Source: Eledone cirrhosa | Taxonomy: Eukaryota | NCBI GenBank assembly: GCA_964016885.1 | Contig: OZ024743.1 | Span: 172,856,001-172,920,000, forward strand | Direction of reading: 5' to 3' | DNA length: 64,000 nucleotides | Part shown: one piece after another, positions 1-64,000 of the stretch | Position numbering within the stretch: the stretch's first letter is position 1 | Layout of the letters: each line of letters starts with the position of its first letter | Translations under genes and position numbers: made by a program | Notes under the pieces: generated by a model | Told to the model about the DNA's origin: nothing | The model's input: only the letters and a program-made list of their open reading frames with translations | The model's database searches: none

Positions 1-72
1 AGGTGGGGGATATATTCAGGAACGATTAATTTTGAATGAGATGACAAATTTATGATACGATAATTAAGTATC

Positions 73-529
73 TTTAGTGAGTTAGTCCCAGGGTTACTTA
101 CTCCAGTAAGTACCACCGAATCCCAACTACTAAATTTAATAGAAAGAAGATATAGGAGAATTTTCATACAATTTCTTTTTGTGAGAATTATCTCTCACTA
201 CATTAGAAGTAATAACTGAGGCATGAAGAGTTTCTCAAAACGAGTATCAAAATAACTTGCATTTATTGTAGACCGTGTATTACAAATTGTTATTACAAAT
301 GTGGTACGTTGTGGCATGACGAGGTATAATCTTGAATTATAAGATGTGGTTGGAAAAGGTTTAACATGCTTGCACTCGATGTGATCAGTTTAAGAGTTGA
401 TCGGCAAAAGAGAGAAAGAATGCTTTTTGCTCCCTCTTTTATAATCCTTGGAATGGAAGTCTTAAGGAATGTTCTAGAATTTCAACGAGAAGTAACTCTA
501 TCTACTTCGCTTGTCTAGAGAGCGCTACA
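73..529 (-). repeat. 3' LTR of Gypsy 1
   Basis: Direct repeat of 5089-5527. Minus-strand termini TGTAG...CTAAA. Adjacent purine tract GAGAGGGGAG. Confidence 0.95.
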
Positions 530-968
530 AGACTCCCCTCTCAGACGAGAAGTCGAATAACCAACCGAAGTTCATTGTAGCGAGAGCCCGTAAGAAATGA
601 GGAGCAAAGCAAAAGGTACAAGAAGGTGCATGAATAAAACATGAGCTCACAACTGAAGCAAATAGCAAAAAAGCACAAAACAAATAAATGCATTTTACAA
701 AGAAAAAATGTGAATGTAACAAACTGATAATTCAAAGTTAATATAAAGGAGCAGAGAAAAATTAATGCTTGATGGTAAGTTCAAAGTTTCTTCAAAATCA
801 AATAGTTCGTACATCACTAGTGTACAGACTTTTCTGACACTAGTTCTATCTGAAACTGAAAAAGAAGTTTGTTAATGCCACTAGGGGTTAAATGTATATA
901 GTTTTTGAGAGTTTACGTGGCCATTTTACTGTCCTGCCACCTCGTGTGACATAAGGTTGTATGGTATG

Positions 969-3962
969 TTATGTTTGCGGTGGAGGTGAAGGTGTTGGTG
1001 TGGGAGTGTATGTACGAGGTATGTCAGGCATTGTAATGAGACTTTCAGAGAAAGCCTTCTTTGCTCTGTCAATGGATATTGTCTCTTTTCGACCATTGAC
1101 AGCCACTGTGAAATGTTTTGCTGTGTGCAAAAGCACATGAAAAGGTCCATTGCAGGGTGACGTAAGCGGTCCCTTGACGGAATCATTCCGTATAAAAATA
1201 TGTGTCCACGTAGAGATGTCCGATGGAACAGCAGAAGAAATATACTGGTGGAAGATCCAAGAAATACGAACGAACCCTGGTGACATATGATGCTGGATCA
1301 AGATGCGATGAATCCACCGGTGCTAACATTTGACTAGGAAGAGTCAAAGTGGTACCATAAAGAAGTTCAGCAGAAGAGAAACCCAAATCTGTCTTAATGG
1401 CAGAACGACAACCAAGAAGCACGATTTGGCAAAAATTCGGTCCAGCATTGCGGATCAGGAGTAGTGCGAAGTGCAGCTTTCAACTGTCTGTGAAACCTCT
1501 CCACCGTTCCATTGGAGGCTGGGTGATAGTTGGTCGTATGAATATGATGAGCACCCAAGAGTAGTGATATTTCACGAAATAAGGAAGCTTCAAACTGTCG
1601 TCCGTGATCCGTGGTTATTTTAGTAGGAACACCAAAGCGAGCAATCCAATTGGAAATGAAAGCTCGGGCAACGGACTCGGCTGTTATGTCCACTAGGGGT
1701 ATGGCCTCAGGCCACCGAGAGAAACGATCGATACAGGTCAATATATATGTAAACCCACGACTAACGGTCCACGGACCAATAATATCCATATGAATATGAC
1801 GGAAACGTGTGTCTGGTGGGCTGAATTTGCCAAGAGGAGCGCGGACATGCCGATAAATCTTGGAGCACTGACACTTCAAACAAGAACGTGCCCAACCGCT
1901 GATTAAACAACGCATATTAGGCCAGAAAAATCGGGCCATGATGAGCTTCACCGTGGCAGCTATGCCGGGAATCAAGTGCACCAAAAACGGTACGTTGATG
2001 GCAATCTGGAACAAATGGTCTGGGTGAGCCAGTAGAAATATCGCAGAGAATTTTCCCTTCAGAAGATGGAAGAGGTAAATATTCCAATTTGCAGCAGGAG
2101 AACTGGTCAGAGGAAATGTCCAGCGAATCCAAAGTAGGTTGGTCAGTTGCCATGGCAACCAAATCGATATGTGCAGGAGACGCAAGAGAACACACAGAAA
2201 GTTGAGATAGTGCGTCCGCGGGTATGTTGGCAGTTCCGGCTATATGATGAATGTCGCCGGTATACTGGGAGATTAGATCCAAATGCCTATATGCTCTCGG
2301 AGAGCACCTGTCGGACTTGGATTGGAGAACGAATGTTAGCGGTTTATAGTCCGTGAATATCGTGAACTCCCGCCCTTCCAAATAATGGTGGAAGTGCTTC
2401 ACGGCAAGATAAATTGCCAAAATTTCTCTGTCAAAGGTGCTGTATCTCTGTCCCGCTGGTTTAAGTTAGTGTGAGAAAAATGCCAGTTGTTGAACCTGGT
2501 GGTCGATCGTATGTTGCAAAACTGCTCCAACAGCATCAACAGTTAAAGAAAGCCTCGCGTTTGCAACAGGAAGGGCGAGGAAAGAAACTTCAGCTATCTC
2601 GGACTTGACAGACTCAAAAGACTGCAATGCATCGGCAGAAAGTGAAATAGGAGCATCTTTCTTTTTCGCAGCCTTTAAAAACTGTGTCAAGGGAAACAAC
2701 TTGTCCTCACAGTTAGGAATAAAGCGCCGATAAAAGTTAACTAATCCCAAGAAATGACATAATTGTTTCAGGGAGGTGGTGTGTGTGTGTGCGATACGCT
2801 GAATCGCTTCCACCTTAGATGGCAATGGTCGAATGCCTTCCGAATCTATAAGATGTCCAAGGAATTCCAGTGAAGCTGTACCAAACACACATTTAGCTGG
2901 GTTGATTCTGACTTGGTATGATCGAAGACATTGAAATAACTGGAATAGATGTTGATGATGGTGTTCAGCTGAGTCACTGGCTATCAGGAGATCATCCACG
3001 TAAGCAAACACGAAATCCAATCCACGTGTGACTTCATCGATAAAACGCTGGAACGTGTTAGAGGCATTCCGCAAACCAAAAGGCGTGGACAGAAATTTAA
3101 ACGAACCACAGCTGTTTTTGGTATGTCTTCTGGATGCATGGGTATTTGATGGTAAGCCCGTACCAGATCTATTTTAGAAAATATCTTGAATCCATGCAGA
3201 ACGGATGAAAAATCCTGTAAATTTGGTAAAGGATAACGATCAGGTGTAGTGATGGCATTAAGTCATCGATAATCTCCCACCGGCCTAAAATCCGCTTCCC
3301 CCTTTCGAGCCAAATGAAGCGGAGATGCTCATGGGCTGGTGGAAGGTCGAATAAGACCGAGCTGAAGCATGTGTTCAAATTCATCTCTGGCTTTCTTTAG
3401 CTTGTCCAGAGCCAACCTCCGTGGACGAGAGAAAACAGGCGGAGCAGTTGTTGTAATAAAGTGTCGAGTCGAGTGGACTATCTGATTCAGTTTAAATGAG
3501 ATGTCAGTTAACTCGGGAAACGAGGCAAGAAGGGAATGAAACTGGTTTCCAGAGGCAGCTATAAAAAATGAGGAACTTACGAGCAGGCGTAGATAAAGAT
3601 GTGGTACCATCCACAAGTTTCTGTCTCCTGACATCTACCAACAGTGAATAATGGTGAAAAAAATCAGCACCGAGAATAGGATGAGGTAGGTCCGCAATGA
3701 CGAAAATCCATTTGAAATCCCGACGCAAAGTTAAATCCAATGAGAAAGATATTTGAGCATATGTTTTTATAGGAGACTGGTTTACTGCATACAAAGAAAT
3801 GCCGGAAAAATTTGGCTTGGTAGAGCTGAACCGAAGAGGCCAAATACTGCAACTAGATCCGGTGTCCACCATAAATGATCTGTTTGAGACTCGGTCCCTG
3901 ATAAAGAAAGCACGACAAGGTGAATTAATGAGGGAGAGGTCTGCCATGCCCAGACTCTCCAA
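969..3962 (-). pseudogene. Gypsy 1 pol (protease, RT, RNase H, integrase), broken into several frames
   Basis: ORF pieces 3504-3962 (PR), 2466-3074 (RT), 1917-2420 (RNH), 1394-2185 and 969-1422 (IN). Confidence 0.93.
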
Positions 3963-4716
3963 TTTCAGTTTTCCGAAGTCTCGAAAGAGCAGGGCTGAAT
4001 ACAGTGTTTTGCCTTTTCATGAAAACGAACGTGATACCAACACAAAGACGAGTTGTTGGCGCAATGATGACAAGAAGGAGACCGATTCCGTGAACGCCAC
4101 CTGGATGGCGTTCGCTCCCGACACAGGGTTTAGCTACTTGACGAGTTAACACGTCAATGGCTCTCAACATTGAGTCCTCACAAGGTGAAGTAGGCTGGGT
4201 TTTAAAAGCAGAAGAAGCGATGAATGCATCTGCCGAAGTAGGCACACGAGAAAATTCCATAATGTGGTCCGCCGAAGCTGCAATTTGTTCCAGAGAACTG
4301 GTGTCGACCATATTTGCCAATATGGTCTGCACATTTGTTGGCAAATGGGAGAATTGTTTCACGAAAGAGTTGTCTTCTGCTGTTGAGTCGCTTAGTTGCC
4401 GGATGCGCCGTAAAAACTGAGACGGGGTTCTGTCGCCCAGGTTTTCCTCCTTCAACAAGGAACAAAATCTGCTCTCAGATGAACGGCTGTTCCGTCTGAG
4501 AACTTCTGCCTTTAGGGTTTCGTCAGATGTGCCTTGTGGAGGATCTGTGATTATGTCTTTAACTGAGGTTGCCAGCGAAGCAGGAATTCCACTTATGAAC
4601 ACGTGTAATCTTTGTTGTGCCGCTTGAACGCCGTGGGCAGCAAAATACGAATCCAGTTGTGCAAACCACAACTTTGCATCATATGTCGGTAACGAAGAAT
4701 TGCTCATGGTGAACAC
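3925..4716 (-). CDS. Gypsy 1 gag, with a frameshift near the C-terminal Cys/His knuckle
   Basis: LWFAQLDSYF and LGDRTPSQFLRRIR are typical gag motifs of this Gypsy group. CWYH...C..PC lies in a shifted frame. Confidence 0.88.
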   Translation of the reverse strand: MFTMSNSSLPTYDAKLWFAQLDSYFAAHGVQAAQQRLHVFISGIPASLATSVKDIITDPPQGTSDETLKAEVLRRNSRSSESRFCSLLKEENLGDRTPSQFLRRIRQLSDSTAEDNSFVKQFSHLPTNVQTILANMVDTSSLEQIAASADHIMEFSRVPTSADAFIASSAFKTQPTSPCEDSMLRAIDVLTRQVAKPCVGSERHPGGVHGIGLLLVIIAPTTRLCVGITFVFMKRQNTVFSPALSRLRKTEIGESGHGRPLPH

Positions 4717-5065
4717 AGTAGACGCTGAGCGAAATTTTTTTTCTCAACTACCGCACACGTGGTAGTAGCATGAATAGCTGAAGTAAAAATATAGCACCGA
4801 GCACGTAAGATGGCGACTTCAAAAAACGAAAGCTTGGTTGAGCCGAAGACACGAGGGACATTTTTTTTTTTCTATTTTGTTCGCCCCACACGAACTGACT
4901 GAAATAAAACAAACTTCCTAGAGTCGAGAACAATTCTTTTCTGTGTCGTTGTTGGGTTCCATTTTAGTGGAGTTGTTTAGCAATGATTTGTGTAGCAATA
5001 AATTGTAATAGTGTATGAAAATATGTCACTACTTTTAGGCGATGTTGAATAAATGAATTTGTTTT

Positions 5066-5086
5066 GCTGCGTGTTCGGGGTCACCA
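5066..5086 (-). promoter_or_regulatory. Primer binding site (tRNA-Trp) of Gypsy 1
   Basis: TGGTGACCCCGA lies 2 nt from the LTR and matches the recalled tRNA-Trp PBS TGGTGACCCCGACGTGAT over 12 nt. Confidence 0.88.
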
Positions 5087-5088
5087 TT

Positions 5089-5527
5089 TTTAGTGAGTTA
5101 GTCCCAGGGTTACTTACTCCAGTAAGTACCACCGGATCCCAACTACTAAATTTAATAGAAAGAAGATATAGGAGAATTTTCATACAATTTCGTTTTGTGA
5201 GAATTATCTCTCACTACATTAGAAGTAATAACTGAAGCCGTGTATTAATTGTAGTCCGTGTAATAATTGTAGTCCGTGTATTACAAATGTGGTAAGCAAA
5301 TGTACCTCGTGGCATAACAAGGTATAATCCTGAATTATAAGATGTGGTTGGAAAAGGTTTAACATGCTTGCGCTCGATGTGATCAGTTTAAGAGTTGACC
5401 TACAAAAGAAAGAAAGAACGCTTTTTGCTCCCTCTTTTATAATCCCTGGAATGGAAGTCTTAAGGAATGTTCTAGAATTTCAACGGGAAGTAACTCTAGC
5501 TATTTCCCTTGTCTAGAGAGCGCTACA
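5089..5527 (-). repeat. 5' LTR of Gypsy 1
   Basis: Direct repeat of 73-529, adjacent to the PBS. Confidence 0.95.
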
Positions 5528-5794
5528 TATCCATCTGCCATATTACTCTTCACTATCAGCACTGATCAAGGCCATGCCAGCACCGCCATCACTACTACAA
5601 TCTACTCATGCTAGCCACATCACTTTCACTACCATCAACACAACCATAGAAAAATGAAAGGTTTATTTATTTCACATAACTAAGCATGGCATTTTGGGCA
5701 AGTGTATTTTTTTCTCTAACCTCAGTTTACCAATGCTTTGAGAGTGGAGTTTGGTAGACAGAAACTTCGAAAGCATTATATATATATATATCAT

Positions 5795-8625
5795 CATCAC
5801 TGTTTTACATCCAATTTTCCACACTAGCATGGGTTAGACGAGTCATCCTGTTGTGGGTAATGCCAGGTCAGGTGACCATGTCTTGCTGTAGAAGTCAAGC
5901 CAAAACCATGTCTTGGTTTTGGCTTGACTTCTACAGTTGGATGCCCTTCCTAACACCAACCTTATTTAGTGAGTACTGGGTGCTTTTTGTCATGACCACT
6001 TTACAATGGGAGGGTGTGGGGGCATACTGTCTATATGCTTTAGCTTCGGCTTGTACCTGTGGGAAGTTGGGTTTTCTGTATTACTGTGTAACGCCAGAGG
6101 TCATGGTCCTGTGTCATCACCTTTGAGAGGTGCAATTGGGCAAGATTGGCTTTTTTCACCTCATCCCAAGTCTTCTTGGGTCTCCCCAGTCCAAGGCTTC
6201 CATCGCCTTTTAGCGCTCTGCACCTTTTTATGCAGCTGTCATCCTTCATACGCATCACATGTCCATACCAATGTAATCTCCTCTCCTGCACACAGCATTT
6301 GATTCCTCTTATGCCTAGTCTCTCCACAATTTGTTTATGCTTTGCTGTTCTCGTATATTACTATTACACATGCAAGCTTCGTTTCTTTCCAATCTACGCA
6401 CAACGCCCAGGTTTCACTACCATGTAACATTGCTGTTCATATGCACACATCATACAGTCTGCCTTTCATTTTGAGGGAAAAGCCTTTTGAGGCTAGCAGC
6501 TCCCTTTCATCCTGTTCTTACACTAGCTACTATACTTTCAGAACACTCACCTCTACTGCTAATTTGGTTACCTAGGTAGCAGAAGCTGTTGACTGTTTCT
6601 ACTGAGCCCTGCCAGAATTTGGTAGTTCTTGTTTCCTGTGGTTGTTTGTTGCTTACTATCCTGATGCAATTGCTACATGTAAAGTCTAGTCTTAACTAAA
6701 CTTCCTGAGATCCTACTGCATTTGGGGCAGGGGATGGAATTTCTACCTACACCTTTCCTACATACCGAGCAAAGCCATTCCCTGAGGGGATCTGGGTTCT
6801 GTTTCCTCTTCTACTTACGAGGATCTTAGTCTGTCAGGTTGACTGTGAGACCCTTTCTAGGCCCTACTACCATGTTTGGAATTTCTTCTCTAGTTCCACC
6901 ATAGATTCAGCTATAAGTGTAACATCATACAGAAGTTCCCATGGCTGCTGGTCAAAACTCCTGTTATAGTCTGCAATACAATAATTAACAGGAGAGGGCT
7001 AAGAACAGAGCCCTGGTGGACACCAACCTGTATGCTAAATTCCTCGCTATAGTCATTGTTAATCCTAACTTTGCTGACTGCTCCCCTATACATGGCTTGT
7101 ACAGCTTACATAAGCCATTCATCTACTCCTAGTTTTCTAAGAGCCCACCAGATTATAGCACAGGGCACTGTCAAAGTATTTTTCCAGATCAACAAATGCC
7201 AGGTAGAGCGGCTTACTTTTAGCTTGGTTCTTTACCTGTAACTGCCTCACAAGGAGGAGAGTATCCGTGGTGCTTTTGGCTGGCACAAACCCAAACTGCA
7301 CTCATAAATTTACCCGGTCCCCAATCAACTGTGCTATAACACTTTGTTACTCTGGTACATCAGCTTTATACCTCTATAGTTTCCTCTATCTAGTCCATCT
7401 CCTTTACCATTGTAGCAATAGACAATGATGCTGCTCCACCAATCATTTGGTATGACGCCATCTAGTATTACTTGGTTATGGTGTGACCTACCGACCCAGA
7501 TGCTTTCAGCATCACGGCAGCTATACCCAATGGACCGGTTGCCTTCATATCTTTAATTGCCGTACTTACTACACTGATGCTGACTTGTATTGTTGGGCCC
7601 TCTATGGGATCCACTTGGGGTAGGGTCTCTTTCTCCCATGCATTTTCATTCAGTAATGTTTCATAACGGCTCTTCCACGCAGCTTTCTTCTCAGTACTTG
7701 AGGCTAAGTACACCTTTATCATACTGAACACATTTCTCTCCAATGACATCACAATTTTCTCTAACACACTGCCTCGCAATCCTGAACACCACCTGTATCT
7801 GGTCCTCATGCTGCAAAACATGCTTGAATATTTTATCCTTTGCTTCCCTTCTAGCTAAGTATACTTGTCGCCTAGCTTCCTCCGTTCTTCCATTGTTTCT
7901 ATGCCTGTCTCTTAGACTTAATTGCCTCATCTACCTTATTGTTCCACCACCATGTCACTCTCTTTCTCCCCGTGGTCTTGCTCCAACCACAAATCTCGTC
8001 TGTTGCCTTTAGTAAGTTATTTTTGTGGAACTCCCAGTGCTCTTCTATATTGAATGTCTCTATCTGTTCTTCTTTACTGTCATAGGCATCAAGATATCTT
8101 TAAATCTGTTACTGGCTGGTGGGGTCTTTCAGCTTCCAGATCTTTCTTCTCCAAATTGCCTTCTGTTTCCAAGTTCCTCTAGTTTTGGCAATAAGGTAGC
8201 TGACAACTAAGTTACGTTGTAATGTACATTCCTCACCAGGGAAGGCCTTTGTGTTTACAACCATCTATCTCATCCTCTGATAAGGATAAAATCTATCTGA
8301 CTAGAATGCCCCCTGGATCTATAGGTGATCAGGTGGTTGTCGGGTTTTTGAAGTTTGTGTTCATATCAACATGTCATTGGTGTTGCAGAATTCTAGAAGC
8401 CTGTAACCTTCTTCATTTCTTGTGCCAAACCTGTAGCCTCCATGGATTCTGTGGAAGCCATCACAGTGCTTCCCAATGTGTCCATTAAAGTCTCCTGGAA
8501 TGATTAGGAAGTCTTTTTCGTTTGTTAGGGCAGTAGTGTCCATCAGGGACTCGTAAAACCTATCCCTAAGTTCATCTGGCAACCCAGATTGGGGTGCGTA
8601 AGTGGATATAATTGTAGCTATTGTT
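5795..8625 (-). mobile_element. RTE-clade LINE, 5'-truncated and degenerate
   Basis: APE (YAPQ, GDFNGHIG), RT (GVHQGSVLSPLL) and C-terminal RLHWYGHVMR fragments, plus a (GAT)n tail. Confidence 0.9.
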
Positions 8626-9141
8626 TTATTTATTATTGTAGCTAATTGTTAGATCGATACCTATCATGGCGTAAATCGTTGAAAATTCGGGGGAAATAAG
8701 CAGATACAAGTAGGCATATTCGACAAGGAGAATGTGTGAGAATTTCGAAGACATCCACCGAATTTGAATATGTAGAGAGTTGGAGAGAGAAAGAGAGGGA
8801 GAATATACCAACATGGTTTATTTCGAAAATAGACGTAATATACGTTGGGAAAATAAGCCAATAATGTATACAAAACATTTTCAAAGTGTGAACAGAAATA
8901 CCTGAAAGAAACAAAAAATCCTATGGATGGCTGGGATAGATTGAAAGCTTTACAGATTCATTGAGGGAAACCAAAAAAACCACCTTGATTCTTAGACAGC
9001 CACTGAATGAATGAGTGAAAGAGTAGAGGGAGCAAGATGGAGTGGTTTTGGGATCATTTCGAATAGAGAGAGAGAGAATATACCAACATGGTTTATTTCG
9101 AAAATAGACAAAAGATACTCGGGGAAAAATAAGCAAATAAT

Positions 9142-9329
9142 TGTTTCTACTTTTGGCACAAGGCCAACAATTACCCAATGCATTACTGGTACTTTATTCT
9201 ATCGACCCCGGAAGGATGAAAGGCAAAGTTAACCTCGGCGGGATTTGAACTCAGATCATACAGGGAGGTAACTCTATGCATCAAAGCATGGCATCCGATC
9301 CTCTACCGATACTGCCAATCCACCGCCTT
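9142..9329 (-). mobile_element. tRNA-derived SINE with long TSD
   Basis: A box TGGCAGTATCGG and B box GAGTTCAAATCC. TSD AAAAATAAGCAAATAAT on both sides. Same family as 44480-45270. Confidence 0.88.
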
Positions 9330-9388
9330 AAAAATAAGCAAATAATGTATACAAAACATTTTCAAAGTGTGAACAGAAATACCTGATA

Positions 9389-9684
9389 CAGTTGTCCCTC
9401 GGTATTGGCGGGGGTTACGTTCCTAGAGCACCCGCAAAGTGAAACACCGCAAATATTGGACGTGGTTCATAAAAATGCCTGTAAACTTCAAAATATAACG
9501 TAAAATATAATAAAAAAGATGGAGCATCCAATAAGCCGGCAAATATGGTATATTGTTGTTAATAATTTAACGATAAAAAATATATTGCCATGAAAAAAGC
9601 CATTAAAAAAATTGCAGGAGATATTTATTCACAAACAATTATTAGGTTTCTAAGGAAAATTCCGTGAATGCCGGGGCTATACTG
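9389..9684. mobile_element. pogo/Tigger-like MITE
   Basis: TA-CAG...CTG-TA ends with imperfect TIRs of about 23 bp and an AT-rich interior. Confidence 0.65.
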
Positions 9685-11319
9685 TATATATATATATAAA
9701 GAAAAGGAAGAGAGATGGTATATTTATATCACGTGTTTGTGTGTGCCTGTTTACCCCAGTCTCTTGGACTGAACCTAAGGAAGACATCAGTTAAAAAGTA
9801 CTATGATTAATATTATTGACTTGCCCTAACCCCCAAATTTACTGGCCTTCTGCCTTAATTAGAAAACATTATTTGACTCCACTGTTGATTTAAATTACCA
9901 AACAAATATTAAAGAAAGCACACTTTGAACATATGAAATACAATTTAATAGGATCATGTTCGATACAGCAATATTAATGGATGAAATGTTTACATGACCA
10001 AATGGTTAAGAGGCTTGTTTCACAATTATGAAGTGCCGGGTTCAAACTCCAGTGTACAATAATTTTAGGCAAATATGTTCAACCACATATCAGTCCTAAC
10101 CTTGAGAGCCAAATTGGACAGAAATTTGTGTGGTAGCCCATCAGATGGACTGTAATTGTAATTCTAAGGCCTTGAGATCTCGTATATTAATGAGGTATGC
10201 ATATAATTTCTTTATTTCTGACCTGTTTTTATTGTTATTTTCAATACTATGATTTGCTAACACCCTTTCAATTGTATATATTCAGAAGAAAAACAAAAAC
10301 ATTAAAAGGAATATTACAACTATATCCTTGAAAGAATTTGTTACAAATAACATTCACATACATATTTTTCATACCTTTAGCAAAGAAATAATTTCTTTTT
10401 TTATTACACAACTATGTATACTTAAGTTAGGTGGTGCATCAGCAGAGTCGTTAGAATGTTGTTATGGTTCTCTGTGTACTGTTCAAATCTTGCCATGGTC
10501 AACTTTGCTTCCATCCTTTTCACGTTGATAAATGAAGTACTGGGATCGATTCTCTCTCTCTCTCACATATACACAGAAATAAGCTGTGTTTCAACCACAA
10601 AAGTGATGGGTTTCACCAGGTTTAAACTGCTCATGACATCACTTTGACTGCATCATGGTATGGCATACTTAAGTTAGTGCTAACAAATTAATATAGACAA
10701 AATTTAAAAGTTATGTAATGAGGAAAAAAAAATCAAAGGAAATCACAGTATGTCATGTAAATATATCCTGGTTCTAATGGATAAAATGGTGAATGTGGTT
10801 CTTCATAGGATGGCAAGGAAGATGCACTGAAATAGTCAGGTCTTGCAAATAATCACACCCTATTTATGCAGTGTGGAAAAAAACCCCAATATTAGTCATT
10901 GGTTATAATTATAATTTCAGTGTATACTGAAAACAACTGTAGATATATTTCAATATAATTATGACTTCCTCAAACCTTACCCCTGTCGCTGTTCTCCAAC
11001 CAGAAGAACTTGTACCTAAGTTTCTTGCACACAATACACATCTATATGCCTCTTTATGATTTCTCCAGACCTACCTTTCATCGTGCCAATGTTGATTGTT
11101 GCAGTTCAAAAGTTTTGGACCCAATATGGAACCAAGTTGGTTGGTAGCTTGAACAGCAATTGCACCTGAAAAGAAGGGAGTCTTTGTGATCGCTTAGCAG
11201 CAGTTAGTGGGCTCTTACTCATGGGATGAGGATTTCTGTTTAAAGCTTATTGGTATACATCGACTCCCGTGGCAAATCCTCCTTCACACTGGTCCCTGAT
11301 ACATTCCAGCCTTCATTTC

Positions 11320-11640
11320 AAACTTGTCACTGTTCCTATCCTTCATTCTTACAAACTCTGCCAATGCCTGTTACTACTTCATGTGGAACCCTATCAAAGG
11401 CTTTCTCCACATCAACAAACCCGCAAAACAAATTCTTCTTGTTCCTGTACTTCTCTAAAAGCCTTTCAATAAAAATTGATCTGTTCTTCAGCTCAAATTC
11501 AAACTGTATTTCACTAATCTTCACATATTTCATTATCTACTTATTTAAAACTCTTTCTGATACCTTAATTCTATGTTCCAACAGCTTAAGTTCTCTACCA
11601 GTACCACAGTTAAGAGGATCACCTTTCCCCTTGTAGACAC
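11320..11640 (-). mobile_element. RTE LINE RT fragment
   Basis: FVDVEKAFDRVP motif. Confidence 0.8.
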
Positions 11641-12440
11641 ATATATATACACAAACACACTCACATTTTTTGTGTTATAAAATGTTGACCAACTGGGATT
11701 GCGTTTGCAACACTCCAAGTGGATGAACTCTTGTTACAGCAACATTGAATACAAGTCCGTCTCCTTATTAATAGTCTGTATTGCATTAAAAATATATTAT
11801 ATAACTATATTACCTAAGATGCTGTCTGATAGAGTTGTGTTGGTAATTGATGATGACAACATTATGTAATTATTAATGCCACAGAAATATGTATTACAGC
11901 AAATTACAGAATAAAATGAATTATGAATACCTAGCCATTGCATTTTAATTATATATATATATGCCAGGGTGGAACACATGTAAAACAGAGATGATAATGT
12001 GAGTATGTGCCTGTGTTTACATCAACAGCCAGTGCTATTTGTTTATGTCCTAAAAGAGGAAAAGATTAAAAGACTATAACAAAATTAATGTATCTGTATA
12101 TTTTGAGAGGGTCATGGTGCTAATAAAAACACATGCCAAGGTGGAGTAACTAGTACAAAGGGACCAAATAGTCACTGACAGAAAGTCACAAAATATGTGC
12201 TGAAATAGCTTTGACAATTAAACAACTATCTGGCTGCTAAACCAACTGATGACTGGATTGGTTACCTAACTAATAAAAATCGAAGTGAAATTCAACTGGT
12301 ACATGTGTTTTTATTGGCAGCACGACCCTCCTAAAGTATAACAATATCTATTTCAACATATGATTTCACATGAAGAATCTTGTGAAACAAATACAAAAAC
12401 GAAAATTGTAGCTTAAAATAAGAAGAAAAGTTTATTAATT

Positions 12441-12511
12441 TTATTTCACAATTATAACAATTAGTCCACAGGATTGGATGTTGCTTTTGTTTCTCAGACT
12501 GTAGATTTCAT
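12441..12511 (-). CDS. CENPC: CENP-C-like coding exon 19 (last; cupin end and stop)
   Basis: Acceptor tttgacag, phase 1. Encodes (N)EIYSLRNKSNIQSCGLIVIIVK*. AATAAA overlaps and follows the stop. Confidence 0.88.
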
Positions 12512-13223
12512 CTGTCAAAAGTATATAAAAATATATATATATATATGTGCACGCATGCAGAGAGAGAGAGAGAGAGAGGGGGGGGGGGGAGAATTAGATT
12601 GGGAAATATATAGCTTTGATTATTTTTAATTGTAAAGACTATACCACATTACAGACTAGTGATTAATGACTTCCAAATCACAGCTGGGCAAATACAGAAA
12701 CATGTGAGAAGGAGGATTTGAAAGCTAAGAGATCTCTATCACACATAGAAGTTCTAGATGATGCACATGGCAGAAGGAAGACACAGAAAGAGACATATAA
12801 CAGAGGACAGCTGGGAGTTTCTTTAGGACAACTTGCTGACAACTGTGTTTACATCTGTGTGTGGTGCAAGATACCAAGTGACATGATAATGGAATAGTGC
12901 TGTAGATAAAACTAAGCTAAGAGAAAGGCTTGAAAATACTTGAAAACAGTGTGTAGTAGAGACCAATATCATGTAACTAGACATCAAGTACACTTAGCTA
13001 GTGGAGAAGCTGAAAGTAGTAAGGGGTTTGCATATATTCTACAAGAAGAGAATAAGAGAAGTGAGATGTTGTGGATTTCAAGGCAGTATCCTAGACAGAA
13101 TTGTTAGGGTGTATGAAACAATAATGGCACAAAGCTCTTACCAACATTAAAATGAAAAAAATCCCATGCACCCTAAAAATCCTTAAAAAACTCCCAAACA
13201 AAACAAAATAATGATGTACATAC

Positions 13224-13314
13224 TTGCAGGAATCATGAAACTGTCCCCTGATGACAGTACCATAGTCTTGCAACCAATTCTTACTTTGACTTCACCATAT
13301 TGCACAAGGAACAT
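13224..13314 (-). CDS. CENPC: CENP-C-like exon 18 (cupin)
   Basis: ttctag/gtatgt splice sites, 91 nt, phase 0 to 1. Encodes MFLVQYGEVKVRIGCKTMVLSSGDSFMIPA. Confidence 0.9.
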
Positions 13315-15668
13315 CTAGAACAATAAATGTAAAAAAAAAAAATCTTTAAATAAGTTAAAAGAAACACTGATACAAAATGTCCCATATGCCTCTGTGTGTT
13401 ACATACCTAGAGAAGTAAATTCTGTTTTTACAGTAATGTTAAATTCACAAAGTTGCATTCATATTTAGTTGTATAGATATCCTCATCATTTAACATCAAT
13501 TTTCCTTACTAGTAAGGGTTGGTTGTATCGTCACAACCAATCAGTACTCTAGTCCAGTCTTGTACCTCAAGGTGGTGATCTGGGGCCTTGACATGTGATC
13601 CTATATTTCACTAAGTGCATTTTATCATGGCACCAACACTAGGGAGGTTTTCATGTCTCCCAACCCTTTATCTGGCAAGTTTTCTGTGCTTGGATGCTCT
13701 TCTTATCATCAACCACTGAGCTCCTCTGCAAGATTGGAACGTCATTTGCCTATCTGAGGAAGGAGCCTCGCGAGGTGGGGTGATTATTGCAGCAGGAGTC
13801 ACTGGTCATTGTCCGTGGAAATGCTTTTGTCTGCGGGGCACCGTCCCTACACCGCCCAGAGCCCACTTTTCCTCTCATTTATAGCCCTTTCCTCTACTTT
13901 CTCATATAGCCAGATCTGCCCTTCTTTACCTCTTCTCATTACTTAATTTTGGTTTTATCCTTTTTTTTTTTCATATTTATGTAATCATCAATGCTTTTTA
14001 AGTCAACTTTGTGAATATTTGTAATGTTATTTATGTAACTGTGAATAATAAAAACTTTATCAAGTGTACTGGGCGTGTTTATCGTGTAGATCTCCAACAT
14101 TAGAGAGGTTGTTATGCCCCTCACACAACTAAAGTCCTCTTAACCCTTTTGGTATGGTTTCTACAACAGCGAGTGCTTCCTACCACCAACCACTTTACAA
14201 GGTGTACTGTGTGCATTTATCATACTAGAGGGCTGTCGGTGATGGACTCTACTGAAGAGCCATCTCTACCTTACGAATGGGTTTGGAGAGGTGATCTCTG
14301 GCAGAGCGGGAGATACTATGTATGACAGCTGCTAAGGGGGTATGACTGGTGTGCCAAGGTTTCAGATGGAGGGATCTTGAGTAGAGAGGGAAGGTGAATG
14401 GTAATCTGGATTGAATAGGGGTGGTGGTGCAGTAACAGTGAGGATAGCTACTGGTGGGGGAATTTGTGAATGGGTCAGGTCATGTTTTAGGCTGGTAGAC
14501 AGGTCTTCACCAGCACAACATGTCATAAATCCTCATGGTCCTCTGTTATCTCTGTTGTGACGTTCAGCTTCATTGCGTAAATTATCCTTAGAGACAGAAA
14601 AAGTGCATTTTATCCTGTTACTAACATCAGAGAGATTATCATGTCCTTGACACAACTGAAGAGTCTTCTCAGCCTTTTGTTTGGCATTTATATGTTCTTC
14701 CAATCTTGACAAAACTGGCTGTCACCTGTAACTATGTTTTCTTTTATAGACTTTTTTCCAACTGAAGACATTGATTGTCTTTTGGAGCAGCACTAATAAT
14801 GACATAAGATGCTGTGTTCATGACTCTAATCATTAAATCATGCTTATATTTGAATATTGGTTCACTTGTTCTATGTATGAAGCCTATAATAGTGCATATA
14901 TATATATACACACACACATTTTAAGAAAATTAATGAAGTTTCATTTACAAGCATTTAGGTTTTAATTATGTATCAACCTGTTAAATGGATATGTGGTGTG
15001 TGCATGTGTATTCAGTATTTTTAGGGCTATCTTGAACTACATATTTTGAACTTTCACTTAAGATCGGAAAATGTGATTTGAGAAAGATTTTAGATGTTAT
15101 TAAACACTGTTCAAGTGACTACATAGATGCACGTTAGTTGGTCTGTATTGTTCTAAGTAGAATTTTGTTGTACCCTCTGAGCAAGGCTCACAACACATCT
15201 TGTTCCAGTTTACCTGACTTATCCTTATCATTTAACATCTGTTTTCACTGCTAGGAAGTAAACGATCTCTATTCTCTAATTTATGTTTCGTGGTAGAAAA
15301 GTCACCATTCTGTCTGCAAATATCAAGGGTTCCAATAACTAAAATATTCTACCAATGCAAATATGGAAAAATGAATTTAGAAAAAAACAAACAAAAACAT
15401 ATCATTAGTGATGAGGTTCTCTTATGCTGGTTCTTGCAGTCATGATCAACAAAGTTGAACATCTTGACTTTCGATGGTTGTGATTTACATGGCAGACAAA
15501 CACACTCCTACAAACACTCACTCATTTATAAAAGTGTTGAAATCCTGGGGAAAAATGACGAAACATGATGTATTCACCAAAATGACATTTAACATCTTTG
15601 TTTCAACTGCATAAAACGAATAAGTGTGATTTTCAGAGCACAGACACAGACAGACAGAAAGTACTCAC

Positions 15669-15841
15669 CTCTTCATTATGAGTTCGTTTTAGTGGTTTAT
15701 AAGCTCCTTTCTTCAGACAGATCAACCCCATAAATCCGTTCTCTGAATTCAAGCAACAGCAATAAATAATATCAAGTGCCTTTGATGGCTCTAATGCCTT
15801 GTTACTTATATACTTATAAGTCTGTTTGGGTGCAAAAACAT
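15669..15841 (-). CDS. CENPC: CENP-C-like exon 17 (cupin N-half)
   Basis: tggcag/gtgagt, 173 nt, phase 1 to 0. Encodes VFAPKQ...GFMGLICLKKGAYKPLKRTHNEE. Confidence 0.88.
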
Positions 15842-16689
15842 CTGCCAGAAACCAAAACAAAAGAAAACTTTAATAAATAAGGAGACAAATACTTGACTCA
15901 CATCACATCCTCCACTCCAATTCCACTGCCTTTCATCATCCTGTCTTCCCCAACATGAAGTCTCCCAAACATTACTTCCTTCCCTATCACATTAATTGTT
16001 GTTGTACCCATCACACTCATACTAATCACTTTCAACCTCTCTATTGTTGATGCCAAGATAAAATACACACATTACATTTTTTAAAGTTGTTGGTGAATAA
16101 ACACAGGGTAGCCTTTTCTTGTCAAGGACATGACAATTTCTCTAGTGCTGGGTACCATGATAGGATATACTCTGTAAAATGTGTTAAGTGGTGAGTGAAA
16201 GGAAGGACATCCATTTAGCATATATATATATATTATATTATTTATTTATGTTCATACTTGGAACAAAGGTACTACCTAATGTTTCAAGGACTTAATTTGA
16301 CCATACCTCCAAAAAATAAGAGGCATCAAAATATTGACCTTTCTTCTAGCACTAATGCGAGTTTATAAAATAGCGTTAAAAGTAAATTTTGCCAAGAACA
16401 CGTGTTTATGAAAGATAACATCATAAAACAAAGGGAAATAACTCCAAGCTTTAAATATGAATCGAGATGAACCACGTATTTGTATACTATAGCAGAAGTA
16501 TTGTATTATGTAGTGGAATGTAATATAGAAATGGTAAGATTTAATAATTGTTTCTACTTTTTGGCACAAGGCCAGCAATTATCCAGTGCATTACTGGTAA
16601 TATATTGAGTATAGTAGTGTAGAAAGTGTATTGTATTATGTAAGTGTGGAAAGAGAAAGAAAAGATATAATGGAAGTATATAAATCCAA

Positions 16690-17540
16690 TTAAGGTGGTT
16701 GAAAATCAGTCAAATTTGTTGAATATTTCCACCTAGCGAGCAATTGAGTTTTGGGATGGAGACATTCTCTAAAAAGTTCTGTCTTTGAGTTCAAGTAAAT
16801 ATTGTTCGGAGATGACAAACCTTGTAATATCCTAAATTTCTCACTCACATGGAGATCATATTTCTTGGTACCGTTGGTGTAAGGCCTGGATCTTTCAATT
16901 ACCTTCCAAGATATCTTATGTGGGACTCTTTTCTTCTTTAATTGCCAGACTTTCTTCACCAGAACTGTACTGGTTCTCATATCAGGATTCTTGAAGATGT
17001 GGAAATGCATGTAGAAACATTGCTTAAAACGATCTTTCACCATACCAACATATCTTTTGTGAACTTCAGAATTTTGTGTTGCTGTGTGTAATCTCTGCCT
17101 CATTCACAATGGATTTGATAGTACAATTCTATTAGAGAGGGCAGTTTTCTTACAAGAGCAGCTTCGATTATCGTTGGGTATATTTTTTCTAGTAATTTCA
17201 GATCTTATAGATGGTCTACAGTTTACTGTATGTATGTTGTGGTGGGAAATATCTATCTAATAAATCTAAAAATGTCTTACCTACATTAGTCTTTACTTTA
17301 AGGGAAAGGGGGGGGGGGGTACAAACCAAATTATTATTCTTTTTCTATAATTCTTGTTTAGTATGGTTGGGTTGGGAATGATCAGATGTGTACATACTTT
17401 TGTCCTTAAAATCACTATCTACAAGTGTTTGGTTGCAGTAAAGCACAGCCTTATTGAAAATCTCCCAGGTTGCTGATAGATTAGAGATCCTACAACTAAT
17501 GTTTGAAACTAAATTTTTAAAAACAGCAGGGGATGGCATG
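16690..17540 (-). mobile_element. Penelope-like element fragment (RT thumb and GIY-YIG endonuclease)
   Basis: YVGM..RFKQ, ISWKVIE, LNSKTELFRECLH and CRISNLS motifs. Confidence 0.85.
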
Positions 17541-17552
17541 AGGCTTTATTAA

Positions 17553-17759
17553 CCCTTTAGCATTTGCATTATTCTCTGTATACTATTGTATTTTCGCAGT
17601 AAAGACTTTATCTTACATAATATCAAATTTATGAGATTTTGATATTATTTATTTTGAGAACAATACTTTAACATTGGTATGAGTGGCCGGTTATGGCCGA
17701 TTTGAACAGAAGAGGTGAGCGAATTCTGGCCGGATACAGCCGATTTGAATGCTAAAGGG
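17553..17759. mobile_element. piggyBac-type MITE
   Basis: TTAA-CCCTTTAGCATT...AATGCTAAAGGG-TTAA. A second copy lies at 52968-53172. Confidence 0.88.
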
Positions 17760-17764
17760 TTAAT

Positions 17765-18045
17765 CATCATCATTTTATGTCTGCTTTTCCCTGCTTGCAA
17801 GGGTGGGACAGGTCCTATTCAGCACAGCATCTCTCCACCCATCACAGTCCTTCATCATCTCCTCCGTGAGCTTCAGTAATCTGAGGTCTGCTCTCACCAT
17901 TTTCACCCATGTTTTTCGTGGACTTCCTCTACTGCGTCTTCCTTCTACTGGGATTTCTTGGCACTTCTTTACCCTGCGGTCATCCTCCATGCGCATCACC
18001 TGTTCATATCATCTGTCTTCTCTCCTGCACACCACAACTTATCCC
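17765..18045 (-). mobile_element. RTE LINE 3' fragment
   Basis: MMRMEDD..VKKC, PRKTW and a GAT tail. Confidence 0.82.
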
Positions 18046-18833
18046 TAAAATAAAAACTAACAGTATAGAGAGGACTCTTAAGTCTGGTCAGACAACCACT
18101 CTAGTGCTGGTTAAACAAATAATACTAGTCAACACTGTAAAGTAGTTGGTGATAGTAGTTGGCATGTAACCAGAAAATTTACCAAAAACACAATAACATT
18201 ATAGATAAATGTGAGTGTGTATACAGTGCTAACACTAAACATTTTAGTGCTGTGCAGAGGAGTGGAGCAGCTAACCCAACCACGTGCAAGAACCCCCTCA
18301 ATCATCAAGCAATCATTTTCCATTTCAGGTACAGAAATCTGCTAGTGAATGACATAATTACCACTGTCAGGTAGCATGTCTCAGGGCTGTCACAATGAGG
18401 GGACTATGAAATGCAGATCTGGAGAAAATGTGTACTGTGTACAAGTGAGATGGAGGGAACCTCAACCAAACATAAGATTTTCTGGGTAAGAAATGATGAC
18501 AGGGTAGGTGGAGTAGACATTCAACTAGCTGAGACATGGAGAGAGAAGTAGTTGAGACATGGAGAGAGAAGTAATTGAAGTAGTTAGAGTAAGTTACAAC
18601 AGAATTATCAAGAATAATCATCCCACCCTTGCAAGCAGGGAAAAGCGGATGTAAAATGATGATGAATCATATGCAATAGAATGACAACAATTATCTCTAC
18701 CTATATACCTCAATCAGGTAAAGAATAAAAGGACCGATTATCTGAGGAACTCCTACAGGCAACCACTGCTACAGATGACAGAGACCTCATCATTATGATG
18801 TGCAGGGGTGTGTATGTGTAGTATAAAACTTAC

Positions 18834-18947
18834 TTTTCACTGTATGTTTCTCAGAGGATGATCTTAATGCATGTTTCTTTTTGTGTTGTAAAGGAGGTGA
18901 CATTTCTATCAGTGGGAGATCACCTTGTGATACATTTGAAGTTTCAT
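18834..18947 (-). CDS. CENPC: CENP-C-like exon 16 (repeat exon 6)
   Basis: cctcag/gtaagt, 114 nt, phase 1-1. Encodes ETSNVSQGDLPLIEMSPPLQHKKKHALRSSSEKHTVK. Confidence 0.82.
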
Positions 18948-20531
18948 CTGAGGAAAAGAATTTAATATTTAATACAGTTTACAGATATTTCCGAAAATAA
19001 TGAACAACAAAGGAAAAGAAAGAAAAAGGCAGAAAGAAGAGACAAAGGAAAAGAACTCAGACATGATGGACACCTACCTGCATATTAAATTCCTAAATTT
19101 GCTGATAGCATTATTGTCAGTGTCTTGTAAAGATCTCACAAAAGATTCTTCTACCGTTTATTTATGATGGACAACCACACCAAAAAGCATGAAACATTGT
19201 CAAATGGCTTCTCCATGCCAACAAATTCTTAGTAAAATCTCCTTTTTACTTGGGTAAGAATTTCCTCTGTAATTACTTCACTGACGAAGGCATACTGATG
19301 CCTACATCCAGCACAAGAGCTAAGTGCAACTCATTTAAGCTAGTTATCTTCCTTGATAAGGCTGATTTAAAAAAGAAAATTACATATTTTCTTGCAACTG
19401 GTGAAAAGCATCACTGTTTACAAGTTTCTAATGGGGCCAATCACCAACAGTGACAAAGGAGTGCTGGATAACTCGATTTAGAACATCAGAAGGCTTAGTT
19501 GAAGAAAACCAGTTTTTCTATTTTCTCACAAATATTTATTTCTTTTCCCAATACACATCAGCAAAAGATACATGGCGACACATACACATACATACATACA
19601 TATATATTTTTAAATACAAGGGAAACCATTGTATATTTTTCTAACATTCTTATGTTGCCTCCAGCTTAAGTTTTCAACCCAATGTATATGCTATATCAAG
19701 ATACTTTTGTTGTTTGATAGTATAAGTCCAAATTTCACTATCGTAAAGTAGGATTAGTTATATTGTAACTTGGAAGAGTCTCAATTTGGAGGAATTTGGT
19801 ATGTTAGAATGCCAGTTTCTGTCAAGCTTATTACATGCTGATCACACCTAGGCTTTTCTAGCTTTGAAATCTTTTCCATAATCCGTGATCCAAGAACCAA
19901 GGTACTTAAAATCGTTTATAATGAAGAATGTAAGTCGTTATAGTTTTTAGTAAGGTTAGATCAGAAGGCATTAAATAGACAAACTCCATTACAAGTATGT
20001 ACTTCATTTATTCTTGCTTCACACTGTGAAAGTCATTTTGCCTGTATTTCCATGTGTGAGATACGACAGGATATGGCGTGTCGAAGAATCGACATCTTGA
20101 CGATAGCGGGTTTATCTGGAGACTGATCTTCTGACTTAACTTCCGTTCTCTGGTCTAAGTAGTCCAGTTACTTGTATCGCTACACCGAAGGTTTTGATTG
20201 GCTCACACTTCAGCCAATTTACTTCCGTAACATTTTTCTTCCGCCGAAGGAAAATACATTTAATTACATATTACTGCTACATCACCCCCTGCTTAGGCTG
20301 AAGGCCGACAGAGAAAAAAAGTGTAGCAGTTGCAAGAAAGAAAAAAAAATATGACAGTAAATATATAATAAACAATGTCATTTCACAGGAATGTCTGCGT
20401 TTTGTTTCAGAGAAAAAGAGGAACATAAAAACTGAGCAGCAGAAATAGTCCAAAGTTCACATTAATTAATGCATTTAATATAAATACAAGAGAGGACAAG
20501 AACTCAAAAAGCTTGCTTGATATAGCATAGT

Positions 20532-23500
20532 TCATGTATACAGAGTCTTGCAAAGCTTTTTGGGCCAATGTACTCGGCGACCACTACGTGTGGTGGTGAC
20601 ATATGTAGGTGTAGGTGGAGAAGGTGTGTGCAATGTTGCATGTGTAGCGTGTGTTGGCTGATGCAGAGTATATGTAGGGGGAATATGGGGCTCTTGTGTG
20701 AGAGTGTCTGTAAAGGCCCGTTTCACCCTATCGATGGATACAGTCTCTTTTTTACCACCAATGACCAGAGTGAACAGTTTATCTGTGCGTGCAAGCACAC
20801 GATAAGGACTGGTGTAAGGTGACGTTCTGTAGAAAGACGTGGGTCCACGAAGCAATGTCTTTTGGGACCGAAGACTTTGTCTGTTGCCGAGGGTTCATAG
20901 GCGGAAGATTGTCAAAATAAGATCGCAGTCTGTTCACATACAGAGCTGGATCTGTTTCAGGTAAATCCATTGGGGTCAACATCTGACCCGGCAAAGATAT
21001 AGGTACTCTGTAAACCAGTTCAGCTGGGGAGTATCCTAGATCCTCCTTGATAGCTGCACAACAGCCAAGAAGGACAATTGGTACATACTCGCTCCATTGC
21101 TGTTGATCCGGATAAGCGCGCAGTGCGGCTTTCAATTGGCGGTGGAAGCGCTCTATCATTCCGTTCGAAGCTGGATGATAGCTAGTCGTTCGGATGCGCT
21201 TAATTCCCAGGATCCTTGAAAGTTCTCGGAAGAGATGGGACTCAAACTGTCCACCACGGTCCGTGGTGACAGTGGTTGGAACTCCGTAACTCGATATCCA
21301 ACCCGATACTAGGGCTCGCGCTACAGATTCCGCCGAAATGTTACTTAAAGGAATGGCTTCAGGCCAACGTGTGAAGCGATCAATACAGTTCAGGAGATAG
21401 GTAAATCCTTGGCTGACTGGCCATAGTCCAACGAGATCTATATGGACATGACTGAACCGAGTTTCTGGAGTGCTGAAAGTTCCGAGAGGTGCGCGGATGT
21501 GTTTGTGCACCTTTGACTTCTGGCAGGACAAGCAGGAACGTGTCCAGGCAGTGATGTGATGCCTCATATTCGGCCAGAAGAATCTAGCCGAAATGAGCTT
21601 CACTGTGGTAGATATTCCAGGGTGTGCTAGGCCGTGCAAGGTTTCGAAAACTGCTCGAACTAGAGGACGAGGTGAATCCGTCGAGGTGTCACAAATAATC
21701 TGTGTGTCCGAAGTGGGCAAAGTTTGTTATGAAAATTTGCCAGTTGCAAATTCAGGAGACGAAAGATCCAAGGTGTCCAGGGGTGGCTGTTCTGTGGCCA
21801 TCCGTTGAAGGTCAATATCCGAAGGTGATGACAGGGAATTGATTGGGAGGCGAGACAAGGCATCTGCCGCCGCATTCTGCTCACCGGAGATGTGTCGGAT
21901 ATCGCTGGTAAATTGTGAAACGAAGTCCAAATGACGAGTTTCGCGAGGTGAATATTTATCCGGCTTAGAACACAGTGCGAACGTAAGCGGACGATGATCG
22001 GTGTAGATCGCAAATTGACGACCCTCCAGTGCATGCCGAAAGTGTTTCACTGAGAGGTACATAGCCAGGAGTTCACGGCCGAACGTGCTATATCGTGTTT
22101 CTGCAGGTTTCAGTTGTCTCGAGAAGTACACGAGAGGTTGTAATTGTTGTTGGTGATGCTGTTGCAAAACTGCACCTACAGCTGTGCCCGATGCATCAAC
22201 GACCAGTGAAAACTGGGCACCAGACACAGGATGTGCAAGCAAGTGATCTCTCCGCAAGTTTCTGCTTCACTTCATTGAAGGCTTTTAGCTGACTCGTGTC
22301 CAGTGTGATGGATTCATCTTTCCTTTTCCTGTTACGTAACAGGTCAGACAGAGGAGACAGGAGATCCGCACAGTGTGGGATAAAACGTCTGTAGTAGTTC
22401 AGCAGACCAAGGAAATGTCGTAGCTGGCGAAGTGAAGTGGGTGGTTGAAGGTCTTGCAGAGCTTTCACTTTGTCAGGTAGTGGTGATATTCCCTCTGGGC
22501 TGATGACATGGCCCAAGAAGACAAGTGAAGATACACCGAAAACACATTTCGCCGGGTTAATTCGTACTTGATACTGCTGAAACAGCTAAAAACAGTAGAC
22601 GGAGGTGAGTGACATGTTCCTCGGGTGAGGCACTTGCCACGAGAATGTCATCAATGTAGTTATACACGAAGTCCAAATCGTGCACAACTTCATCCATGAA
22701 ACGTTGGAAAGTACTGGCTGCGTTTCGCAAACCGAAAGGAATAGCCAGAAATTCGAACGCTCCGGAAGGAGTTGTTACGGCAGTTTTAGGTATATCTGCC
22801 GGGTTCATTGGAATCTGGTGGTAAGCTTTGACGAAATCCAATTTGGAGAATGTCTTACATCCATGAAGCGAAGACGCGAAATCTTGTATGTGTGGGATCG
22901 GGTAGTGATCGGGTACCATCATCGCGTTTAACCGGCGAAAGTCCCCAGTGGGACGCCAATCACCGGAACACTTCGGAACCAAATGCAAAGTAGCGGCCCA
23001 CGGACTTGAGGATGGGCGTATGATCCCCAGCTGTAGCATGTGGTTAAATTCAGCCTTCGCTGCTTTCAATTTCTCCGCAGGGAGGCGGCGAGGGCGAGAA
23101 AATACAGGAGCGCCAGAAGTTTCGATATAATGTTTTGTGGAGTGAGTAGGCTTGCTCACCACAAAATTCAAATTTGTCAATTCTGGGAAGGAATTTAGAA
23201 GCGATTGGAAAGGGTCCTCTGAAGCGGCGATGAAGAATACCGGGCTGATAGATGAGACAGTAGATCTCAAACCCGGAACAGAGAGTTCCGTATTAGCATC
23301 CAACAACCGGCGTCTGTGCATATCCACTAAGAGGTTATAGTGGTGCAGGAAATCCGAGCCTAGAATAGGGTAAGGCAAATCAGCGACCGTGAAAATCCAC
23401 GTGAAGTCTCTTCGCAATTCCAGGTTCAAAGAACGAGAAATCTGACCATATGTGGAGATAGGAGAATGATTTACGGCTTGCAGAGAAATGGATGAAACTG

Positions 23501-23621
23501 GCGGCTTCTCTTTGAGAAGTTTTAGCGGCCATATGCTGCAAGCAGCGCCTGTATCCACTAGACATCGAGCTTGGGAAAACGTGTCAGTTATGAAGAACGC
23601 ACGATTATTTGGGAGTGTCAT
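20532..23621 (-). pseudogene. Gypsy 2 pol, several frameshifts
   Basis: ORFs 22557-23621 (PR/RT), 22196-22516, 21727-22257 (RNH), 20779-21720 (IN) and 20532-20855. Confidence 0.93.
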
Positions 23622-23638
23622 AGGAGACTGTGCCGTGC

Positions 23639-24397
23639 TCAGGTCTCCTGAAATCTGTTTCCCTGGAGGGAAAACGAACAGGGCTGTTTACAAGAGCATG
23701 CCGCTGCGCCAAAACGGCGGCGTGGCGAGGGCAAACGGCTCTGGAAGCGACGTCTGGGCGATTGAGCCCTGGAGGTACTCAATTTTCTCACCTCTTTGGT
23801 GAGTTGCTCTATGGCTTGAAGTATTGCCACAGACGCAAGTGAGTGATCTGTGTGGACGGCAGCTGCTGGAGAGAACGAAGAGACCGCAGCCGGTGACTGA
23901 GGTGCAACATAGGAGGCAGGGTTTCCAGTGAAACTTATAATTTTGTCGGCCGAAGCCGCTAGCTGGTCGACTGTGGTAGTCTCCATCATAGGTGCTAAAA
24001 TCGCCTGAACACCGGGCGGCAGCCTTGAAAAGAAAAGCTGTTTAAAGAGGGCGCTGTCAGCTGGGGTGTCTTCCGCCAGCTCTTTCATGCGACGCAGAAG
24101 CTGTGTGGGCGTCCGATCACCCAAATGTTCATCATTGACGAGTGTCTGGAATTTATTCTTCGCGGACAATGTGGTCCGCCGCAAAACCTCGCGTTTTACG
24201 CTCTCATAGGAGGCTCCAGGGGCAGGATCAGTTATTAAATCTTTAACAACCTTCGTCAATGCCGCCGGGAAAGCACTCAAAAGCATGTGTAATTGTCTGA
24301 CTTCAGACGTAATGTTGTTCGCGGTAAAGTAAGACTCTATTTGTGCGAACCAAACATTGACATCGCCGGCAAACGCTGGCAATGAGGTGCTACCCAT
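23639..24397 (-). CDS. Gypsy 2 gag
   Basis: [10 protein letters not shown] and [21 protein letters not shown] slippery-type heptamer lies near the 3' end. Confidence 0.9.
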
Positions 24398-26617
24398 CGT
24401 GAATTATGGTATTCCGTAATAGGAAAATGCAGGCCAAGAGGAATATGTTAAGAAATGTCAGAGAGGAAAATGTTAAGAATTAAAAAAAAATTCTTATATT
24501 TTTCAAAAAGGCGTTGCCTTCAAATCAAATTGGCTGGCAAACAAACGCAGAAGACGTATAATGGCCATAACGCTCCGGAATACAGGCACAAAAAAAAATT
24601 ATAATGCACGATGGAATAATTTACCGATAATTTTTTTTTTTTTTGTTTTTTTTTGTTAATAATGTCGATACAAAATGTGTTTGTGCATGCAGGCAAATGA
24701 TAAATATAATGATAACGAAATAATTGTTCTAAACAACAAAACGTTCAGTTTTTTTTTTTTCTTTGTTACAGCATTCTTTCTTTCTTTCATATTTGTTGTA
24801 CCAAAATGCTTGTTTGAATCACATCGGCCTCACCATTTATAATGAAGAGTGTAAGTCGTTATAGTTGTTAGTAAGGTTAGATCAGAAGGCATTAAATAGA
24901 CAAACTCCATTACAAGTGTGTACTTCATTTATTCTTGCTTCACACTGTGAAAGTCATTTTGCCTGTATTTCCATGTGTGAGATACGACAGGATATGGCGT
25001 ATCGAAGAATTGATGTCTTGATGATAGCGGGTTTATCTGGAGACTGATCTTCTGACTTAACTTCCGTCCTCTGGTCTAAGTAGTCCAGTTACTTGTATCG
25101 CTACGCCGAAGGTTTTGATTGGCTCACACTCCAGCCAATTTACTTCCGTAACATTTTTCTTCCGCCGAAGGAAAATACATCTAATTACAAAGGATATATA
25201 TTACTGCTACACGTTAACTCTCTTAATTCCACTTCCATCTTGTGCTTTAAGAGTAGTTTGAGCAAATGAGAGATGTATTGTCTTGCTTTCATTGAGATGG
25301 AGACCAACAAGAAGAGTTGCTTCTTGGAAAGCCATGAAATGTTGGACATTCTCCAGGAAATCTGCTAGAAAAGCAATGCCATCTGTAAGATGTTGAGAGG
25401 AATGTTTTGAGCTCAAGAGAGATTTTACAGGGATGTCCCTCTCAATGGCGTCTAGAGAGATTCTAAGAGAGCAGTCTAGTGCTATGATGAAAAGGAATGG
25501 TGCAGGTGTGTTATTTTGAAATACACATGCAAAGATGTCAAAGAATTCAGTTAGGCCACCAGGAGTATTTATATTTGCATTGGTGTTTTGATAGTGTCTC
25601 AATTGCTTCCAAATTTGGAAGAGGATATCTCTATTTATGCTGTTGATAAATTTACAAAATAAGAGCCATTTCCTTGATGTAATTCTTTATTTTTTCAACT
25701 ATCCTTCTTAGGGCTAGAAATTGAACAAGAGTAGATCTTTCATGACTGAAATCATTTTCGTTGATTTCGGATGAAACAAGTCAGTTTAGAATTACTTTCA
25801 TGGAACAAATTAGTTTAGAATACTTTGTTGTAAATTTGGCATCAATGTGATTCCCAGCCATTTGTTTGGAAAAGAGACGTCACCCTTCTTAAGAATGGGA
25901 ATTATGCCAGCTTTAAACAAAATTGGGGTGGGGGTGGGGGGTGAGAAAGTGCACCAAATATCTCATTACATATTGACAGAAGAACTAAGGCCAGTTTAGG
26001 GTCTTTCCAAATCATATTGGGAATATTGTCAAGGTTTGGAGGTTACTTGTTCTCAAGGGGATTACAAAATTGATTTCACTCAAAGAAAAGTCTGTTATTG
26101 ACATGTCTAATGGAGGTGACATCTCTATCGGTAGGAGATTACCTTCGACAGGAGATAGTACACCCAAGAGACCCTTAATGTGGTTGACCTAGTTTCTCTG
26201 TGTGCTTGCTGAGAACCCCCTTTGATAATAGGGGAAAGCTTTTCTTTCCTACCAGTTATTTTATTTACTAAGGTCGACTGCAGGTTGTACTGGACTTACA
26301 GCCTTGACCAAGTAGTAGTCCCAGATGCAATATGACTGACCTGACTTCAGCCACTTTCACCTTAATTTAATGAGTTGAGCATTTAATTAATTGAACAACC
26401 GAATGCTCATCATCAAATCAGAGATTCTATCATGTGTTTTGGTTATCAAACATGAAAGTAAAAGCACTCGTATTTAGAGTTTATTCATTAATTCAAGAAA
26501 GCGACTAAATACTTTTGCTACTCCAAGTTTCCTGTTAAAAGAAACTCAAAGGAGTGATAAAATGAAGCTTCCTCAGCTTTAAATAAATAAATATGAATAT
26601 TTAAAACATACTCTTAC

Positions 26618-26707
26618 TTTCTAATGCATGTTTCTTACTGGGTGATGGCTGAGGTGTTTTGTGTTGTAAAGGTGAAGATTTGTCTTGTAGTACATCTACA
26701 GGTTCAC
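26618..26707 (-). CDS. CENPC: CENP-C-like exon 15 (repeat exon 5)
   Basis: ccttcag/gtaaga, 90 nt, phase 1-1. Encodes EPVDVLQDKSSPLQHKTPQPSPSKKHALE. Confidence 0.82.
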
Positions 26708-27160
26708 CTGAAGGAAAGAATATCATTTAACACAGTTACAGAGATTTCTGAATATAATGAAAAACAATAATAGTAACAACAAAACAAAAAAGGAAAGAAA
26801 AAAGAAAGAAACAAAAATTGTTCACATTCCATTGTGGTTAACACCAGACTGTACAGATATATAAAAATACAAGAGAGTAGAGAGATTACAATATCTCCAA
26901 CCCATGCTAGCATGGAAGATGGACGTTAAACGATGATGATGATGATCCACCACTGCATATCAGAATGCGCTGTGTGAAGCTATATTTTGAAAAATAGATG
27001 CATGGATTGATCTTATTTCTTTGACTCACTACCTATGTGTCATATAAGCCTGCTCAATCATGACGGCCCCATTGCTGGACAATAACAGCAATTAGTCTCT
27101 CCATAGTCTAATGATTAAACTTACAATACAAGGAAACATAGTTGTTCAAGTTTAACTTAC

Positions 27161-27259
27161 TTTTCCGTTTCAATGTGCCTTGTTTCTTATTTAGTGATGA
27201 CTGGGAATTTTTCGGTGGTAAAGGTGAAGATTTGTTTTGGGGTATATGTGCAGGCTCAT
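27161..27259 (-). CDS. CENPC: CENP-C-like exon 14 (repeat exon 4)
   Basis: ccttcag/gtaagt, 99 nt, phase 1-1. Encodes EPAHIPQNKSSPLPPKNSQSSLNKKQGTLKRK. Confidence 0.8.
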
Positions 27260-27834
27260 CTGAAGGAAAGAATTTAATATCTTATAGCTACTTCTGAAAA
27301 CAACAGCAACGAGTAAAAAGACAGAAAAATAGAAGAGAGGTAGGAATAAAGCAAGCAAAGAAGAAACAAAAAGTGAAATAATAACGAAGTAAAAGCAAGA
27401 ATGTAAAAATCGGAAGGCGAGGGAAAGGTAAGCTTCATAACAGATTTATGTGAAAAACACCAAAAGCTGAATGTTTAGAACAAAACTACATATATGATCA
27501 AAATATCCAGCATTTTAACATTACAACAGAGATGATGACAAACTGTGGACCATACCAAAGTACTGTATACATGGGTGCCACAAGTCTGTTTGATGAAAAT
27601 ATATGTGGGGTCAAGAAAACCTGTGAAACAAAAGGTTGAGAAGACTCTTCATTTGTGTCAAAATTATGATAACCTCCCCTAGTGTTTGTGACATGATGAA
27701 ACACACCTATGTGTCATATAAGCCTGCTCAATCATGACGGCCCCATTGCTGGACAATAACAGCAATTAGTCTCTCCATAGTCTAATGATTAAACTTACAA
27801 TACAAGGAAACATAGTTGTTCAAGTTTAACTTAC

Positions 27835-27933
27835 TTTTCCGTTTCAATGTGCCTTGTTTCTTATTTAGTGATGACTGGGAATTTTTCGGTGGTAAAGGTG
27901 AAGATTTGTTTTGGGGTATATGTGCAGGCTCAT
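27835..27933 (-). CDS. CENPC: CENP-C-like exon 13 (repeat exon 3, identical to exon 14)
   Basis: Identical 99-nt copy with intact splice sites. Confidence 0.78.
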
Positions 27934-28439
27934 CTGAAGGAAAGAATTTAATATCTTATAGCTACTTCTGAAAACAACAGCAACGAGTAAAAAGACAGAA
28001 AAATAGAAGAGAGGTAGGAATAAAGCAAGCAAAGAAGAAACAAAAAGTGAAATAATAACGAAGTAAAAGCAAGAATGTAAAAATCGGAAGGCGAGGGAGA
28101 GGTAAGCTTCATAACAGATTTATGTGAAAAACACCAAAAGCTGAATGTTTAGAACAAAACTACATATATGATCAAAATATCCAGCATTTTAACATTACAA
28201 CTAAGATGATGACAAACTGTGGACCATACCAAAGTACTGTATACATGGGTGCCACAAGAAAACCTGTGAAACAAAGGGTTGAGAAGACTCTTCATTTGTG
28301 TCAAAATTATGACAACCTCCCCTAGTGTTTGTGACATGATGAAACACACCCAGTACACTCTGTAGCGTATTGGAATGCATATAAGCGAGAAGACATGAAG
28401 GTACTTGCAAAAATATGAAATAAAATGTGAAAATCTATG

Positions 28440-28740
28440 TGTGGAAGTTTGATTGACATGACTCTGGTTCCATCAAGGAAGTGGCTATGCTCAATATGTA
28501 GGAAAGGAGTAGGTGGGAACTGTATATGATGTACACAATGTAAAACATGATTATATAAGAGATGTAATGGGGTTGTGGGAAGACTAAAATAAAAGGTGAA
28601 CTTTCTATGTAGGAAATGCACAGGAGTAGTTAGTGTAATAAGCTTTCTCCAATCCCAGGAAAACTCCATAGAAATAGTTGACAGTTTCTGTTACCTAGGC
28701 GACCTCACTAGTAACAGAGGCTTGCTCTGAAAGTATGAAA
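28440..28740 (+). mobile_element. RTE LINE fragment
   Basis: Degenerate SRKWLCSICRKGVG and IVDSFCYLGD. Confidence 0.75.
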
Positions 28741-29193
28741 TGCCAGCTGTCTGCAAAATGTAATGTTACGTGGAAGAACAGATGTTTGATGATGATATAT
28801 ATATATCATCATCATTTAACATCCGTTTCCCCTGCTAGCAAGTCATTACTCAAGCAGGGTTCCTGACCTCTCAGATTGGCTAGGGGCCTGCATCTTGCTT
28901 ACATATGGTCCCATGCTCTCAACATTATAGAGGTTGTTGTATCTTCAACACAGCTGAAGTGTCTCCCTTTGGCAGTTTGCTACAACTGGATGCTCTTCCT
29001 ACAAGCAACCACTTTACTAGGAAGGTTGTTATATCTTTGACACAACTGCAGGGTTTTCCCAGGCATTTGATTGGCAAGCTTTTTATTGCCAACCACTTTA
29101 CAGCGTGTACTGAGGGTGTTCATTGTATAAATAACCAAACACTAGAGAGGTTGGTGGTATGAAACCTAAGTTTTACATATTTATATAGCTTAC

Positions 29194-29289
29194 TTTTATT
29201 TTTCAATGTACATTTGGCAGTTGGTGATTGTTGAGACTTTTTGTGTGGTAGACGTGAGCTTTTTTCTTGGGAATCATCTGAGGGCCCAA
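29194..29289 (-). CDS. CENPC: CENP-C-like exon 12 (repeat exon 2)
   Basis: cttgcag/gtaagc, 96 nt, phase 1-1. Encodes GPSDDSQEKSSRLPHKKSQQSPTAKCTLKNK. Confidence 0.8.
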
Positions 29290-29519
29290 CTGCAAGAAAT
29301 AATTTCATATTTTATATAGTTTATAGAGATTTCTGCAAAGCAAAATGAACAACAACAACCAAAGATAAAGGAAAAAAGAAAGGAAGAAAAGGAAAAGAAA
29401 AGACAAGAAAAAGAAAAATAGAGCTAAAAGAATTCTGTTTTAAATATGAAGAATTTTCTTTTTTAAATATGCCAGCATGGAAAGTGGACATGTGACGATG
29501 TTGATAATGTGATAACAAA

Positions 29520-30003
29520 GGGATTTACTGCCCAAGTAATATGATACCTGCATGAGAAGTGCGGTGTTGTAAGGCAGTGAGTGAGATATGGGCAGTAAAT
29601 GCATAGGATATGCTGAAGCTGGAGAGAAATGAAGTGAGCATGCACACTAACATTACATATTCATTGGATGTATATGTTGGTGTGCATAAACAATAGGGCA
29701 TGGATGAACAGAGAATAACTGGACATAAGAGGTATCAGATGTAAAGTGCAAAAGAAAAGACTACACTGGTATGGACATGTGATGCTTAGGGATGATGAAT
29801 GCTTGGTGAAGTGCCAGGATATGCCAGTAGATGGCAGCTGTAGTAGGAGACTGAGGAAAACCTGAGCAGAGATGATTAGAGCCAATCTTAAAATAATGAA
29901 CTTGACTAAGGTGATAAAGGAATGTAATTATTGGAGGGAAGCTATGCTGGAAAGGACACATTCAGCCCATGGAAACATACATAAAATGAGGATTATGATG
30001 ATG
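29520..30003 (+). mobile_element. RTE LINE 3' fragment
   Basis: RLHWYGHVM motif and a GAT tail. Confidence 0.75.
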
Positions 30004-30344
30004 AAAATTAAAAGATAAAATATAAAAATAAAGTAAGCCTCTTAACTTTCTTTCCTGAATACCTCCTTGAACATCATTAAGATGTTTTGACACTAGTTCC
30101 CCAAGCAGAATAGTGAAAATCAAAAGTTATTTAACATGCCCATATAAAAATTGCTGTAAGTTTATCAATAATACAGATAAAAGCATGACATTTTCAGCGA
30201 AGTTTCAAAGCTAATTTTTTAAAAAGTTCATTATATTTACATTTTGTTAAAATAAATAAACAATTTTGTATCGAAGAATACGAGCAAAAACATGAAAAAA
30301 CATTATTTTCTTTTAATTCTCAACATATACATATATATACCTGG

Positions 30345-31110
30345 AAGTTTGTTTATAACAGTTGCTGGAAATGGTCAAGATGATATGGCTTGATACAGCT
30401 GATGCAGAGGTTCACTTTACACTATTCACATCCTGTTTTTGGTTCCCTTCTAATGTTCTGTTTGGAACTTTGTTGGACACTTGTTAAGTCATTCAGACTG
30501 GCCTTGGTTGTCAGCAGTGCTATGGTCTTCTTATCATGCTAAGCTGTTGCTATTAGATTCCCCTTATGCATTTGAATCAAGTCACCTTGTTTTTACAATT
30601 CGGCTGAAGTGATAGCTTTTGGCAAGCCTCTTCTATGTTTATGTACTGTGTTGCAAGCATAAGTCCCATTCTGTCAATGTTCCCCAAACACACAAAAAGA
30701 AATTATCACAATACAGGTGGTGGTTTTGTCCCAATATATCTCTTGCGAGGTCCTTAACTCTTTCTCCAAGTCCTTGCTCAGGCTAATTTGAAACTTTCCC
30801 AATATAAACTTGGCAGTTTATAACTGCATCCACACTTTTATCCCATGTATTGTAGGCTTCAACAGAATGTACTGTTTAAAGACCAGATGTCCGATGAAAG
30901 CAATTGTAGCATTGTCAATGGATGTTTCACAGTGTAGGTTATACTATGACTTCAGATTTTAGCGTGTGTGTTCAATAAAAGACTGTATATGGGTAAGTAC
31001 TTGAAGCATAACTTCCTACTTCAACCTATCACTGAGCATCAGAATTGAACATACTTCAAATGGGATTTAACTGCTGTAGTGAAACATAAATGTCTACAAG
31101 CAGGATTAAT
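30345..31110 (-). mobile_element. Degenerate piggyBac (PGBD-like) transposase fragment
   Basis: Manual translation gives SIDNATIAFIGHLVFKQYILLKPTIHGIKVW, HHLYCDNFF and ACNTVHKHRRGLPK. Confidence 0.85.
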
Positions 31111-31229
31111 TTCTGAATGATGGGACCAGGAAAAAAAGAGTTAACACATTTCTTTCTTTTTTATATACATTTATATTGGATGACACCATATATTATACAG
31201 TCCAGTAAGTTGAAGCATTTTGAAATTAC

Positions 31230-32330
31230 AATTAGAGAAAAAGTGGAAAAGAAGCTTGCACATGTTCTGTATCATGAGAATCAGAGGCGTGAACAGTTCC
31301 AGAGTACGAGACAATGTGCCAGAAAAATCCATGTTATAGTTGGAGAAAAGTGTGTCCAAAATTGCAGTGGAGCACTTGCTTTGATTGATGCCAAAGAGAA
31401 AGAGACATGGAAGTCCTATTACAAGAGACTGATGAATGAAGGATATAAATAGGAGAGTAAAAACCTACCCCATATAAATCCAACAATGGGACCAACCATA
31501 AAAGTTGACAGTAGTGATAGACAAAGCAATTACAGATATGAAGGTAGGGAAGGCAACTAAACTATCAGGCAGGCTAAGATGCTGAAAATATTCAGCATGG
31601 TGTGTTACAAGATAGAATCAAATGGTACAAGATGGTGTCATATTTGATGACTGTCATAGTAGTATCATTATAAGCTATTAAAGAGCAATGGAAACACACT
31701 ACAGAAACATTAAGTTGACGGACCATGTCATAAAAGTTAGTGAAAGGTTTATAGCATAACTAATTAGAGACAGAATCAAGCTAGATGAGATGGAGTTTGG
31801 TTTTATGCTAGGTAGGAGTACTACCAATGTCCTCTTTCTTGTGAGACAACTGTTGGAGAGGTACATAGCTAAGAGTAAACCTTTACTTGGCATTTGTAGA
31901 TCTGGAGAAAGCCTTTAACAGGGTCCCACGCTCTGTAATCTGGTGCGCACTTAGGAAGCTAGGTGCAGATGAATGGCTCGTAAGGACTGTGCATGCAATG
32001 TATAAAAGTACAACCAGCAAGGTGAGAGTTGCCAATGAGTACAATAATGAATTGGATATGCAGGTGGGTTATCCACAAGGGTTCAGGGTTTATCATTGTC
32101 TTTAAGGTCATCACTGAGGAATTTAAGACTAGCACTTCATGGGAACTGCTATACGCTACTGAACTAGTCCTTATAACTGAATTTGTGAGAGTTAGAGGCA
32201 AAATCCCAGACATGAAAGAAAATCTACAATTGAAAGGCCTAAAAGTAAACTAAGCAAAAATAAACATCTTAATAAGTAGGAAATAGGACAGGAAGCTGCT
32301 GATAAAAAAATGAACATAAAATGATGATGA
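31230..32330 (+). mobile_element. RTE LINE fragment
   Basis: AFVDLEKAFNRVP and WELLYA motifs. Confidence 0.85.
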
Positions 32331-32339
32331 CAAACTTAC

Positions 32340-32420
32340 TTTTAAATGCACATTTACTAATCTGAGGCTTTTTGTGTTGTAAAGGTGAAGATTTGTTTTG
32401 AGGCCCATCTGAAGATACAC
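32340..32420 (-). CDS. CENPC: CENP-C-like exon 11 (repeat exon 1)
   Basis: ccttcag/gtaagt, 81 nt, phase 1-1. Encodes VSSDGPQNKSSPLQHKKPQISKCAFK. Confidence 0.82.
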
Positions 32421-33170
32421 CTGAAGGAAAGAATGTCATATTTTATATTTTTGAAAATGGTGAATAACAACAATGAAAATGATGGAAGAAGAAAAAGAAA
32501 AAAACAATCATCATCATCATTTTACATCTGCTTTCCATGCCAGCATGGGTTGGACAGGTTGCTATGGTCTGAATTAGCTTTTATTCAGGGCTATTGTCCT
32601 TCTAAATGGGTCATAGGACCATGTCTTGCTCATATGTTTTAATTTTTGGCATGGTTTCTACAGCTACATGCTCTTCCTAACAACTAACCACTTTAAAGAG
32701 TGTATTAGGTGCATTGCATCATGGCACTGATACTAGAGAGGTTGTTATGTCCCCAGCAATGGAAAGGGATAAAGATGTTAATATTTAATCCCAGGTAAAC
32801 AATCCAGCCATAACTATCCCATATTTCTGTATATCAGAATACATTATGTTGAGTATTCTTCTTTATTTTAGTCAGGGTTTGATTTGAGTGAAATTTGGGT
32901 TCTAATGTCGCAGGTCAAGCAACCATATAAAGGCATGATGATGATTGTTGTTGAGTTCCAGCTCAGCCCTGATGGAATAGACATGAAAAGTATCCAAGAG
33001 AACCTGGGAACATATTATCCAACATATGCTTTTTTTTAAGCTGGTATAATTCAAGGAAAATTTGGTTGCTATTTCTAGCAACCACATAAAGTCCACCTCA
33101 GAAGATGGTGGTGATAGCAGTAATGATGATGATGATGAGTAAGAAAATAAATAACAATAAGATTCCCTAC

Positions 33171-33236
33171 TTTTATCTTCCGAATCCAGTGCTCTTTTCA
33201 TATTTATGGCAGTATCTGATCCACACTTCAAGTTAA
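33171..33236 (-). CDS. CENPC: CENP-C-like exon 10 (symmetric, less certain)
   Basis: gttccag/gtaggg, 66 nt, phase 1-1, open. Encodes NLKCGSDTAINMKRALDSEDK. Not needed to keep the frame. Confidence 0.6.
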
Positions 33237-33970
33237 CTGGAACACATTTTGTGAAAAAAATAGCATTTGTCAGTTACTGGTTTTTAAGGGACCAATCACT
33301 AGTTCACTGCATCTACGATGGTGAGAGTAAGAAAGGATTATCTGTGCAACTCGGGGAGCTCAAATCCTACAAGCGATTTTGTTCAAAAGCAACAGTTTAT
33401 CAATTTTCTCACCAATATACATAACTGACCACCATAATCATCATCATATTAAATCCATTTTCCATACTACATAAGTCAGACATGTCATAAGAGTCTGAGT
33501 CTAGACAAGTTAGAGGACCATATCTCACTTGTATATTCTATTTTTGGCATGGTTTCTATAGCTGGATACCTTTCTAACACCAACCACTTTACTGAATGTA
33601 CTGGGTCTATTTTATCATTAATCCTAAAGAGATTACATCCACATCATAGAGCATACTGGATGCATTTTATAATGGCATAATCACTACTGAGGTTGCCTTG
33701 TATTTCACAAAACTAAAAAAGTACTGCTTACTCTACATTGTCTGTTTATTCAAAGCAACATGACCACACACACATTGGGTTTCTACACAACTTTTATCTA
33801 CTAAATTCCAACTGAATATGCATTGTAAAAACCACATCACTCCTTGGTTTACTTTATTTATATATTCTTCATAGTAGAGAGTGATTTGAGGGAGATCTGA
33901 CTATTATTTTGGGCAGGTGTATTGAGCAACAACAATCTTAAGATTTATGTAGACAAGAAAAATGACAAAC

Positions 33971-34152
33971 CTTTATATTTTTCAGCCAACTTGCTAGCAC
34001 CTTCTGATTTCTTCACAGGTTTTTCTTCATCATCAATGAGACACAAGTTAGATTCTAATACATCAAAGTAATGCATCTCAATTATTTGTTTATGAACACC
34101 AAATGCCGAAATTACTTTTTGGGGTAATTTGGTATTTTTCTTTGAAGGAACA
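33971..34152 (-). CDS. CENPC: CENP-C-like exon 9
   Basis: cttcag/gtttgt, 182 nt, phase 2 to 1. Encodes VPSKKNTK...LIDDEEKPVKK...EKYK. Confidence 0.8.
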
Positions 34153-34344
34153 CTGAAGATTTAAAAAGAAAAATATTTCATTATTTTCAAAAACTTAATT
34201 ATTTCTTCATTTATTTTCCTCTCTCTGTCTATATATACATCATAGTAGAAGCTATAAACCACTTCTATGGGTCCTTCCTGTGACTGGAATAGGCTTACTG
34301 GTACCCCTGTACATCCTCTATAAACTTTGAACAAAATCGCTTGT

Positions 34345-34930
34345 GGGATTTGAGCTCCCTGAGTTGCACTCACTAACACTTTAGTTTTGGCTAAGTTTAC
34401 TTTAACACCTTTTGATTTTAAATTCTGTTTCCATAATCAGAACTTATTTTCTAGGTCTTTAATGCATTCAGCTATAAGGACCAGATCATCTGCATAGAGA
34501 AGTACCCATGGGCAGCCGGTCTTAAATTCCTGTTATAGCTTGGAGAACTATAATGAATAGTAGTGGGCTAAGAACCAAACCCTGATAGACTTGTACCTTG
34601 AATTCCTCACTAAACTCATTTCCTACTATCACTTTACTGACAGCTTCTCTGTACATGACTTGCACTACACTCACCAACCATTCTTCTACATCTTAATTTC
34701 CTTAAGGACCACCAGGTAATAGATCAGGGAACTCTGTCAAAGGCTTTTTCTAGGTCAACAAAAGCTAGGTAGAGTGGCTTATTATTGGCTAAGAACTTCT
34801 CTCACTAAAAAAAGGGCACTTGTACTTTTTCCAGGCATGAAACCAAACTGCATCTCGTCTAATTTGACTTTTTCTCTAATTAGCTGTGCTATAACTCTTC
34901 CTATCACTTTCATAACTTGGTCCATTAGTT
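34345..34930 (-). mobile_element. RTE LINE RT fragment
   Basis: QFGFMPGKST, VDLEKAFDRVP and LYADDLVL on the minus strand. Confidence 0.85.
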
Positions 34931-35047
34931 ATATATATATACGCACACACATATGCATCAAGTACAGAGGTGTTAGGTTACTAGGGATACAGCAAATATA
35001 ATAAAAAGACAGAAGACAATAACAACACAAGACATTTTGAAAGTTAC

Positions 35048-35097
35048 CTTTTTGATATTTGCTTTTTCTTCATGGGTGACATATGTTTCAACAAAAC
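35048..35097 (-). CDS. CENPC: CENP-C-like exon 8
   Basis: aaacag/gtaact, 50 nt, phase 0 to 2. Encodes VLLKHMSPMKKKQISK. Phases match both neighbours. Confidence 0.75.
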
Positions 35098-35159
35098 CTG
35101 TTTCCAGTGGAATATATAAGATGACAACTTAGATAAAAAGAATATAATTTATTCACCCA

Positions 35160-36390
35160 TCATCATCATCATCATCATCATTTAGCATCTATTTTTCCAT
35201 GCTAGCATCAGTTAGACAGGTTGTCCAGTTTGAGGCAAGTTGGGTCAGGTGACCATGTCTTGCTTGGTTTCTATGGCTGGATGACCTTCCTTACACCAAC
35301 CGCATTTACAGTGTGTACTGGGTGCTTTTTGTTGCGACTCCTACATGACCACTTTACAGCGTGGGCTAGGTGCTTTTTGTTGTGACTCCTACATGACCAC
35401 TTTACAGTGTGGGCTGGGTGCTTGTTGTTGTGACGCCTATATGACCACTTTACAGTGTGGTCTGGGTGCTTTTTTGCTGTGTTGCCATCACGACCACTTT
35501 ACAGTGTGAGCTGGAAACTTCACTGGACGTATGCTGCAGCCTCTTATCATGAGAGATGTATAATAGGGTGGGGTGGGTCTTCTGTATCACTGCATAACGC
35601 CAGAGATCTAGGTCCTGTGTCATCACATTTGAGAGGTGCAATTAAGCAAGGTCAGCTTTTATCACCTCATCCCAAGTCTTCCTAGGTTTCCCCACTTCTA
35701 GTGCTCTGCACCTTTTTATACAGCTGTCATCCTTCATACGCATCACATGTCCATACGAATGCAGTCTCCTCTCCTCCACATTGCATCTGATTTCTCTTAT
35801 ACCTAGTTTCTCTCTCAGTTCATTTATACTTTGCTGTTCATGTAAGTTACCATTACACATCCATTAGAGCATGCAAACTTCATTCCTTTCCAATTTACGC
35901 AAGTCTTCTGCACACAGCACCCAGTTTCACTACCATGTAACATTGCTGTTCGTATGCATGCATCATACAGTCGGCCTTTCATTTTGAGGGAAAAGCCTTT
36001 TGCAGTTAGCAGTGGTAGTAGCTCCCTGAACTTCTTCCATCCTGTTCCCACCCTGGCCACTGTAATTTCAAAACACCCACCCTGGCCACTGTAATTTCAA
36101 AACACCCACCCCGCTGCTAATTTGGTTACCCAGGTAGCAGAAGCTGTCTACTGCATCTACTGAACATTCCAGGAAGTTGATAGTGCTTATTTCCTGTGGT
36201 CGTTTGCTGCTTACTATCCTGGTGCAACTGCTACATGTAAAGCCTACATTCTTAGCTAAAGTTCCTGAAATCTCACATCTCTTGTGTACCCATAGTTTGC
36301 ATTTGAGACGGAGGATGTAATTTCTACCTACACCTTGAGCAAGGCCATTTCCCCGAGGAGATCAAGGCTTTGTTTTCTGTTCTATTTACT
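35160..36390 (-). mobile_element. RTE LINE 3' part, with tandem repeats of about 50 bp in the 3' UTR
   Basis: GWKKFRELLPLL and GHVMRM. About four GACCACTTTACAG units at 35300-35510 and a (GAT)n tail. Confidence 0.88.
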
Positions 36391-36393
36391 TGG

Positions 36394-36431
<38 letters not shown>

Positions 36432-36839
36432 AGAGAGAGAGAGAGGGGGGGGGGAGTGAGAGAGAGAGAGAGGGGGGGGGAGTGAGAGTGAGAGAAAAGG
36501 TGAAGTTGGAAATAGCACGGAAAATATATCTGTTTTTCTTTTTTTTTCCTTTCTTTGATTCGTCAAAGTGACATTATTGAAAAATTGAGAGGGACAATTC
36601 TTTTTAAAAAGAGTTTTATAATGTATATAAAGTATTACTGGTTTCAATGTATTATTAAAATTCATCTTATCAAATGTTGAGTATTACAATTAAAAAGAAT
36701 TAATAAGAATTAAAAACTAAAAACTAAAGATTTAAAATTAAGAGGTAAGTTTTTCCATCTTCCTTGTTGAAAAGAAGACTATATATATACATATATATAG
36801 GGAAAATTGATATTAGAAGTGTCAAAAAAAAATCATAGG

Positions 36840-37355
36840 CACATTTTTCAAATGCAGGTAGGATCTATAGAGGTGGTTATCTAGGTAATGAAATTAGCAA
36901 GGGAGGATGGTAGAATTTAGGGAGCTGCTTCCTTTGTTGAAAACGAAGGGCTTCTCTCTGCGAACGAAAGGTCAGCTGTATGATGCCTGTGTGAGATGAG
37001 TGATGCTGCATGGGAGTGAGACATGGGCAGCAACTGTGGAGGATATGCGAAGGCTGGAGAGAAATGAAGCAAGCATGCTCTGATGGATGTGCAATGTCAA
37101 TGTGCGTGAACCACCAAGCATGGACAAGTTGAGAGTGAAACTGTAGTGTGTAGGAGAGAAGACTATGTTGTAATGGTGACTGCCAGGAGATCCCAGTCAA
37201 AGGAAGACGCAGTAGAGGAAGACCACAGAAGACATGGATGGAGGTGGTGCGAGGTGTCCTCAGATCGTTGAAGCTCAGAGAAGAGAAGATGATGGACAGT
37301 GACAAATGGAGAGATGCTGCAGGGAAAAGTAAAATGATGATGAAATGATGATGAT
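36840..37355 (+). mobile_element. RTE LINE 3' fragment
   Basis: Homologous to 56550-57200. Confidence 0.8.
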
Positions 37356-37387
37356 ACATGTACACACACACACACATATATAGACAC

Positions 37388-37710
37388 ATGGCTTAGTGGT
37401 TAGAGCACTGGGCTTGCAATTAGGAGATTGTGAGTTCAATTCTCAGACTGGGTAATGTTGTGTCCTTGAGCAAGACACTTTATTTCATGTTCCAGTTTAC
37501 TCAGCTGTAGAAATGAATTGCAATGTTGCAGGTGCCAAGCTATATCGGCCATGGCCTTTCCCTTGGACAACATCGGTGGAGAGGGGAGACTAGTATGCAT
37601 GGGTGACTGTTGGTCTTCCACAAACAAACTTGCCCAGACCTATGCTATGGAGGGAACTTTCTAGGTGCAAATTCTTTGGTCACTTGTGACTGAAGAAGGT
37701 CTTTACCCTT
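37388..37710 (+). mobile_element. tRNA-derived SINE, second family
   Basis: TGGCTTAGTGG A box, GAGTTCAATTC B box and a GTGTCCTTGAGCAAGACAC core. Another copy at 60341-60475. Confidence 0.82.
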
Positions 37711-38539
37711 TATAATATATCCCTAGTCCACATTTTAAAGTGGTCATTTTTGGTGCCACAACAAAAAGCACCCAGTCCAAACTGTAAAGTGGTCGTGTAA
37801 GTGTCACGACAAAAAGCACCCAGCACATACTGTAAATGTGACTGGCATTAGGAAATGCATCCAGCTGTAGAAACCAAGCCAGAAACAGTTCTGTATGAGT
37901 AACACATGGTCACCTGACACAAACTTGCCTCAAACGGGACAACCGTTCTATCCATGTTAGCATGGAAAATGGACATTAAACGATGATGATATATATAATA
38001 TACATATATATATATCGAACCTTACTGCCGAATTGTTGATTTGAGAAATGTAATGTATGCGGTTCATTTTTTTGTCGTCTCTCCATGTTCATAGTCCATT
38101 TACCTACCAGTATTTAAACTGTTATTATCTGTTATATATTCGTTTAACTTAGAATCTAATCTTTTCAATAATATGGATAAATCTGTTGGACCTTTCTAAA
38201 AATAATCTTCTCGTAAACTTTCCCATTTCCCTCCCCACATACCACCATTGCTATTTGGTCCAATCATAATTCAGCGGCTTATAAGGTTTCTCTTACCAAT
38301 CTCTATCACAAAGCTACCGTCTTGGTTATTACTTCTTAAGTTTAGACCTCGTTGCTTTTCGATGTGCTAGATGGACTAGAGAATTTGGAGAGTCTGAACA
38401 ATCTGAACACTCAATGACAATGTCAAAGATAAAGATAAACTCACCTCCCGCTGCCAGACGAGAATGCAAGGACTCCTCTTTATTTCAGACACAGATGGCC
38501 AACACCCCTCCCTGCACCTCCAACCCATCCCTTCCACCC

Positions 38540-41500
38540 AACCAACGAAATCCAAAACTTCAGAGTTGGTACCATGAATGCAGGCACATTGAAAGGTCGC
38601 TCAAGTGAGGTTGTAGAGATGCTTGAACGTAAGGAAGTTCATGTTTGTTGTGTTCTATAGACTAGGTAGAGAGGTGGGTCTGCTAGATTCATTGTGGGTA
38701 AAAAACAATGCTATAAACTTTTCTGGGTGGGAAATGATAATGGGCTGGGTGGAGTAGGAATTATGTTAGCAGAAAAAGGGATAGATAAGGTAATTGCCAT
38801 AAATAGAGTGAATGACAGAATAATTAAAATAAGACTAGTCCTAAATAGAACTACTGTGACAATAATATCCGCTTATGCACCCCAATCTGGCCTACCTGAC
38901 ATTATAAAAGACAGGTTCTATGAGTCGTTAATGCTCACTACCTCCCAAATAATCAACGGTGACTGCATAATTATTGCTGGCGACCTAAATGGTCATGTTG
39001 GACAACATTGTGATAGCTATGACGGAGTCCATGGAAGCTATGGGTTTGGTACTAGAAATGAGGAAGGCTTCAGAATCCTGGAATTCTGTGACACAAACTT
39101 CAAAAAGCGAGACAATCACTTGATCACCTATAGATCAGGGGAACACGCCAGTCAGATAAATTATATCCTTACCAGAAGACGAGACAGAGTGTCTGTTGTA
39201 AACACTAAATCCCTCCCCGTGAAGAATGCACCTCCCAACATAGCCTCATAGTTAGCGACCTCATAGTCAGGACTAGACGTACTCAACGACAGAGGAGGTC
39301 TATCCTGAGGAGAAGAATATGGAAGTTGAAGGACCCCACAGCCAGTAATGAATTTAAAAGCATATTACTTGATGCTTTGACAGTAAGGAAGAGCAATTAG
39401 AGATGTACAATATAGAGGAACAGTGGGAATCCTTGAAAGTTAACTTGCTGAAGGTGACAGATGAAATCTGTGGCTGGAGGAGAGTAACTTGGTGGTGGAA
39501 CAGTAAAGTGGAGGAAACAATCAAGTCCAAAAAGCAGGCTTGGAAAGAATGGCAGGATGGGGGAAGTAGAGAACATAATCAAGTGGCCAGGAGAGAAGCT
39601 AGGAGACAAGTGTACTTTGCAAAAAGGGAAGCAGAAGATAGAAAGTTCAAGCATGTTCTACAATGCGAGGACCAAAAACGTGTGGTATTCAGGATTGCAA
39701 GACAATGTGTCAAGGAAAACCGTGATATTGTCGGGGAGAAATGTGTCCATAATGATGATGGTGTACTTGCCCTCATTGATACTGATAAGAAGGTAACTTG
39801 GAAGTGTCACTACGAAAGACTACTAAATGAGGAGAATAAATGGTAAAAAAGATAGTCTGCTCCAAATTGATCCAATAGAGGGACCAGTGGTGCAAGTTAA
39901 TGGTAGTATAATAAGTAAGGCAATCAAAGATATGAAGACAGGCAAGGCAGCTGGGCCTTCGGAGATAGTTGTTGAGATGTTGAAAGCATCTGGAATGGTC
40001 GGACATACTATGGTCACCCGGATAGTAAACCAAGTAATATAGAATGGGGTCGTACCAAATGACTGGCGTAGCAGCATCATCATTAACTGCTAGAGTAAAG
40101 GAGATAGGGGAAACTATAGAAGCATTAAGTTAGTTGGCCAGGTCATGAAGGTCACAGAAAGAGTTATAGCACACCTAATCAGAGAACGAATTGATCTAGC
40201 TTTTATTGACTTGGAGAAAGACTTTGACAGAGTCCCCCGCTCTATTATCTGGTGGGCTCTTAGAAAACTAGGAGTAGATGTCATGCTTGTGAGAGCTATA
40301 CAAGCCATGTATAAAGAAACAGTCAGCAAGATTAGAATTAACAATGAATATAGTGAAGAATTTAGCATAAAAGTTGGTGTTCATCAAGGCTCTTTCCTTA
40401 GCCCCCTCCTATTTATTATTGCCCTTCAGGCTATAACAGAGGAGTTTAAGACCGGCTGCTCATGGGAACTTCTATACGCAGATGATCTTACTCTCATAGC
40501 TGAATCTATGGCTGAACTAGAGAAGAAATTCCAAACGCCTTAAAGTTAACTTGTCTAAGACTAAAGTTCTAGTGTGTAGAAAGGAAAATAGGGCACAGGT
40601 GCCCTCTGGGAAATGGCCATGCTCAGTGTGTAGGAAAGGAGTAGGTAGAAATTCCATTTTATGTCCCAAATGCAAACTATGGGTACATAAAAGATGTAGT
40701 GGGATCACAGGTAAGCTATCTAAGAACGTAGATTTTATATGAGGCCGATGCTCAGGTGCAATAAGTAGCAAGTGCCCACAGGATTCTAGCTCCTTCTATT
40801 GCCCAGATGGTTCTATAGAAATAGTGGACACTTCGCGTTACCTGGGTGACAAAATCAGCAGTGGTGGAGGGTGTTCTGAAAGTACAGTAGCCAGAGTCAG
40901 AACAGAATGGAAAAAGTTCAGAGAGCTTATACCGTTGTTGGCCACAAAAGGTTTCTCTCTAAAAATGAAAAGCAGATTGTATGATCTCTGTATACGAACA
41001 GTAATGTTACATGACAGTGAGACATGGGCATTGTGTGCAGAGGACCTGTGTAGACTGGAAAGGAACGAAGCATGCATGCTCCGTTGGATGTGTAATAGTA
41101 ATATACACGAATGGCAAAACATAAATGAATTAAGTGAGAAATTAGGAATAAGGGAGATCAGATGCTGTTTACTTGAGAGAAGATTACGTTGGTATGATCA
41201 CGTGATGCGCATGAAAGACGACAGCTGTATAAAAAAGTGCAGGGCAATCAAAATTGATAGAAGTTACGGAGTAGGTAGACCCAGAAAAACTTGGGACGAT
41301 TTGATAAATTCCGACCGTACACACTTGCACCTCTCTAAGACAATGTCACTGGACTGAGATCTTTGGCACGACACAGTAATACAGAAAACCCGCCATGCCT
41401 ATGTACAAAGTGAAACCTACAGTCAGTAGGCACCTCTTAACCAAATATACATCCCAACCATACTCCCACCATCACCACCCTTTCTCTGTAAAGTTATGTT

Positions 41501-41790
41501 GGTACCACAAAATCCAGTCCAAACTAATGAGACCGTGTAGGTCTCACGACAAATAAACCACACAGTCCACACTGTAATGTGACCGTGTAGGTAACACGGT
41601 AAAAAGTTCCCAGTCCATACTGTAAATGTGGTTGGTGTTAGGAAGGGCATCTAGCCATAGAAAACCTGCCAGATAGTCCTATACGAGCGAGACACGGTCA
41701 CGCGACCAATCTTGCCTCAAGTGGGACAACTCCTGTCTAACCCATGCTAGCGTGGAAGATGGACGTTAAACGATGATGATGATGATGATG
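38540..41790 (+). mobile_element. Near full-length RTE LINE (APE plus RT), pseudogenised
   Basis: GTMNAGTL, YAPQ, GDLNGHVG, GVHQGS and YADD motifs, and a (GAT)n tail. A 5' UTR may extend to about 38010. Confidence 0.93.
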
Positions 41791-41796
41791 GCTGAT

Positions 41797-42154
41797 ATAA
41801 ATGTAATCTGAGTTTTTCGAATATTAATAATAATATTCGATTTGTTTGCAATTATGCAAACAGCCTCTTTTTTAAAGCCATGTCAGTAGAATGAGCCCTC
41901 ATTCTTTCTCTTGTGTTGGCATGTAAACAGAACTGCAGACACTAATGTTTCTGGATATTACCCTTCATCAGTGCAGTTCACTGTTCACCTGCCAACTGTC
42001 AGAGCTAGTGTCTGCAGTTCTGTTTACATGCCAACATAAGAGCAAGAATGAGGGGCTCATTCTACTGACATGACTTTAAAAAAGAGGCTGTTTGCATGAT
42101 TGCAAACGAATTGAATATTATTATTAATATTTGAAAAACTCAGATTACATTTAT
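41797..42154. repeat. Long inverted repeat (arms of about 150 bp), Penelope-terminus-like
   Basis: 41797-41944 is the reverse complement of 42006-42154 with few mismatches. Confidence 0.9.
41930..41979 (-). ncRNA. Putative minimal type I hammerhead ribozyme
   Basis: GAACUGCA-CUGAUGA-AGGGUAAUAUCCA-GAAAC-AUUAGU-GUC-UGCAGUUC: perfect 8-bp stem I, conserved core and a GUC site. The stem II closing pair is mismatched. Confidence 0.72.
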
Positions 42155-42424
42155 TGTATTCAGCCATGTAGAGCGATATTTAAAATTTTTTTTATTATGT
42201 ATATATATACATACATGTATATGAATAGGTATCACTGTAGAGTTCCGTAGAAGGGGCGACAAGTATTTTGGCCATGCAAAATCTAGCATGTATGTATGTA
42301 TGTGAATATGTATATATATTATTATATCAAAAGTACATAGATAGAATACAAAGCTTCAAATTTTGAGTTTGGTCAAATCCAGATATGTTAAAAAAAAACA
42401 ATTTGTATTGTTAAATTTACTTAC

Positions 42425-42465
42425 ATCTTTATTTTCATTGACATTCTCCAAATTATTCTCTTTCT
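42425..42465 (-). CDS. CENPC: CENP-C-like exon 7
   Basis: ttttcag/gtaagt, 41 nt, phase 1 to 0. Encodes KENNLENVNENKD. Confidence 0.8.
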
Positions 42466-43694
42466 CTGAAAACAAGAAAGTCAAAATAAAACAGACAGTT
42501 TATCTTTAAAGAATCCAGATATTTGAAATAGAGAGTAGAAAAGTAGATTTTCTGAAAATAAAGAGAGGGAAAATAGTTTTTGTAGTAATTACATCTAGAT
42601 AAGTTCTTTTCTTTGATTCAGGCCCTTCTACCAGGAACATGTTGCAGTGTGATGAATTTAGCAATCTGCAGTAGGGTCCTGCTGTGGGTGCACAGGGTGC
42701 CTGTGATTTACCTATTTCTATACCTACACTGCATCTCCCCATGCATTGAATACACCCTTAGTGGTCTCCCTGGTCTCAGCTACATACATGCAGACACACA
42801 CACACGTGTCTATTTGTGACTTCATATGAACACGGTTTAAAAACAAGGGTGAGTGTCATTTGTCTTGCAGCTTAGTGGCTCAAACAAAGTCAAAGATACA
42901 TAGAAATTAGGGATTAATGTAGAAAGGGCATCTAGCCATAGAAAACCTACCTCAACAAGTCCCATCCAGCTCATGTCAGCATGGAAAAGTGAACATAAAA
43001 CTAAATGAATAACTAAATGAATATGTAACATAAATAACTAAATGAATATGTAAACTATTATCATTCTTTTACATTTTTTCCTATGCTCCCGAGTCTTAAT
43101 CTCACACAGTATTCCACTACTTGTCATCTTCTTTCTGAGGTTCACCTGCCTCAGATCAGCTTTCACCTCTTCTTCCAATGTTTTCCTTAGTATTCCTTGA
43201 CCACATGTCCCTACCACTTGCATTGCTAGGCCCTTCTTACATGTCATCTTCTATACATACCACCTGTCCATAACAGTGCAATCTTTGCTACTGCATACCA
43301 CAGAAAATTCCTGAATCTGTTTTTTTTTTTTGTCCCATTCAACCCATGGAAATTTATCAAAAAAATATTTAGGCCTACCTTGTTTTGCTCAGTAATTTGA
43401 GTTTACATCTGAATCATAGTACAGTAACCAAAATTATAACTTTGGGTTCAGAATAATAGCACAAAAACAATGTTATATGAATACATACTGGTAGTAGGAC
43501 CAAATACAGTTAGTCAATGTGAGCACATTAATCAATGAAGACTCATACAGAGAGTAAGAAAAATAGAGTGAATGAGAGTGAGCATGAGAGAAAGAGAGTG
43601 GTGGATGAGAAAGCATGAGAAAATGAATGAGAGGGAGAGAGTGATAAAGAGAAAGTGAAGGAAAGAAAGTGAGAGTGAGAAGAAAATGCAATAC

Positions 43695-44041
43695 CTTGAC
43701 ATTCTTTCAAACCACTGACTCTATTGTTGACCATATTTTCTGGTTCTATTTCTGGTAACTCACAGACATTCTGGGGGAAAGATTTCTCTGCTGGAACCAA
43801 CATTGGTCTCTCTAGTGAAGCAGGCTTTTTGGTGAATGATTCCTCATCTTCAGGAAAAGATTTCATCCCTCGTCTATTGAGTCTTCTCATTTTGTTGTTA
43901 GATTCAGAGCTAGAGCCTGCAGAAGACACTCCGTGAATCTTTGAGAGTATCCCTCCTTCATGGTCACTGTCTTCCGAGTCAAAGGTATCACCTGATGACT
44001 TCATTCCACGCTTACTGATAACACTTTTCACATATGAAATC
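43695..44041 (-). CDS. CENPC: CENP-C-like exon 6 (largest; disordered, Ser/Glu-rich)
   Basis: ttgtag/gtattg, 347 nt, phase 2 to 1. Lies within ORF 43543-44052. Confidence 0.85.
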
Positions 44042-44293
44042 CTACAATACAAATCGGTTTCATCATTAAGGAAGAGCAGCTATTTTAACAATCTAAAATT
44101 ACATATTTTCCTCATCAGCTTCCACCAACCAAATTTCACTTGTAAGACATTGGTGAACCCAAGACAATAGCAGAAGACACTTGTTTAAGGTGCCAGGCTG
44201 TAGGACTGAATCTGAAACCACTGAACTCCTTAACCACATGGCAAAACCAAGCCTAGAGATATATTAAGTAAAACAAAAAAGAAAAACACTTAC

Positions 44294-44347
44294 CCCTCAG
44301 AAATAATTGAACAAGAATCTGACATTGACTCAACAGGGAATGATAGC
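44294..44347 (-). CDS. CENPC: CENP-C-like exon 5
   Basis: ttgcag/gtaagt, 54 nt, phase 2-2. Encodes LSFPVESMSDSCSIISE. Confidence 0.8.
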
Positions 44348-44375
44348 CTGCAATGAAAAGAATTAATTAATAACT

Positions 44376-45270
44376 AGATATACACTCTCAGAACATAAAG
44401 AACCAGAACAAATATTGCAAAGCATTTTGTTCCATGCTCTAACGTTTCGGCTAAGCCACCACCTAATTTAATAATAATATTTACTTTAGCTACAAGACCA
44501 GTATTTTACTAGTACTTTATTTCATTGACCTCAGTGCATTACTGGTACTTTATTTTATCGACCCCGTAAGGATGAAAGGCAAAGTTAACTTCGGTGGAAT
44601 TTGAACTCAGAATGGTAAGGGCCGTAACTCTATGCGTCAAAGCATGGCGTCCGACCCTCTACCGATACTGCCAATCTACCGCCTTAATATAATAATTGTT
44701 TCTACTTTTGGCACAAGGCCAGCAATTACCCAGTGTATTACTGGTACTTTATTTTATCGACCCCGTAAGGATGAAAGGCAAAGTTAACCTCGGCGGGATT
44801 TGAACTCAGACCGTAAAGGGACGTAACTCTATGCTTCAAAGCATGGTGTCCGGCTCTCTACCGATACTGCCAATCCAATAATGGTTTCTGATTTAGGCAC
44901 AAGGCCAACAACTTTGGGGGAAAGGGAGAGTCGATTAAATTACCCTCAGTGCATTACAGGTACTTTATTTTATCAACGCTATAAGGATGAAAGGCAAAGT
45001 CAACCTCAGCAGGATTTGAATTCAGAACATAAAGGGCCGTAACTCTATGCCACAGAGCACGTTGTCTGATGCTTAATAATTGTTTCTACTTTTGGCACAA
45101 GGCCAGCAATTACCCAGTGTATTACTGGTACTTTATTTTATCGACCCCGTAAGGATGAAAGGCAAAGTTAACTTTGGTGGGATTTGAACTCAGAATGGTA
45201 AGGGCCATAGCTCTATGCGTCAAAGCATGGCGTCCGACCCTCTATCGATACTGCCAATCCCCCGCCTTTG
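44376..45270 (-). mobile_element. Head-to-tail array of about 5 tRNA-SINE copies
   Basis: Repeated ATCGACCCCGTAAGGATGAAAGGCAAAGTTAAC...GATTTGAACTCAG units at about 44560, 44760, 44975 and 45140, plus a partial head at about 44380-44465. Confidence 0.9.
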
Positions 45271-45402
45271 AATGCTTAATAATAATAATGATTTTTTTTT
45301 TATTGGACACAAGGGTACAGAATGTTGTAGATAATAGGACAAAAACAAATGCAAAGTGGAGTTTACATTGAGTACAGGGACAATAATAATATTTAAATAT
45401 AC

Positions 45403-45485
45403 CTTTTCCTGGAAGGAAAATTCGACAGGGAAAGAGGAGCCATCTTCGAGCCATCTTCTGCTGGGTGTTTTACAGCTATTAATTG
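45403..45485 (-). CDS. CENPC: CENP-C-like exon 4
   Basis: atttcag/gtatat, 83 nt, phase 0 to 2. Encodes QLIAVKHPAEDGSKMAPLSLSNFPSRK. Confidence 0.75.
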
Positions 45486-47103
45486 CTGAAATAAAGGTCG
45501 ATAATGATATATTTAGATAAATATTTATACATGTAATCCTAAATATTTTTATGTAACAATCCAGTTGTCATCTTTTAATCTGGTTTATTGGCAGAGTCAT
45601 TAGAGTGTAGGGTTAAATGTCATGCTATTTGTTCTGGCTCTCGGTGTTTTGAATTCAAATCTTACTAAGGTCAAATTTGCTTTTCATCCTTCCAGGGTCA
45701 ATAAAGTACCAGTCCATTGGTGGTGGGTTGTCAGAATTGTTAAAGAGTTGGACAGGAGCCTTTGCAGTATCTGATCAGGCTCTGTACAATCCAAATTCAA
45801 ATCCCGCCCTTTCCAAGAGTTGCGACCAGCAGATAGTACCAACAATTAAAAGATCAACGAAAGCATATTTTCCTTGATCTGATCTGATGATTGGTTCCTT
45901 TCCTTAATGAGGAGCTCTACCTTGTAGCCATATTGCAACAGTTTAAATCGATTCATTTGTCTGCTCAGAGCATCTTGCCTCTCCAAAAGAGTTCAACCCT
46001 GAGTATCTGTTACAACAGGGCTCACAACTAATCAACTCAATATATACATATCTAAAGATTTATTAAAAGTCATCCTTAGAGGACTAGTTCTGATTCTTTC
46101 TTTATGAAGGATATTTGATGCATTGAGTACCATATTTTAATAGTATTTTTTTCTGCACCAAATGAAATCATTAACAACAATTATATATATGGAAAAACAG
46201 ACTTAAAACCATATATATATATATATAATTCTTTGTCTCTCTTTTCCTTATGTATTCCCAGACGGCTCGACCGAATGAAATCAAATTTTACAAGGTAATA
46301 GTATTAGACCCCAGGAGTAACCACATATAATTTTTATTTTCATTTGGATTAAAGCAATATAACACTTTATCTAAAATAATCTACTATAGACAACTATAAG
46401 TAAACAAATATTTTATAACATGACGACAATGTCACATTTTGTATATGAGTGTGTGTGTGCGCATACGTTACATACACACACATCTCCACGTAAATACTTA
46501 ATCAGATACACAGACAAGAGAATTTTGCCCTATTGTCTGCATTCACTTGCTGGCTTTCATTTCCTCCTCCACCATCCTCAGCCATATCTTGTCTGGTCTT
46601 CCCCTTCCTCAACACATGACCCAAACATCCCATTCCATTTCTCCTCACTGGTTCTATTCCCATCATCCTTTGCAATTTACTGTTTGCTTTTCTCTCTCTC
46701 TGTGATACTTCACTCATAAACTGAATAATTCTCATTTCTCTTCTTTGCAACCTTCTCTGTTTCTCCACATTCATCACCCATATCTTGCTCCCATAAATTA
46801 TAGCACTTCTCATACATGTAGCATACAGCTTTTCCTACAAATTCAGCAACATACTGTAACTGTGTATCTTGTTTAGAATAGGTACACTGTATCAACTAAA
46901 GGTATCTAGGTGTAAAACACTGTCTCGAAAAGGTCTCCATGTCAGAGCTCACAAGGGTTATACCTGCTATAGCAGAGAAAATGGCATTAAAATACTTGCT
47001 GTCTTTCCTGTTGAAAGTCATATATATATATGGGATGGGTCTTATATGCCAAATATGGTACTTACAACAATGAAGATTTTGTATAAAAAATTAAGAATCT
47101 TAC

Positions 47104-47150
47104 GATATTACTGGATTTGTCCTCAATTTCTATATCAGATTCATCAGTGT
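47104..47150 (-). CDS. CENPC: CENP-C-like exon 3
   Basis: tttacag/gtaaga, 47 nt, phase 1 to 0. Encodes TDESDIEIEDKSSNI. Confidence 0.8.
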
Positions 47151-47519
47151 CTGTAAATGAATAGAAGAAAAAATCTTATAAACTCATTAACCTTTTCTTG
47201 ATTATATTTTTAATGAGTAAACAGCAGTTTGCTTTTAACTAGGTACTTCTCCTGCAGTTGCCTCACAAGGAAGAGGATATCTGTGGTGCTTTTTCTGGCA
47301 CAAGTCCGAACTGCATCACATTAAGGTTGATTCGATCCCTAATCAGTTGTACAATGACTCTTTCTGTAACCTTCATGACCTGATCCATTTGTTTTATGCC
47401 TTGGTAGTTCCCCCTGTCTAGTGCATCACCTTTACCTGTAGCAATTGATGATGCTGCTATGCCAGTCATTGGGTAAAGCACCATTTTGTGTGTGTGTGTG
47501 CATGTGCATGAGCACAAGT

Positions 47520-47712
47520 GTGAAAAGTGAATATTTAACAATAATATACAAAGAAAATGACAATGGTTATCATCCAATAAACAGGGGGAAACCACACCCA
47601 AACCAGGATTACACCCAGAAAATGTTATGTTGTGTTAGGTGAGATATGAAGGGTCTTGTCTATTATAAAGTGTTGAACTCGGATAAGACAATTAGCACTG
47701 ATATAAACTGTA
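47520..47712 (+). mobile_element. Mariner transposase fragment
   Basis: Translation MLCCVR*DMKGLVYYKVLNSDKTIS resembles the mariner MLCVWWDxKGVIYYELL segment. Confidence 0.7.
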
Positions 47713-48364
47713 CAGGGTAGGAGGTGTTGGCATCTTACTAAGAAATGGATGGATAAGGTAATAGAAGTAGTTAAAGTAAGTGACAGAATTATCAAGCTTA
47801 GGTTACCAGTAGGAAATAGAATGGTGACAATTACATCTACTTCTGCACCACAGGCAAGTGGCTATGGTCATAGCTCAAGAAATGAAGAGAGATTGAGACC
47901 CCTGGAATTCTGTGATGCAAATGAACTAAACATTTGCAACACAAATTACAGGAAACCAGCCAGCCAACAGGTCTCATATCAATCAAGTGAACACACAAGC
48001 CAAATTGATTACTTGCTTGTAAGATGAGATAAGCAGACAATAATAAATGTTAAGGCCTTTCCTGGGGAAGAATACACTGCCTAACACAGGTTAGTTATTA
48101 ATGACATCAAAATAAACAAAAGACAGAACAAGACACACAGGAAAATATGGAGATGCAGGATTTGGAAGCTAAACGAACTTTTGGTTAAATATAGGTTTAG
48201 AAAAGCCCTACAGGTTACATTTGATGAGAGGGGTGATGACCTGAAAATTCTTGCATGACAACCTTTTGTGAACTACTGACGAGACTTGCAGCTGGAGTAA
48301 AGCGCCAGCCAGACAGGGTGATGTGGTGGTGGAACAGCACAGTGGATAGAGCCATTAAAGCCAT

Positions 48365-49140
48365 TGTGTATTCTCTACCATCATGTGGAACTTGGGGAGA
48401 CAATTTCAGTTGCCATAAAAGATACTAGCCAGAAGATACAGGAAGTGGGGGAAAAGCAAGCATCCCTACCAAAATGGAAAAAAACAACTGCACTCCAATC
48501 AAGAAATTGTATAAGGAGTATCAAGGACAAAAAATGGAAAAATGGAAAAAAACAACTGCACTCCAATCAAGAAATTGTATAAGGAGTATCAAGGACAAAA
48601 AAAGAAGCCAAGGATGACTGAAAGCACGAGATTTGGAAAGGTGATCTCAAGAAAATTTTGACATTGCAAGCCAGGACATTCTCAAATAAAAGGATGTCCT
48701 ATCTGAAGACAAAGCGGGAAGATTGGATGTCTTCATTCCTCGCTGGTGTTGATGCAGAACATGTGAGAGCCATTCCGAAGAAAGAAAAGAAGATTCATGA
48801 TATGAAAGTAAGAAAGAGAAAGCAGGATGAAGAAATTAAGATGTCAGAGAAAGTAGCTCTTGAAAGTTCATCATCCAGCTCAGCTATTAATGATGTTGAT
48901 GATAATGAAATCTTAAAGTCAGCACCACCCTACAATTGCGAAGAGTCTTGGTCATGATGTGTCTCAGTTTCCCCTTCAACTGTTTATCGAGCAAGAACCA
49001 GTTGCCGTGAAAAGATGGCTCAGGAAATAAAGTAAACTACTTTCCTACCTGAAGTCAGATCCTCTACTGGGATGGAAAATTTATTACCATTGGACTCCCA
49101 ATCACTACAATTGAAGATTGGATTACAGTTTTAAGTAGAG
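48365..49140 (+). mobile_element. Degenerate DNA transposase fragment (WDGK motif, possibly hAT-related)
   Basis: SPSTVYRAR...AQEIK...YWDGK. An internal tandem duplication of about 68 bp lies at 48471-48600. Confidence 0.5.
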
Positions 49141-51449
49141 GCATCTGTGATACTTTTACCTAGTATAAATCCAAACTGCATCTCATCTTGGTTAACTCAT
49201 TTCCTAATCAACTGTGCTATAACTCTTTCTGTGACCTTCATAACTTGGCCAACCAGCTTAATGCCTCTATAGTTTTTTTCTATCTAGAGCCTCACTTTTG
49301 CCCTTGTAGCAGTTGACGATGCTGTGGCTGCACCAGTCATTGGGTATGACACCATTTTGTATTACTTGGTTTACAATGCAGGAGACTAGTGGGTGTGGCC
49401 CACAAGTCCTGATGCTTTCAGCATCTCAGCAACTATCACTGAGTGTCCAGCTGCCCTGACTGTCTTCATATCCTTGATTGCCTTACTTACGATACTACTG
49501 CTAACTTGCACAGCTGGTCCCTCTGTTGGGTCAACATGTGACAGACTGTCTTCATCCATGCATTCTCGTCATTCAGTAATCTTTCATAGTGGCATTCTAC
49601 CTTCTTTTCAGCATCAGTGAGGGCAAATTTGCCATAATCATTTCAGACACACTTCTCCCCACCAACATCACAATTTTCCCTGTGATTCTGAACACCTTAC
49701 ACATCTTTGATCTTCCAGCTGCAAAACATGCTTCAACATTTTGTTTTCTGCTTCCCTTCTTGCAAGGTATACTTGTCGCCTAGCTTCTCTTCTAGCATTC
49801 TGGTAATTTACAGCAATTACTTTGTCTACTCATTTTTCTGCTACCAAAATCCCTACTCTACCCAGCCCATTGTCATTTACCACCCAGAAAAATTTGTAGC
49901 ATCGCTTTTTTGCCCACGAGAAATCAAGCTGACATTCCCCTCCATTTAGTCTCTTGTACACAGCACACACTGATTTTCTGTCATTCAAGCATCTCTGCTA
50001 TCTCTCCAGATCTTCTTTCATTGTGTCTACATTGAAGTTTTGGAGTTCAGTGGAAGAGTGAGAGTGATGAAAACTTGGTAGGGGTGTGGGAGATGAGTTG
50101 ATGTTGGTTTTCCATGTCTGAAATAAAGAGGCTGGTAGGTTCATATACATCATTAGGAGTGCTCCAGCTTAGTAATCCATATGCCATACAGAACAACATC
50201 AGACCCATAACAACTGTACTAGAAGTAGCAGTGTTTATTGCAATAAAGATTGAGTTAGCAGTTACATGTTTGTGCTGCTGTGTTTTGATTGGTCTATGTG
50301 GCAATGGTAGTGTTAGTAGGAGGGGAATGGGAATATGACGAAAGAGAAAGGAAAACAAGATTACTTTGTTTGATGAACATCCGTAGAGTAAATATTTATT
50401 AATACAAATTAAAAGTTTAAGCAAAAAATTTCTGCTTTCACTCCTAGTGGGTTCATCTGAAACGGGGAAGAATCAATCTGTAGATGTAAAAATAAATATT
50501 TCAAAAATGTTACGACCAAATATTGCCTTTAGAAAACAGGAAGACATAATGGTAGTATGTGAGGACGTTCTCTTGAGATCAATGAAATGTATGCAAGGAG
50601 AATTACATCATTATGTGGAACGAAAAGAACAATTCTTGCTAAGAAAAAATCAGGAGACTAATATTATTTTTAGAATAGCCAAATAATTAAACAAAAATAC
50701 TGAAGGTTTAAGCTCATATATAAGTATGCACTGACCAGAGTGGATGGATGTGTAAACAAAAATATAGTGTATAAAAATTATATACACACTTATACATATA
50801 TACACATGCATGTGTGCACACAAATGTATATATACACATACATAGATATATATGCATATACATTCAATATATATATATGTACATACATATACATGCGCAG
50901 ACACCTGCATACATATATACACATACATGCACATCTCCGTCTATGGAGCTCGTTCATCCATACTTATTATTTATTAATTACTTTCTTTTTTCCCCACAGT
51001 AACTTTTTTCTTTCTTCCCGTGACTCTTTTTAAAATTCTTTCTTTCTCCTGTTTGCTCCTGTCTGTGTAGCTCATTCATACATATTATTTATTAATTACT
51101 TTCTTTCCTTTGAATCGACTTACTTTTCTCTCTCCTATTTACCTCCGTCTATGGAGCTTGTTTATTCATTACTTTCTTGTTCCCTTCAGTAACTTCTTTC
51201 CTACTGAGATCTTTGAATCAACTCTTTTTAAAGGAATCCCATTTCACCCCCCCCCCCCTAGTTATTTGGACCAAACAAATTCCAACAGCACATAGTATGT
51301 TTTCACTAATCCAAACTTCTAATTGCAAAAGCCACTACTTCGGCTACTACTCCTCCTAAACATTATTATAGACCTGGTTGTAGCTCTGTATGATGAATGG
51401 GCTACAGAGATAGAGAGTTGGAGCACTCATAAAGATGAAGATGGATTCA

Positions 51450-54285
51450 CCTTCCTTTATTTCAGGCATGGAAAACCAAAGCCAACACAAATCCATCTCC
51501 CACTCTTCTCCCCGAACCTTTATCCTCTTCTTCCCCACTATCTCCCAGTGAACTACATAACTTCAGAGTTGGTACCATGAATGTAGGCAGAGCTACATGA
51601 TCTTGACGACAGAGGACAACCTTGAGGAGAAGAATATGGAAGTTAAAGGACAAATTTAGAGACATGTGACTTGATGCTTTCGACAGTAAGGAAGAGCAAA
51701 TAGAGTCATACAATATAGAGGAGCAGTGGGAATTTCTTAAAGATAACCTACTGAAGGCAACAAATGAAATCTATGGCTGGAGCAGGCTTCTAGGGAGAAG
51801 GAGTGTGACTTGGTGGTGGAACAGTATGGAGGAGATAATTAAGACCAAGAGGTGGGCATGGAAAGAATGGCAAGAGGGAGTAAGTAGAGAACACTACCAG
51901 GTAGCTAAGTGAGAAGCCAGTCAACAAGTGTATCTTGCATGAAGGGAAACAGAAGATAAAAATTTTAAGCATGTTATGAAACAGGCGAGGACAAAAAATG
52001 TGAGGTGTTCAAGATTGCGAGACATGTGTCAAGGAAAATTATGATATTGTTGGGGAGAAGTGTGTCAGTGATGATAATGGTGTACTTGCCCTCACTGATA
52101 CTGAAAAGAAGGCAGCATGGAAGTGACACTATGAAAGATTACTAAATAAAGAGATTGAATGGGATGTAGATAGTTTGCTCCAAGTTGACCCAACAGAGGG
52201 ACCGGTTTTGTTAGTTAGTAGTAGTATAGTAAGAAAGGCAATCAAAGATATGAAGACTGGCAAGGCATCTGGACCTTCGGGGATAGTTGCTGAGATACTG
52301 GAAGTGTCTGAGATGGTGGAACACACCATAGTCACCCATATTGTAAACCAAGTAATAGAAAATGGTGTCATACCTAATGACTGGCATAGCAGCATCATTG
52401 TCAACTGCTACAAGGGCAAAGGAGATGCTCTAGACAGAGAAAACTATAGAGGCATTAAGTTGGTTGATCAGGTCAGGTTGACAGAAAGAGTTATCACACA
52501 GCTGATTAGGGACCAAATTAACCTTGATGAAATGCAGTTTGGATTTGTGCCAGGTAAAAGTACCATGGATGACCTCTTCTTCAAGAGGCAACTGCAGGAG
52601 AAGTACCTAGCTAAAAGGAAACCCCTCTACTTAGCCTTTGTTGTTTGGAGAAAACCTTTGAAAGAGTCCCCACTTCCATTATCTGGTGGGTTCTTAGAAA
52701 ACTAGGAGTAGATGAGTGGCTTGTGAAAGGTGTACAAGCCATGTATAGAAGAACAGTCAGCAAGGTTAGAATTAACAATGACTATAGTGAAGAATTTAGC
52801 CCTCTCCTGTTTATTATTGCCCTACAGGCTATAACAGAATAGCTTAAGACTGGCTGCCCATGGGAACTTCTGTATGCAGACAATCTAACTCTCATAGCTG
52901 AATCTATGGCAGATTTAGAAAAGAAATTCCAAACCTGGAAGCATGACCTAGAATCTAAAGGTCTTAACCCGGCATTTAAACCGGCTGTTTCCGGCCAGAA
53001 TTCTCTCATTTCTTTCTGTTCAAACTGGCTGCTCATCCAATATTAAGGTATTATTCTCAAAATAAATGATATCAAAATCTCATAGATTCAATATTATGTA
53101 AGATAATTGTGAGATAAAGCTTTTACTGCGAAAATACAATAGTATATATAGAGTAATGTGAATGCTAAAGGATTAAAGTTGACTTGTCAAAGACAAAAGT
53201 CCCCTTTAGGAAATGGACTTGCTCAGTGTACAGGAAAGGAGTAAGTAGAAATTCCCTTCTATGCCCCAAACGCAAGCTATAGGTACATAAAAGATGTAGT
53301 AGGATCACAGGTAAGCTATCAAAGAACGTAGGCTTTATATGCGGCTGATGCTCAGGTGCAGTAAGTAGCAAGAGCCCACAGGACACTTGCTCCTTCAAAT
53401 GCCCAGACGGTACTATAGAAATAAAAGACTCTTTCCATTACCTGGGTGATGAAATCAGAAGTGGAGGAGGGTGTTCCGGAAGTACAGTAGCCAGAGTAAG
53501 AACAGGATGGAGAAAGTTCAGAGAGCTACTACCGCTACAAGCTACAAAAGGTTTTTTCCTTAATATGAAGGGTAGATTGTATGATGCATGTATACAAACG
53601 TCAATGTTACATGGTAGTGAGACCTTGGCAGTGTGCAGAGGACTTGTGAAGACTGGAAAGAAATGAAACATGCATGCTCCCATGGATGTGTAATACATGA
53701 ACAGCAAAGTGTAAATGAACTAAGAGAGAAATTAGTTACAAGAGGGATCAGTTTGCGTTAGTATGGTCATGTGATGCATATGAAGGATGGCAGCTGTATA
53801 AAAAGGTGCATGGTGATCAAAATTGATGGAAGCCTTGGAGTAAGAAGACTTAGTACGAGGTGATAAAAGGTGACCTTGCATAACTGAACCTCTCAAAGAC
53901 AATGGCACTAATCGAGATCTTTGGCATTACGCAGTAACACAGAAGACATGCCTTCCCATGCGCACAGACTCAAATATACACCTAGTAGGCACCTCTTAAC
54001 CACTAAACCCCCACCCATTTACCCACTCCTGTCCTAACCAGCTTTACACTGTGAACAAAACATATCCAGCCCACACTGTGAAGTGGTCGTGTAGGAGTCA
54101 CGGCAAAAAGCACCCAGCATACACTGCAAATGTGGTTGGCGTTAGGAAGAGCATCCAACCGTAGAAACATAACCAGAAAGTCCTATATGAGTAAGACACG
54201 GTCATCTGACCCAACTTACCTCAAATGGGACGACCTGTCTAACATATGCTAGCATGGAAAATGGACATTAAATGATGATGATGAT
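51450..54285 (+). mobile_element. RTE LINE with internal deletion, interrupted by a MITE
   Basis: The APE start joins directly to the post-APE region. RT motifs at 52175-52960 and a GAT tail. Confidence 0.9.
52968..53172. mobile_element. piggyBac-type MITE inserted at a TTAA in the LINE
   Basis: TTAA duplicated at 52964-52967 and 53173-53176. Inverted homolog of 17553-17759. Confidence 0.85.
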
Positions 54286-54419
54286 ATATATAAAAATTGA
54301 GTATAGTTAGATTGTTCTTCACTACCACATTATGATGTATATCATCAGCATAGTATCCATACTGTCCATTGGAATATAGTGTTAGGCTGTAATACAAAAA
54401 CGTTTTATATAGTTTATGC

Positions 54420-54860
54420 TTACAAGCTGAAATTACCCCAGATTTTTTGCTTAAAATTTATTTGTTGGCGTAAAGGGTTTCCAGAGCTGCAGTGGCACAA
54501 AGATCACATGGTCTTTTATTTCCGTTATAGGTTCTACCTTTAGCTAACATCACTCAGTGTAACGTATATTGGATATTATTGTCTTTTATATTCCTTCTTA
54601 AAAGGTTTCGAAATGAATGAGAGTGCATCAACCTTACATTTGTAAACTATATTGTTTTATACGCATTTCCCAGCTAGAGGCAATTGCAGTTAGAACTAAC
54701 TTCAGAATTGTTTACATTACTACAGCTATGTAATTTAGCTAATTTAGATGCAGTGATGTTGTGTGTGAGGTTAGGAGTTGTGAAATAGGATATTTTAACT
54801 GTGTTTCTATTAAAAATCTTGTGATATTTATGTGTTAAAGTAAGAGAGGCTTTAGCTATT
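54420..54860 (-). mobile_element. Penelope-like fragment
   Basis: HKIFNRNTVKISY..TPN, CNC and CDLC motifs. Confidence 0.8.
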
Positions 54861-54879
54861 GGTGTGACCATTTCCATAT

Positions 54880-57200
54880 TATATCGCAGTAAGCAAGAGA
54901 CGGAATGAGACATACAGGGAGGTGTGGAGAAGAAATGTCTGGAAGTTAAAAGACCTTTCACTAAAATACAAATTTTGGAAAGCCCTTCAAGATGTGTATG
55001 ACGAAAAAGAAGACGATTTTGAGTCGTATGACATAGATGATAGCTGGAATTTCTTACGTGACAACTTACTGCAGGCTACTGAAGAAACTTGTGACTGGAG
55101 CAGAGCTCCAACCAGACAGAGAGTGACCTGGTGGTGGAACAGCACGGTAGATAAGGCCATTACAGACAAAAGACTAGCATGGAAGGCTTGGAAAAAGGGT
55201 GGGAGTAGAGAAGGATATACATCCGCTAAGAGAAAAGCTAGACGTCAGGTGTACTTAGCACGCAGGGAGGCTGAGAGTAGGAGGTTTGCCAATGGTCTGC
55301 TACGGGGAGATCAGAGACGTGCGGTGTTCTGCAAATCAGGATGTTGTTGGAGATAAATGTGTCCAGAATGATGCCGGTGTACTTAGTGTCACAAATGATC
55401 AGAAAAAGGAAGCCTGGAAATGTCATTATGAGGGACTGATGAATGTGGAGAACAAATGGGAGAGAGAAAAATTACCTCCAGTAGATCCGATAGAGGGACC
55501 AGCTATTGAGATTGACGAATATAGGGTCCAAGAGGCGATTAAGGAAATGAAAAATGGTAAGGTCGCTGGACCATCGGGGATAGTTGCTGAGATGCTGAAG
55601 GCATTAGGGGACGTAAGCAACTAAACTGGTTGCACGCATCATCAATCAGGCTATATATGGCAGTGACATACCCAAAGACTGGTGCAGCAGTATTCTCATA
55701 AATTGCTACAAAGGTAAAGGGGATGCTCTGGAGAGGAGCAATTATAGGGGTATAAAGCTGATGGATCAGGTCATGAAAGTGGCAGAAAGGATATTAGCGC
55801 AACTAATTAGAGAAAGGGTCAAACTAGATGAGATGAAGTTTGGTTTTGTGCCTGGGAAAAGTACAGCGGATGCCCTCTTCTTAGTGAAACAATTACAAGA
55901 GAGGTTCTTAGAGAAGAATAAGCCATTATACTTAGCTTTTGTTGACCTAGAGAAGGCCTTTGATAGGGTACCCTGATCTGTCATCTGGTAGTCCCTAAGG
56001 AAACTAGGTGTTGAGGAATGGCTTGTGAGGACAGTGCAAGCTTTGTACAGAGGTGGTGTCAGTAAAGTGACGGTAGGAATGGAGTTTAGTGAGGAATTCC
56101 AGATACAAGTAGGAGTACATCAGGGTTCGGTCCTCAGCCTGCTCTTGTTCATTATAGTCCTCCAAGTCATAACAGAGGAATTTAAGACTGGCTGTCAATG
56201 GGAACTTCTCTATGCTGACGATCTGGTTCTTATAGCAGAATCAGTAGAGGAGCTGGAGAATAGATTCTGGCTATGGAAACAGCAGTTGGAACCAAGAGCA
56301 CTGAGAGTGAACGTAGCTAAGACAAAAGTGTTGATGAGTAGAAAAGAGGCCAAAACTCTGATTCTGTCAGGGAAATAGCCACGTCCGATATGCCGAAAAG
56401 GAACTGGCATAAATTCTATAAAATATACACAATGCAGATCTTTGGTACACAAGAGATGTAGTGGGATAGCAGGCAAACTAACAGGTAGGGAAAACTATGT
56501 ATGCAGTAGATGTCCAGGGAAATTTGACAGTAGAAGTTGCATTGATAGACACATTTTTCCAATGCAGGTGGGTTCTATAGAAGTGGTTGATAGCTTCCGG
56601 TACCTAGGTGATCAGATAAGCATGGGAGGGGCATGTTCCGAGGCCATAGTAGCTAGAATAAGGATGGGTTGGAAGAAGTTTAGGGAGCTGCTTCCTCTGC
56701 TGACGAAGAAGGGTTACTCCCTGTGTACGAAAGGCTGGTTATATGATGCCTGTGTGAGGAGCACAATGCTGCATGGTAGTGAGACATGGGCAGCAACTGC
56801 AGAGGATATGCGATGGCTGGAGAGAAGTGAAGCAAGCATGCTCCATTGAATGTGCAATGTCAATGTGTATGAACGGCCAAGCATGGATCTGCTGAGAGAG
56901 AAACTGTCTCTGAGAGGGATAAATTGTTGTGTGCGGGAGAGGACTGCGATGGTATGGACATGTGATGCATATGGAGGATGACCGATGGGTGAAGAAGTGC
57001 CAGGAAATGCCAGTTGAAGGAAGACATAGTGGAGGAAGACCATGAAAAACATGGGCGGAGGTGGTGAGAGCAGACCTCAGATCACTGAAGCTCACGGTGG
57101 AGATGACGAAGGACCGTGACAATGGAGAGATGCTGTGCTGAATAGTACCTGTCCCACCCTTGCAATCAGGGAAAAGCGGACGTAAAATGATGATGATGAT
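54880..57200 (+). mobile_element. RTE LINE (second subfamily), 5'-truncated
   Basis: TWWWN, VDLEKAFDRVP, GVHQGSVLS and YADD motifs, and a GAT tail. Confidence 0.92.
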
Positions 57201-57998
57201 ATATATATAAGAGCGTACATGTGTTTCCATATTTATTGTGATGTTGACACCCTTTATGTATTGCAACTTAGTGGTTTGATGAGTGAAGATTAGTGGAATA
57301 AGTAACATAATAAGAGATAGCAACAGGAAGAGCATTTGAACATAGAATTTTATGTCTGCTTTTAACGCTGGCATGGATTTTACGAGTTGTCACACCCTGA
57401 CACCAGATGGGTTAGAACAACCCGTCTTGCTTATAATGAGCCATATCAGATGGACATATGATGATGATGAGTACAAGCACTGCAACACTAAATGTAAACA
57501 ATGGTAAGTAACTAGAAGAGATAACAATGTTTGAGAGAACTTTTCAGTCTGGCCTAACACGTGACAACCTCTCTAGTGTTGGTGCCACAATAAACTGTAC
57601 ACAGTACACTCTGTTAAGTATTAGTGTTGGTATCATGATAAAATGCACCTAGTACACTCTGTAAAATGGTAGTGCTGGTGCCACAATAAAATGCACTCAG
57701 TACACTCTGTAAGGTGGATGGGATTAGGAAAGGCATCTAACTATAGAAATGCCAAAAATGGAATGTATGAGCAAGACGTGATTCATTAACCTGTTTTGTC
57801 TATCCCAACTATGCCAGTGTGGAAAATGGATGTATGATGGTGATGATGATATGCAACAGGTTTTCTTACAGTTTCTGCCTACCAAATAACCCAGGGTTAT
57901 AAGAGAAGACACTTCTCCCAAAGTGCCATGCAGTAAGATTGAACAACTTAACCACACAGCCATGCTTGCACCAAACAATAAATAATATCAGTCATTAC

Positions 57999-58087
57999 CT
58001 GTTTCTGTGAAATAGTCCTCAAAATTTTCAAATCCATCTTCATCTACACGAATATTTTTCCCTTCAAAAATATTCTTTCGGGTATTT
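57999..58087 (-). CDS. CENPC: CENP-C-like exon 2 (Mif2_N-type motif)
   Basis: attgcag/gtaatg, 89 nt, phase 2 to 1. Encodes NTRKNIFEGKNIRVDEDGFENFEDYFTET. Confidence 0.88.
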
Positions 58088-58449
58088 CTGCAATAAATAT
58101 ATCAAAAATAAAAAAAAAAGCATCATTACATTTACTTGACTTATAAAACATTGGGAAATTTGAAATTTGGAAAATATAGTTGCCACAATGTAGATAACTA
58201 TGATAATAGTTGATGACTATAACAGTTGAATAAATCAGGTAACATACCCCTACAGACAGAAAAAGTGATCAGAGGTGCTTTGTGGGGAATCAAACTAAGT
58301 ATCTCATATATGCTGGGTGAGAGATGCATGGTTTGATTCCCCACAGTCCACTTTTTTCCAAAGATACTTTATATGATTTATTCAAGTTTATCTATAGTTA
58401 TCAGTATTGTGGTGATTATATTTTCAAAATTTCAAAGCATCATCAAGTT

Positions 58450-58750
58450 TAACAACAATGTTAAGATGTGTGAATGTCAAAGCATGGATGAGCTGAGAGT
58501 AAAGCGGAGTACAAGAAGAATCAGATGTAGTGTGCAGGAGAGAAGACTACATTGGTATGCATATGTGATGTGTATGGATGATGATCGTTGGGTAACGAGA
58601 TGCCAAGTGATCACAATGGAAGGAAGCTGTGGTAAAGGGAGACAAAGAAACACCTGGGCAGAGGTTGTGAGAGCCAAAGATCACTAAGATGACGAAAGAG
58701 GGATGCTATGCTAGCAAAAACATGTCTAAACCATGCAAGTGTGGAAAAAC
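58450..58750 (+). mobile_element. RTE LINE 3' fragment
   Basis: ERRLHWYAYVM and GRQRNTW. Confidence 0.78.
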
Positions 58751-59619
58751 GAATGATTTATGGTCATAGACTTTTTTTAATCTAACCAGGGACTAGACCA
58801 CCTCTTTTGTGCATGCTACAGTAAAATGTGTGAAATGGTTGGCCAACAAACAAAGACACTATAGGGTAGCCAGAGACAAGACAAGCACTCTAGTACTGAT
58901 GCTACAATAAATTGTACCCAGTACACTCGGTAAATTTGTAGAAAGATGACCCCCCCCCCCCCCTGATTTCAGTGAGAAATAATTTTTTTCATTTTTTTTT
59001 GTATGTGCTATCAATAAACTTACCTCCAAATATGGTGCAAAGGACATTTTTTCATGGAAAAGAGAGGAAGGAGAGGGGTGGTCTCTCGGACTTTTCACAC
59101 ACACCCCATCACCGATTTCAGTGGGACATAATCTCCCCCCCCCCCCCCTTTATTTTGTGCCTCTCCCTGTCACTGAGTTTCCTTTGCTATTTTTCCCTTG
59201 GTTTTTTCGTGTGCTACCAACTAAACTTACTCCCAAACATACAACGAAGGACTTTTTGCCTAGAAAACGGAGGCTGAAGCATAAATCCTCAAACTGGCCC
59301 CACCCAGAGTTTTATTTATTCCCTAACCCTAATATTGGGAGAGTGTGGGAGAAAAGTCTGAGGGTACCCCCACCCCTCCCTGTTTTCTGGAGGGAAAAAG
59401 TCCTTTACAGCATGTTCAGAGGCAAGATTAGTTGATAGCAAAAAAATGGGGGAAAAAATGGTAAAAATTGACCATTCAACAAAATAGTACAAAACTGATA
59501 TAAGTACTAGCGTTCAATACTATTATCTGAAAATCCTTATAAGCGGTGCCTCAGCATAGCTGCGGTCCAATAAAAGGAACCAGTCAAAAGAATTAGAACT
59601 AAAAGACACAAATACTTAC

Positions 59620-59651
59620 ATTCCAATTTGATGTAAAGTGCCAACGTCCAT
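59620..59651 (-). CDS. CENPC: CENP-C-like first coding exon (ATG)
   Basis: tttccag|A-ATG...|gtaagt. Encodes MDVGTLHQIGI and ends in phase 2. An upstream exon (UTR or coding) is implied but was not located. Confidence 0.8.
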
Positions 59652-60019
59652 TCTGGAAACAATGTTAATAGATTATAATTAATTTTCTGTTCTTTTTTTA
59701 TTGTACAAGATTGTGTGCTAAATATATAACAGTTATCTAGTTTCCCTATTTATATCTTACATTTGACACCACTAGCAAAGTAATGTCAGCATGGAAAGCA
59801 AAAGTAAAAGAAAGAGAAAAAGGGGGGATAGGAAAGGATAGAAAGCTTTTGATTATAAGTTTGCTCATTTAAAGGAATGATAGCTATCCTACTGTAGGAA
59901 AAACGTTGAATTAAAGCTGGGACCCACATTTTAGCAAATGGTACACAGTTCCTCTTCCAATGACACATATGAGACAGTGGGACATAGCTATAATATATGA
60001 AAACTGAACATTTACAAAT

Positions 60020-60023
<4 letters not shown>

Positions 60024-60072
<49 letters not shown>
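60024..60072. repeat. (TA)n microsatellite
   Basis: Direct reading. Confidence 0.95.
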
Positions 60073-60075
<3 letters not shown>

Positions 60076-60084
60076 GTAACTACA

Positions 60085-60211
60085 GTTAGTTCACCATACC
60101 GAGAACAATTGTTTCACCTTAGCGGATCCTCAGCTCGTAATGGTAATGGTCATTGTTACGAGCTGAGGATCCGCTAAGGTGAAACAATTGTTCTCGGTAT
60201 GGTGAACTAAC
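60085..60211. ncRNA. Perfect 56-bp inverted repeat carrying a putative minimal hammerhead on each strand
   Basis: CGAG-CUGAGGA-UCCGCUAAGGU-GAAAC-AAUU-GUU-CUCG at 60159-60196 (+) and 60100-60137 (-). Confidence 0.7.
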
Positions 60212-60340
60212 CGTTGTGTAACCACTTCTACGTAACTCGTCCCAAGGACTGAGTGCTCTACCACTACGGGTATTACCTTCCAGTGTTCCACCTCTCTCTC
60301 TCTCTCACTCTCTATATATATATATAAATATATACACACA

Positions 60341-60475
60341 TGGCTTAGTGGTTAGAGCATTGGCCTTGCAATCGAAAGGTTGTGAGTTCAATTCTCAGAC
60401 CGGGTGATGTGTTGTTTCCTTGAGCAAGACACTTCATTTCACATTGCTCCAGTTTACTCAGCTGTAGAAATGAGA
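60341..60475 (+). mobile_element. tRNA-derived SINE, second family
   Basis: Homologous to 37388-37520. Confidence 0.8.
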
Positions 60476-60672
60476 TGAGAGGGACTGAGGTCCCCATCAT
60501 TCCACTGTGGACATGGAGGTGCCACGGCAAAAAAACACCCAGCACTCACTGTAAATGAGGTTGGTGTTAGGAAGGGCATCCAGCTGTAGAAATCAAGCCA
60601 GAATCAGTTCCCGTCCTACCCTTGCAAGCAGGGAAAAGCGGACGTAAAATGAAATGATGATGATGATGACAC

Positions 60673-60713
<41 letters not shown>

Positions 60714-60714
60714 C

Positions 60715-63700
60715 ATCATCATCGTTTAACATCCATTTTCCACGCTAGCATGGGTCTGGACGAGAATTGTCCGACTTGAGGCAAGATTGGTTATCTTGCT
60801 CAGGACTGTCTGGCGGGTTTTCTACAGCTGGATGCCCTTCCTAACACCAACCACGTTTACAGTGTGGACTGGGAGGTTTTTACTGTTATCTACACGGCCA
60901 CATTACAACGGGGACTGAGTTTTTTTTTTTTGTCGTGACACCTACATCACACAATTTATTTAGGACTGGATGTTGTGGTACTAACATAGCTTTACATCGA
61001 AATGGGTGGTGTAGATGGCAGTGGGGGTAGGGTTAGTGGGACGGGGGGGTGTATTTTGGTTAAGAGGTGCCTACTGACTGTAGGTTTCGCTTTGTACTTA
61101 GGCAAGGCGGGTCTTCTGTATTACTATGTAGCGCCAAAGATCTCGGTCCAGTGACATTGTCTTGGAGAGGTGTAAGTGTGTGAGGTCGGATTTTATCAAG
61201 TCGTCCCAGGTTTTTCTGGGTCTGCCTACTCCGTAGCTACCATCTATTTTAATCGCCCTGCACTTTTTTATACAGCTGTCATCTTTCATGCGCATCACGT
61301 GACCATACCAACGTAGTCTTCTCTCGAGTAAACAGCATCTGATCGCTCTTATTCCTAATTTCTCACTTAGTTCATTTATGCTTTGCCGTTCGTGTATATT
61401 ACTATTACACATCCAACGGAGCATGCAAGCTCCGTTCCTCTCCAGTCTGCGTAGATTCTCTGCACACAAGGCCCATGTCTCACTGCCATGTAACAGCGCT
61501 GTTCGTATGCAGGCATCATACAGCCTGCCTTTTATTTTTAGAGAGAAACCTTTAGCAGCCAATAGTGGTATAAGCTCTCTGAACTCTTTCCATCCCGTTC
61601 GGACTCTAGCTACAGTTCTTTCGGAGCACCCTCCACCACTGCTGATTTTGTCACCCAGGTAACTGAAGGTGTCCACTATTTCTATAGAACCATCTGGACA
61701 ATGGAATGAGCTAGTATTCTGTGGGCATTTGCTGCTACTTATTGCACCAGAGCACCGGCCACATATAAAATCTATATTCTTAGTTAGCTTACCTGTGATC
61801 CCACTACATCTTTTATGCACCCATACTTTGCATTTGGGACATAAAATGGAGTTTCTGCCTACTCCTTTCCTACACACTGAGCATGGCCATTTCCCAGATG
61901 AGACCAGTGCCCTATTCTCCTTCCTACATATTAGGACTTTAGTCTTAGACAAGTTAACTTTAAGGCTTTTTGATTCTAGGCCATGCTTCCATGTTTGGAA
62001 TTTCTTCTCTAGTTCAGCCATTGATTCGGCTATGAGCGTTAGATCATCTGCATATAGAAGTTCCCATGGGCAGCCGGTCTTGAACTCCTCCGTTATAGCT
62101 TGGAGGCGATAATAAATAGGAGGGGTCTAAGGACACCAACTTTTACGCTAAACTCTTCACTAAATTCGTTGTTAATTCTAACCTTGCTGACTGTTTCTTT
62201 ATACATGGCTTGTATAGCTCTCACAAGCCATTCATCTACACCTAGTTTTCTAAGAGCCCACCAGATAATAGAGCGGGGGACTCTGTCAAAGGCTTTATCC
62301 AGGTCTACAAAAGCTAAGTTGAGGGGTTTACCTTTAGCTAGGTACTTCTGTAGTTGTCGTACAATGAAAAGTGTGTCTGTGGTACTTTTACCCGACACAA
62401 ACCCGAACTGCATTTCATCTAGATCAATTCGCTCACTGATTAGTTGCGCTTTTTACTTTTTCTGTGACCTTCATGACCTGGTCAATTAATTTAATACCTC
62501 TGTAGTTTCCCCTATCTAGGGCATCTCCTTTACCCTTGTAGCAGTTAATGATGACGCTGCTACGTCAGTCCTTTGGTATGACCCCATTCTGTATAACTTG
62601 GTTTACTATCCCGGTGACCATAGTGTGTCCCACCGTTCCAGATGCTTTCAGCATTTCAGCAACTATTTCCGAAGGCCCAGCCGACTTGCCCGTCTTCATA
62701 TCTTTGATTGCCTTACTTATTATACTACCTTCAACTTGCACTGCTGGTCGCTTTATTGGATCGATGTGGGGGAGGCTGTCTTTCTCCCATTTATTCGCCT
62801 TTCGTAGTGACACTTCCAAGCTACCTTCTTATCAGCGTCAGTGATGGCAAGTACACCATCATCATTATGGACACACTTCTTCCCGACAATATTACGGTTC
62901 TCCTCGACACATTGTCTAGCAATCCTGAACACCTCACGTTGTTGGTCCTCGCGTTGTAGAACATGCTTGAACTTTCTTTCCTCTGCTTCCCTTCTTGCGA
63001 AGTACACTTGTCTCCTAGCTTCCCTCCTACCCACTTCATAGTCTTCTCCACTTCCTCCATCCCGCCATACTTTCCAAGCCTGCTTTTTGGCCTTGATCGA
63101 CTCCTCCACCACCAAGTTACTCTCCTCCTGCCTATAGGTCTGCTCCAGCCACAGATTTCATCTGTCACCTTCAGCAGGTTAGCTTTCAGGAATTCCCACT
63201 GTTCCTCTATATTGTACGACTCTAATTGCTCTTCCTTACTGTCAAAAGCATCAAGTAATATGCTTTTAAATTTATTACTGGCTGTGGGGTCCTTTAACTT
63301 CCATATTTTTCTCCTAAGGATAGTACTCCTCTGTTGTCGAATACGTCTCATCCTGACTATGAGGTCGCTAACTATGAGTCTATGTTGGGAGGTGCATTCT
63401 TCATGGGGGAGGGATTTAGTGTTTACAACAGACACTCTGTCTCGTCTTCTGGTAAAGATATAATCTTTCTGACTGGCGTGTTCCCCTGATCTATAGGTGA
63501 TCAAGTGAGTACCAAACCCATAACTTCCATGAATTCCGTCATAGCCGTCACAGTGTTGTCCAACGTGACCATTTAGGTCGCCAGCAATAATTATATAATC
63601 ACTGTTGGTTATTTGGGAGGTAATGAGCATTAACGACTCATAGAATCTGTCTTTTATAATGCCAGGCAGTCCGGGTTGGGGTGCATACGCAGATATTATT

Positions 63701-64000
63701 GTCACAGTAGTTCTATTGAGGACAAGTCTTATTTTAATTATTCTGTCGTTCACTCTATTTATGTCTATTATCTTATCTACCCATTTTCCTGCTAGCATGA
63801 TTCCTACTCCACCCAGCCCATTGTCATTTCCCACCCAGAAAAGCTTATAGCATCGTTTTTTACCCACAATGAATCTAGCAGACCCACCCCTCCACCTGGT
63901 CTCTTGAATACAGCAAACATCAACCTCCTTACGTTCAAGCATCTCTACAACCTCGTTAGAGCGACCTTTTAAGGTACCTACATTCATGGTACCAACTCTG
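60715..64000 (-). mobile_element. Near full-length, relatively young RTE LINE that runs off the window
   Basis: Long ORF pieces at 62821-63987 (APE), 62093-62413 (RT) and 61098-62021. Same subfamily as 38540-41790. Confidence 0.94.

Follow-up and report, generated by a model that had tools for sequence, protein, structure and literature searches.

How is a CENP-C-type protein placed at centromeres when it carries no CENP-C motif? In the textbook account, kinetochores almost universally build on the CENP-C motif holding the tail of CENP-A, and the gene at positions 12441 to 59651 of the window (the whole 64,000-nt stretch of Eledone cirrhosa DNA that was analyzed; gene coordinates below refer to it, and all exons lie on the minus strand) appeared at first pass to lack this motif.

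An independent rebuild gave 19 exons from the ATG at 59651 to the TAA at 12441, and its 1905 nt encoded 634 aa with one (terminal) stop and no Trp; GT-AG borders were present in 18/18 introns and phases were consistent, which bore out the complete, phase-consistent 19-exon open reading frame of the first-pass annotation. With an Octopus vulgaris isoform as tblastn query, 15 of the 19 exons were matched, while exons 1, 7, 8, and 10 had no match of their own. Read support covered 2 of the 18 junctions (16–17 and 17–18), both from run X4, which was taken as RNA from its spliced joints alone: a 498-nt contig (depth 59.8) with CT..AC joints exactly at 18834>15841 and 15669>13314 joined exons 16, 17, and 18 exactly as modeled, with no motif exon ahead of the cupin; this spliced contig was absent from run X1.

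The 5′-terminal part of the gene comprised nine exons. Exon 1 (59620..59651) carried the ATG start, and an AG lay just upstream of it; a 5′ non-coding exon is therefore likely. Exon 2 (57999..58087) encoded a conserved N-terminal segment (72% identity to O. vulgaris and 47% to Sepia) with no Pfam match, and its position makes it a putative Mis12-complex-binding region. The N-terminus was kept in cephalopods (residues 1–118 being 66% identical to O. vulgaris), but its earlier description as Mif2_N-like gained no support: no Pfam, PDB, or Atlas match was obtained, alignment of the N-termini included, and the profiles Mif2_N, CENP_C_N, and CENP-C_mid had no match in the protein. Exon 3 (47104..47150) encoded an acidic linker, and exons 4 (45403..45485; 60% to O. 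vulgaris) and 5 (44294..44347; 83% to O. vulgaris) contained the first and second halves of a conserved RKRLSF motif, respectively; an alternative, Trp-containing frame of exon 4 was rejected, since O. vulgaris aligned to the other frame. Exon 6 (43695..44041) harbored two copies of [KR]RGMKS, a motif common to O. vulgaris and Sepia, exons 7 (42425..42465) and 8 (35048..35097) were present in the alignment of relatives, and exon 9 (33971..34152) encoded a conserved hydrophobic/acidic segment (45% to O. vulgaris, with a weak alignment to Sepia) that is a candidate CCAN-binding region.

Exon 10 (33171..33236), symmetric (phase 1-1) and the least supported of the exons, was followed by a series of basic Ser/Pro-rich repeat exons: exons 11 (32340..32420), 12 (29194..29289), 13 (27835..27933), 14 (27161..27259), 15 (26618..26707), and 16 (18834..18947). 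Exons 13 and 14 encoded identical protein and resulted from a recent tandem duplication (27027-27584 vs 27702-28258, 99.3% over 558 nt), while exon 16, the last repeat exon, occupied the place expected for the CENP-C motif and was spliced straight to exon 17 in X4. The CENP-C-type cupin was encoded by exon 17 (15669..15841; first part, 62% to O. vulgaris with E 5e-15, both splice sites read), exon 18 (13224..13314; middle part, acceptor read in X4), and exon 19 (12441..12511; end plus stop, 57% to O. vulgaris, junction 18–19 not being among those read).

The assignment of this terminal domain as a cupin was confirmed by PF11699 scores above cut-off in orthologs, by a PDB profile search, and by Foldseek. 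PF11699 gave 41.4 bits on the O. vulgaris cupin and 34.8 bits on that of Sepia (cut-off 29), while Cupin_2 gave 24 bits on the orthologs, under its own cut-off and 10-17 bits below PF11699, so that in the orthologs this unrelated family, which stands for metal-binding or enzymatic cupins, did not score better; exon 18 alone was not decisive (PF11699 E 9.5e-4 and score 19.8 vs Cupin_2 E 7.2e-4 and score 19.7). The cupin of the window gene was 65% identical to that of O. vulgaris. Seven of 11 matches in the PDB profile search were CENP-C/Cnp3/Mif2 (some judged so by length and range), with Cnp3 at the top (E 7e-6) and a bacterial cupin at the second rank; the best Atlas cluster was PF11699 (score 0.93, 187 shared features). 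Foldseek with the predicted fold (pLDDT 54, i.e., low confidence) gave a cupin but could not rank families, two bacterial cupins being placed slightly above chicken CENP-C.

The CENP-C motif RxxRxxxxPLxYW sits about 100 aa before the cupin, according to the available parts of PMC4830207 and PMC4359364. The rebuilt protein matched neither R..R.{3,6}P..[YFW][WF] nor P..[YFW][YFW], and with no Trp it also lacked the central motif RxxxxPxxWW; the absence of both Trp and CENP-C motif reported at first pass thus held. The central motif is optional in CENP-C and is absent in chicken. A six-frame scan of the window returned a single occurrence of the core pattern, on the strand opposite to the gene, compared to a chance mean of 0.375. 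A look-alike RR...PLIFW inside intron 16 (near 16359) was rejected, with a stop in 18/18 in-frame AG-GT options and a frequency at chance level (20/40 shuffles). A missed symmetric motif exon was looked for among 46 symmetric open candidates and found in none. The core RxxxxPxx[YFW][WF] was present in 0/29 isoforms of relatives (O. vulgaris, O. sinensis, and Sepia; 20 cupin-bearing; five short Sepia-cluster fragments left out of the scan), with the motif in 0/25 octopus isoforms, and, at about residue 406, all four Sepia isoforms displayed a loose PxxWY that lacked the arginine anchor. Genome-wide, the tight motif pattern had 34 matches vs 35 in the control; none of the 30 inspected was CENP-C- or M18BP1-motif-like, the rejected ones including two with Arg at -5 (in a LINE-like frame or ahead of a stop) and a LINE endonuclease-like PLEYW. 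No CENP-C-like motif was found in about 90 kb at the M18BP1 locus. Given its absence from the model and from the 29 isoforms, together with the exon 16–17 splice, the gene was classed as a CENP-C-like ortholog, not as canonical CENP-C.

The sequence analysis was also applied to the partner histone. CENP-A is distinguished by a divergent N-tail and by substitutions at H3 Q68, F84, and T107. One CENP-A gene was identified (G000:C8:25228998-25232390, minus strand; two exons, 134 aa), single copy among 23 matches; in the PF00125 search, 30 loci plus 8 more were inspected of 71 matches and again yielded one CENP-A, the others being H3, H3.3-like, other histones, decayed copies, and one NC2-alpha-like gene. 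Its N-tail was unrelated to H3, and M, W, and S occupied the Q68, F84, and T107 columns, respectively. It fell into a 41-row CENP-A clade (98/91) away from H3, with an octopod subclade at 100/95 (90 columns only), and at least 31 of its 49 matches bore centromeric names. The fold was intact and 80-88% identical across octopods, and two CENP-A surfaces deviated from other clade members. CENP-A is expected to have a hydrophobic C-terminal tail (PMC3865007). In the assembly, on which this observation stands alone, the Eledone protein ended one residue past helix 3 of the histone fold (one Pro, then the stop), compared to tails of 4-14 residues, beginning with Gly in 35 cases, in the 36 other clade rows; the other octopod tails kept a hydrophobic residue in 4/4, a weak agreement with that expectation. 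A base-call error is made less likely by what follows the stop: translated onward, the protein would gain 31 residues with no resemblance to any relative. Loop 1 (the RG loop), longer in CENP-A than in H3 in the available text of PMC13501546, was H3-length (insertion 0) in 5/5 octopods and had an insertion of 1-3 in 36/36 other clade rows.

Since the motif is missing in the relatives too and the sole CENP-A found offers no tail for it, the first-pass alternative of an ortholog targeting centromeres by another route was favored over that of a paralog, the meiotic or heterodimer version of which gained no positive support. It is thus somewhat probable that the gene encodes a motif-less CENP-C-type cupin protein, likely the only CENP-C ortholog, held at the centromere indirectly via partners and DNA contacts rather than through recognition of the CENP-A tail. 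With a motif-less CENP-C and a CENP-A ending after its histone fold, the chromosomes likely attach by a non-textbook route. As family knowledge suggests, the conserved N-terminus would bind the Mis12 complex, the cupin would dimerize and dock CENP-A loading factors (the genome has an M18BP1/KNL2-like gene), the motifs of exons 4-9 may serve as binding sites for further inner-kinetochore proteins, and DNA contacts may come from the basic Ser/Pro repeat exons. Motif loss probably preceded the octopus/cuttlefish split, as judged from a comparison set of octopuses plus Sepia, and the unread CENP-A tail may have eroded afterwards, completely so in E. cirrhosa. Profile searches of the genome for CENP-N, CENP-T, and CENP-I, run with no positive control, were blank or gave only H4/H3/TAF9-like matches, and three octopod karyotypes are given with arm ratios, i.e., localized centromeres, in the available part of PMC5646656.

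Other explanations were weighed against this motif-less ortholog. The same ortholog might still read nucleosomes directly, the twin [KR]RGMKS or the RKRLSF anchoring to the H2A-H2B acidic patch through arginine and recognizing a non-tail CENP-A surface; octopods and Sepia have both motifs in common amid otherwise fast-changing sequence, but no aromatic pair follows either, each of the known CENP-A-specific surfaces (tail and loop 1) is either missing or like that of H3 in this case, and RKRLSF presumably resembles a putative kinase/phosphatase site. Such direct reading is unlikely, even though the acidic patch is likewise where the canonical motif places its arginine anchor (PMC3865007). A missed motif exon, or one confined to a minor isoform, would be a plain model error and is highly improbable: reads from one run covered two junctions, with 105 weaker joints besides, and intron 16 does contain its look-alike, but that look-alike could not be spliced in frame and neither the symmetric candidates nor the octopus isoforms had the motif.

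A divergent paralog (e.g., germline-specific or recruited by cupin heterodimerization) beside an undetected, motif-bearing canonical CENP-C is rather improbable. In its favor, Cenp-C duplicates occur in Drosophila, as far as the available source text goes, and the genome searches missed their own positive control, the window gene: PF11699 and PF15622 gave 0 matches, and the Sepia cupin gave one match (E 5.6, with a stop). A PF15624 match at E 3.5 was rejected as not CENP-C-like. Exon 17 as a genome query recovered one locus and no second; in a word-index protein search it had no match. The paralog explanation is further opposed by the genome-wide motif count, no higher than the control, by the sole CENP-A found, with no tail for a canonical motif, and by the O. 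vulgaris matches, which resemble isoforms of a single locus (near-consecutive accessions).

Taken more widely, the favored motif-less ortholog allows the tentative, rather doubtful proposal that octopods, perhaps all coleoids, kept CENP-A and localized centromeres but dropped both the CENP-C/M18BP1 motif with the tail and the CENP-N-read loop-1 insertion, and use an undescribed recognition code; they would be the first animals known to have CENP-A yet no reader of the CENP-C-motif type. Reported natural motif loss in animals accompanies loss of CENP-A itself (dragonflies, in the available text of PMC4359364). A lineage with CENP-A but without the motif, one species being tail-less, is a natural experiment on alternative centromere specification and bears on why the motif is conserved though dispensable in cultured chicken cells; the modest size of the CENP-C-like protein and of CENP-A suits them to reconstitution and swap tests.

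The direct relative of the window protein was the O. vulgaris 'Mif2/CENP-C cupin domain-containing protein' (CAI9732251.1 plus isoforms; UniRef100_A0AA36BEQ2; 52% identity overall). They shared the layout, the repeat exons, and the absence of the motif, but differed in the number of repeat exons and in the CENP-A tail (4 residues in O. vulgaris); that protein carries an automatic domain label only, and neither a description of its missing motif nor any of octopus CENP-C was found in the literature search. Canonical CENP-C/Mif2/Cnp3 (PF11699; PDB 7x85, 6o2d, 2vpv, 6o2k, and 7xhn) and the window protein shared the C-terminal CENP-C-type cupin, a long low-complexity chain before it, and a conserved N-terminal segment, but the window protein had no central motif, CENP-C motif, or Trp; at the expected motif place, it had a series of basic repeat exons of about 30 aa each. 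Teleost/shark CENP-C (Kral 2016, PMC4830207) has a degenerate full motif that hampers recognition, with CENP-A kept as here, but fish CENP-C still contains RxxxxPxxWW cores while the octopod proteins contain none. Chicken DT40 cells with the CENP-C motif deleted are viable with CENP-A present, according to the available text of Watanabe et al. 2019 (PMC6891089), but this is an engineered line, and chicken KNL2 binds CENP-A via its own CENP-C-like motif in the accessible part of PMC13501546. The dragonfly (Odonata) CenpC-like protein, as described in the available sections of Drinnenberg et al. 2014 (PMC4359364), kept the cupin while its motif decayed, as here, but dragonflies lost CenH3 and are holocentric, whereas in E. 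cirrhosa both CENP-A and an M18BP1-like gene persist, and karyotypes of related octopods are described by arm ratios.

The window was animal sequence rich in repeats (G000:C4:172856001-172920000, in the 3.0-Gb Eledone cirrhosa assembly G000). An independent rebuild from the minus strand agreed with the complete 19-exon ORF without Trp or CENP-C motif that the first-pass annotation had described: the gene ran from 59651 to 12441 on the minus strand and encoded 634 aa in 1905 nt, with GT-AG introns throughout, no internal stops, no Trp, and no CENP-C-motif pattern (RxxRxxxxPxxYW type, expected before the cupin). A 498-nt contig of depth 59.8 in read run X4, which was taken as RNA from spliced joints alone, spanned exons 16, 17, and 18, its CT..AC joints falling where the model placed them, and it was absent from run X1; read support thereby covered 2 of the 18 junctions (16-17 and 17-18) in one run. 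The first 120 nt of this contig, beyond the compared stretch, had the length of exon 15 plus 30 nt and would correspond to them. The gene is real and expressed in at least one run, and, because the contig joined exons 16-17-18, its major form passed from the last repeat exon directly into the cupin.

Exon 17, queried against 1.84 billion proteins, matched only a 654-aa Octopus vulgaris protein. That protein had relatives in turn, 11 of the 8000 scored, of which nine were isoforms from O. vulgaris, one was from O. sinensis, and one from Sepia pharaonis. The S. pharaonis model carried a fused GIPC fragment, probably an annotation product. Against the O. vulgaris protein, the window model had 52% identity along its whole length, 66% for residues 1-118, and 65% for the cupin; the animal would thus belong to the octopods. 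The terminal cupin proposed at first pass held up: orthologue cupins scored 41.4 and 34.8 bits with PF11699 (cut-off 29), exceeding Cupin_2 (~24); a cephalopod cupin profile had Schizosaccharomyces pombe Cnp3 as its top hit and a bacterial cupin next, ahead of human, yeast, fly, and chicken CENP-C; and the top Atlas clusters were PF11699. A weak fold model (pLDDT 54) resembled cupins in general, with chicken CENP-C third and of top identity (35%). The start, previously called Mif2_N-like, found no support as such in Pfam, PDB, or Atlas; this N-terminal segment was kept across all three cephalopod lineages. Scanning 29 full-size isoforms (17 from O. vulgaris, 8 from O. sinensis, and 4 from Sepia; 20 with the cupin) found the pattern R-x4-P-x2-[YFW][WF] in none of them. 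Trp was lacking from 24 of 25 octopus isoforms, the exception having two, both in an N-terminal extension; all four Sepia isoforms, and no octopods, carried a loose PxxWY around residue 406 in which Ala occupied the anchor position. The window protein failed the canonical motif test, yet it is most likely a CENP-C orthologue.

Several features of these relatives were observed besides. All eight O. sinensis RefSeq isoforms seen (P0010, P0012, and others) ended ahead of the cupin and bore the names unc-89 or dao-5; a break in the annotation or the assembly likely conceals this gene there. Sepia proteins P0011, P0027, and P0028 had GIPC GH2 as the N-terminal fused fragment and one or two W-x-C-x2-C...C-x2-C modules, alternatively included, upstream of the cupin, which we take to be zinc-finger-like and which octopods lacked.

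Exons 11-16 encoded basic Ser/Pro repeats of ~30 aa each (36 K+R vs 14 D+E over 193 aa). Exons 13 and 14 were products of tandem duplication (99.3% identical), repeat-exon subsets differed between O. vulgaris isoforms, and the array appears still in flux. This recent duplication, at window 27027-28350 (period ~674 bp, 99% identical), doubled one coding exon. Intron 15 (~19900-25210, minus strand) contained an LTR retroelement-like sequence, presumably Gypsy-like, with two similar terminal repeats and split over several frames that we take as protease/RT/RNase H/integrase-like; a relative lay near 970-4750. Numerous decayed LINE copies, presumably RTE-like, occupied both strands of introns 2, 7, and 9-11 and of 60900-64000, and several kb-long (AT)n/(ATAC)n microsatellite blocks lay upstream of the gene (G000:C4:172920001-172930000).

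Could the motif be hidden, either in this gene or elsewhere? A symmetric motif exon missed by the model, the outcome against which the first-pass annotation had staked its reading, was not found among 46 symmetric open intron candidates (13 with Trp) or in six-frame scans of the window, where a full CENP-C motif was absent, the core matched once, antisense to the gene, and intron 16 held one loose look-alike; the look-alike was rejected, with a stop in 18/18 in-frame splice options and similar matches in 20/40 shuffles. Such an exon is extremely improbable. A paralogue alongside a concealed canonical CENP-C gene is distinctly unlikely: exon 17 matched its own locus alone in the genome; neither PF11699 nor the Sepia cupin recovered the window's own gene in searches, which are therefore weak against a distant copy; and a tight genome-wide DNA pattern, from a consensus we assumed to be P-L/F-x-[YF]-W-x-[GNDS..]-E-[RK], gave 34 matches vs 35 for the control, with no credible motif context among the 30 read, the pattern being blind to an intron-split motif.

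Because dragonflies lost the motif together with CenH3 (PMC4359364, available part), CENP-A was sought in the genome. Of 71 histone-fold matches, 38 loci were read, and one, on sequence C8 (G000:C8:25228998-25232390, minus strand), was 59% identical to H3; it had two exons, 134 aa, a one-residue C-tail, and H3-length loop 1, its upstream exon ended in phase past the alpha-N helix, and no second such copy appeared among 23 matches. Its nearest relatives, at 80-88%, were from O. sinensis, O. bimaculoides, Argonauta, and O. vulgaris, the last of them named 'H3-like centromeric A', and it fell inside the CENP-A clade (support 98/91, 90 columns) in a tree of 51 rows, 10 of which lay outside that clade and were excluded from tail and loop counts. 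The protein stopped one residue past helix 3; read-through added 31 residues resembling no relative, and the assembled stop codon is therefore probably genuine. Tails differed as follows: (i) 3-4 residues, Gly start in 0/4, and a hydrophobic residue in 4/4 of the other octopods and (ii) 4-14 residues, Gly start in 35/36, and a hydrophobic residue in 36/36 of the other clade rows; loop 1 was H3-length in 5/5 octopods and 1-3 residues longer in 36/36 others, and, since vertebrates made up most of these 36 rows, which included one named annelid but lacked any non-octopod mollusc, the contrast may extend beyond cephalopods. The CENP-C motif contacts both the acidic patch and the CENP-A tail, whose sole conserved feature is its hydrophobicity (PMC3865007), and CENP-N reads CENP-A loop 1 (PMC13501546, in the portion available).

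Among other partners, an M18BP1/KNL2-like gene on sequence C3 (G000:C3:262.78-262.81 Mb, minus strand) had split SANTA and SANT-like exons, with no CENP-C-like motif seen in ~90 kb scanned under an incomplete gene model; CENP-N, CENP-T, and CENP-I were not detected in genome searches run without a positive control.

A sidelined module of CENP-A and CENP-C is very unlikely, and direct centromere reading through a new motif is unlikely. The somewhat favoured reading is that the window gene is a CENP-C orthologue whose dimeric product would bridge the inner kinetochore to the Mis12 complex, being brought to the centromere by partner proteins in place of the CENP-A tail and aided by its basic repeats contacting DNA. 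Such indirect recruitment would be plausible because chicken cells survive without the motif, though human cells require one of their two motifs and budding yeast its single one (PMC6891089 and PMC9252888, available parts). More tentatively, and rather doubtfully, octopods may keep CENP-A without motif/tail reading or the loop-1 insertion, the centromere being read by an undescribed code.

In the literature covered (mainly open-access main texts), no motif-less CENP-C with retained CENP-A and eroded tail/loop was found, nor anything on CENP-C in octopus or anything relevant on cephalopod centromere, mollusc, or holocentric topics; PMC13218726 held no CENP passage, and mollusc CENP-C may appear in the supplements of comparative kinetochore surveys. 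Octopod karyotypes comprise metacentric to telocentric classes (PMC5646656, available part). Compared to known systems, fish CENP-C has degenerate motifs with the core kept (PMC4830207, as far as available), whereas octopod and Sepia isoforms lacked the core; CenH3-less dragonflies likewise have a motif-less CENP-C (PMC4359364, same part), whereas the octopod genome retains CENP-A.

Follow-up and report, generated by a model that had tools for sequence, protein, structure and literature searches.

The entry of transposon sequence into proteins is usually ascribed to exonisation or domestication. Short-range copying by proximal repair-mediated duplication was surveyed in vertebrates in 2009 through insertions of at least 50 bp that interrupt transposons (PMC2671141); in the part of that paper available to us, 824 of 1,136 donors lay within 5 kb, with a peak near 1.2 kb, junctions carried 2–9 nt of microhomology and deletions of 1–15 nt, and 20 acceptors were chimeric, five of them with a second donor 289–3,432 nt from the first. 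Single-copy donors were required, transposon donors were excluded and Table 2 of the survey lists no exon acceptors, so that, as described there, the survey is blind to transposon donors and coding acceptors and their frequency is unmeasured. Among LINE-related cases, the consulted text on non-classical L1 insertions gives sizes of 34–4,410 bp and deletions in 18 of 21 (PMC1920257). At 10 fly breakpoints, the inserted bases had no good genomic match according to the excerpt available (PMC4056370), which suggests that clear templated cases are not the rule.

The locus described here, a patch in the sixth repeat exon (r6) of a CENP-C-like gene, would be a base-resolved case of another route, in which a transposon tract is copied inside an existing exon and keeps the reading frame that it had in the transposon. 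At 29 nt, the tract is too short for repeat annotation. It would write ten transposon residues into the host protein, inclusion of the exon and hence the coding role of the patch being predicted from the gene model, and it is a single event in a low-complexity region tolerant of change.

A LINE-like tract in repeat exon 6

The window, by which we mean the whole 64-kb stretch of DNA analysed, holds six phase 1-1 paralogous exons rich in S, K and P, all on the reverse strand: r1 (32340–32420), r2 (29194–29289), r3 (27835–27933), r4 (27161–27259), r5 (26618–26707) and r6, an AG/GT-bounded exon of 114 nt (18834–18947). Where its sisters read NKSS (r1, r3 and r4), EKSS (r2) or DKSS (r5), r6 reads GDLPLIEMSP, and the sister-exon alignment thus bears out the replacement of NKSS that an earlier note on this DNA had pointed out. 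The same note had matched 18889–18926 in r6 to 26108–26145 in the adjacent intron, a match that also holds: 33 of 38 nucleotides are identical, ungapped and on the same strand, with background similarity in the flanks on both sides (BLASTN E value of 1.2e-7 within the window). The runner-up site for the 38-mer on either strand of the whole window reached 23/38, and the top score among 1,500 shuffled 38-nt queries was 27. Random real 38-mers often match well elsewhere in the window owing to its abundant repeats; what is unusual about this pair is that it joins a coding exon to a LINE.

The patch had been put at 38 nt, but its truly foreign part is a core of 29 nt (18895–18923 against 26114–26142, 25/29 identical), and the other 9 nt belong to the junctions and are compatible with the host. 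For this core the runner-up in the window is 18/29, and 2,000 shuffles top out at 22. On the reverse strand it provides the codons of GDLPLIEMSP (residues 472–481 of the 612-aa gene model), and the putatively LINE-derived segment is absent from all five sister exons. A contig of sequencing run X1, which may be the source sample, spans 18676–19945 with no differences and no gaps, which rules out a chimeric assembly as the source of the patch.

A second anomaly lies 15 nt beyond the patch, where 15 nt of r6 (18865–18879) are identical to the end of r5 (26622–26636), again on the reverse strand; these are the only two places in the window with this tract, which replaces the usual middle of r6 and is additional to r6's own end. 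The matching part of r5 and the LINE donor are separated by 480 nt; the tract may stem from a second template or from an internal duplication of earlier date. In the intron immediately downstream of r6, we also observed a 21-nt exact direct repeat with 23-nt spacing (18530–18573).

The intronic LINE, direction of transfer and relative age

The putative donor (26114–26142, reverse strand) sits in a decayed LINE in the r5–r6 intron, which has the same strand as the gene, shares 50–55% identity with protein P0006 and is interrupted by a Gypsy element. In the 5' half of the remnant (25212–26292), P0006 is matched at 174 of 347 aligned residues, with 2 stops and 5 frameshifts; the 3' half, beyond the Gypsy element (19613–19916, reverse strand), has 56 of 102, with 3 stops and 1 frameshift. 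P0006 is a 954-aa endonuclease and RT protein (RVT_1 E value of 1.7e-33, with weak Exo_endo_phos matches), and we take RTE-X to be the clade of the donor LINE. The donor lies in ORF2 between the endonuclease and RT domains, and its region is collinear with P0006 across the donor segment: the 45 residues around it align to P0006 423–467 without a gap and with a score of 70, against 2 for the second-best offset and a mean of -43 (sd 14). The layout around the donor recurs in a second relative, L001, whereas P0008 and P0010 fall in the same cluster as P0006 and give no independent support. HMMER searches with the 58-aa donor peptide alone returned no matches, and the text consulted in PMC9252888 contributed no information on family membership. 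L001 itself is a near full-length LINE relative on a metagenome contig (3,736 nt), with one frameshift near the position of the donor segment.

The LINE ORF context that the earlier note gave to 26108–26145 is therefore confirmed by an ungapped protein-level match to both P0006 and L001, and at this level the segment is not foreign to the LINE family; a foreign segment was the outcome that the note had named as contrary to its reading. Because the segment fills a native slot in ORF2 and is absent from the five sister exons, the copying direction that had been proposed, from LINE to host exon, is also supported; by these alignments, the segment is native to LINE ORF2, and the patch is born of the LINE.

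The choice of template is less direct. Counted back from a shared serine, the exon reads Leu-Pro, P0006 Ile-Pro, L001 Leu-Pro and the intron copy Leu-Leu. With proline in the exon and in both outside relatives and leucine in the intron copy, either the intron copy decayed later, after it had been copied, or another sequence served as template; that the exon is nearer to active relatives than the intron copy is would be equally in keeping with a donor copy elsewhere. A tblastn search located one copy of the donor LINE family in the window; at other places, the longer alignments have 19–35% identity. X1 depth was 5.4 over 25698–26071 compared with 6.2–6.7, near the single-copy level, but rose to 28 in the bin containing the donor and to 21 in that of the RT; depth does not translate into copy number, and related copies of the donor LINE may occur elsewhere in the genome. 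From the location and strand of the match, the adjacent copy, rather than another copy or a cDNA, was likely the template. A second LINE family is also represented in the window, by numerous decayed copies in both orientations (8000–9100, 31300–32200, 34300–36400, 38300–41300, 51500–57100 and 61000–64000), about 19–35% identical to P0005/P0006 and often ending in ATG-type repeats.

The element that splits the donor LINE, which the earlier note had overlooked, is an LTR retrotransposon of 5,295 nt on the reverse strand (19917–25211), presumably Gypsy-like, with LTRs at 24838–25211 and 19917–20281 and a 4-nt target duplication at 25212–25215 and 19913–19916. It has a primer-binding-like site and interrupted frames, and related copies are present in the sequencing runs. 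The LTR pair differs at 12 of 365 columns (3.3%) whereas 4 of 29 positions separate the patch from its donor (Fisher p = 0.023), by which comparison the patch is likely older than the LTR insertion, although rapid exon evolution could inflate the 4/29. Donor and acceptor are 7,219 nt apart today and 1,920 nt apart once the LTR element is removed; with the LTR element as the younger of the two, as this order of events would have it, the distance at the time of the event was about 1.9 kb. The divergence of the patch is 14% (95% range 4–32%), and the LINE carries at least 5 stops in 449 aligned codons (frameshifts may hide stops), which in simulation corresponds to about 10% decay, with a range of about 3–30%. 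On these estimates, the patch may date back to the insertion of the LINE.

A CENP-C-like host gene

Our hand-built model of the host gene, whose identity had escaped the earlier note, has 18 exons on the reverse strand (12441–59651) and encodes 612 aa, with no internal stop and with GT-AG boundaries at 17 of 17 introns. The repeats together span 193 aa, among them 32 S, 32 K and 24 P, and form a low-complexity basic middle region, a trait that is not specific to CENP-C. The last three exons (15669–15841, 13224–13314 and 12441–12511, reverse strand) likely encode a cupin domain: the second-last (13225–13314, 30 aa) matches Pfam CENP-C_C (E value of 0.00095; positions 36–65 of 85, 19.8 bits vs a cut-off of 29) and Cupin_2 (E value of 0.00072), both under the curated cut-off, and the two exons flanking it had no Pfam match when searched singly. 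Pattern scans found no candidate for the 24-residue CENPC motif that fits the splice phases, although an exon may have been missed, and tryptophan is absent from the 612-aa model. At the position expected for the motif, 16320–16360 (reverse strand) reads as basic residues followed by Pro-Leu and Phe-Trp and adjoins repeated sequence; we rejected this motif-like reading, which has no phase-1 acceptor and next to which many contigs pile up (16293). Candidate exons at 15214–15313 and 50442–50477 break the frame and were excluded from the model.

Homologue searches with the host gave 148 candidates, none at an E value of 0.001, and a further search gave none; the PDB held no match for the host protein and Atlas no usable match. 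An acidic stretch in exon 2 resembles, to our eye, the CENP-C N-terminus, for which profile searches gave no support, and we assume that the repeats of the window resemble those of octopus genomes; our literature search for octopus together with CENP-C and the centromere found no paper. We regard the gene as CENP-C-like and as fairly likely to be a true CENP-C. For the predicted open model that lacks the CENPC motif, either an exon was missed, or the motif was lost or diverged.

A tandem duplication of 674 nt (27031–28378), with a 394-nt exact run, contains exons r3 and r4; either these exons were duplicated very recently or the assembly is in error here. A decayed coding-like stretch between r1 and r2 (30400–31000) gives the impression of a DNA-transposon remnant. 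Run X4, whose type is not recorded, contains 0.21 of the query words (the exon share of the query being 0.204, or 0.075 without the patch), with depths of 27.6 and 49.4 in two exon-holding bins vs 0–1.5 in five intron bins. No splice joint was among the joints listed for X4, and we take the depth pattern as a hint of expression and do not count it as evidence. Four of the seven sequencing runs listed entered the comparison; two of them, the RAD runs X5 and X6, were dominated by repeats and gave no usable signal at the patch, and no RNA run carrying the sequence was among those listed.

Talbert et al. 2004 (PMC549713) called the CENPC motif characteristic of CENP-C. As far as the available part of that paper describes it, grass CENP-C shares with the host gene tandemly duplicated basic exons and a poorly conserved middle that precedes a conserved C-terminus; here, in contrast, the gene is from an animal, the CENPC motif was not found in the model, and no transposon patch is described for grasses in that part. 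If the host is CENP-C, the patch lies in the kind of duplicated region that was reported there to evolve adaptively.

Repair mechanisms and comparison with known systems

At the junctions, 11 nt after CAAG were swapped for 29 nt, a net gain of 18 nt that keeps the frame, where the 11-nt loss is deduced from the sister exons, the empty site being reconstructed from these paralogues and not from an orthologue. The 5' junction has the microhomology AAG (18924–18926, reverse strand), common to host and LINE (CAAG in r2 and r5; CAAA in r1 and r3). At the 3' junction (18889–18894, reverse strand), the host CCTTTA faces CCATTA in the LINE (2 nt exact, 5/6 overall). Microhomology of 3 + 2 nt has a chance probability of 0.008–0.013, or 0.024–0.037 if it is 2 + 2, depending on the ancestral base. 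No poly-A and no target duplication were found at the patch, and the donor is intact, in that the surrounding LINE ORF2 aligns without a gap. The earlier note had suggested priming by TCACCT, which does not agree with the product: this join predicts one proline codon where r6 has two, like the LINE, so the 3' join is placed at CC(T/A)TTA, and TCACCT would be less parsimonious, needing a later 3-nt slip. The other two same-strand frames of the tract contain stops, which is the likely reason that the LINE's own frame survived; as 1,291 of the 2,104 LINE 29-mers would have left this gap free of stops, survival was not a narrow filter, and the open frame by itself says little in favour of selection.

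From these features, we consider it probable that the patch was copied from the adjacent intronic LINE by microhomology-primed repair after r6 had suffered a break or a stalled fork. Mechanistically, such a lesion would leave a DNA end in r6, this end would anneal by a few bases to the LINE in the intron just upstream, and a short LINE tract would be synthesised before the exon was rejoined, leaving 29 nt in place of the presumed 11 nt of host sequence. The route may have been SDSA-like or polymerase-theta-like, and a pre-mRNA of the same gene serving as template would look identical. The 15-nt tract may derive from r5 in the same event, 480 nt from the first donor. A fuller version, in which one multi-template event drawing on the intronic LINE and r5 rewrote an exon of a cephalopod-type CENP-C and selection then kept the decapeptide, seems to us unlikely; if true, proximal repair capture would feed peptides of intronic transposons into a fast-evolving centromere protein without a new splice site.

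The main competitor, which we regard as unlikely, is capture of LINE RNA or cDNA at a break, independent of the endonuclease, during the active period of the family; the retrotransposition event may have been the one that placed the intronic copy. An internal fragment with no poly-A, no target duplication, a small target deletion and microhomology is what such capture leaves in the accessible accounts of PMC1920257 and PMC5110952; the overlapping ages of the patch and the LINE insertion are compatible with a cDNA template, and the exon retains the family proline that the intron copy lost. However, independent capture does not predict that the sole family copy found in 64 kb should lie in the intron next to the exon, with the same orientation and about 1.9 kb away, and the possible r5-derived tract points to a local DNA template.

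The order of exon, LINE and exon could in principle have produced the patch by loss, if two deletions on a tandem unit fused the 5' half of one repeat exon to the 3' half of the next with 29 nt of LINE between them and unequal crossing over placed the chimera behind an intact unit. The array does duplicate readily (the r3/r4 units with their 394-nt exact run) and the 5' half of r6 is closest to r5 (17/24), but the other sisters reach 15–16/24, so this is barely higher, and the intron upstream of r6 scores 108 with r2 and 99 with r5; with three events required and a broken exon as the intermediate allele, we find this course very unlikely. As to the earlier choice between templated repair and gene conversion, the junctions look like templated repair, whereas homology-driven conversion between exon and LINE, which would suit an ungapped same-strand tract, is largely refuted by similarity that falls to background outside the tract, with a flanking identity of 2–6 nt, and by the unequal exchange of 11 nt for 29 nt, making it highly improbable. 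Transfer in the opposite direction, out of the exon and into the LINE, or a likeness due to chance or to convergence after an internal duplication, draws on the fact that the segment's place in the LINE rests on the protein level and not on DNA copies from the same genome; against a gap-free slot in ORF2, a segment found in none of five sister exons and shuffles that reach at most 22/29, it is hardly credible.

Microhomology-primed repair from the intronic LINE, the reading we prefer, can be compared with several described processes. The exonisation of intronic transposons, as covered by the sources available in part, likewise brings transposon sequence from an intron to a coding region; unlike exonisation, the patch brings no new splice site and is internal, with host exon on both sides. 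Non-classical L1 insertions (PMC1920257) and class 2 TSIPs (PMC5110952) share a LINE fragment without poly-A or target duplication, a target deletion and microhomology, but the cases in the consulted text are thought to have RNA/cDNA or distant donors and lie in introns, between genes or where they disrupt coding sequence, whereas at this locus a matching copy lies in the neighbouring intron and the reading frame survives. The alt-EJ, SD-MMEJ and polymerase theta pathways, in the portion of PMC7407515 available, show deletion with templated insertion, 1–4 nt of microhomology, iterative rounds and germline scars, as may be the case here; their templates are mostly break flanks and their tracts 1–25 nt, compared with about 1.9 kb and 29 nt at this locus. 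A search of the literature by titles and the openings of abstracts, with few subscription journals covered and supplements outside its scope, found no in-frame transposon capture within a coding exon.

The closest likeness is to proximal repair-mediated duplication (PMC2671141), which, in the part of the survey available, shares a short copy from nearby, an intact donor, no poly-A and an occasional close second donor. On the order of events argued above, the distance of 1,920 nt falls within its 5-kb limit, and microhomology of 3 nt and 2 nt (5/6) with a presumed 11-nt loss falls within its junction features; the tract (29 nt, or 38 nt with the junctions) is shorter than the 50-bp minimum, a cut-off of the detection method and not of the mechanism. 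Proximal repair-mediated duplication is thus a known process, and what is new here, in comparison with the cases described in that part of the survey, is the combination of a transposon donor and a coding-exon acceptor, with a 29-nt tract in frame, in a CENP-C-like gene.

Follow-up and report, generated by a model that had tools for sequence, protein, structure and literature searches.

An amplified exon array in an octopod CENP-C gene with no detectable CENP-C motif

What might six homologous exons, placed just before the cupin of a CENP-C gene, contribute to a protein in which the family's histone-reading motif cannot be found? The window (the whole 64,000 nt stretch analysed) carries this gene on its minus strand, modelled with 18 exons and 612 codons and open throughout. 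The probable first coding exon (nt 59620–59651, putative start codon) has a canonical donor and fits the phase of exon 2 (nt 57999–58087, 72% to Octopus vulgaris protein P0020). Exon 2 encodes a conserved block, DEDGFENFEDYF, which we take to resemble the Mif2/CENP-C N-terminal motif, the Mis12-binding block of the family; the stretch is common to the window model, Octopus and cuttlefish, and gave no match to Pfam Mif2_N or CENP_C_N. The acidic exon 3 (nt 47104–47150) was placed by comparison with P0020 and the splice model, and is followed by exon 4 (nt 45403–45485, 60% to P0020) and exon 5 (nt 44294–44347, 83%), which together encode an RKRLSF stretch also present in Octopus and cuttlefish. 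Exon 6 (nt 43695–44041, 50% to P0020, E 2e-22) specifies two RGMKS repeats, while exons 7 (nt 42425–42465) and 8 (nt 35048–35097) are predicted from splice sites and phase. Exon 9 (nt 33971–34152, 45% to P0020, E 4e-11) carries a conserved AFGVH..YFD..LI[DE]E block, a candidate CCAN-binding region. Beyond the array lie the pre-cupin and first cupin exon (nt 15669–15841, single copy, 62% to P0002, E 5e-15), the second cupin exon (nt 13224–13314), which taken alone matches Pfam CENP-C_C at E 0.001, below the cut-off, and the last coding exon with the stop (nt 12441–12511, 57% to P0020).

By sequence comparison, the gene is shown to be the orthologue of Octopus CENP-C. The window model and O. vulgaris P0024 have colinear exons and are 56% identical over 599 aligned residues (65% in the cupin part). 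P0024 itself scores 41.3 bits with Pfam CENP-C_C (cut-off 29) and the cuttlefish protein 34.8; the profile matches the Cnp3 cupin 6o2d at E 0.004, and the top match of an Atlas structure search was a CENP-C cluster (TM 0.73), all pointing to a CENP-C-type cupin at the C-terminus. The contig also carries GIPC, at a distance of about 0.5 Mb; in cuttlefish, this gene is fused to the CENP-C model. The predicted architecture is that of the CENP-C/Mif2/Cnp3 family (PF11699; 6o2d), with an N-terminal block, a disordered middle and a C-terminal cupin, and a single copy was found. Searching for homologues by word matching with the 57 residues of the cupin exon returned no match, and none of 5911 candidate short proteins resembled the P0020 repeat and cupin at E 0.001, so the comparison gained no additional octopod species. 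Searches of the genome with Pfam CENP-C_C, CENP-N and CENP-I also gave no match, but CENP-C_C missed even the gene that is present, so these nulls are uninformative on absence or paralogues. The PDB search with P0020 gave a weak match to EGFR, dismissed as chance.

The gene nevertheless departs from the family in one defining feature. The CENP-C motif pattern R....P..[YFW]W (PMC5710141) does not occur in the 612-residue model, which contains no tryptophan at all, nor anywhere on the gene's strand in a six-frame search of the window. It is also absent from all 29 cephalopod isoform proteins, of which 21 reach the motif position; the other eight, all from O. sinensis, end before it. This absence, shown at the level of predicted proteins, was missed by the preliminary description, and by the classical defining motif the predicted protein is a motif-less CENP-C orthologue and not a canonical member.

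The CENP-C partner on the histone side was sought in a screen that returned 71 histone-family matches, of which 16 atypical ones and one H3 were examined. Eleven of the 16 are H3-like, four are not H3, and one, on contig C8 of the genome (G000:C8) and outside the window, is the single CenH3 candidate among them. Diagnostic H3 positions for CenH3 have been listed as Q69, F85 and T118 (PMC4359364). The candidate has an unrelated N-terminal tail and the changes Q68M, F84W and T107S, with T118 kept, so that both a divergent tail and the loss of H3 Q68 and F84 are found. Its C-terminal third scores higher with the CENP-A chimeras 7by0/7bxt than with H3, while over alpha1 and loop 1 it most resembles H3; the alignment to H3 is gap-free and shows no lengthening of loop 1. 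From its predicted stop, the protein ends one residue past the histone fold, that is, one residue beyond the R131 equivalent (seven in the CENP-A chains compared, four in H3), and lacks the hydrophobic C-terminal tail that CENP-C reads in CENP-A (PMC5371998). A cupin-bearing CENP-C with a decayed, no longer recognisable motif is also found in the dragonfly (Drinnenberg et al. 2014, PMC4359364), but there CenH3 has been lost and the chromosomes are holocentric, whereas here a CenH3-like gene is present, without C-terminal tail or loop-1 extension.

Immediately before the cupin, as the preliminary description had it, lie six homologous exons (W1–W6), all on the minus strand, with AG/GT ends, open frames and phase 1 at both ends; their reported sizes of 81–114 nt were confirmed. 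W1 (nt 32340–32420, 81 nt) encodes S-S-P and has a second in-frame AG 12 nt inside. W2 (nt 29194–29289) is 96 nt long, or 84 nt using an inner in-frame acceptor at 29277, and has S-S-R in place of S-S-P but retains a later S-P. W3 (nt 27835–27933, 99 nt) encodes S-S-P and is identical to W4 (nt 27161–27259, 99 nt), W5 (nt 26618–26707, 90 nt) has S-S-P plus S-P-S-K, and in W6 (nt 18834–18947, 114 nt) a LINE-like patch of about 36 nt (18891–18926) has turned KSSP into MSPP. The earlier count of four S-S-P copies in six holds, although W3 and W4 owe their identity to one recent tandem duplication and only three copies are therefore independent. The consensus then proposed, Q[ND]KSSPLQHK..Q...K..L, was overstated: the full pattern with K..L fits none of the six and Q[ND]KSSPLQHK..Q two, while the short form Q[ND]KSSP fits four. 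No further copies were found in the window or genome, which makes six a lower bound. Octopus has a further exon (RSMRNES) separating array from cupin, which was not found in the window; a candidate at nt 17154–17225 scored no better than chance and presumably sits in a Penelope-like remnant.

The upstream introns are homologous too, as had been claimed. Among the five distinct copies, the 60-nt stretches that precede the acceptors are 60–84% identical and exceed shuffles in all 10 pairs (z = 4.1–10.5), against a mean z of 0.5 in control comparisons with the 11 other exons of the gene (55 comparisons, outlier 5.4–6.1). Downstream introns show no clear homology (z −0.5 to 2.9). Homologous exons and upstream introns support the earlier proposal of genomic exon duplication; a single symmetric CENP-C exon, copied in tandem, gave rise to all six. 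The recent duplication that produced W3 and W4 (nt 27031–28350, unstranded, period 674 nt) is contig-supported; its two copies agree at 641 of 677 aligned columns and differ by one 31-nt indel and five substitutions. Two retroelements occupy the W5–W6 intron, both on the minus strand: a decayed non-LTR element with RT-like remnants (nt 25200–26400, 20 dispersed matches in the genome) and a Ty3/gypsy-type LTR retrotransposon (nt 19915–25211) with LTRs 94% identical and broken frames. The former likely represents the donor family of the W6 patch, which matches the neighbouring LINE copy at 31 of 36 nt and three other copies at 26–30 of 36. A suspected seventh, frameshifted repeat exon at 25.9–26.4 kb was ruled out, being dispersed retroelement sequence.

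The identity of W3 and W4, the hybrid nature of W6 and the missing Octopus exon could mean that at least some of the six, and perhaps all, are pseudo-exons here, or that the array is partly an assembly artefact. This is highly improbable: all six keep consensus donors and acceptors, phase and open frames, and annotated proteins from two Octopus species contain homologous units. The junction between W3 and W4 is moreover present as a unitig, and the interior of the duplication has about twice the depth of junction and flanks (23.2 vs 13 and 11.9; 30.5 vs 17.8, 17.3 and 16.7), in three runs from one sample that may be the assembly's own reads.

Copy number differs between species, with six units here, eight in O. 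vulgaris and none in cuttlefish, where a non-repetitive basic stretch takes the array's position. A tree of 13 units has support for none of its 10 inner branches, and so for no one-to-one orthology; species labels change twice on it, compared with 4.2 times when shuffled (as few in 10 of 500), which suggests that the array expanded independently in the window species and in Octopus. The splice tuning envisaged in the preliminary description is supported in the relatives O. vulgaris and O. sinensis, whose database isoforms skip units: 17 O. vulgaris isoform proteins show 10 inclusion patterns and eight from O. sinensis show four. Among the window copies pN/pS is 0.92 (pS 0.39, pN 0.36; 10 pairs, 22–26 codons) and exon identity (63–78%) is not above that of the upstream introns, indicating weak constraint on exact sequence here.

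Such turnover would be expected if the array were a largely neutral, length-variable linker in which only disorder and rough charge matter, its symmetric exons being duplicated and skipped without opposing selection. The pN/pS value, the tolerance of the LINE-like patch by W6, the species differences in copy number and unit identity, and a cuttlefish that manages without repeats all speak for this. It is nevertheless unlikely, since all 14 units are open, in frame and either have intact splice sites or occur in annotated proteins, a K-S-S-P-x-x-H-K core survives between lineages with just 56% identity in their proteins, and units 1, 3, 4 and 8 are included in every one of the 17 O. vulgaris isoforms.

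What is conserved in the units bears on the earlier suggestion of a CDK/Plk1 docking or basic DNA-binding module. Among three-column stretches, S-S-P shares first place for conservation in 13 units (0.80 vs 0.47 for the other 28 columns); the refuting outcome named beforehand, S-S-P no more conserved than its flanks, is thus not what is seen. Four lysine columns (13 of 13, 10 of 10, 12 of 13 and 12 of 13 units) are the most invariant, and these and one threonine are conserved as much as S-S-P or more. Some S/T-P occurs in all 14 units, S-S-P in 11, being lost from three. At the SSP, the full CDK consensus S/T-P-x-K/R is present in seven of eight Octopus units and in none of the six here, where the minimal S-P remains.

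Should the array serve mainly as a multivalent Polo-box dock, CDK1 would prime each S-pS-P, and how many exons are included would set Plk1 levels at the inner kinetochore. In its favour, a putative S-[pS/pT]-P core is found in four of six window units and seven of eight in O. vulgaris, whose array has seven S-S-P where shuffling gives 1.7 (at most 7 over 5000 shuffles), and the serine at −1, needed by the Polo-box and not by CDK, is kept in 12 of 13 units. Polo-box binding is favoured by phosphothreonine and by upstream residues that are hydrophobic, but the repeat units have charged residues there; S-S-P conservation is inflated by common descent, and units without S-S-P still keep S/T-P. Also in favour, according to Taylor et al. 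2023 (PMC10156168), the CENP-C of Caenorhabditis elegans (HCP-4) brings in PLK-1 via a CDK1-primed STP, and likewise carries S-[S/T]-P in a disordered region; that site, where binding was shown, is a single N-terminal S-T-P, in contrast to the repeated C-terminal S-S-P of octopods, which are putative sites. Human CENP-C has one SSP, which PLK1 binding does not require, and the mutant still binds (PMC12301651). With lysine columns equally conserved, the full CDK consensus lost here and pN/pS at 0.92, Plk1 docking is not favoured as the main role and appears improbable; the DNA-binding half of the earlier suggestion fits better.

On balance, the array is probably a basic, CDK-modifiable DNA or chromatin binder in a CENP-C without canonical CENP-A tail recognition. 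Its net charge is +22 in 193 residues (36 K/R vs 14 D/E), compared with +43 in 257 residues for the O. vulgaris array and +58 in 253 for the cuttlefish stretch; charge is high in all three and repeats are absent in cuttlefish, indicating that charge is kept and sequence is not. The repeats are rich in lysine rather than arginine. RK clusters beside the CENP-C motif bind AT-rich DNA (PMC5710141), and by the definitions published there the units have no SP[RK][RK] and no AT hook, while RK clusters number one across the six window units and two across the O. vulgaris array (7-residue windows, net charge +4). Predicted to be disordered, the array would likely bind centromeric DNA or chromatin non-specifically, be lengthened or shortened through exon skipping, and be damped when CDK phosphorylates its S/T-P sites. 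With a symmetric phase, gain, loss or skipping of a copy would leave the reading frame intact, so that copy number may drift. Through cupin dimerisation, two arrays would face nucleosomal or linker DNA and, because the aromatic motif is gone and the CenH3 candidate is tail-less, centromere targeting would rest on array avidity together with CCAN binding and cupin oligomerisation. An Atlas feature search with the repeat gave no usable match, and its structure matches were all at TM 0.24 or less.

Exon duplication in CENP-C is already published for grasses, which the preliminary description overlooked. According to Talbert et al. 2004 (PMC549713), exons 9–12 of grass CENP-C, as the pairs 9–10 and 11–12, are repeatedly duplicated, and, according to Du et al. 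2010 (PMC2816676), this region carries the DNA and RNA binding of maize CENPC. Both systems show repeated tandem exon duplication and loss in a poorly conserved region, lineage-specific copy number and units that are basic and about 30 residues long; we do not claim that the sequences are homologous. The grass unit is an acidic and basic exon pair in a few copies at most, and the CENP-C motif is kept, whereas octopods have a single basic S/T-P exon in 6–8 copies, skipped in isoforms of the relatives, and no motif. By analogy, the copied exons likely grip centromeric DNA in place of the missing histone-reading motif. A bolder and only tentative reading, which we regard as rather doubtful, is that octopods have dismantled the CENP-A/CENP-C handshake from both sides, losing the aromatic motif of CENP-C and the hydrophobic tail and long loop 1 of CenH3, and that an amplified, alternatively spliced, CDK-switchable basic array took over anchoring CENP-C to centromeric chromatin.

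By itself, the exon array adds one more example to a known pattern; the absent motif together with a tail-less CenH3 candidate is the more striking point, and one not in the preliminary description. [quoted passage not shown] If the reading is true, a lineage that keeps both genes and has lost both halves of their interface would amount to a natural experiment on which parts of CENP-C are needed, and such a loss agrees with the result (bioRxiv 2022.08.17.504347) that the motif is dispensable in chicken DT40 cells. The array repeats, in an animal, the exon turnover of grass CENP-C, and this turnover bears on the idea that the DNA-contacting region of CENP-C is the fast-evolving part in centromere drive.

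A search of 1.84 billion representatives (HMMER) with the first cupin exon as query returned a single match, an Octopus vulgaris protein that carries the name Mif2/CENP-C cupin domain protein. The long isoform of this protein aligns colinearly to the window, and the window model comprises 18 exons (612 codons), is open with canonical splice sites, and is 56% identical to the O. vulgaris isoform P0024. The Octopus orthologue scores above the Pfam CENP-C_C cut-off and its C-terminus is nearest to CENP-C clusters in the Atlas, where the model of the whole protein has a mean pLDDT of 0.38. The cupin exon is single copy. CENP-C of Octopus and cuttlefish are 28% identical; set against the 56% between window and Octopus, this makes the animal a coleoid cephalopod and probably an octopod. 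The window, Octopus and cuttlefish have in common two RGMKS[FLS] repeats and an RKRLSF motif (window 43,695–45,485), the latter presumably cyclin-docking-like.

Directly before the cupin, on the minus strand, lie six repeat exons: W1 (32,420–32,340), W2 (29,289–29,194), W3 (27,933–27,835), W4 (27,259–27,161), W5 (26,707–26,618) and W6 (18,947–18,834). All six are open, have an AG acceptor and a gtaag-type donor, and run from phase 1 to phase 1, as the preliminary description had stated; its written repeat consensus, even without the tail, matches just two of them. Among the five distinct copies the exons are 63–78% identical and the 60 nt before the acceptor 60–84% identical (z 4.1–10.5 in 10/10 pairs; 55 control comparisons gave a mean z of 0.5, with one exon up to 5.4–6.1). 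Because the likeness includes the acceptor side, the copies derive from genomic duplication that carried the acceptor too, in agreement with the earlier claim of homologous upstream introns. W3 and W4 are the same in sequence and both lie inside a tandem duplication with a period of 674 nt. Contigs from three runs of one sample, which may be the assembly's own, contain the junction as a 57-nt unitig (27 and 30 letters either side, slightly short of the 31-letter threshold), and depth within the repeat is about twice that of junction and flank. We consider it very improbable that W1–W6 are pseudo-exons or an artefact.

The core of W6 (about 36 nt, window 18,891–18,926) matches a decayed LINE 7 kb away at 31 of 36 positions, and other genomic copies of that LINE family at 26–30, so that this exon looks to have been patched with retroelement sequence. 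The LINE-like patch is in frame and might represent a templated insertion. Many RTE-type LINE remnants fill the introns, and two related Ty3/gypsy-type LTR retrotransposons (304–5527 and 19,915–25,211) have broken frames and LTR pairs that are 93–96% identical.

The O. vulgaris array consists of eight units of 28–32 residues. Its 17 isoform proteins, a count that leaves out two unlisted cluster members, display 10 inclusion patterns with 5–8 units per protein; units 2, 5, 6 and 7 are absent from 5, 4, 8 and 6 isoforms, respectively, and units 1, 3, 4 and 8 from none. In O. sinensis, unit 5 is absent from two of eight proteins and unit 6 from three. The suggestion that the array is splice-tunable is supported in these relatives, through isoforms that are database annotations and are assumed to be based on RNA reads. 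An alternative acceptor (12 nt) is seen in Octopus unit 1, and an in-frame AG occurs at equal offset in W1, W2 and W5. The eight O. sinensis RefSeq proteins (P0011, P0013, P0015, P0018, P0019, P0021, P0022 and P0026), named unc-89 or dao-5, have a frame shift in unit 7 and no cupin; the shift is probably an assembly error masking CENP-C. The cuttlefish orthologue is without repeats at the array position, where a 253-residue stretch has a net charge of +58. Cuttlefish models P0012 and P0028–P0030, fused to GIPC and bearing its name, carry 0, 1 or 2 W-x-C-x-x-C...C-x-x-C units at this position, which resemble RanBP2-type zinc fingers and for which no Pfam match was found. Their varying number suggests that a different module is duplicated and skipped in cuttlefish.

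The repeats had been proposed as a CDK/Plk1 docking module, with S-S-P as the docking core, or alternatively as a basic DNA-binding module. Among 13 distinct units of the window and O. vulgaris, S-S-P ties with K-S-S as the best-conserved triple (0.80 vs 0.47, uncorrected for shared descent; 2% of random triples reach 0.80), but four lysine columns and one threonine equal or exceed it. S/T-P is kept in 14/14 units and S-S-P in 11/14; 7/8 Octopus units and 0/6 window units match the complete CDK consensus at the S-S-P position. According to published reports, PLK-1 docks on Caenorhabditis elegans CENP-C via a single STP (PMC10156168), the SSP of human CENP-C is dispensable for PLK1 binding (PMC12301651), and vertebrate CENP-C binding to CENP-A is under CDK1 control (PMC6891089). 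We regard a Plk1 dock as unlikely. A neutral linker seems equally doubtful. For the window copies, pN/pS is 0.92, a small sample in which no strong purifying selection is visible. The net charge of the array (+22 in the window, +43 in Octopus) argues for general DNA binding, while the repeat units show few RK clusters and no strict SPKK or AT-hook motif, evidence against a classical minor-groove motif.

The preliminary description placed the array near the usual position of the CENP-C motif and overlooked that the motif is missing. The published pattern (R....P..[YFW]W; PMC5710141) was not found in the 612-codon model, which contains no tryptophan, on the gene's strand across the window, or in any isoform protein from the cephalopods compared (29 in total: 17 from O. 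vulgaris, 8 from O. sinensis that end early and 4 from cuttlefish). At the motif position, Octopus and cuttlefish share a short RSM[RK]N[EQ]S stretch that may be the basic half of the motif. The Octopus exon carrying RSMRNES, between array and cupin, was not found in window 15,842–18,833 or by genome search; a splice from W6 to the cupin is possible in frame. The aromatic residues of the motif are described as reading the hydrophobic CENP-A tail (PMC5371998). Outside the window, a single-copy CenH3 candidate of 134 codons (contig G000:C8, minus strand, exons L027:2921–3091 and L011:999–1232) is likely CENP-A. Its N-tail is divergent, the histone-fold changes Q68M, F84W and T107S are present, loop 1 is not extended and, at the predicted stop, there is one residue only beyond the histone fold; the C-terminal third is closest to CENP-A chimeras. 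Short-period satellite, with a repeated tblastn pattern, fills tens of kb upstream (L028–L030). A second CenH3 or a diverged CENP-C paralogue may exist elsewhere in the genome.

In a search that most subscription papers fall outside, no published account of cephalopod CENP-C, its isoforms or its repeats was found, nor any publication on the CENP-C motif in molluscs; the supplements of a 127-species survey (PMC5710141) and the data of PMC5579357 may include molluscs. Recurrent CENP-C exon duplication, as in the window array, is known in grasses (PMC549713), where the duplicated region binds DNA and RNA (PMC2816676). Dragonfly CENP-C likewise has a decayed motif and a retained cupin, but CenH3 is lost there (PMC4359364), whereas the present genome has a CenH3 candidate. 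In chicken cells, the CENP-C motif is reported to be dispensable, CCAN binding and cupin oligomerisation being sufficient (bioRxiv 2022.08.17.504347). On balance, we lean towards the array being a basic, disordered, phospho-modifiable module predicted to bind chromatin. Its symmetric phase would leave each repeat exon free for duplication and skipping, two arrays would be paired through the cupin dimer, and targeting would be supplied by CCAN binding and cupin oligomerisation.
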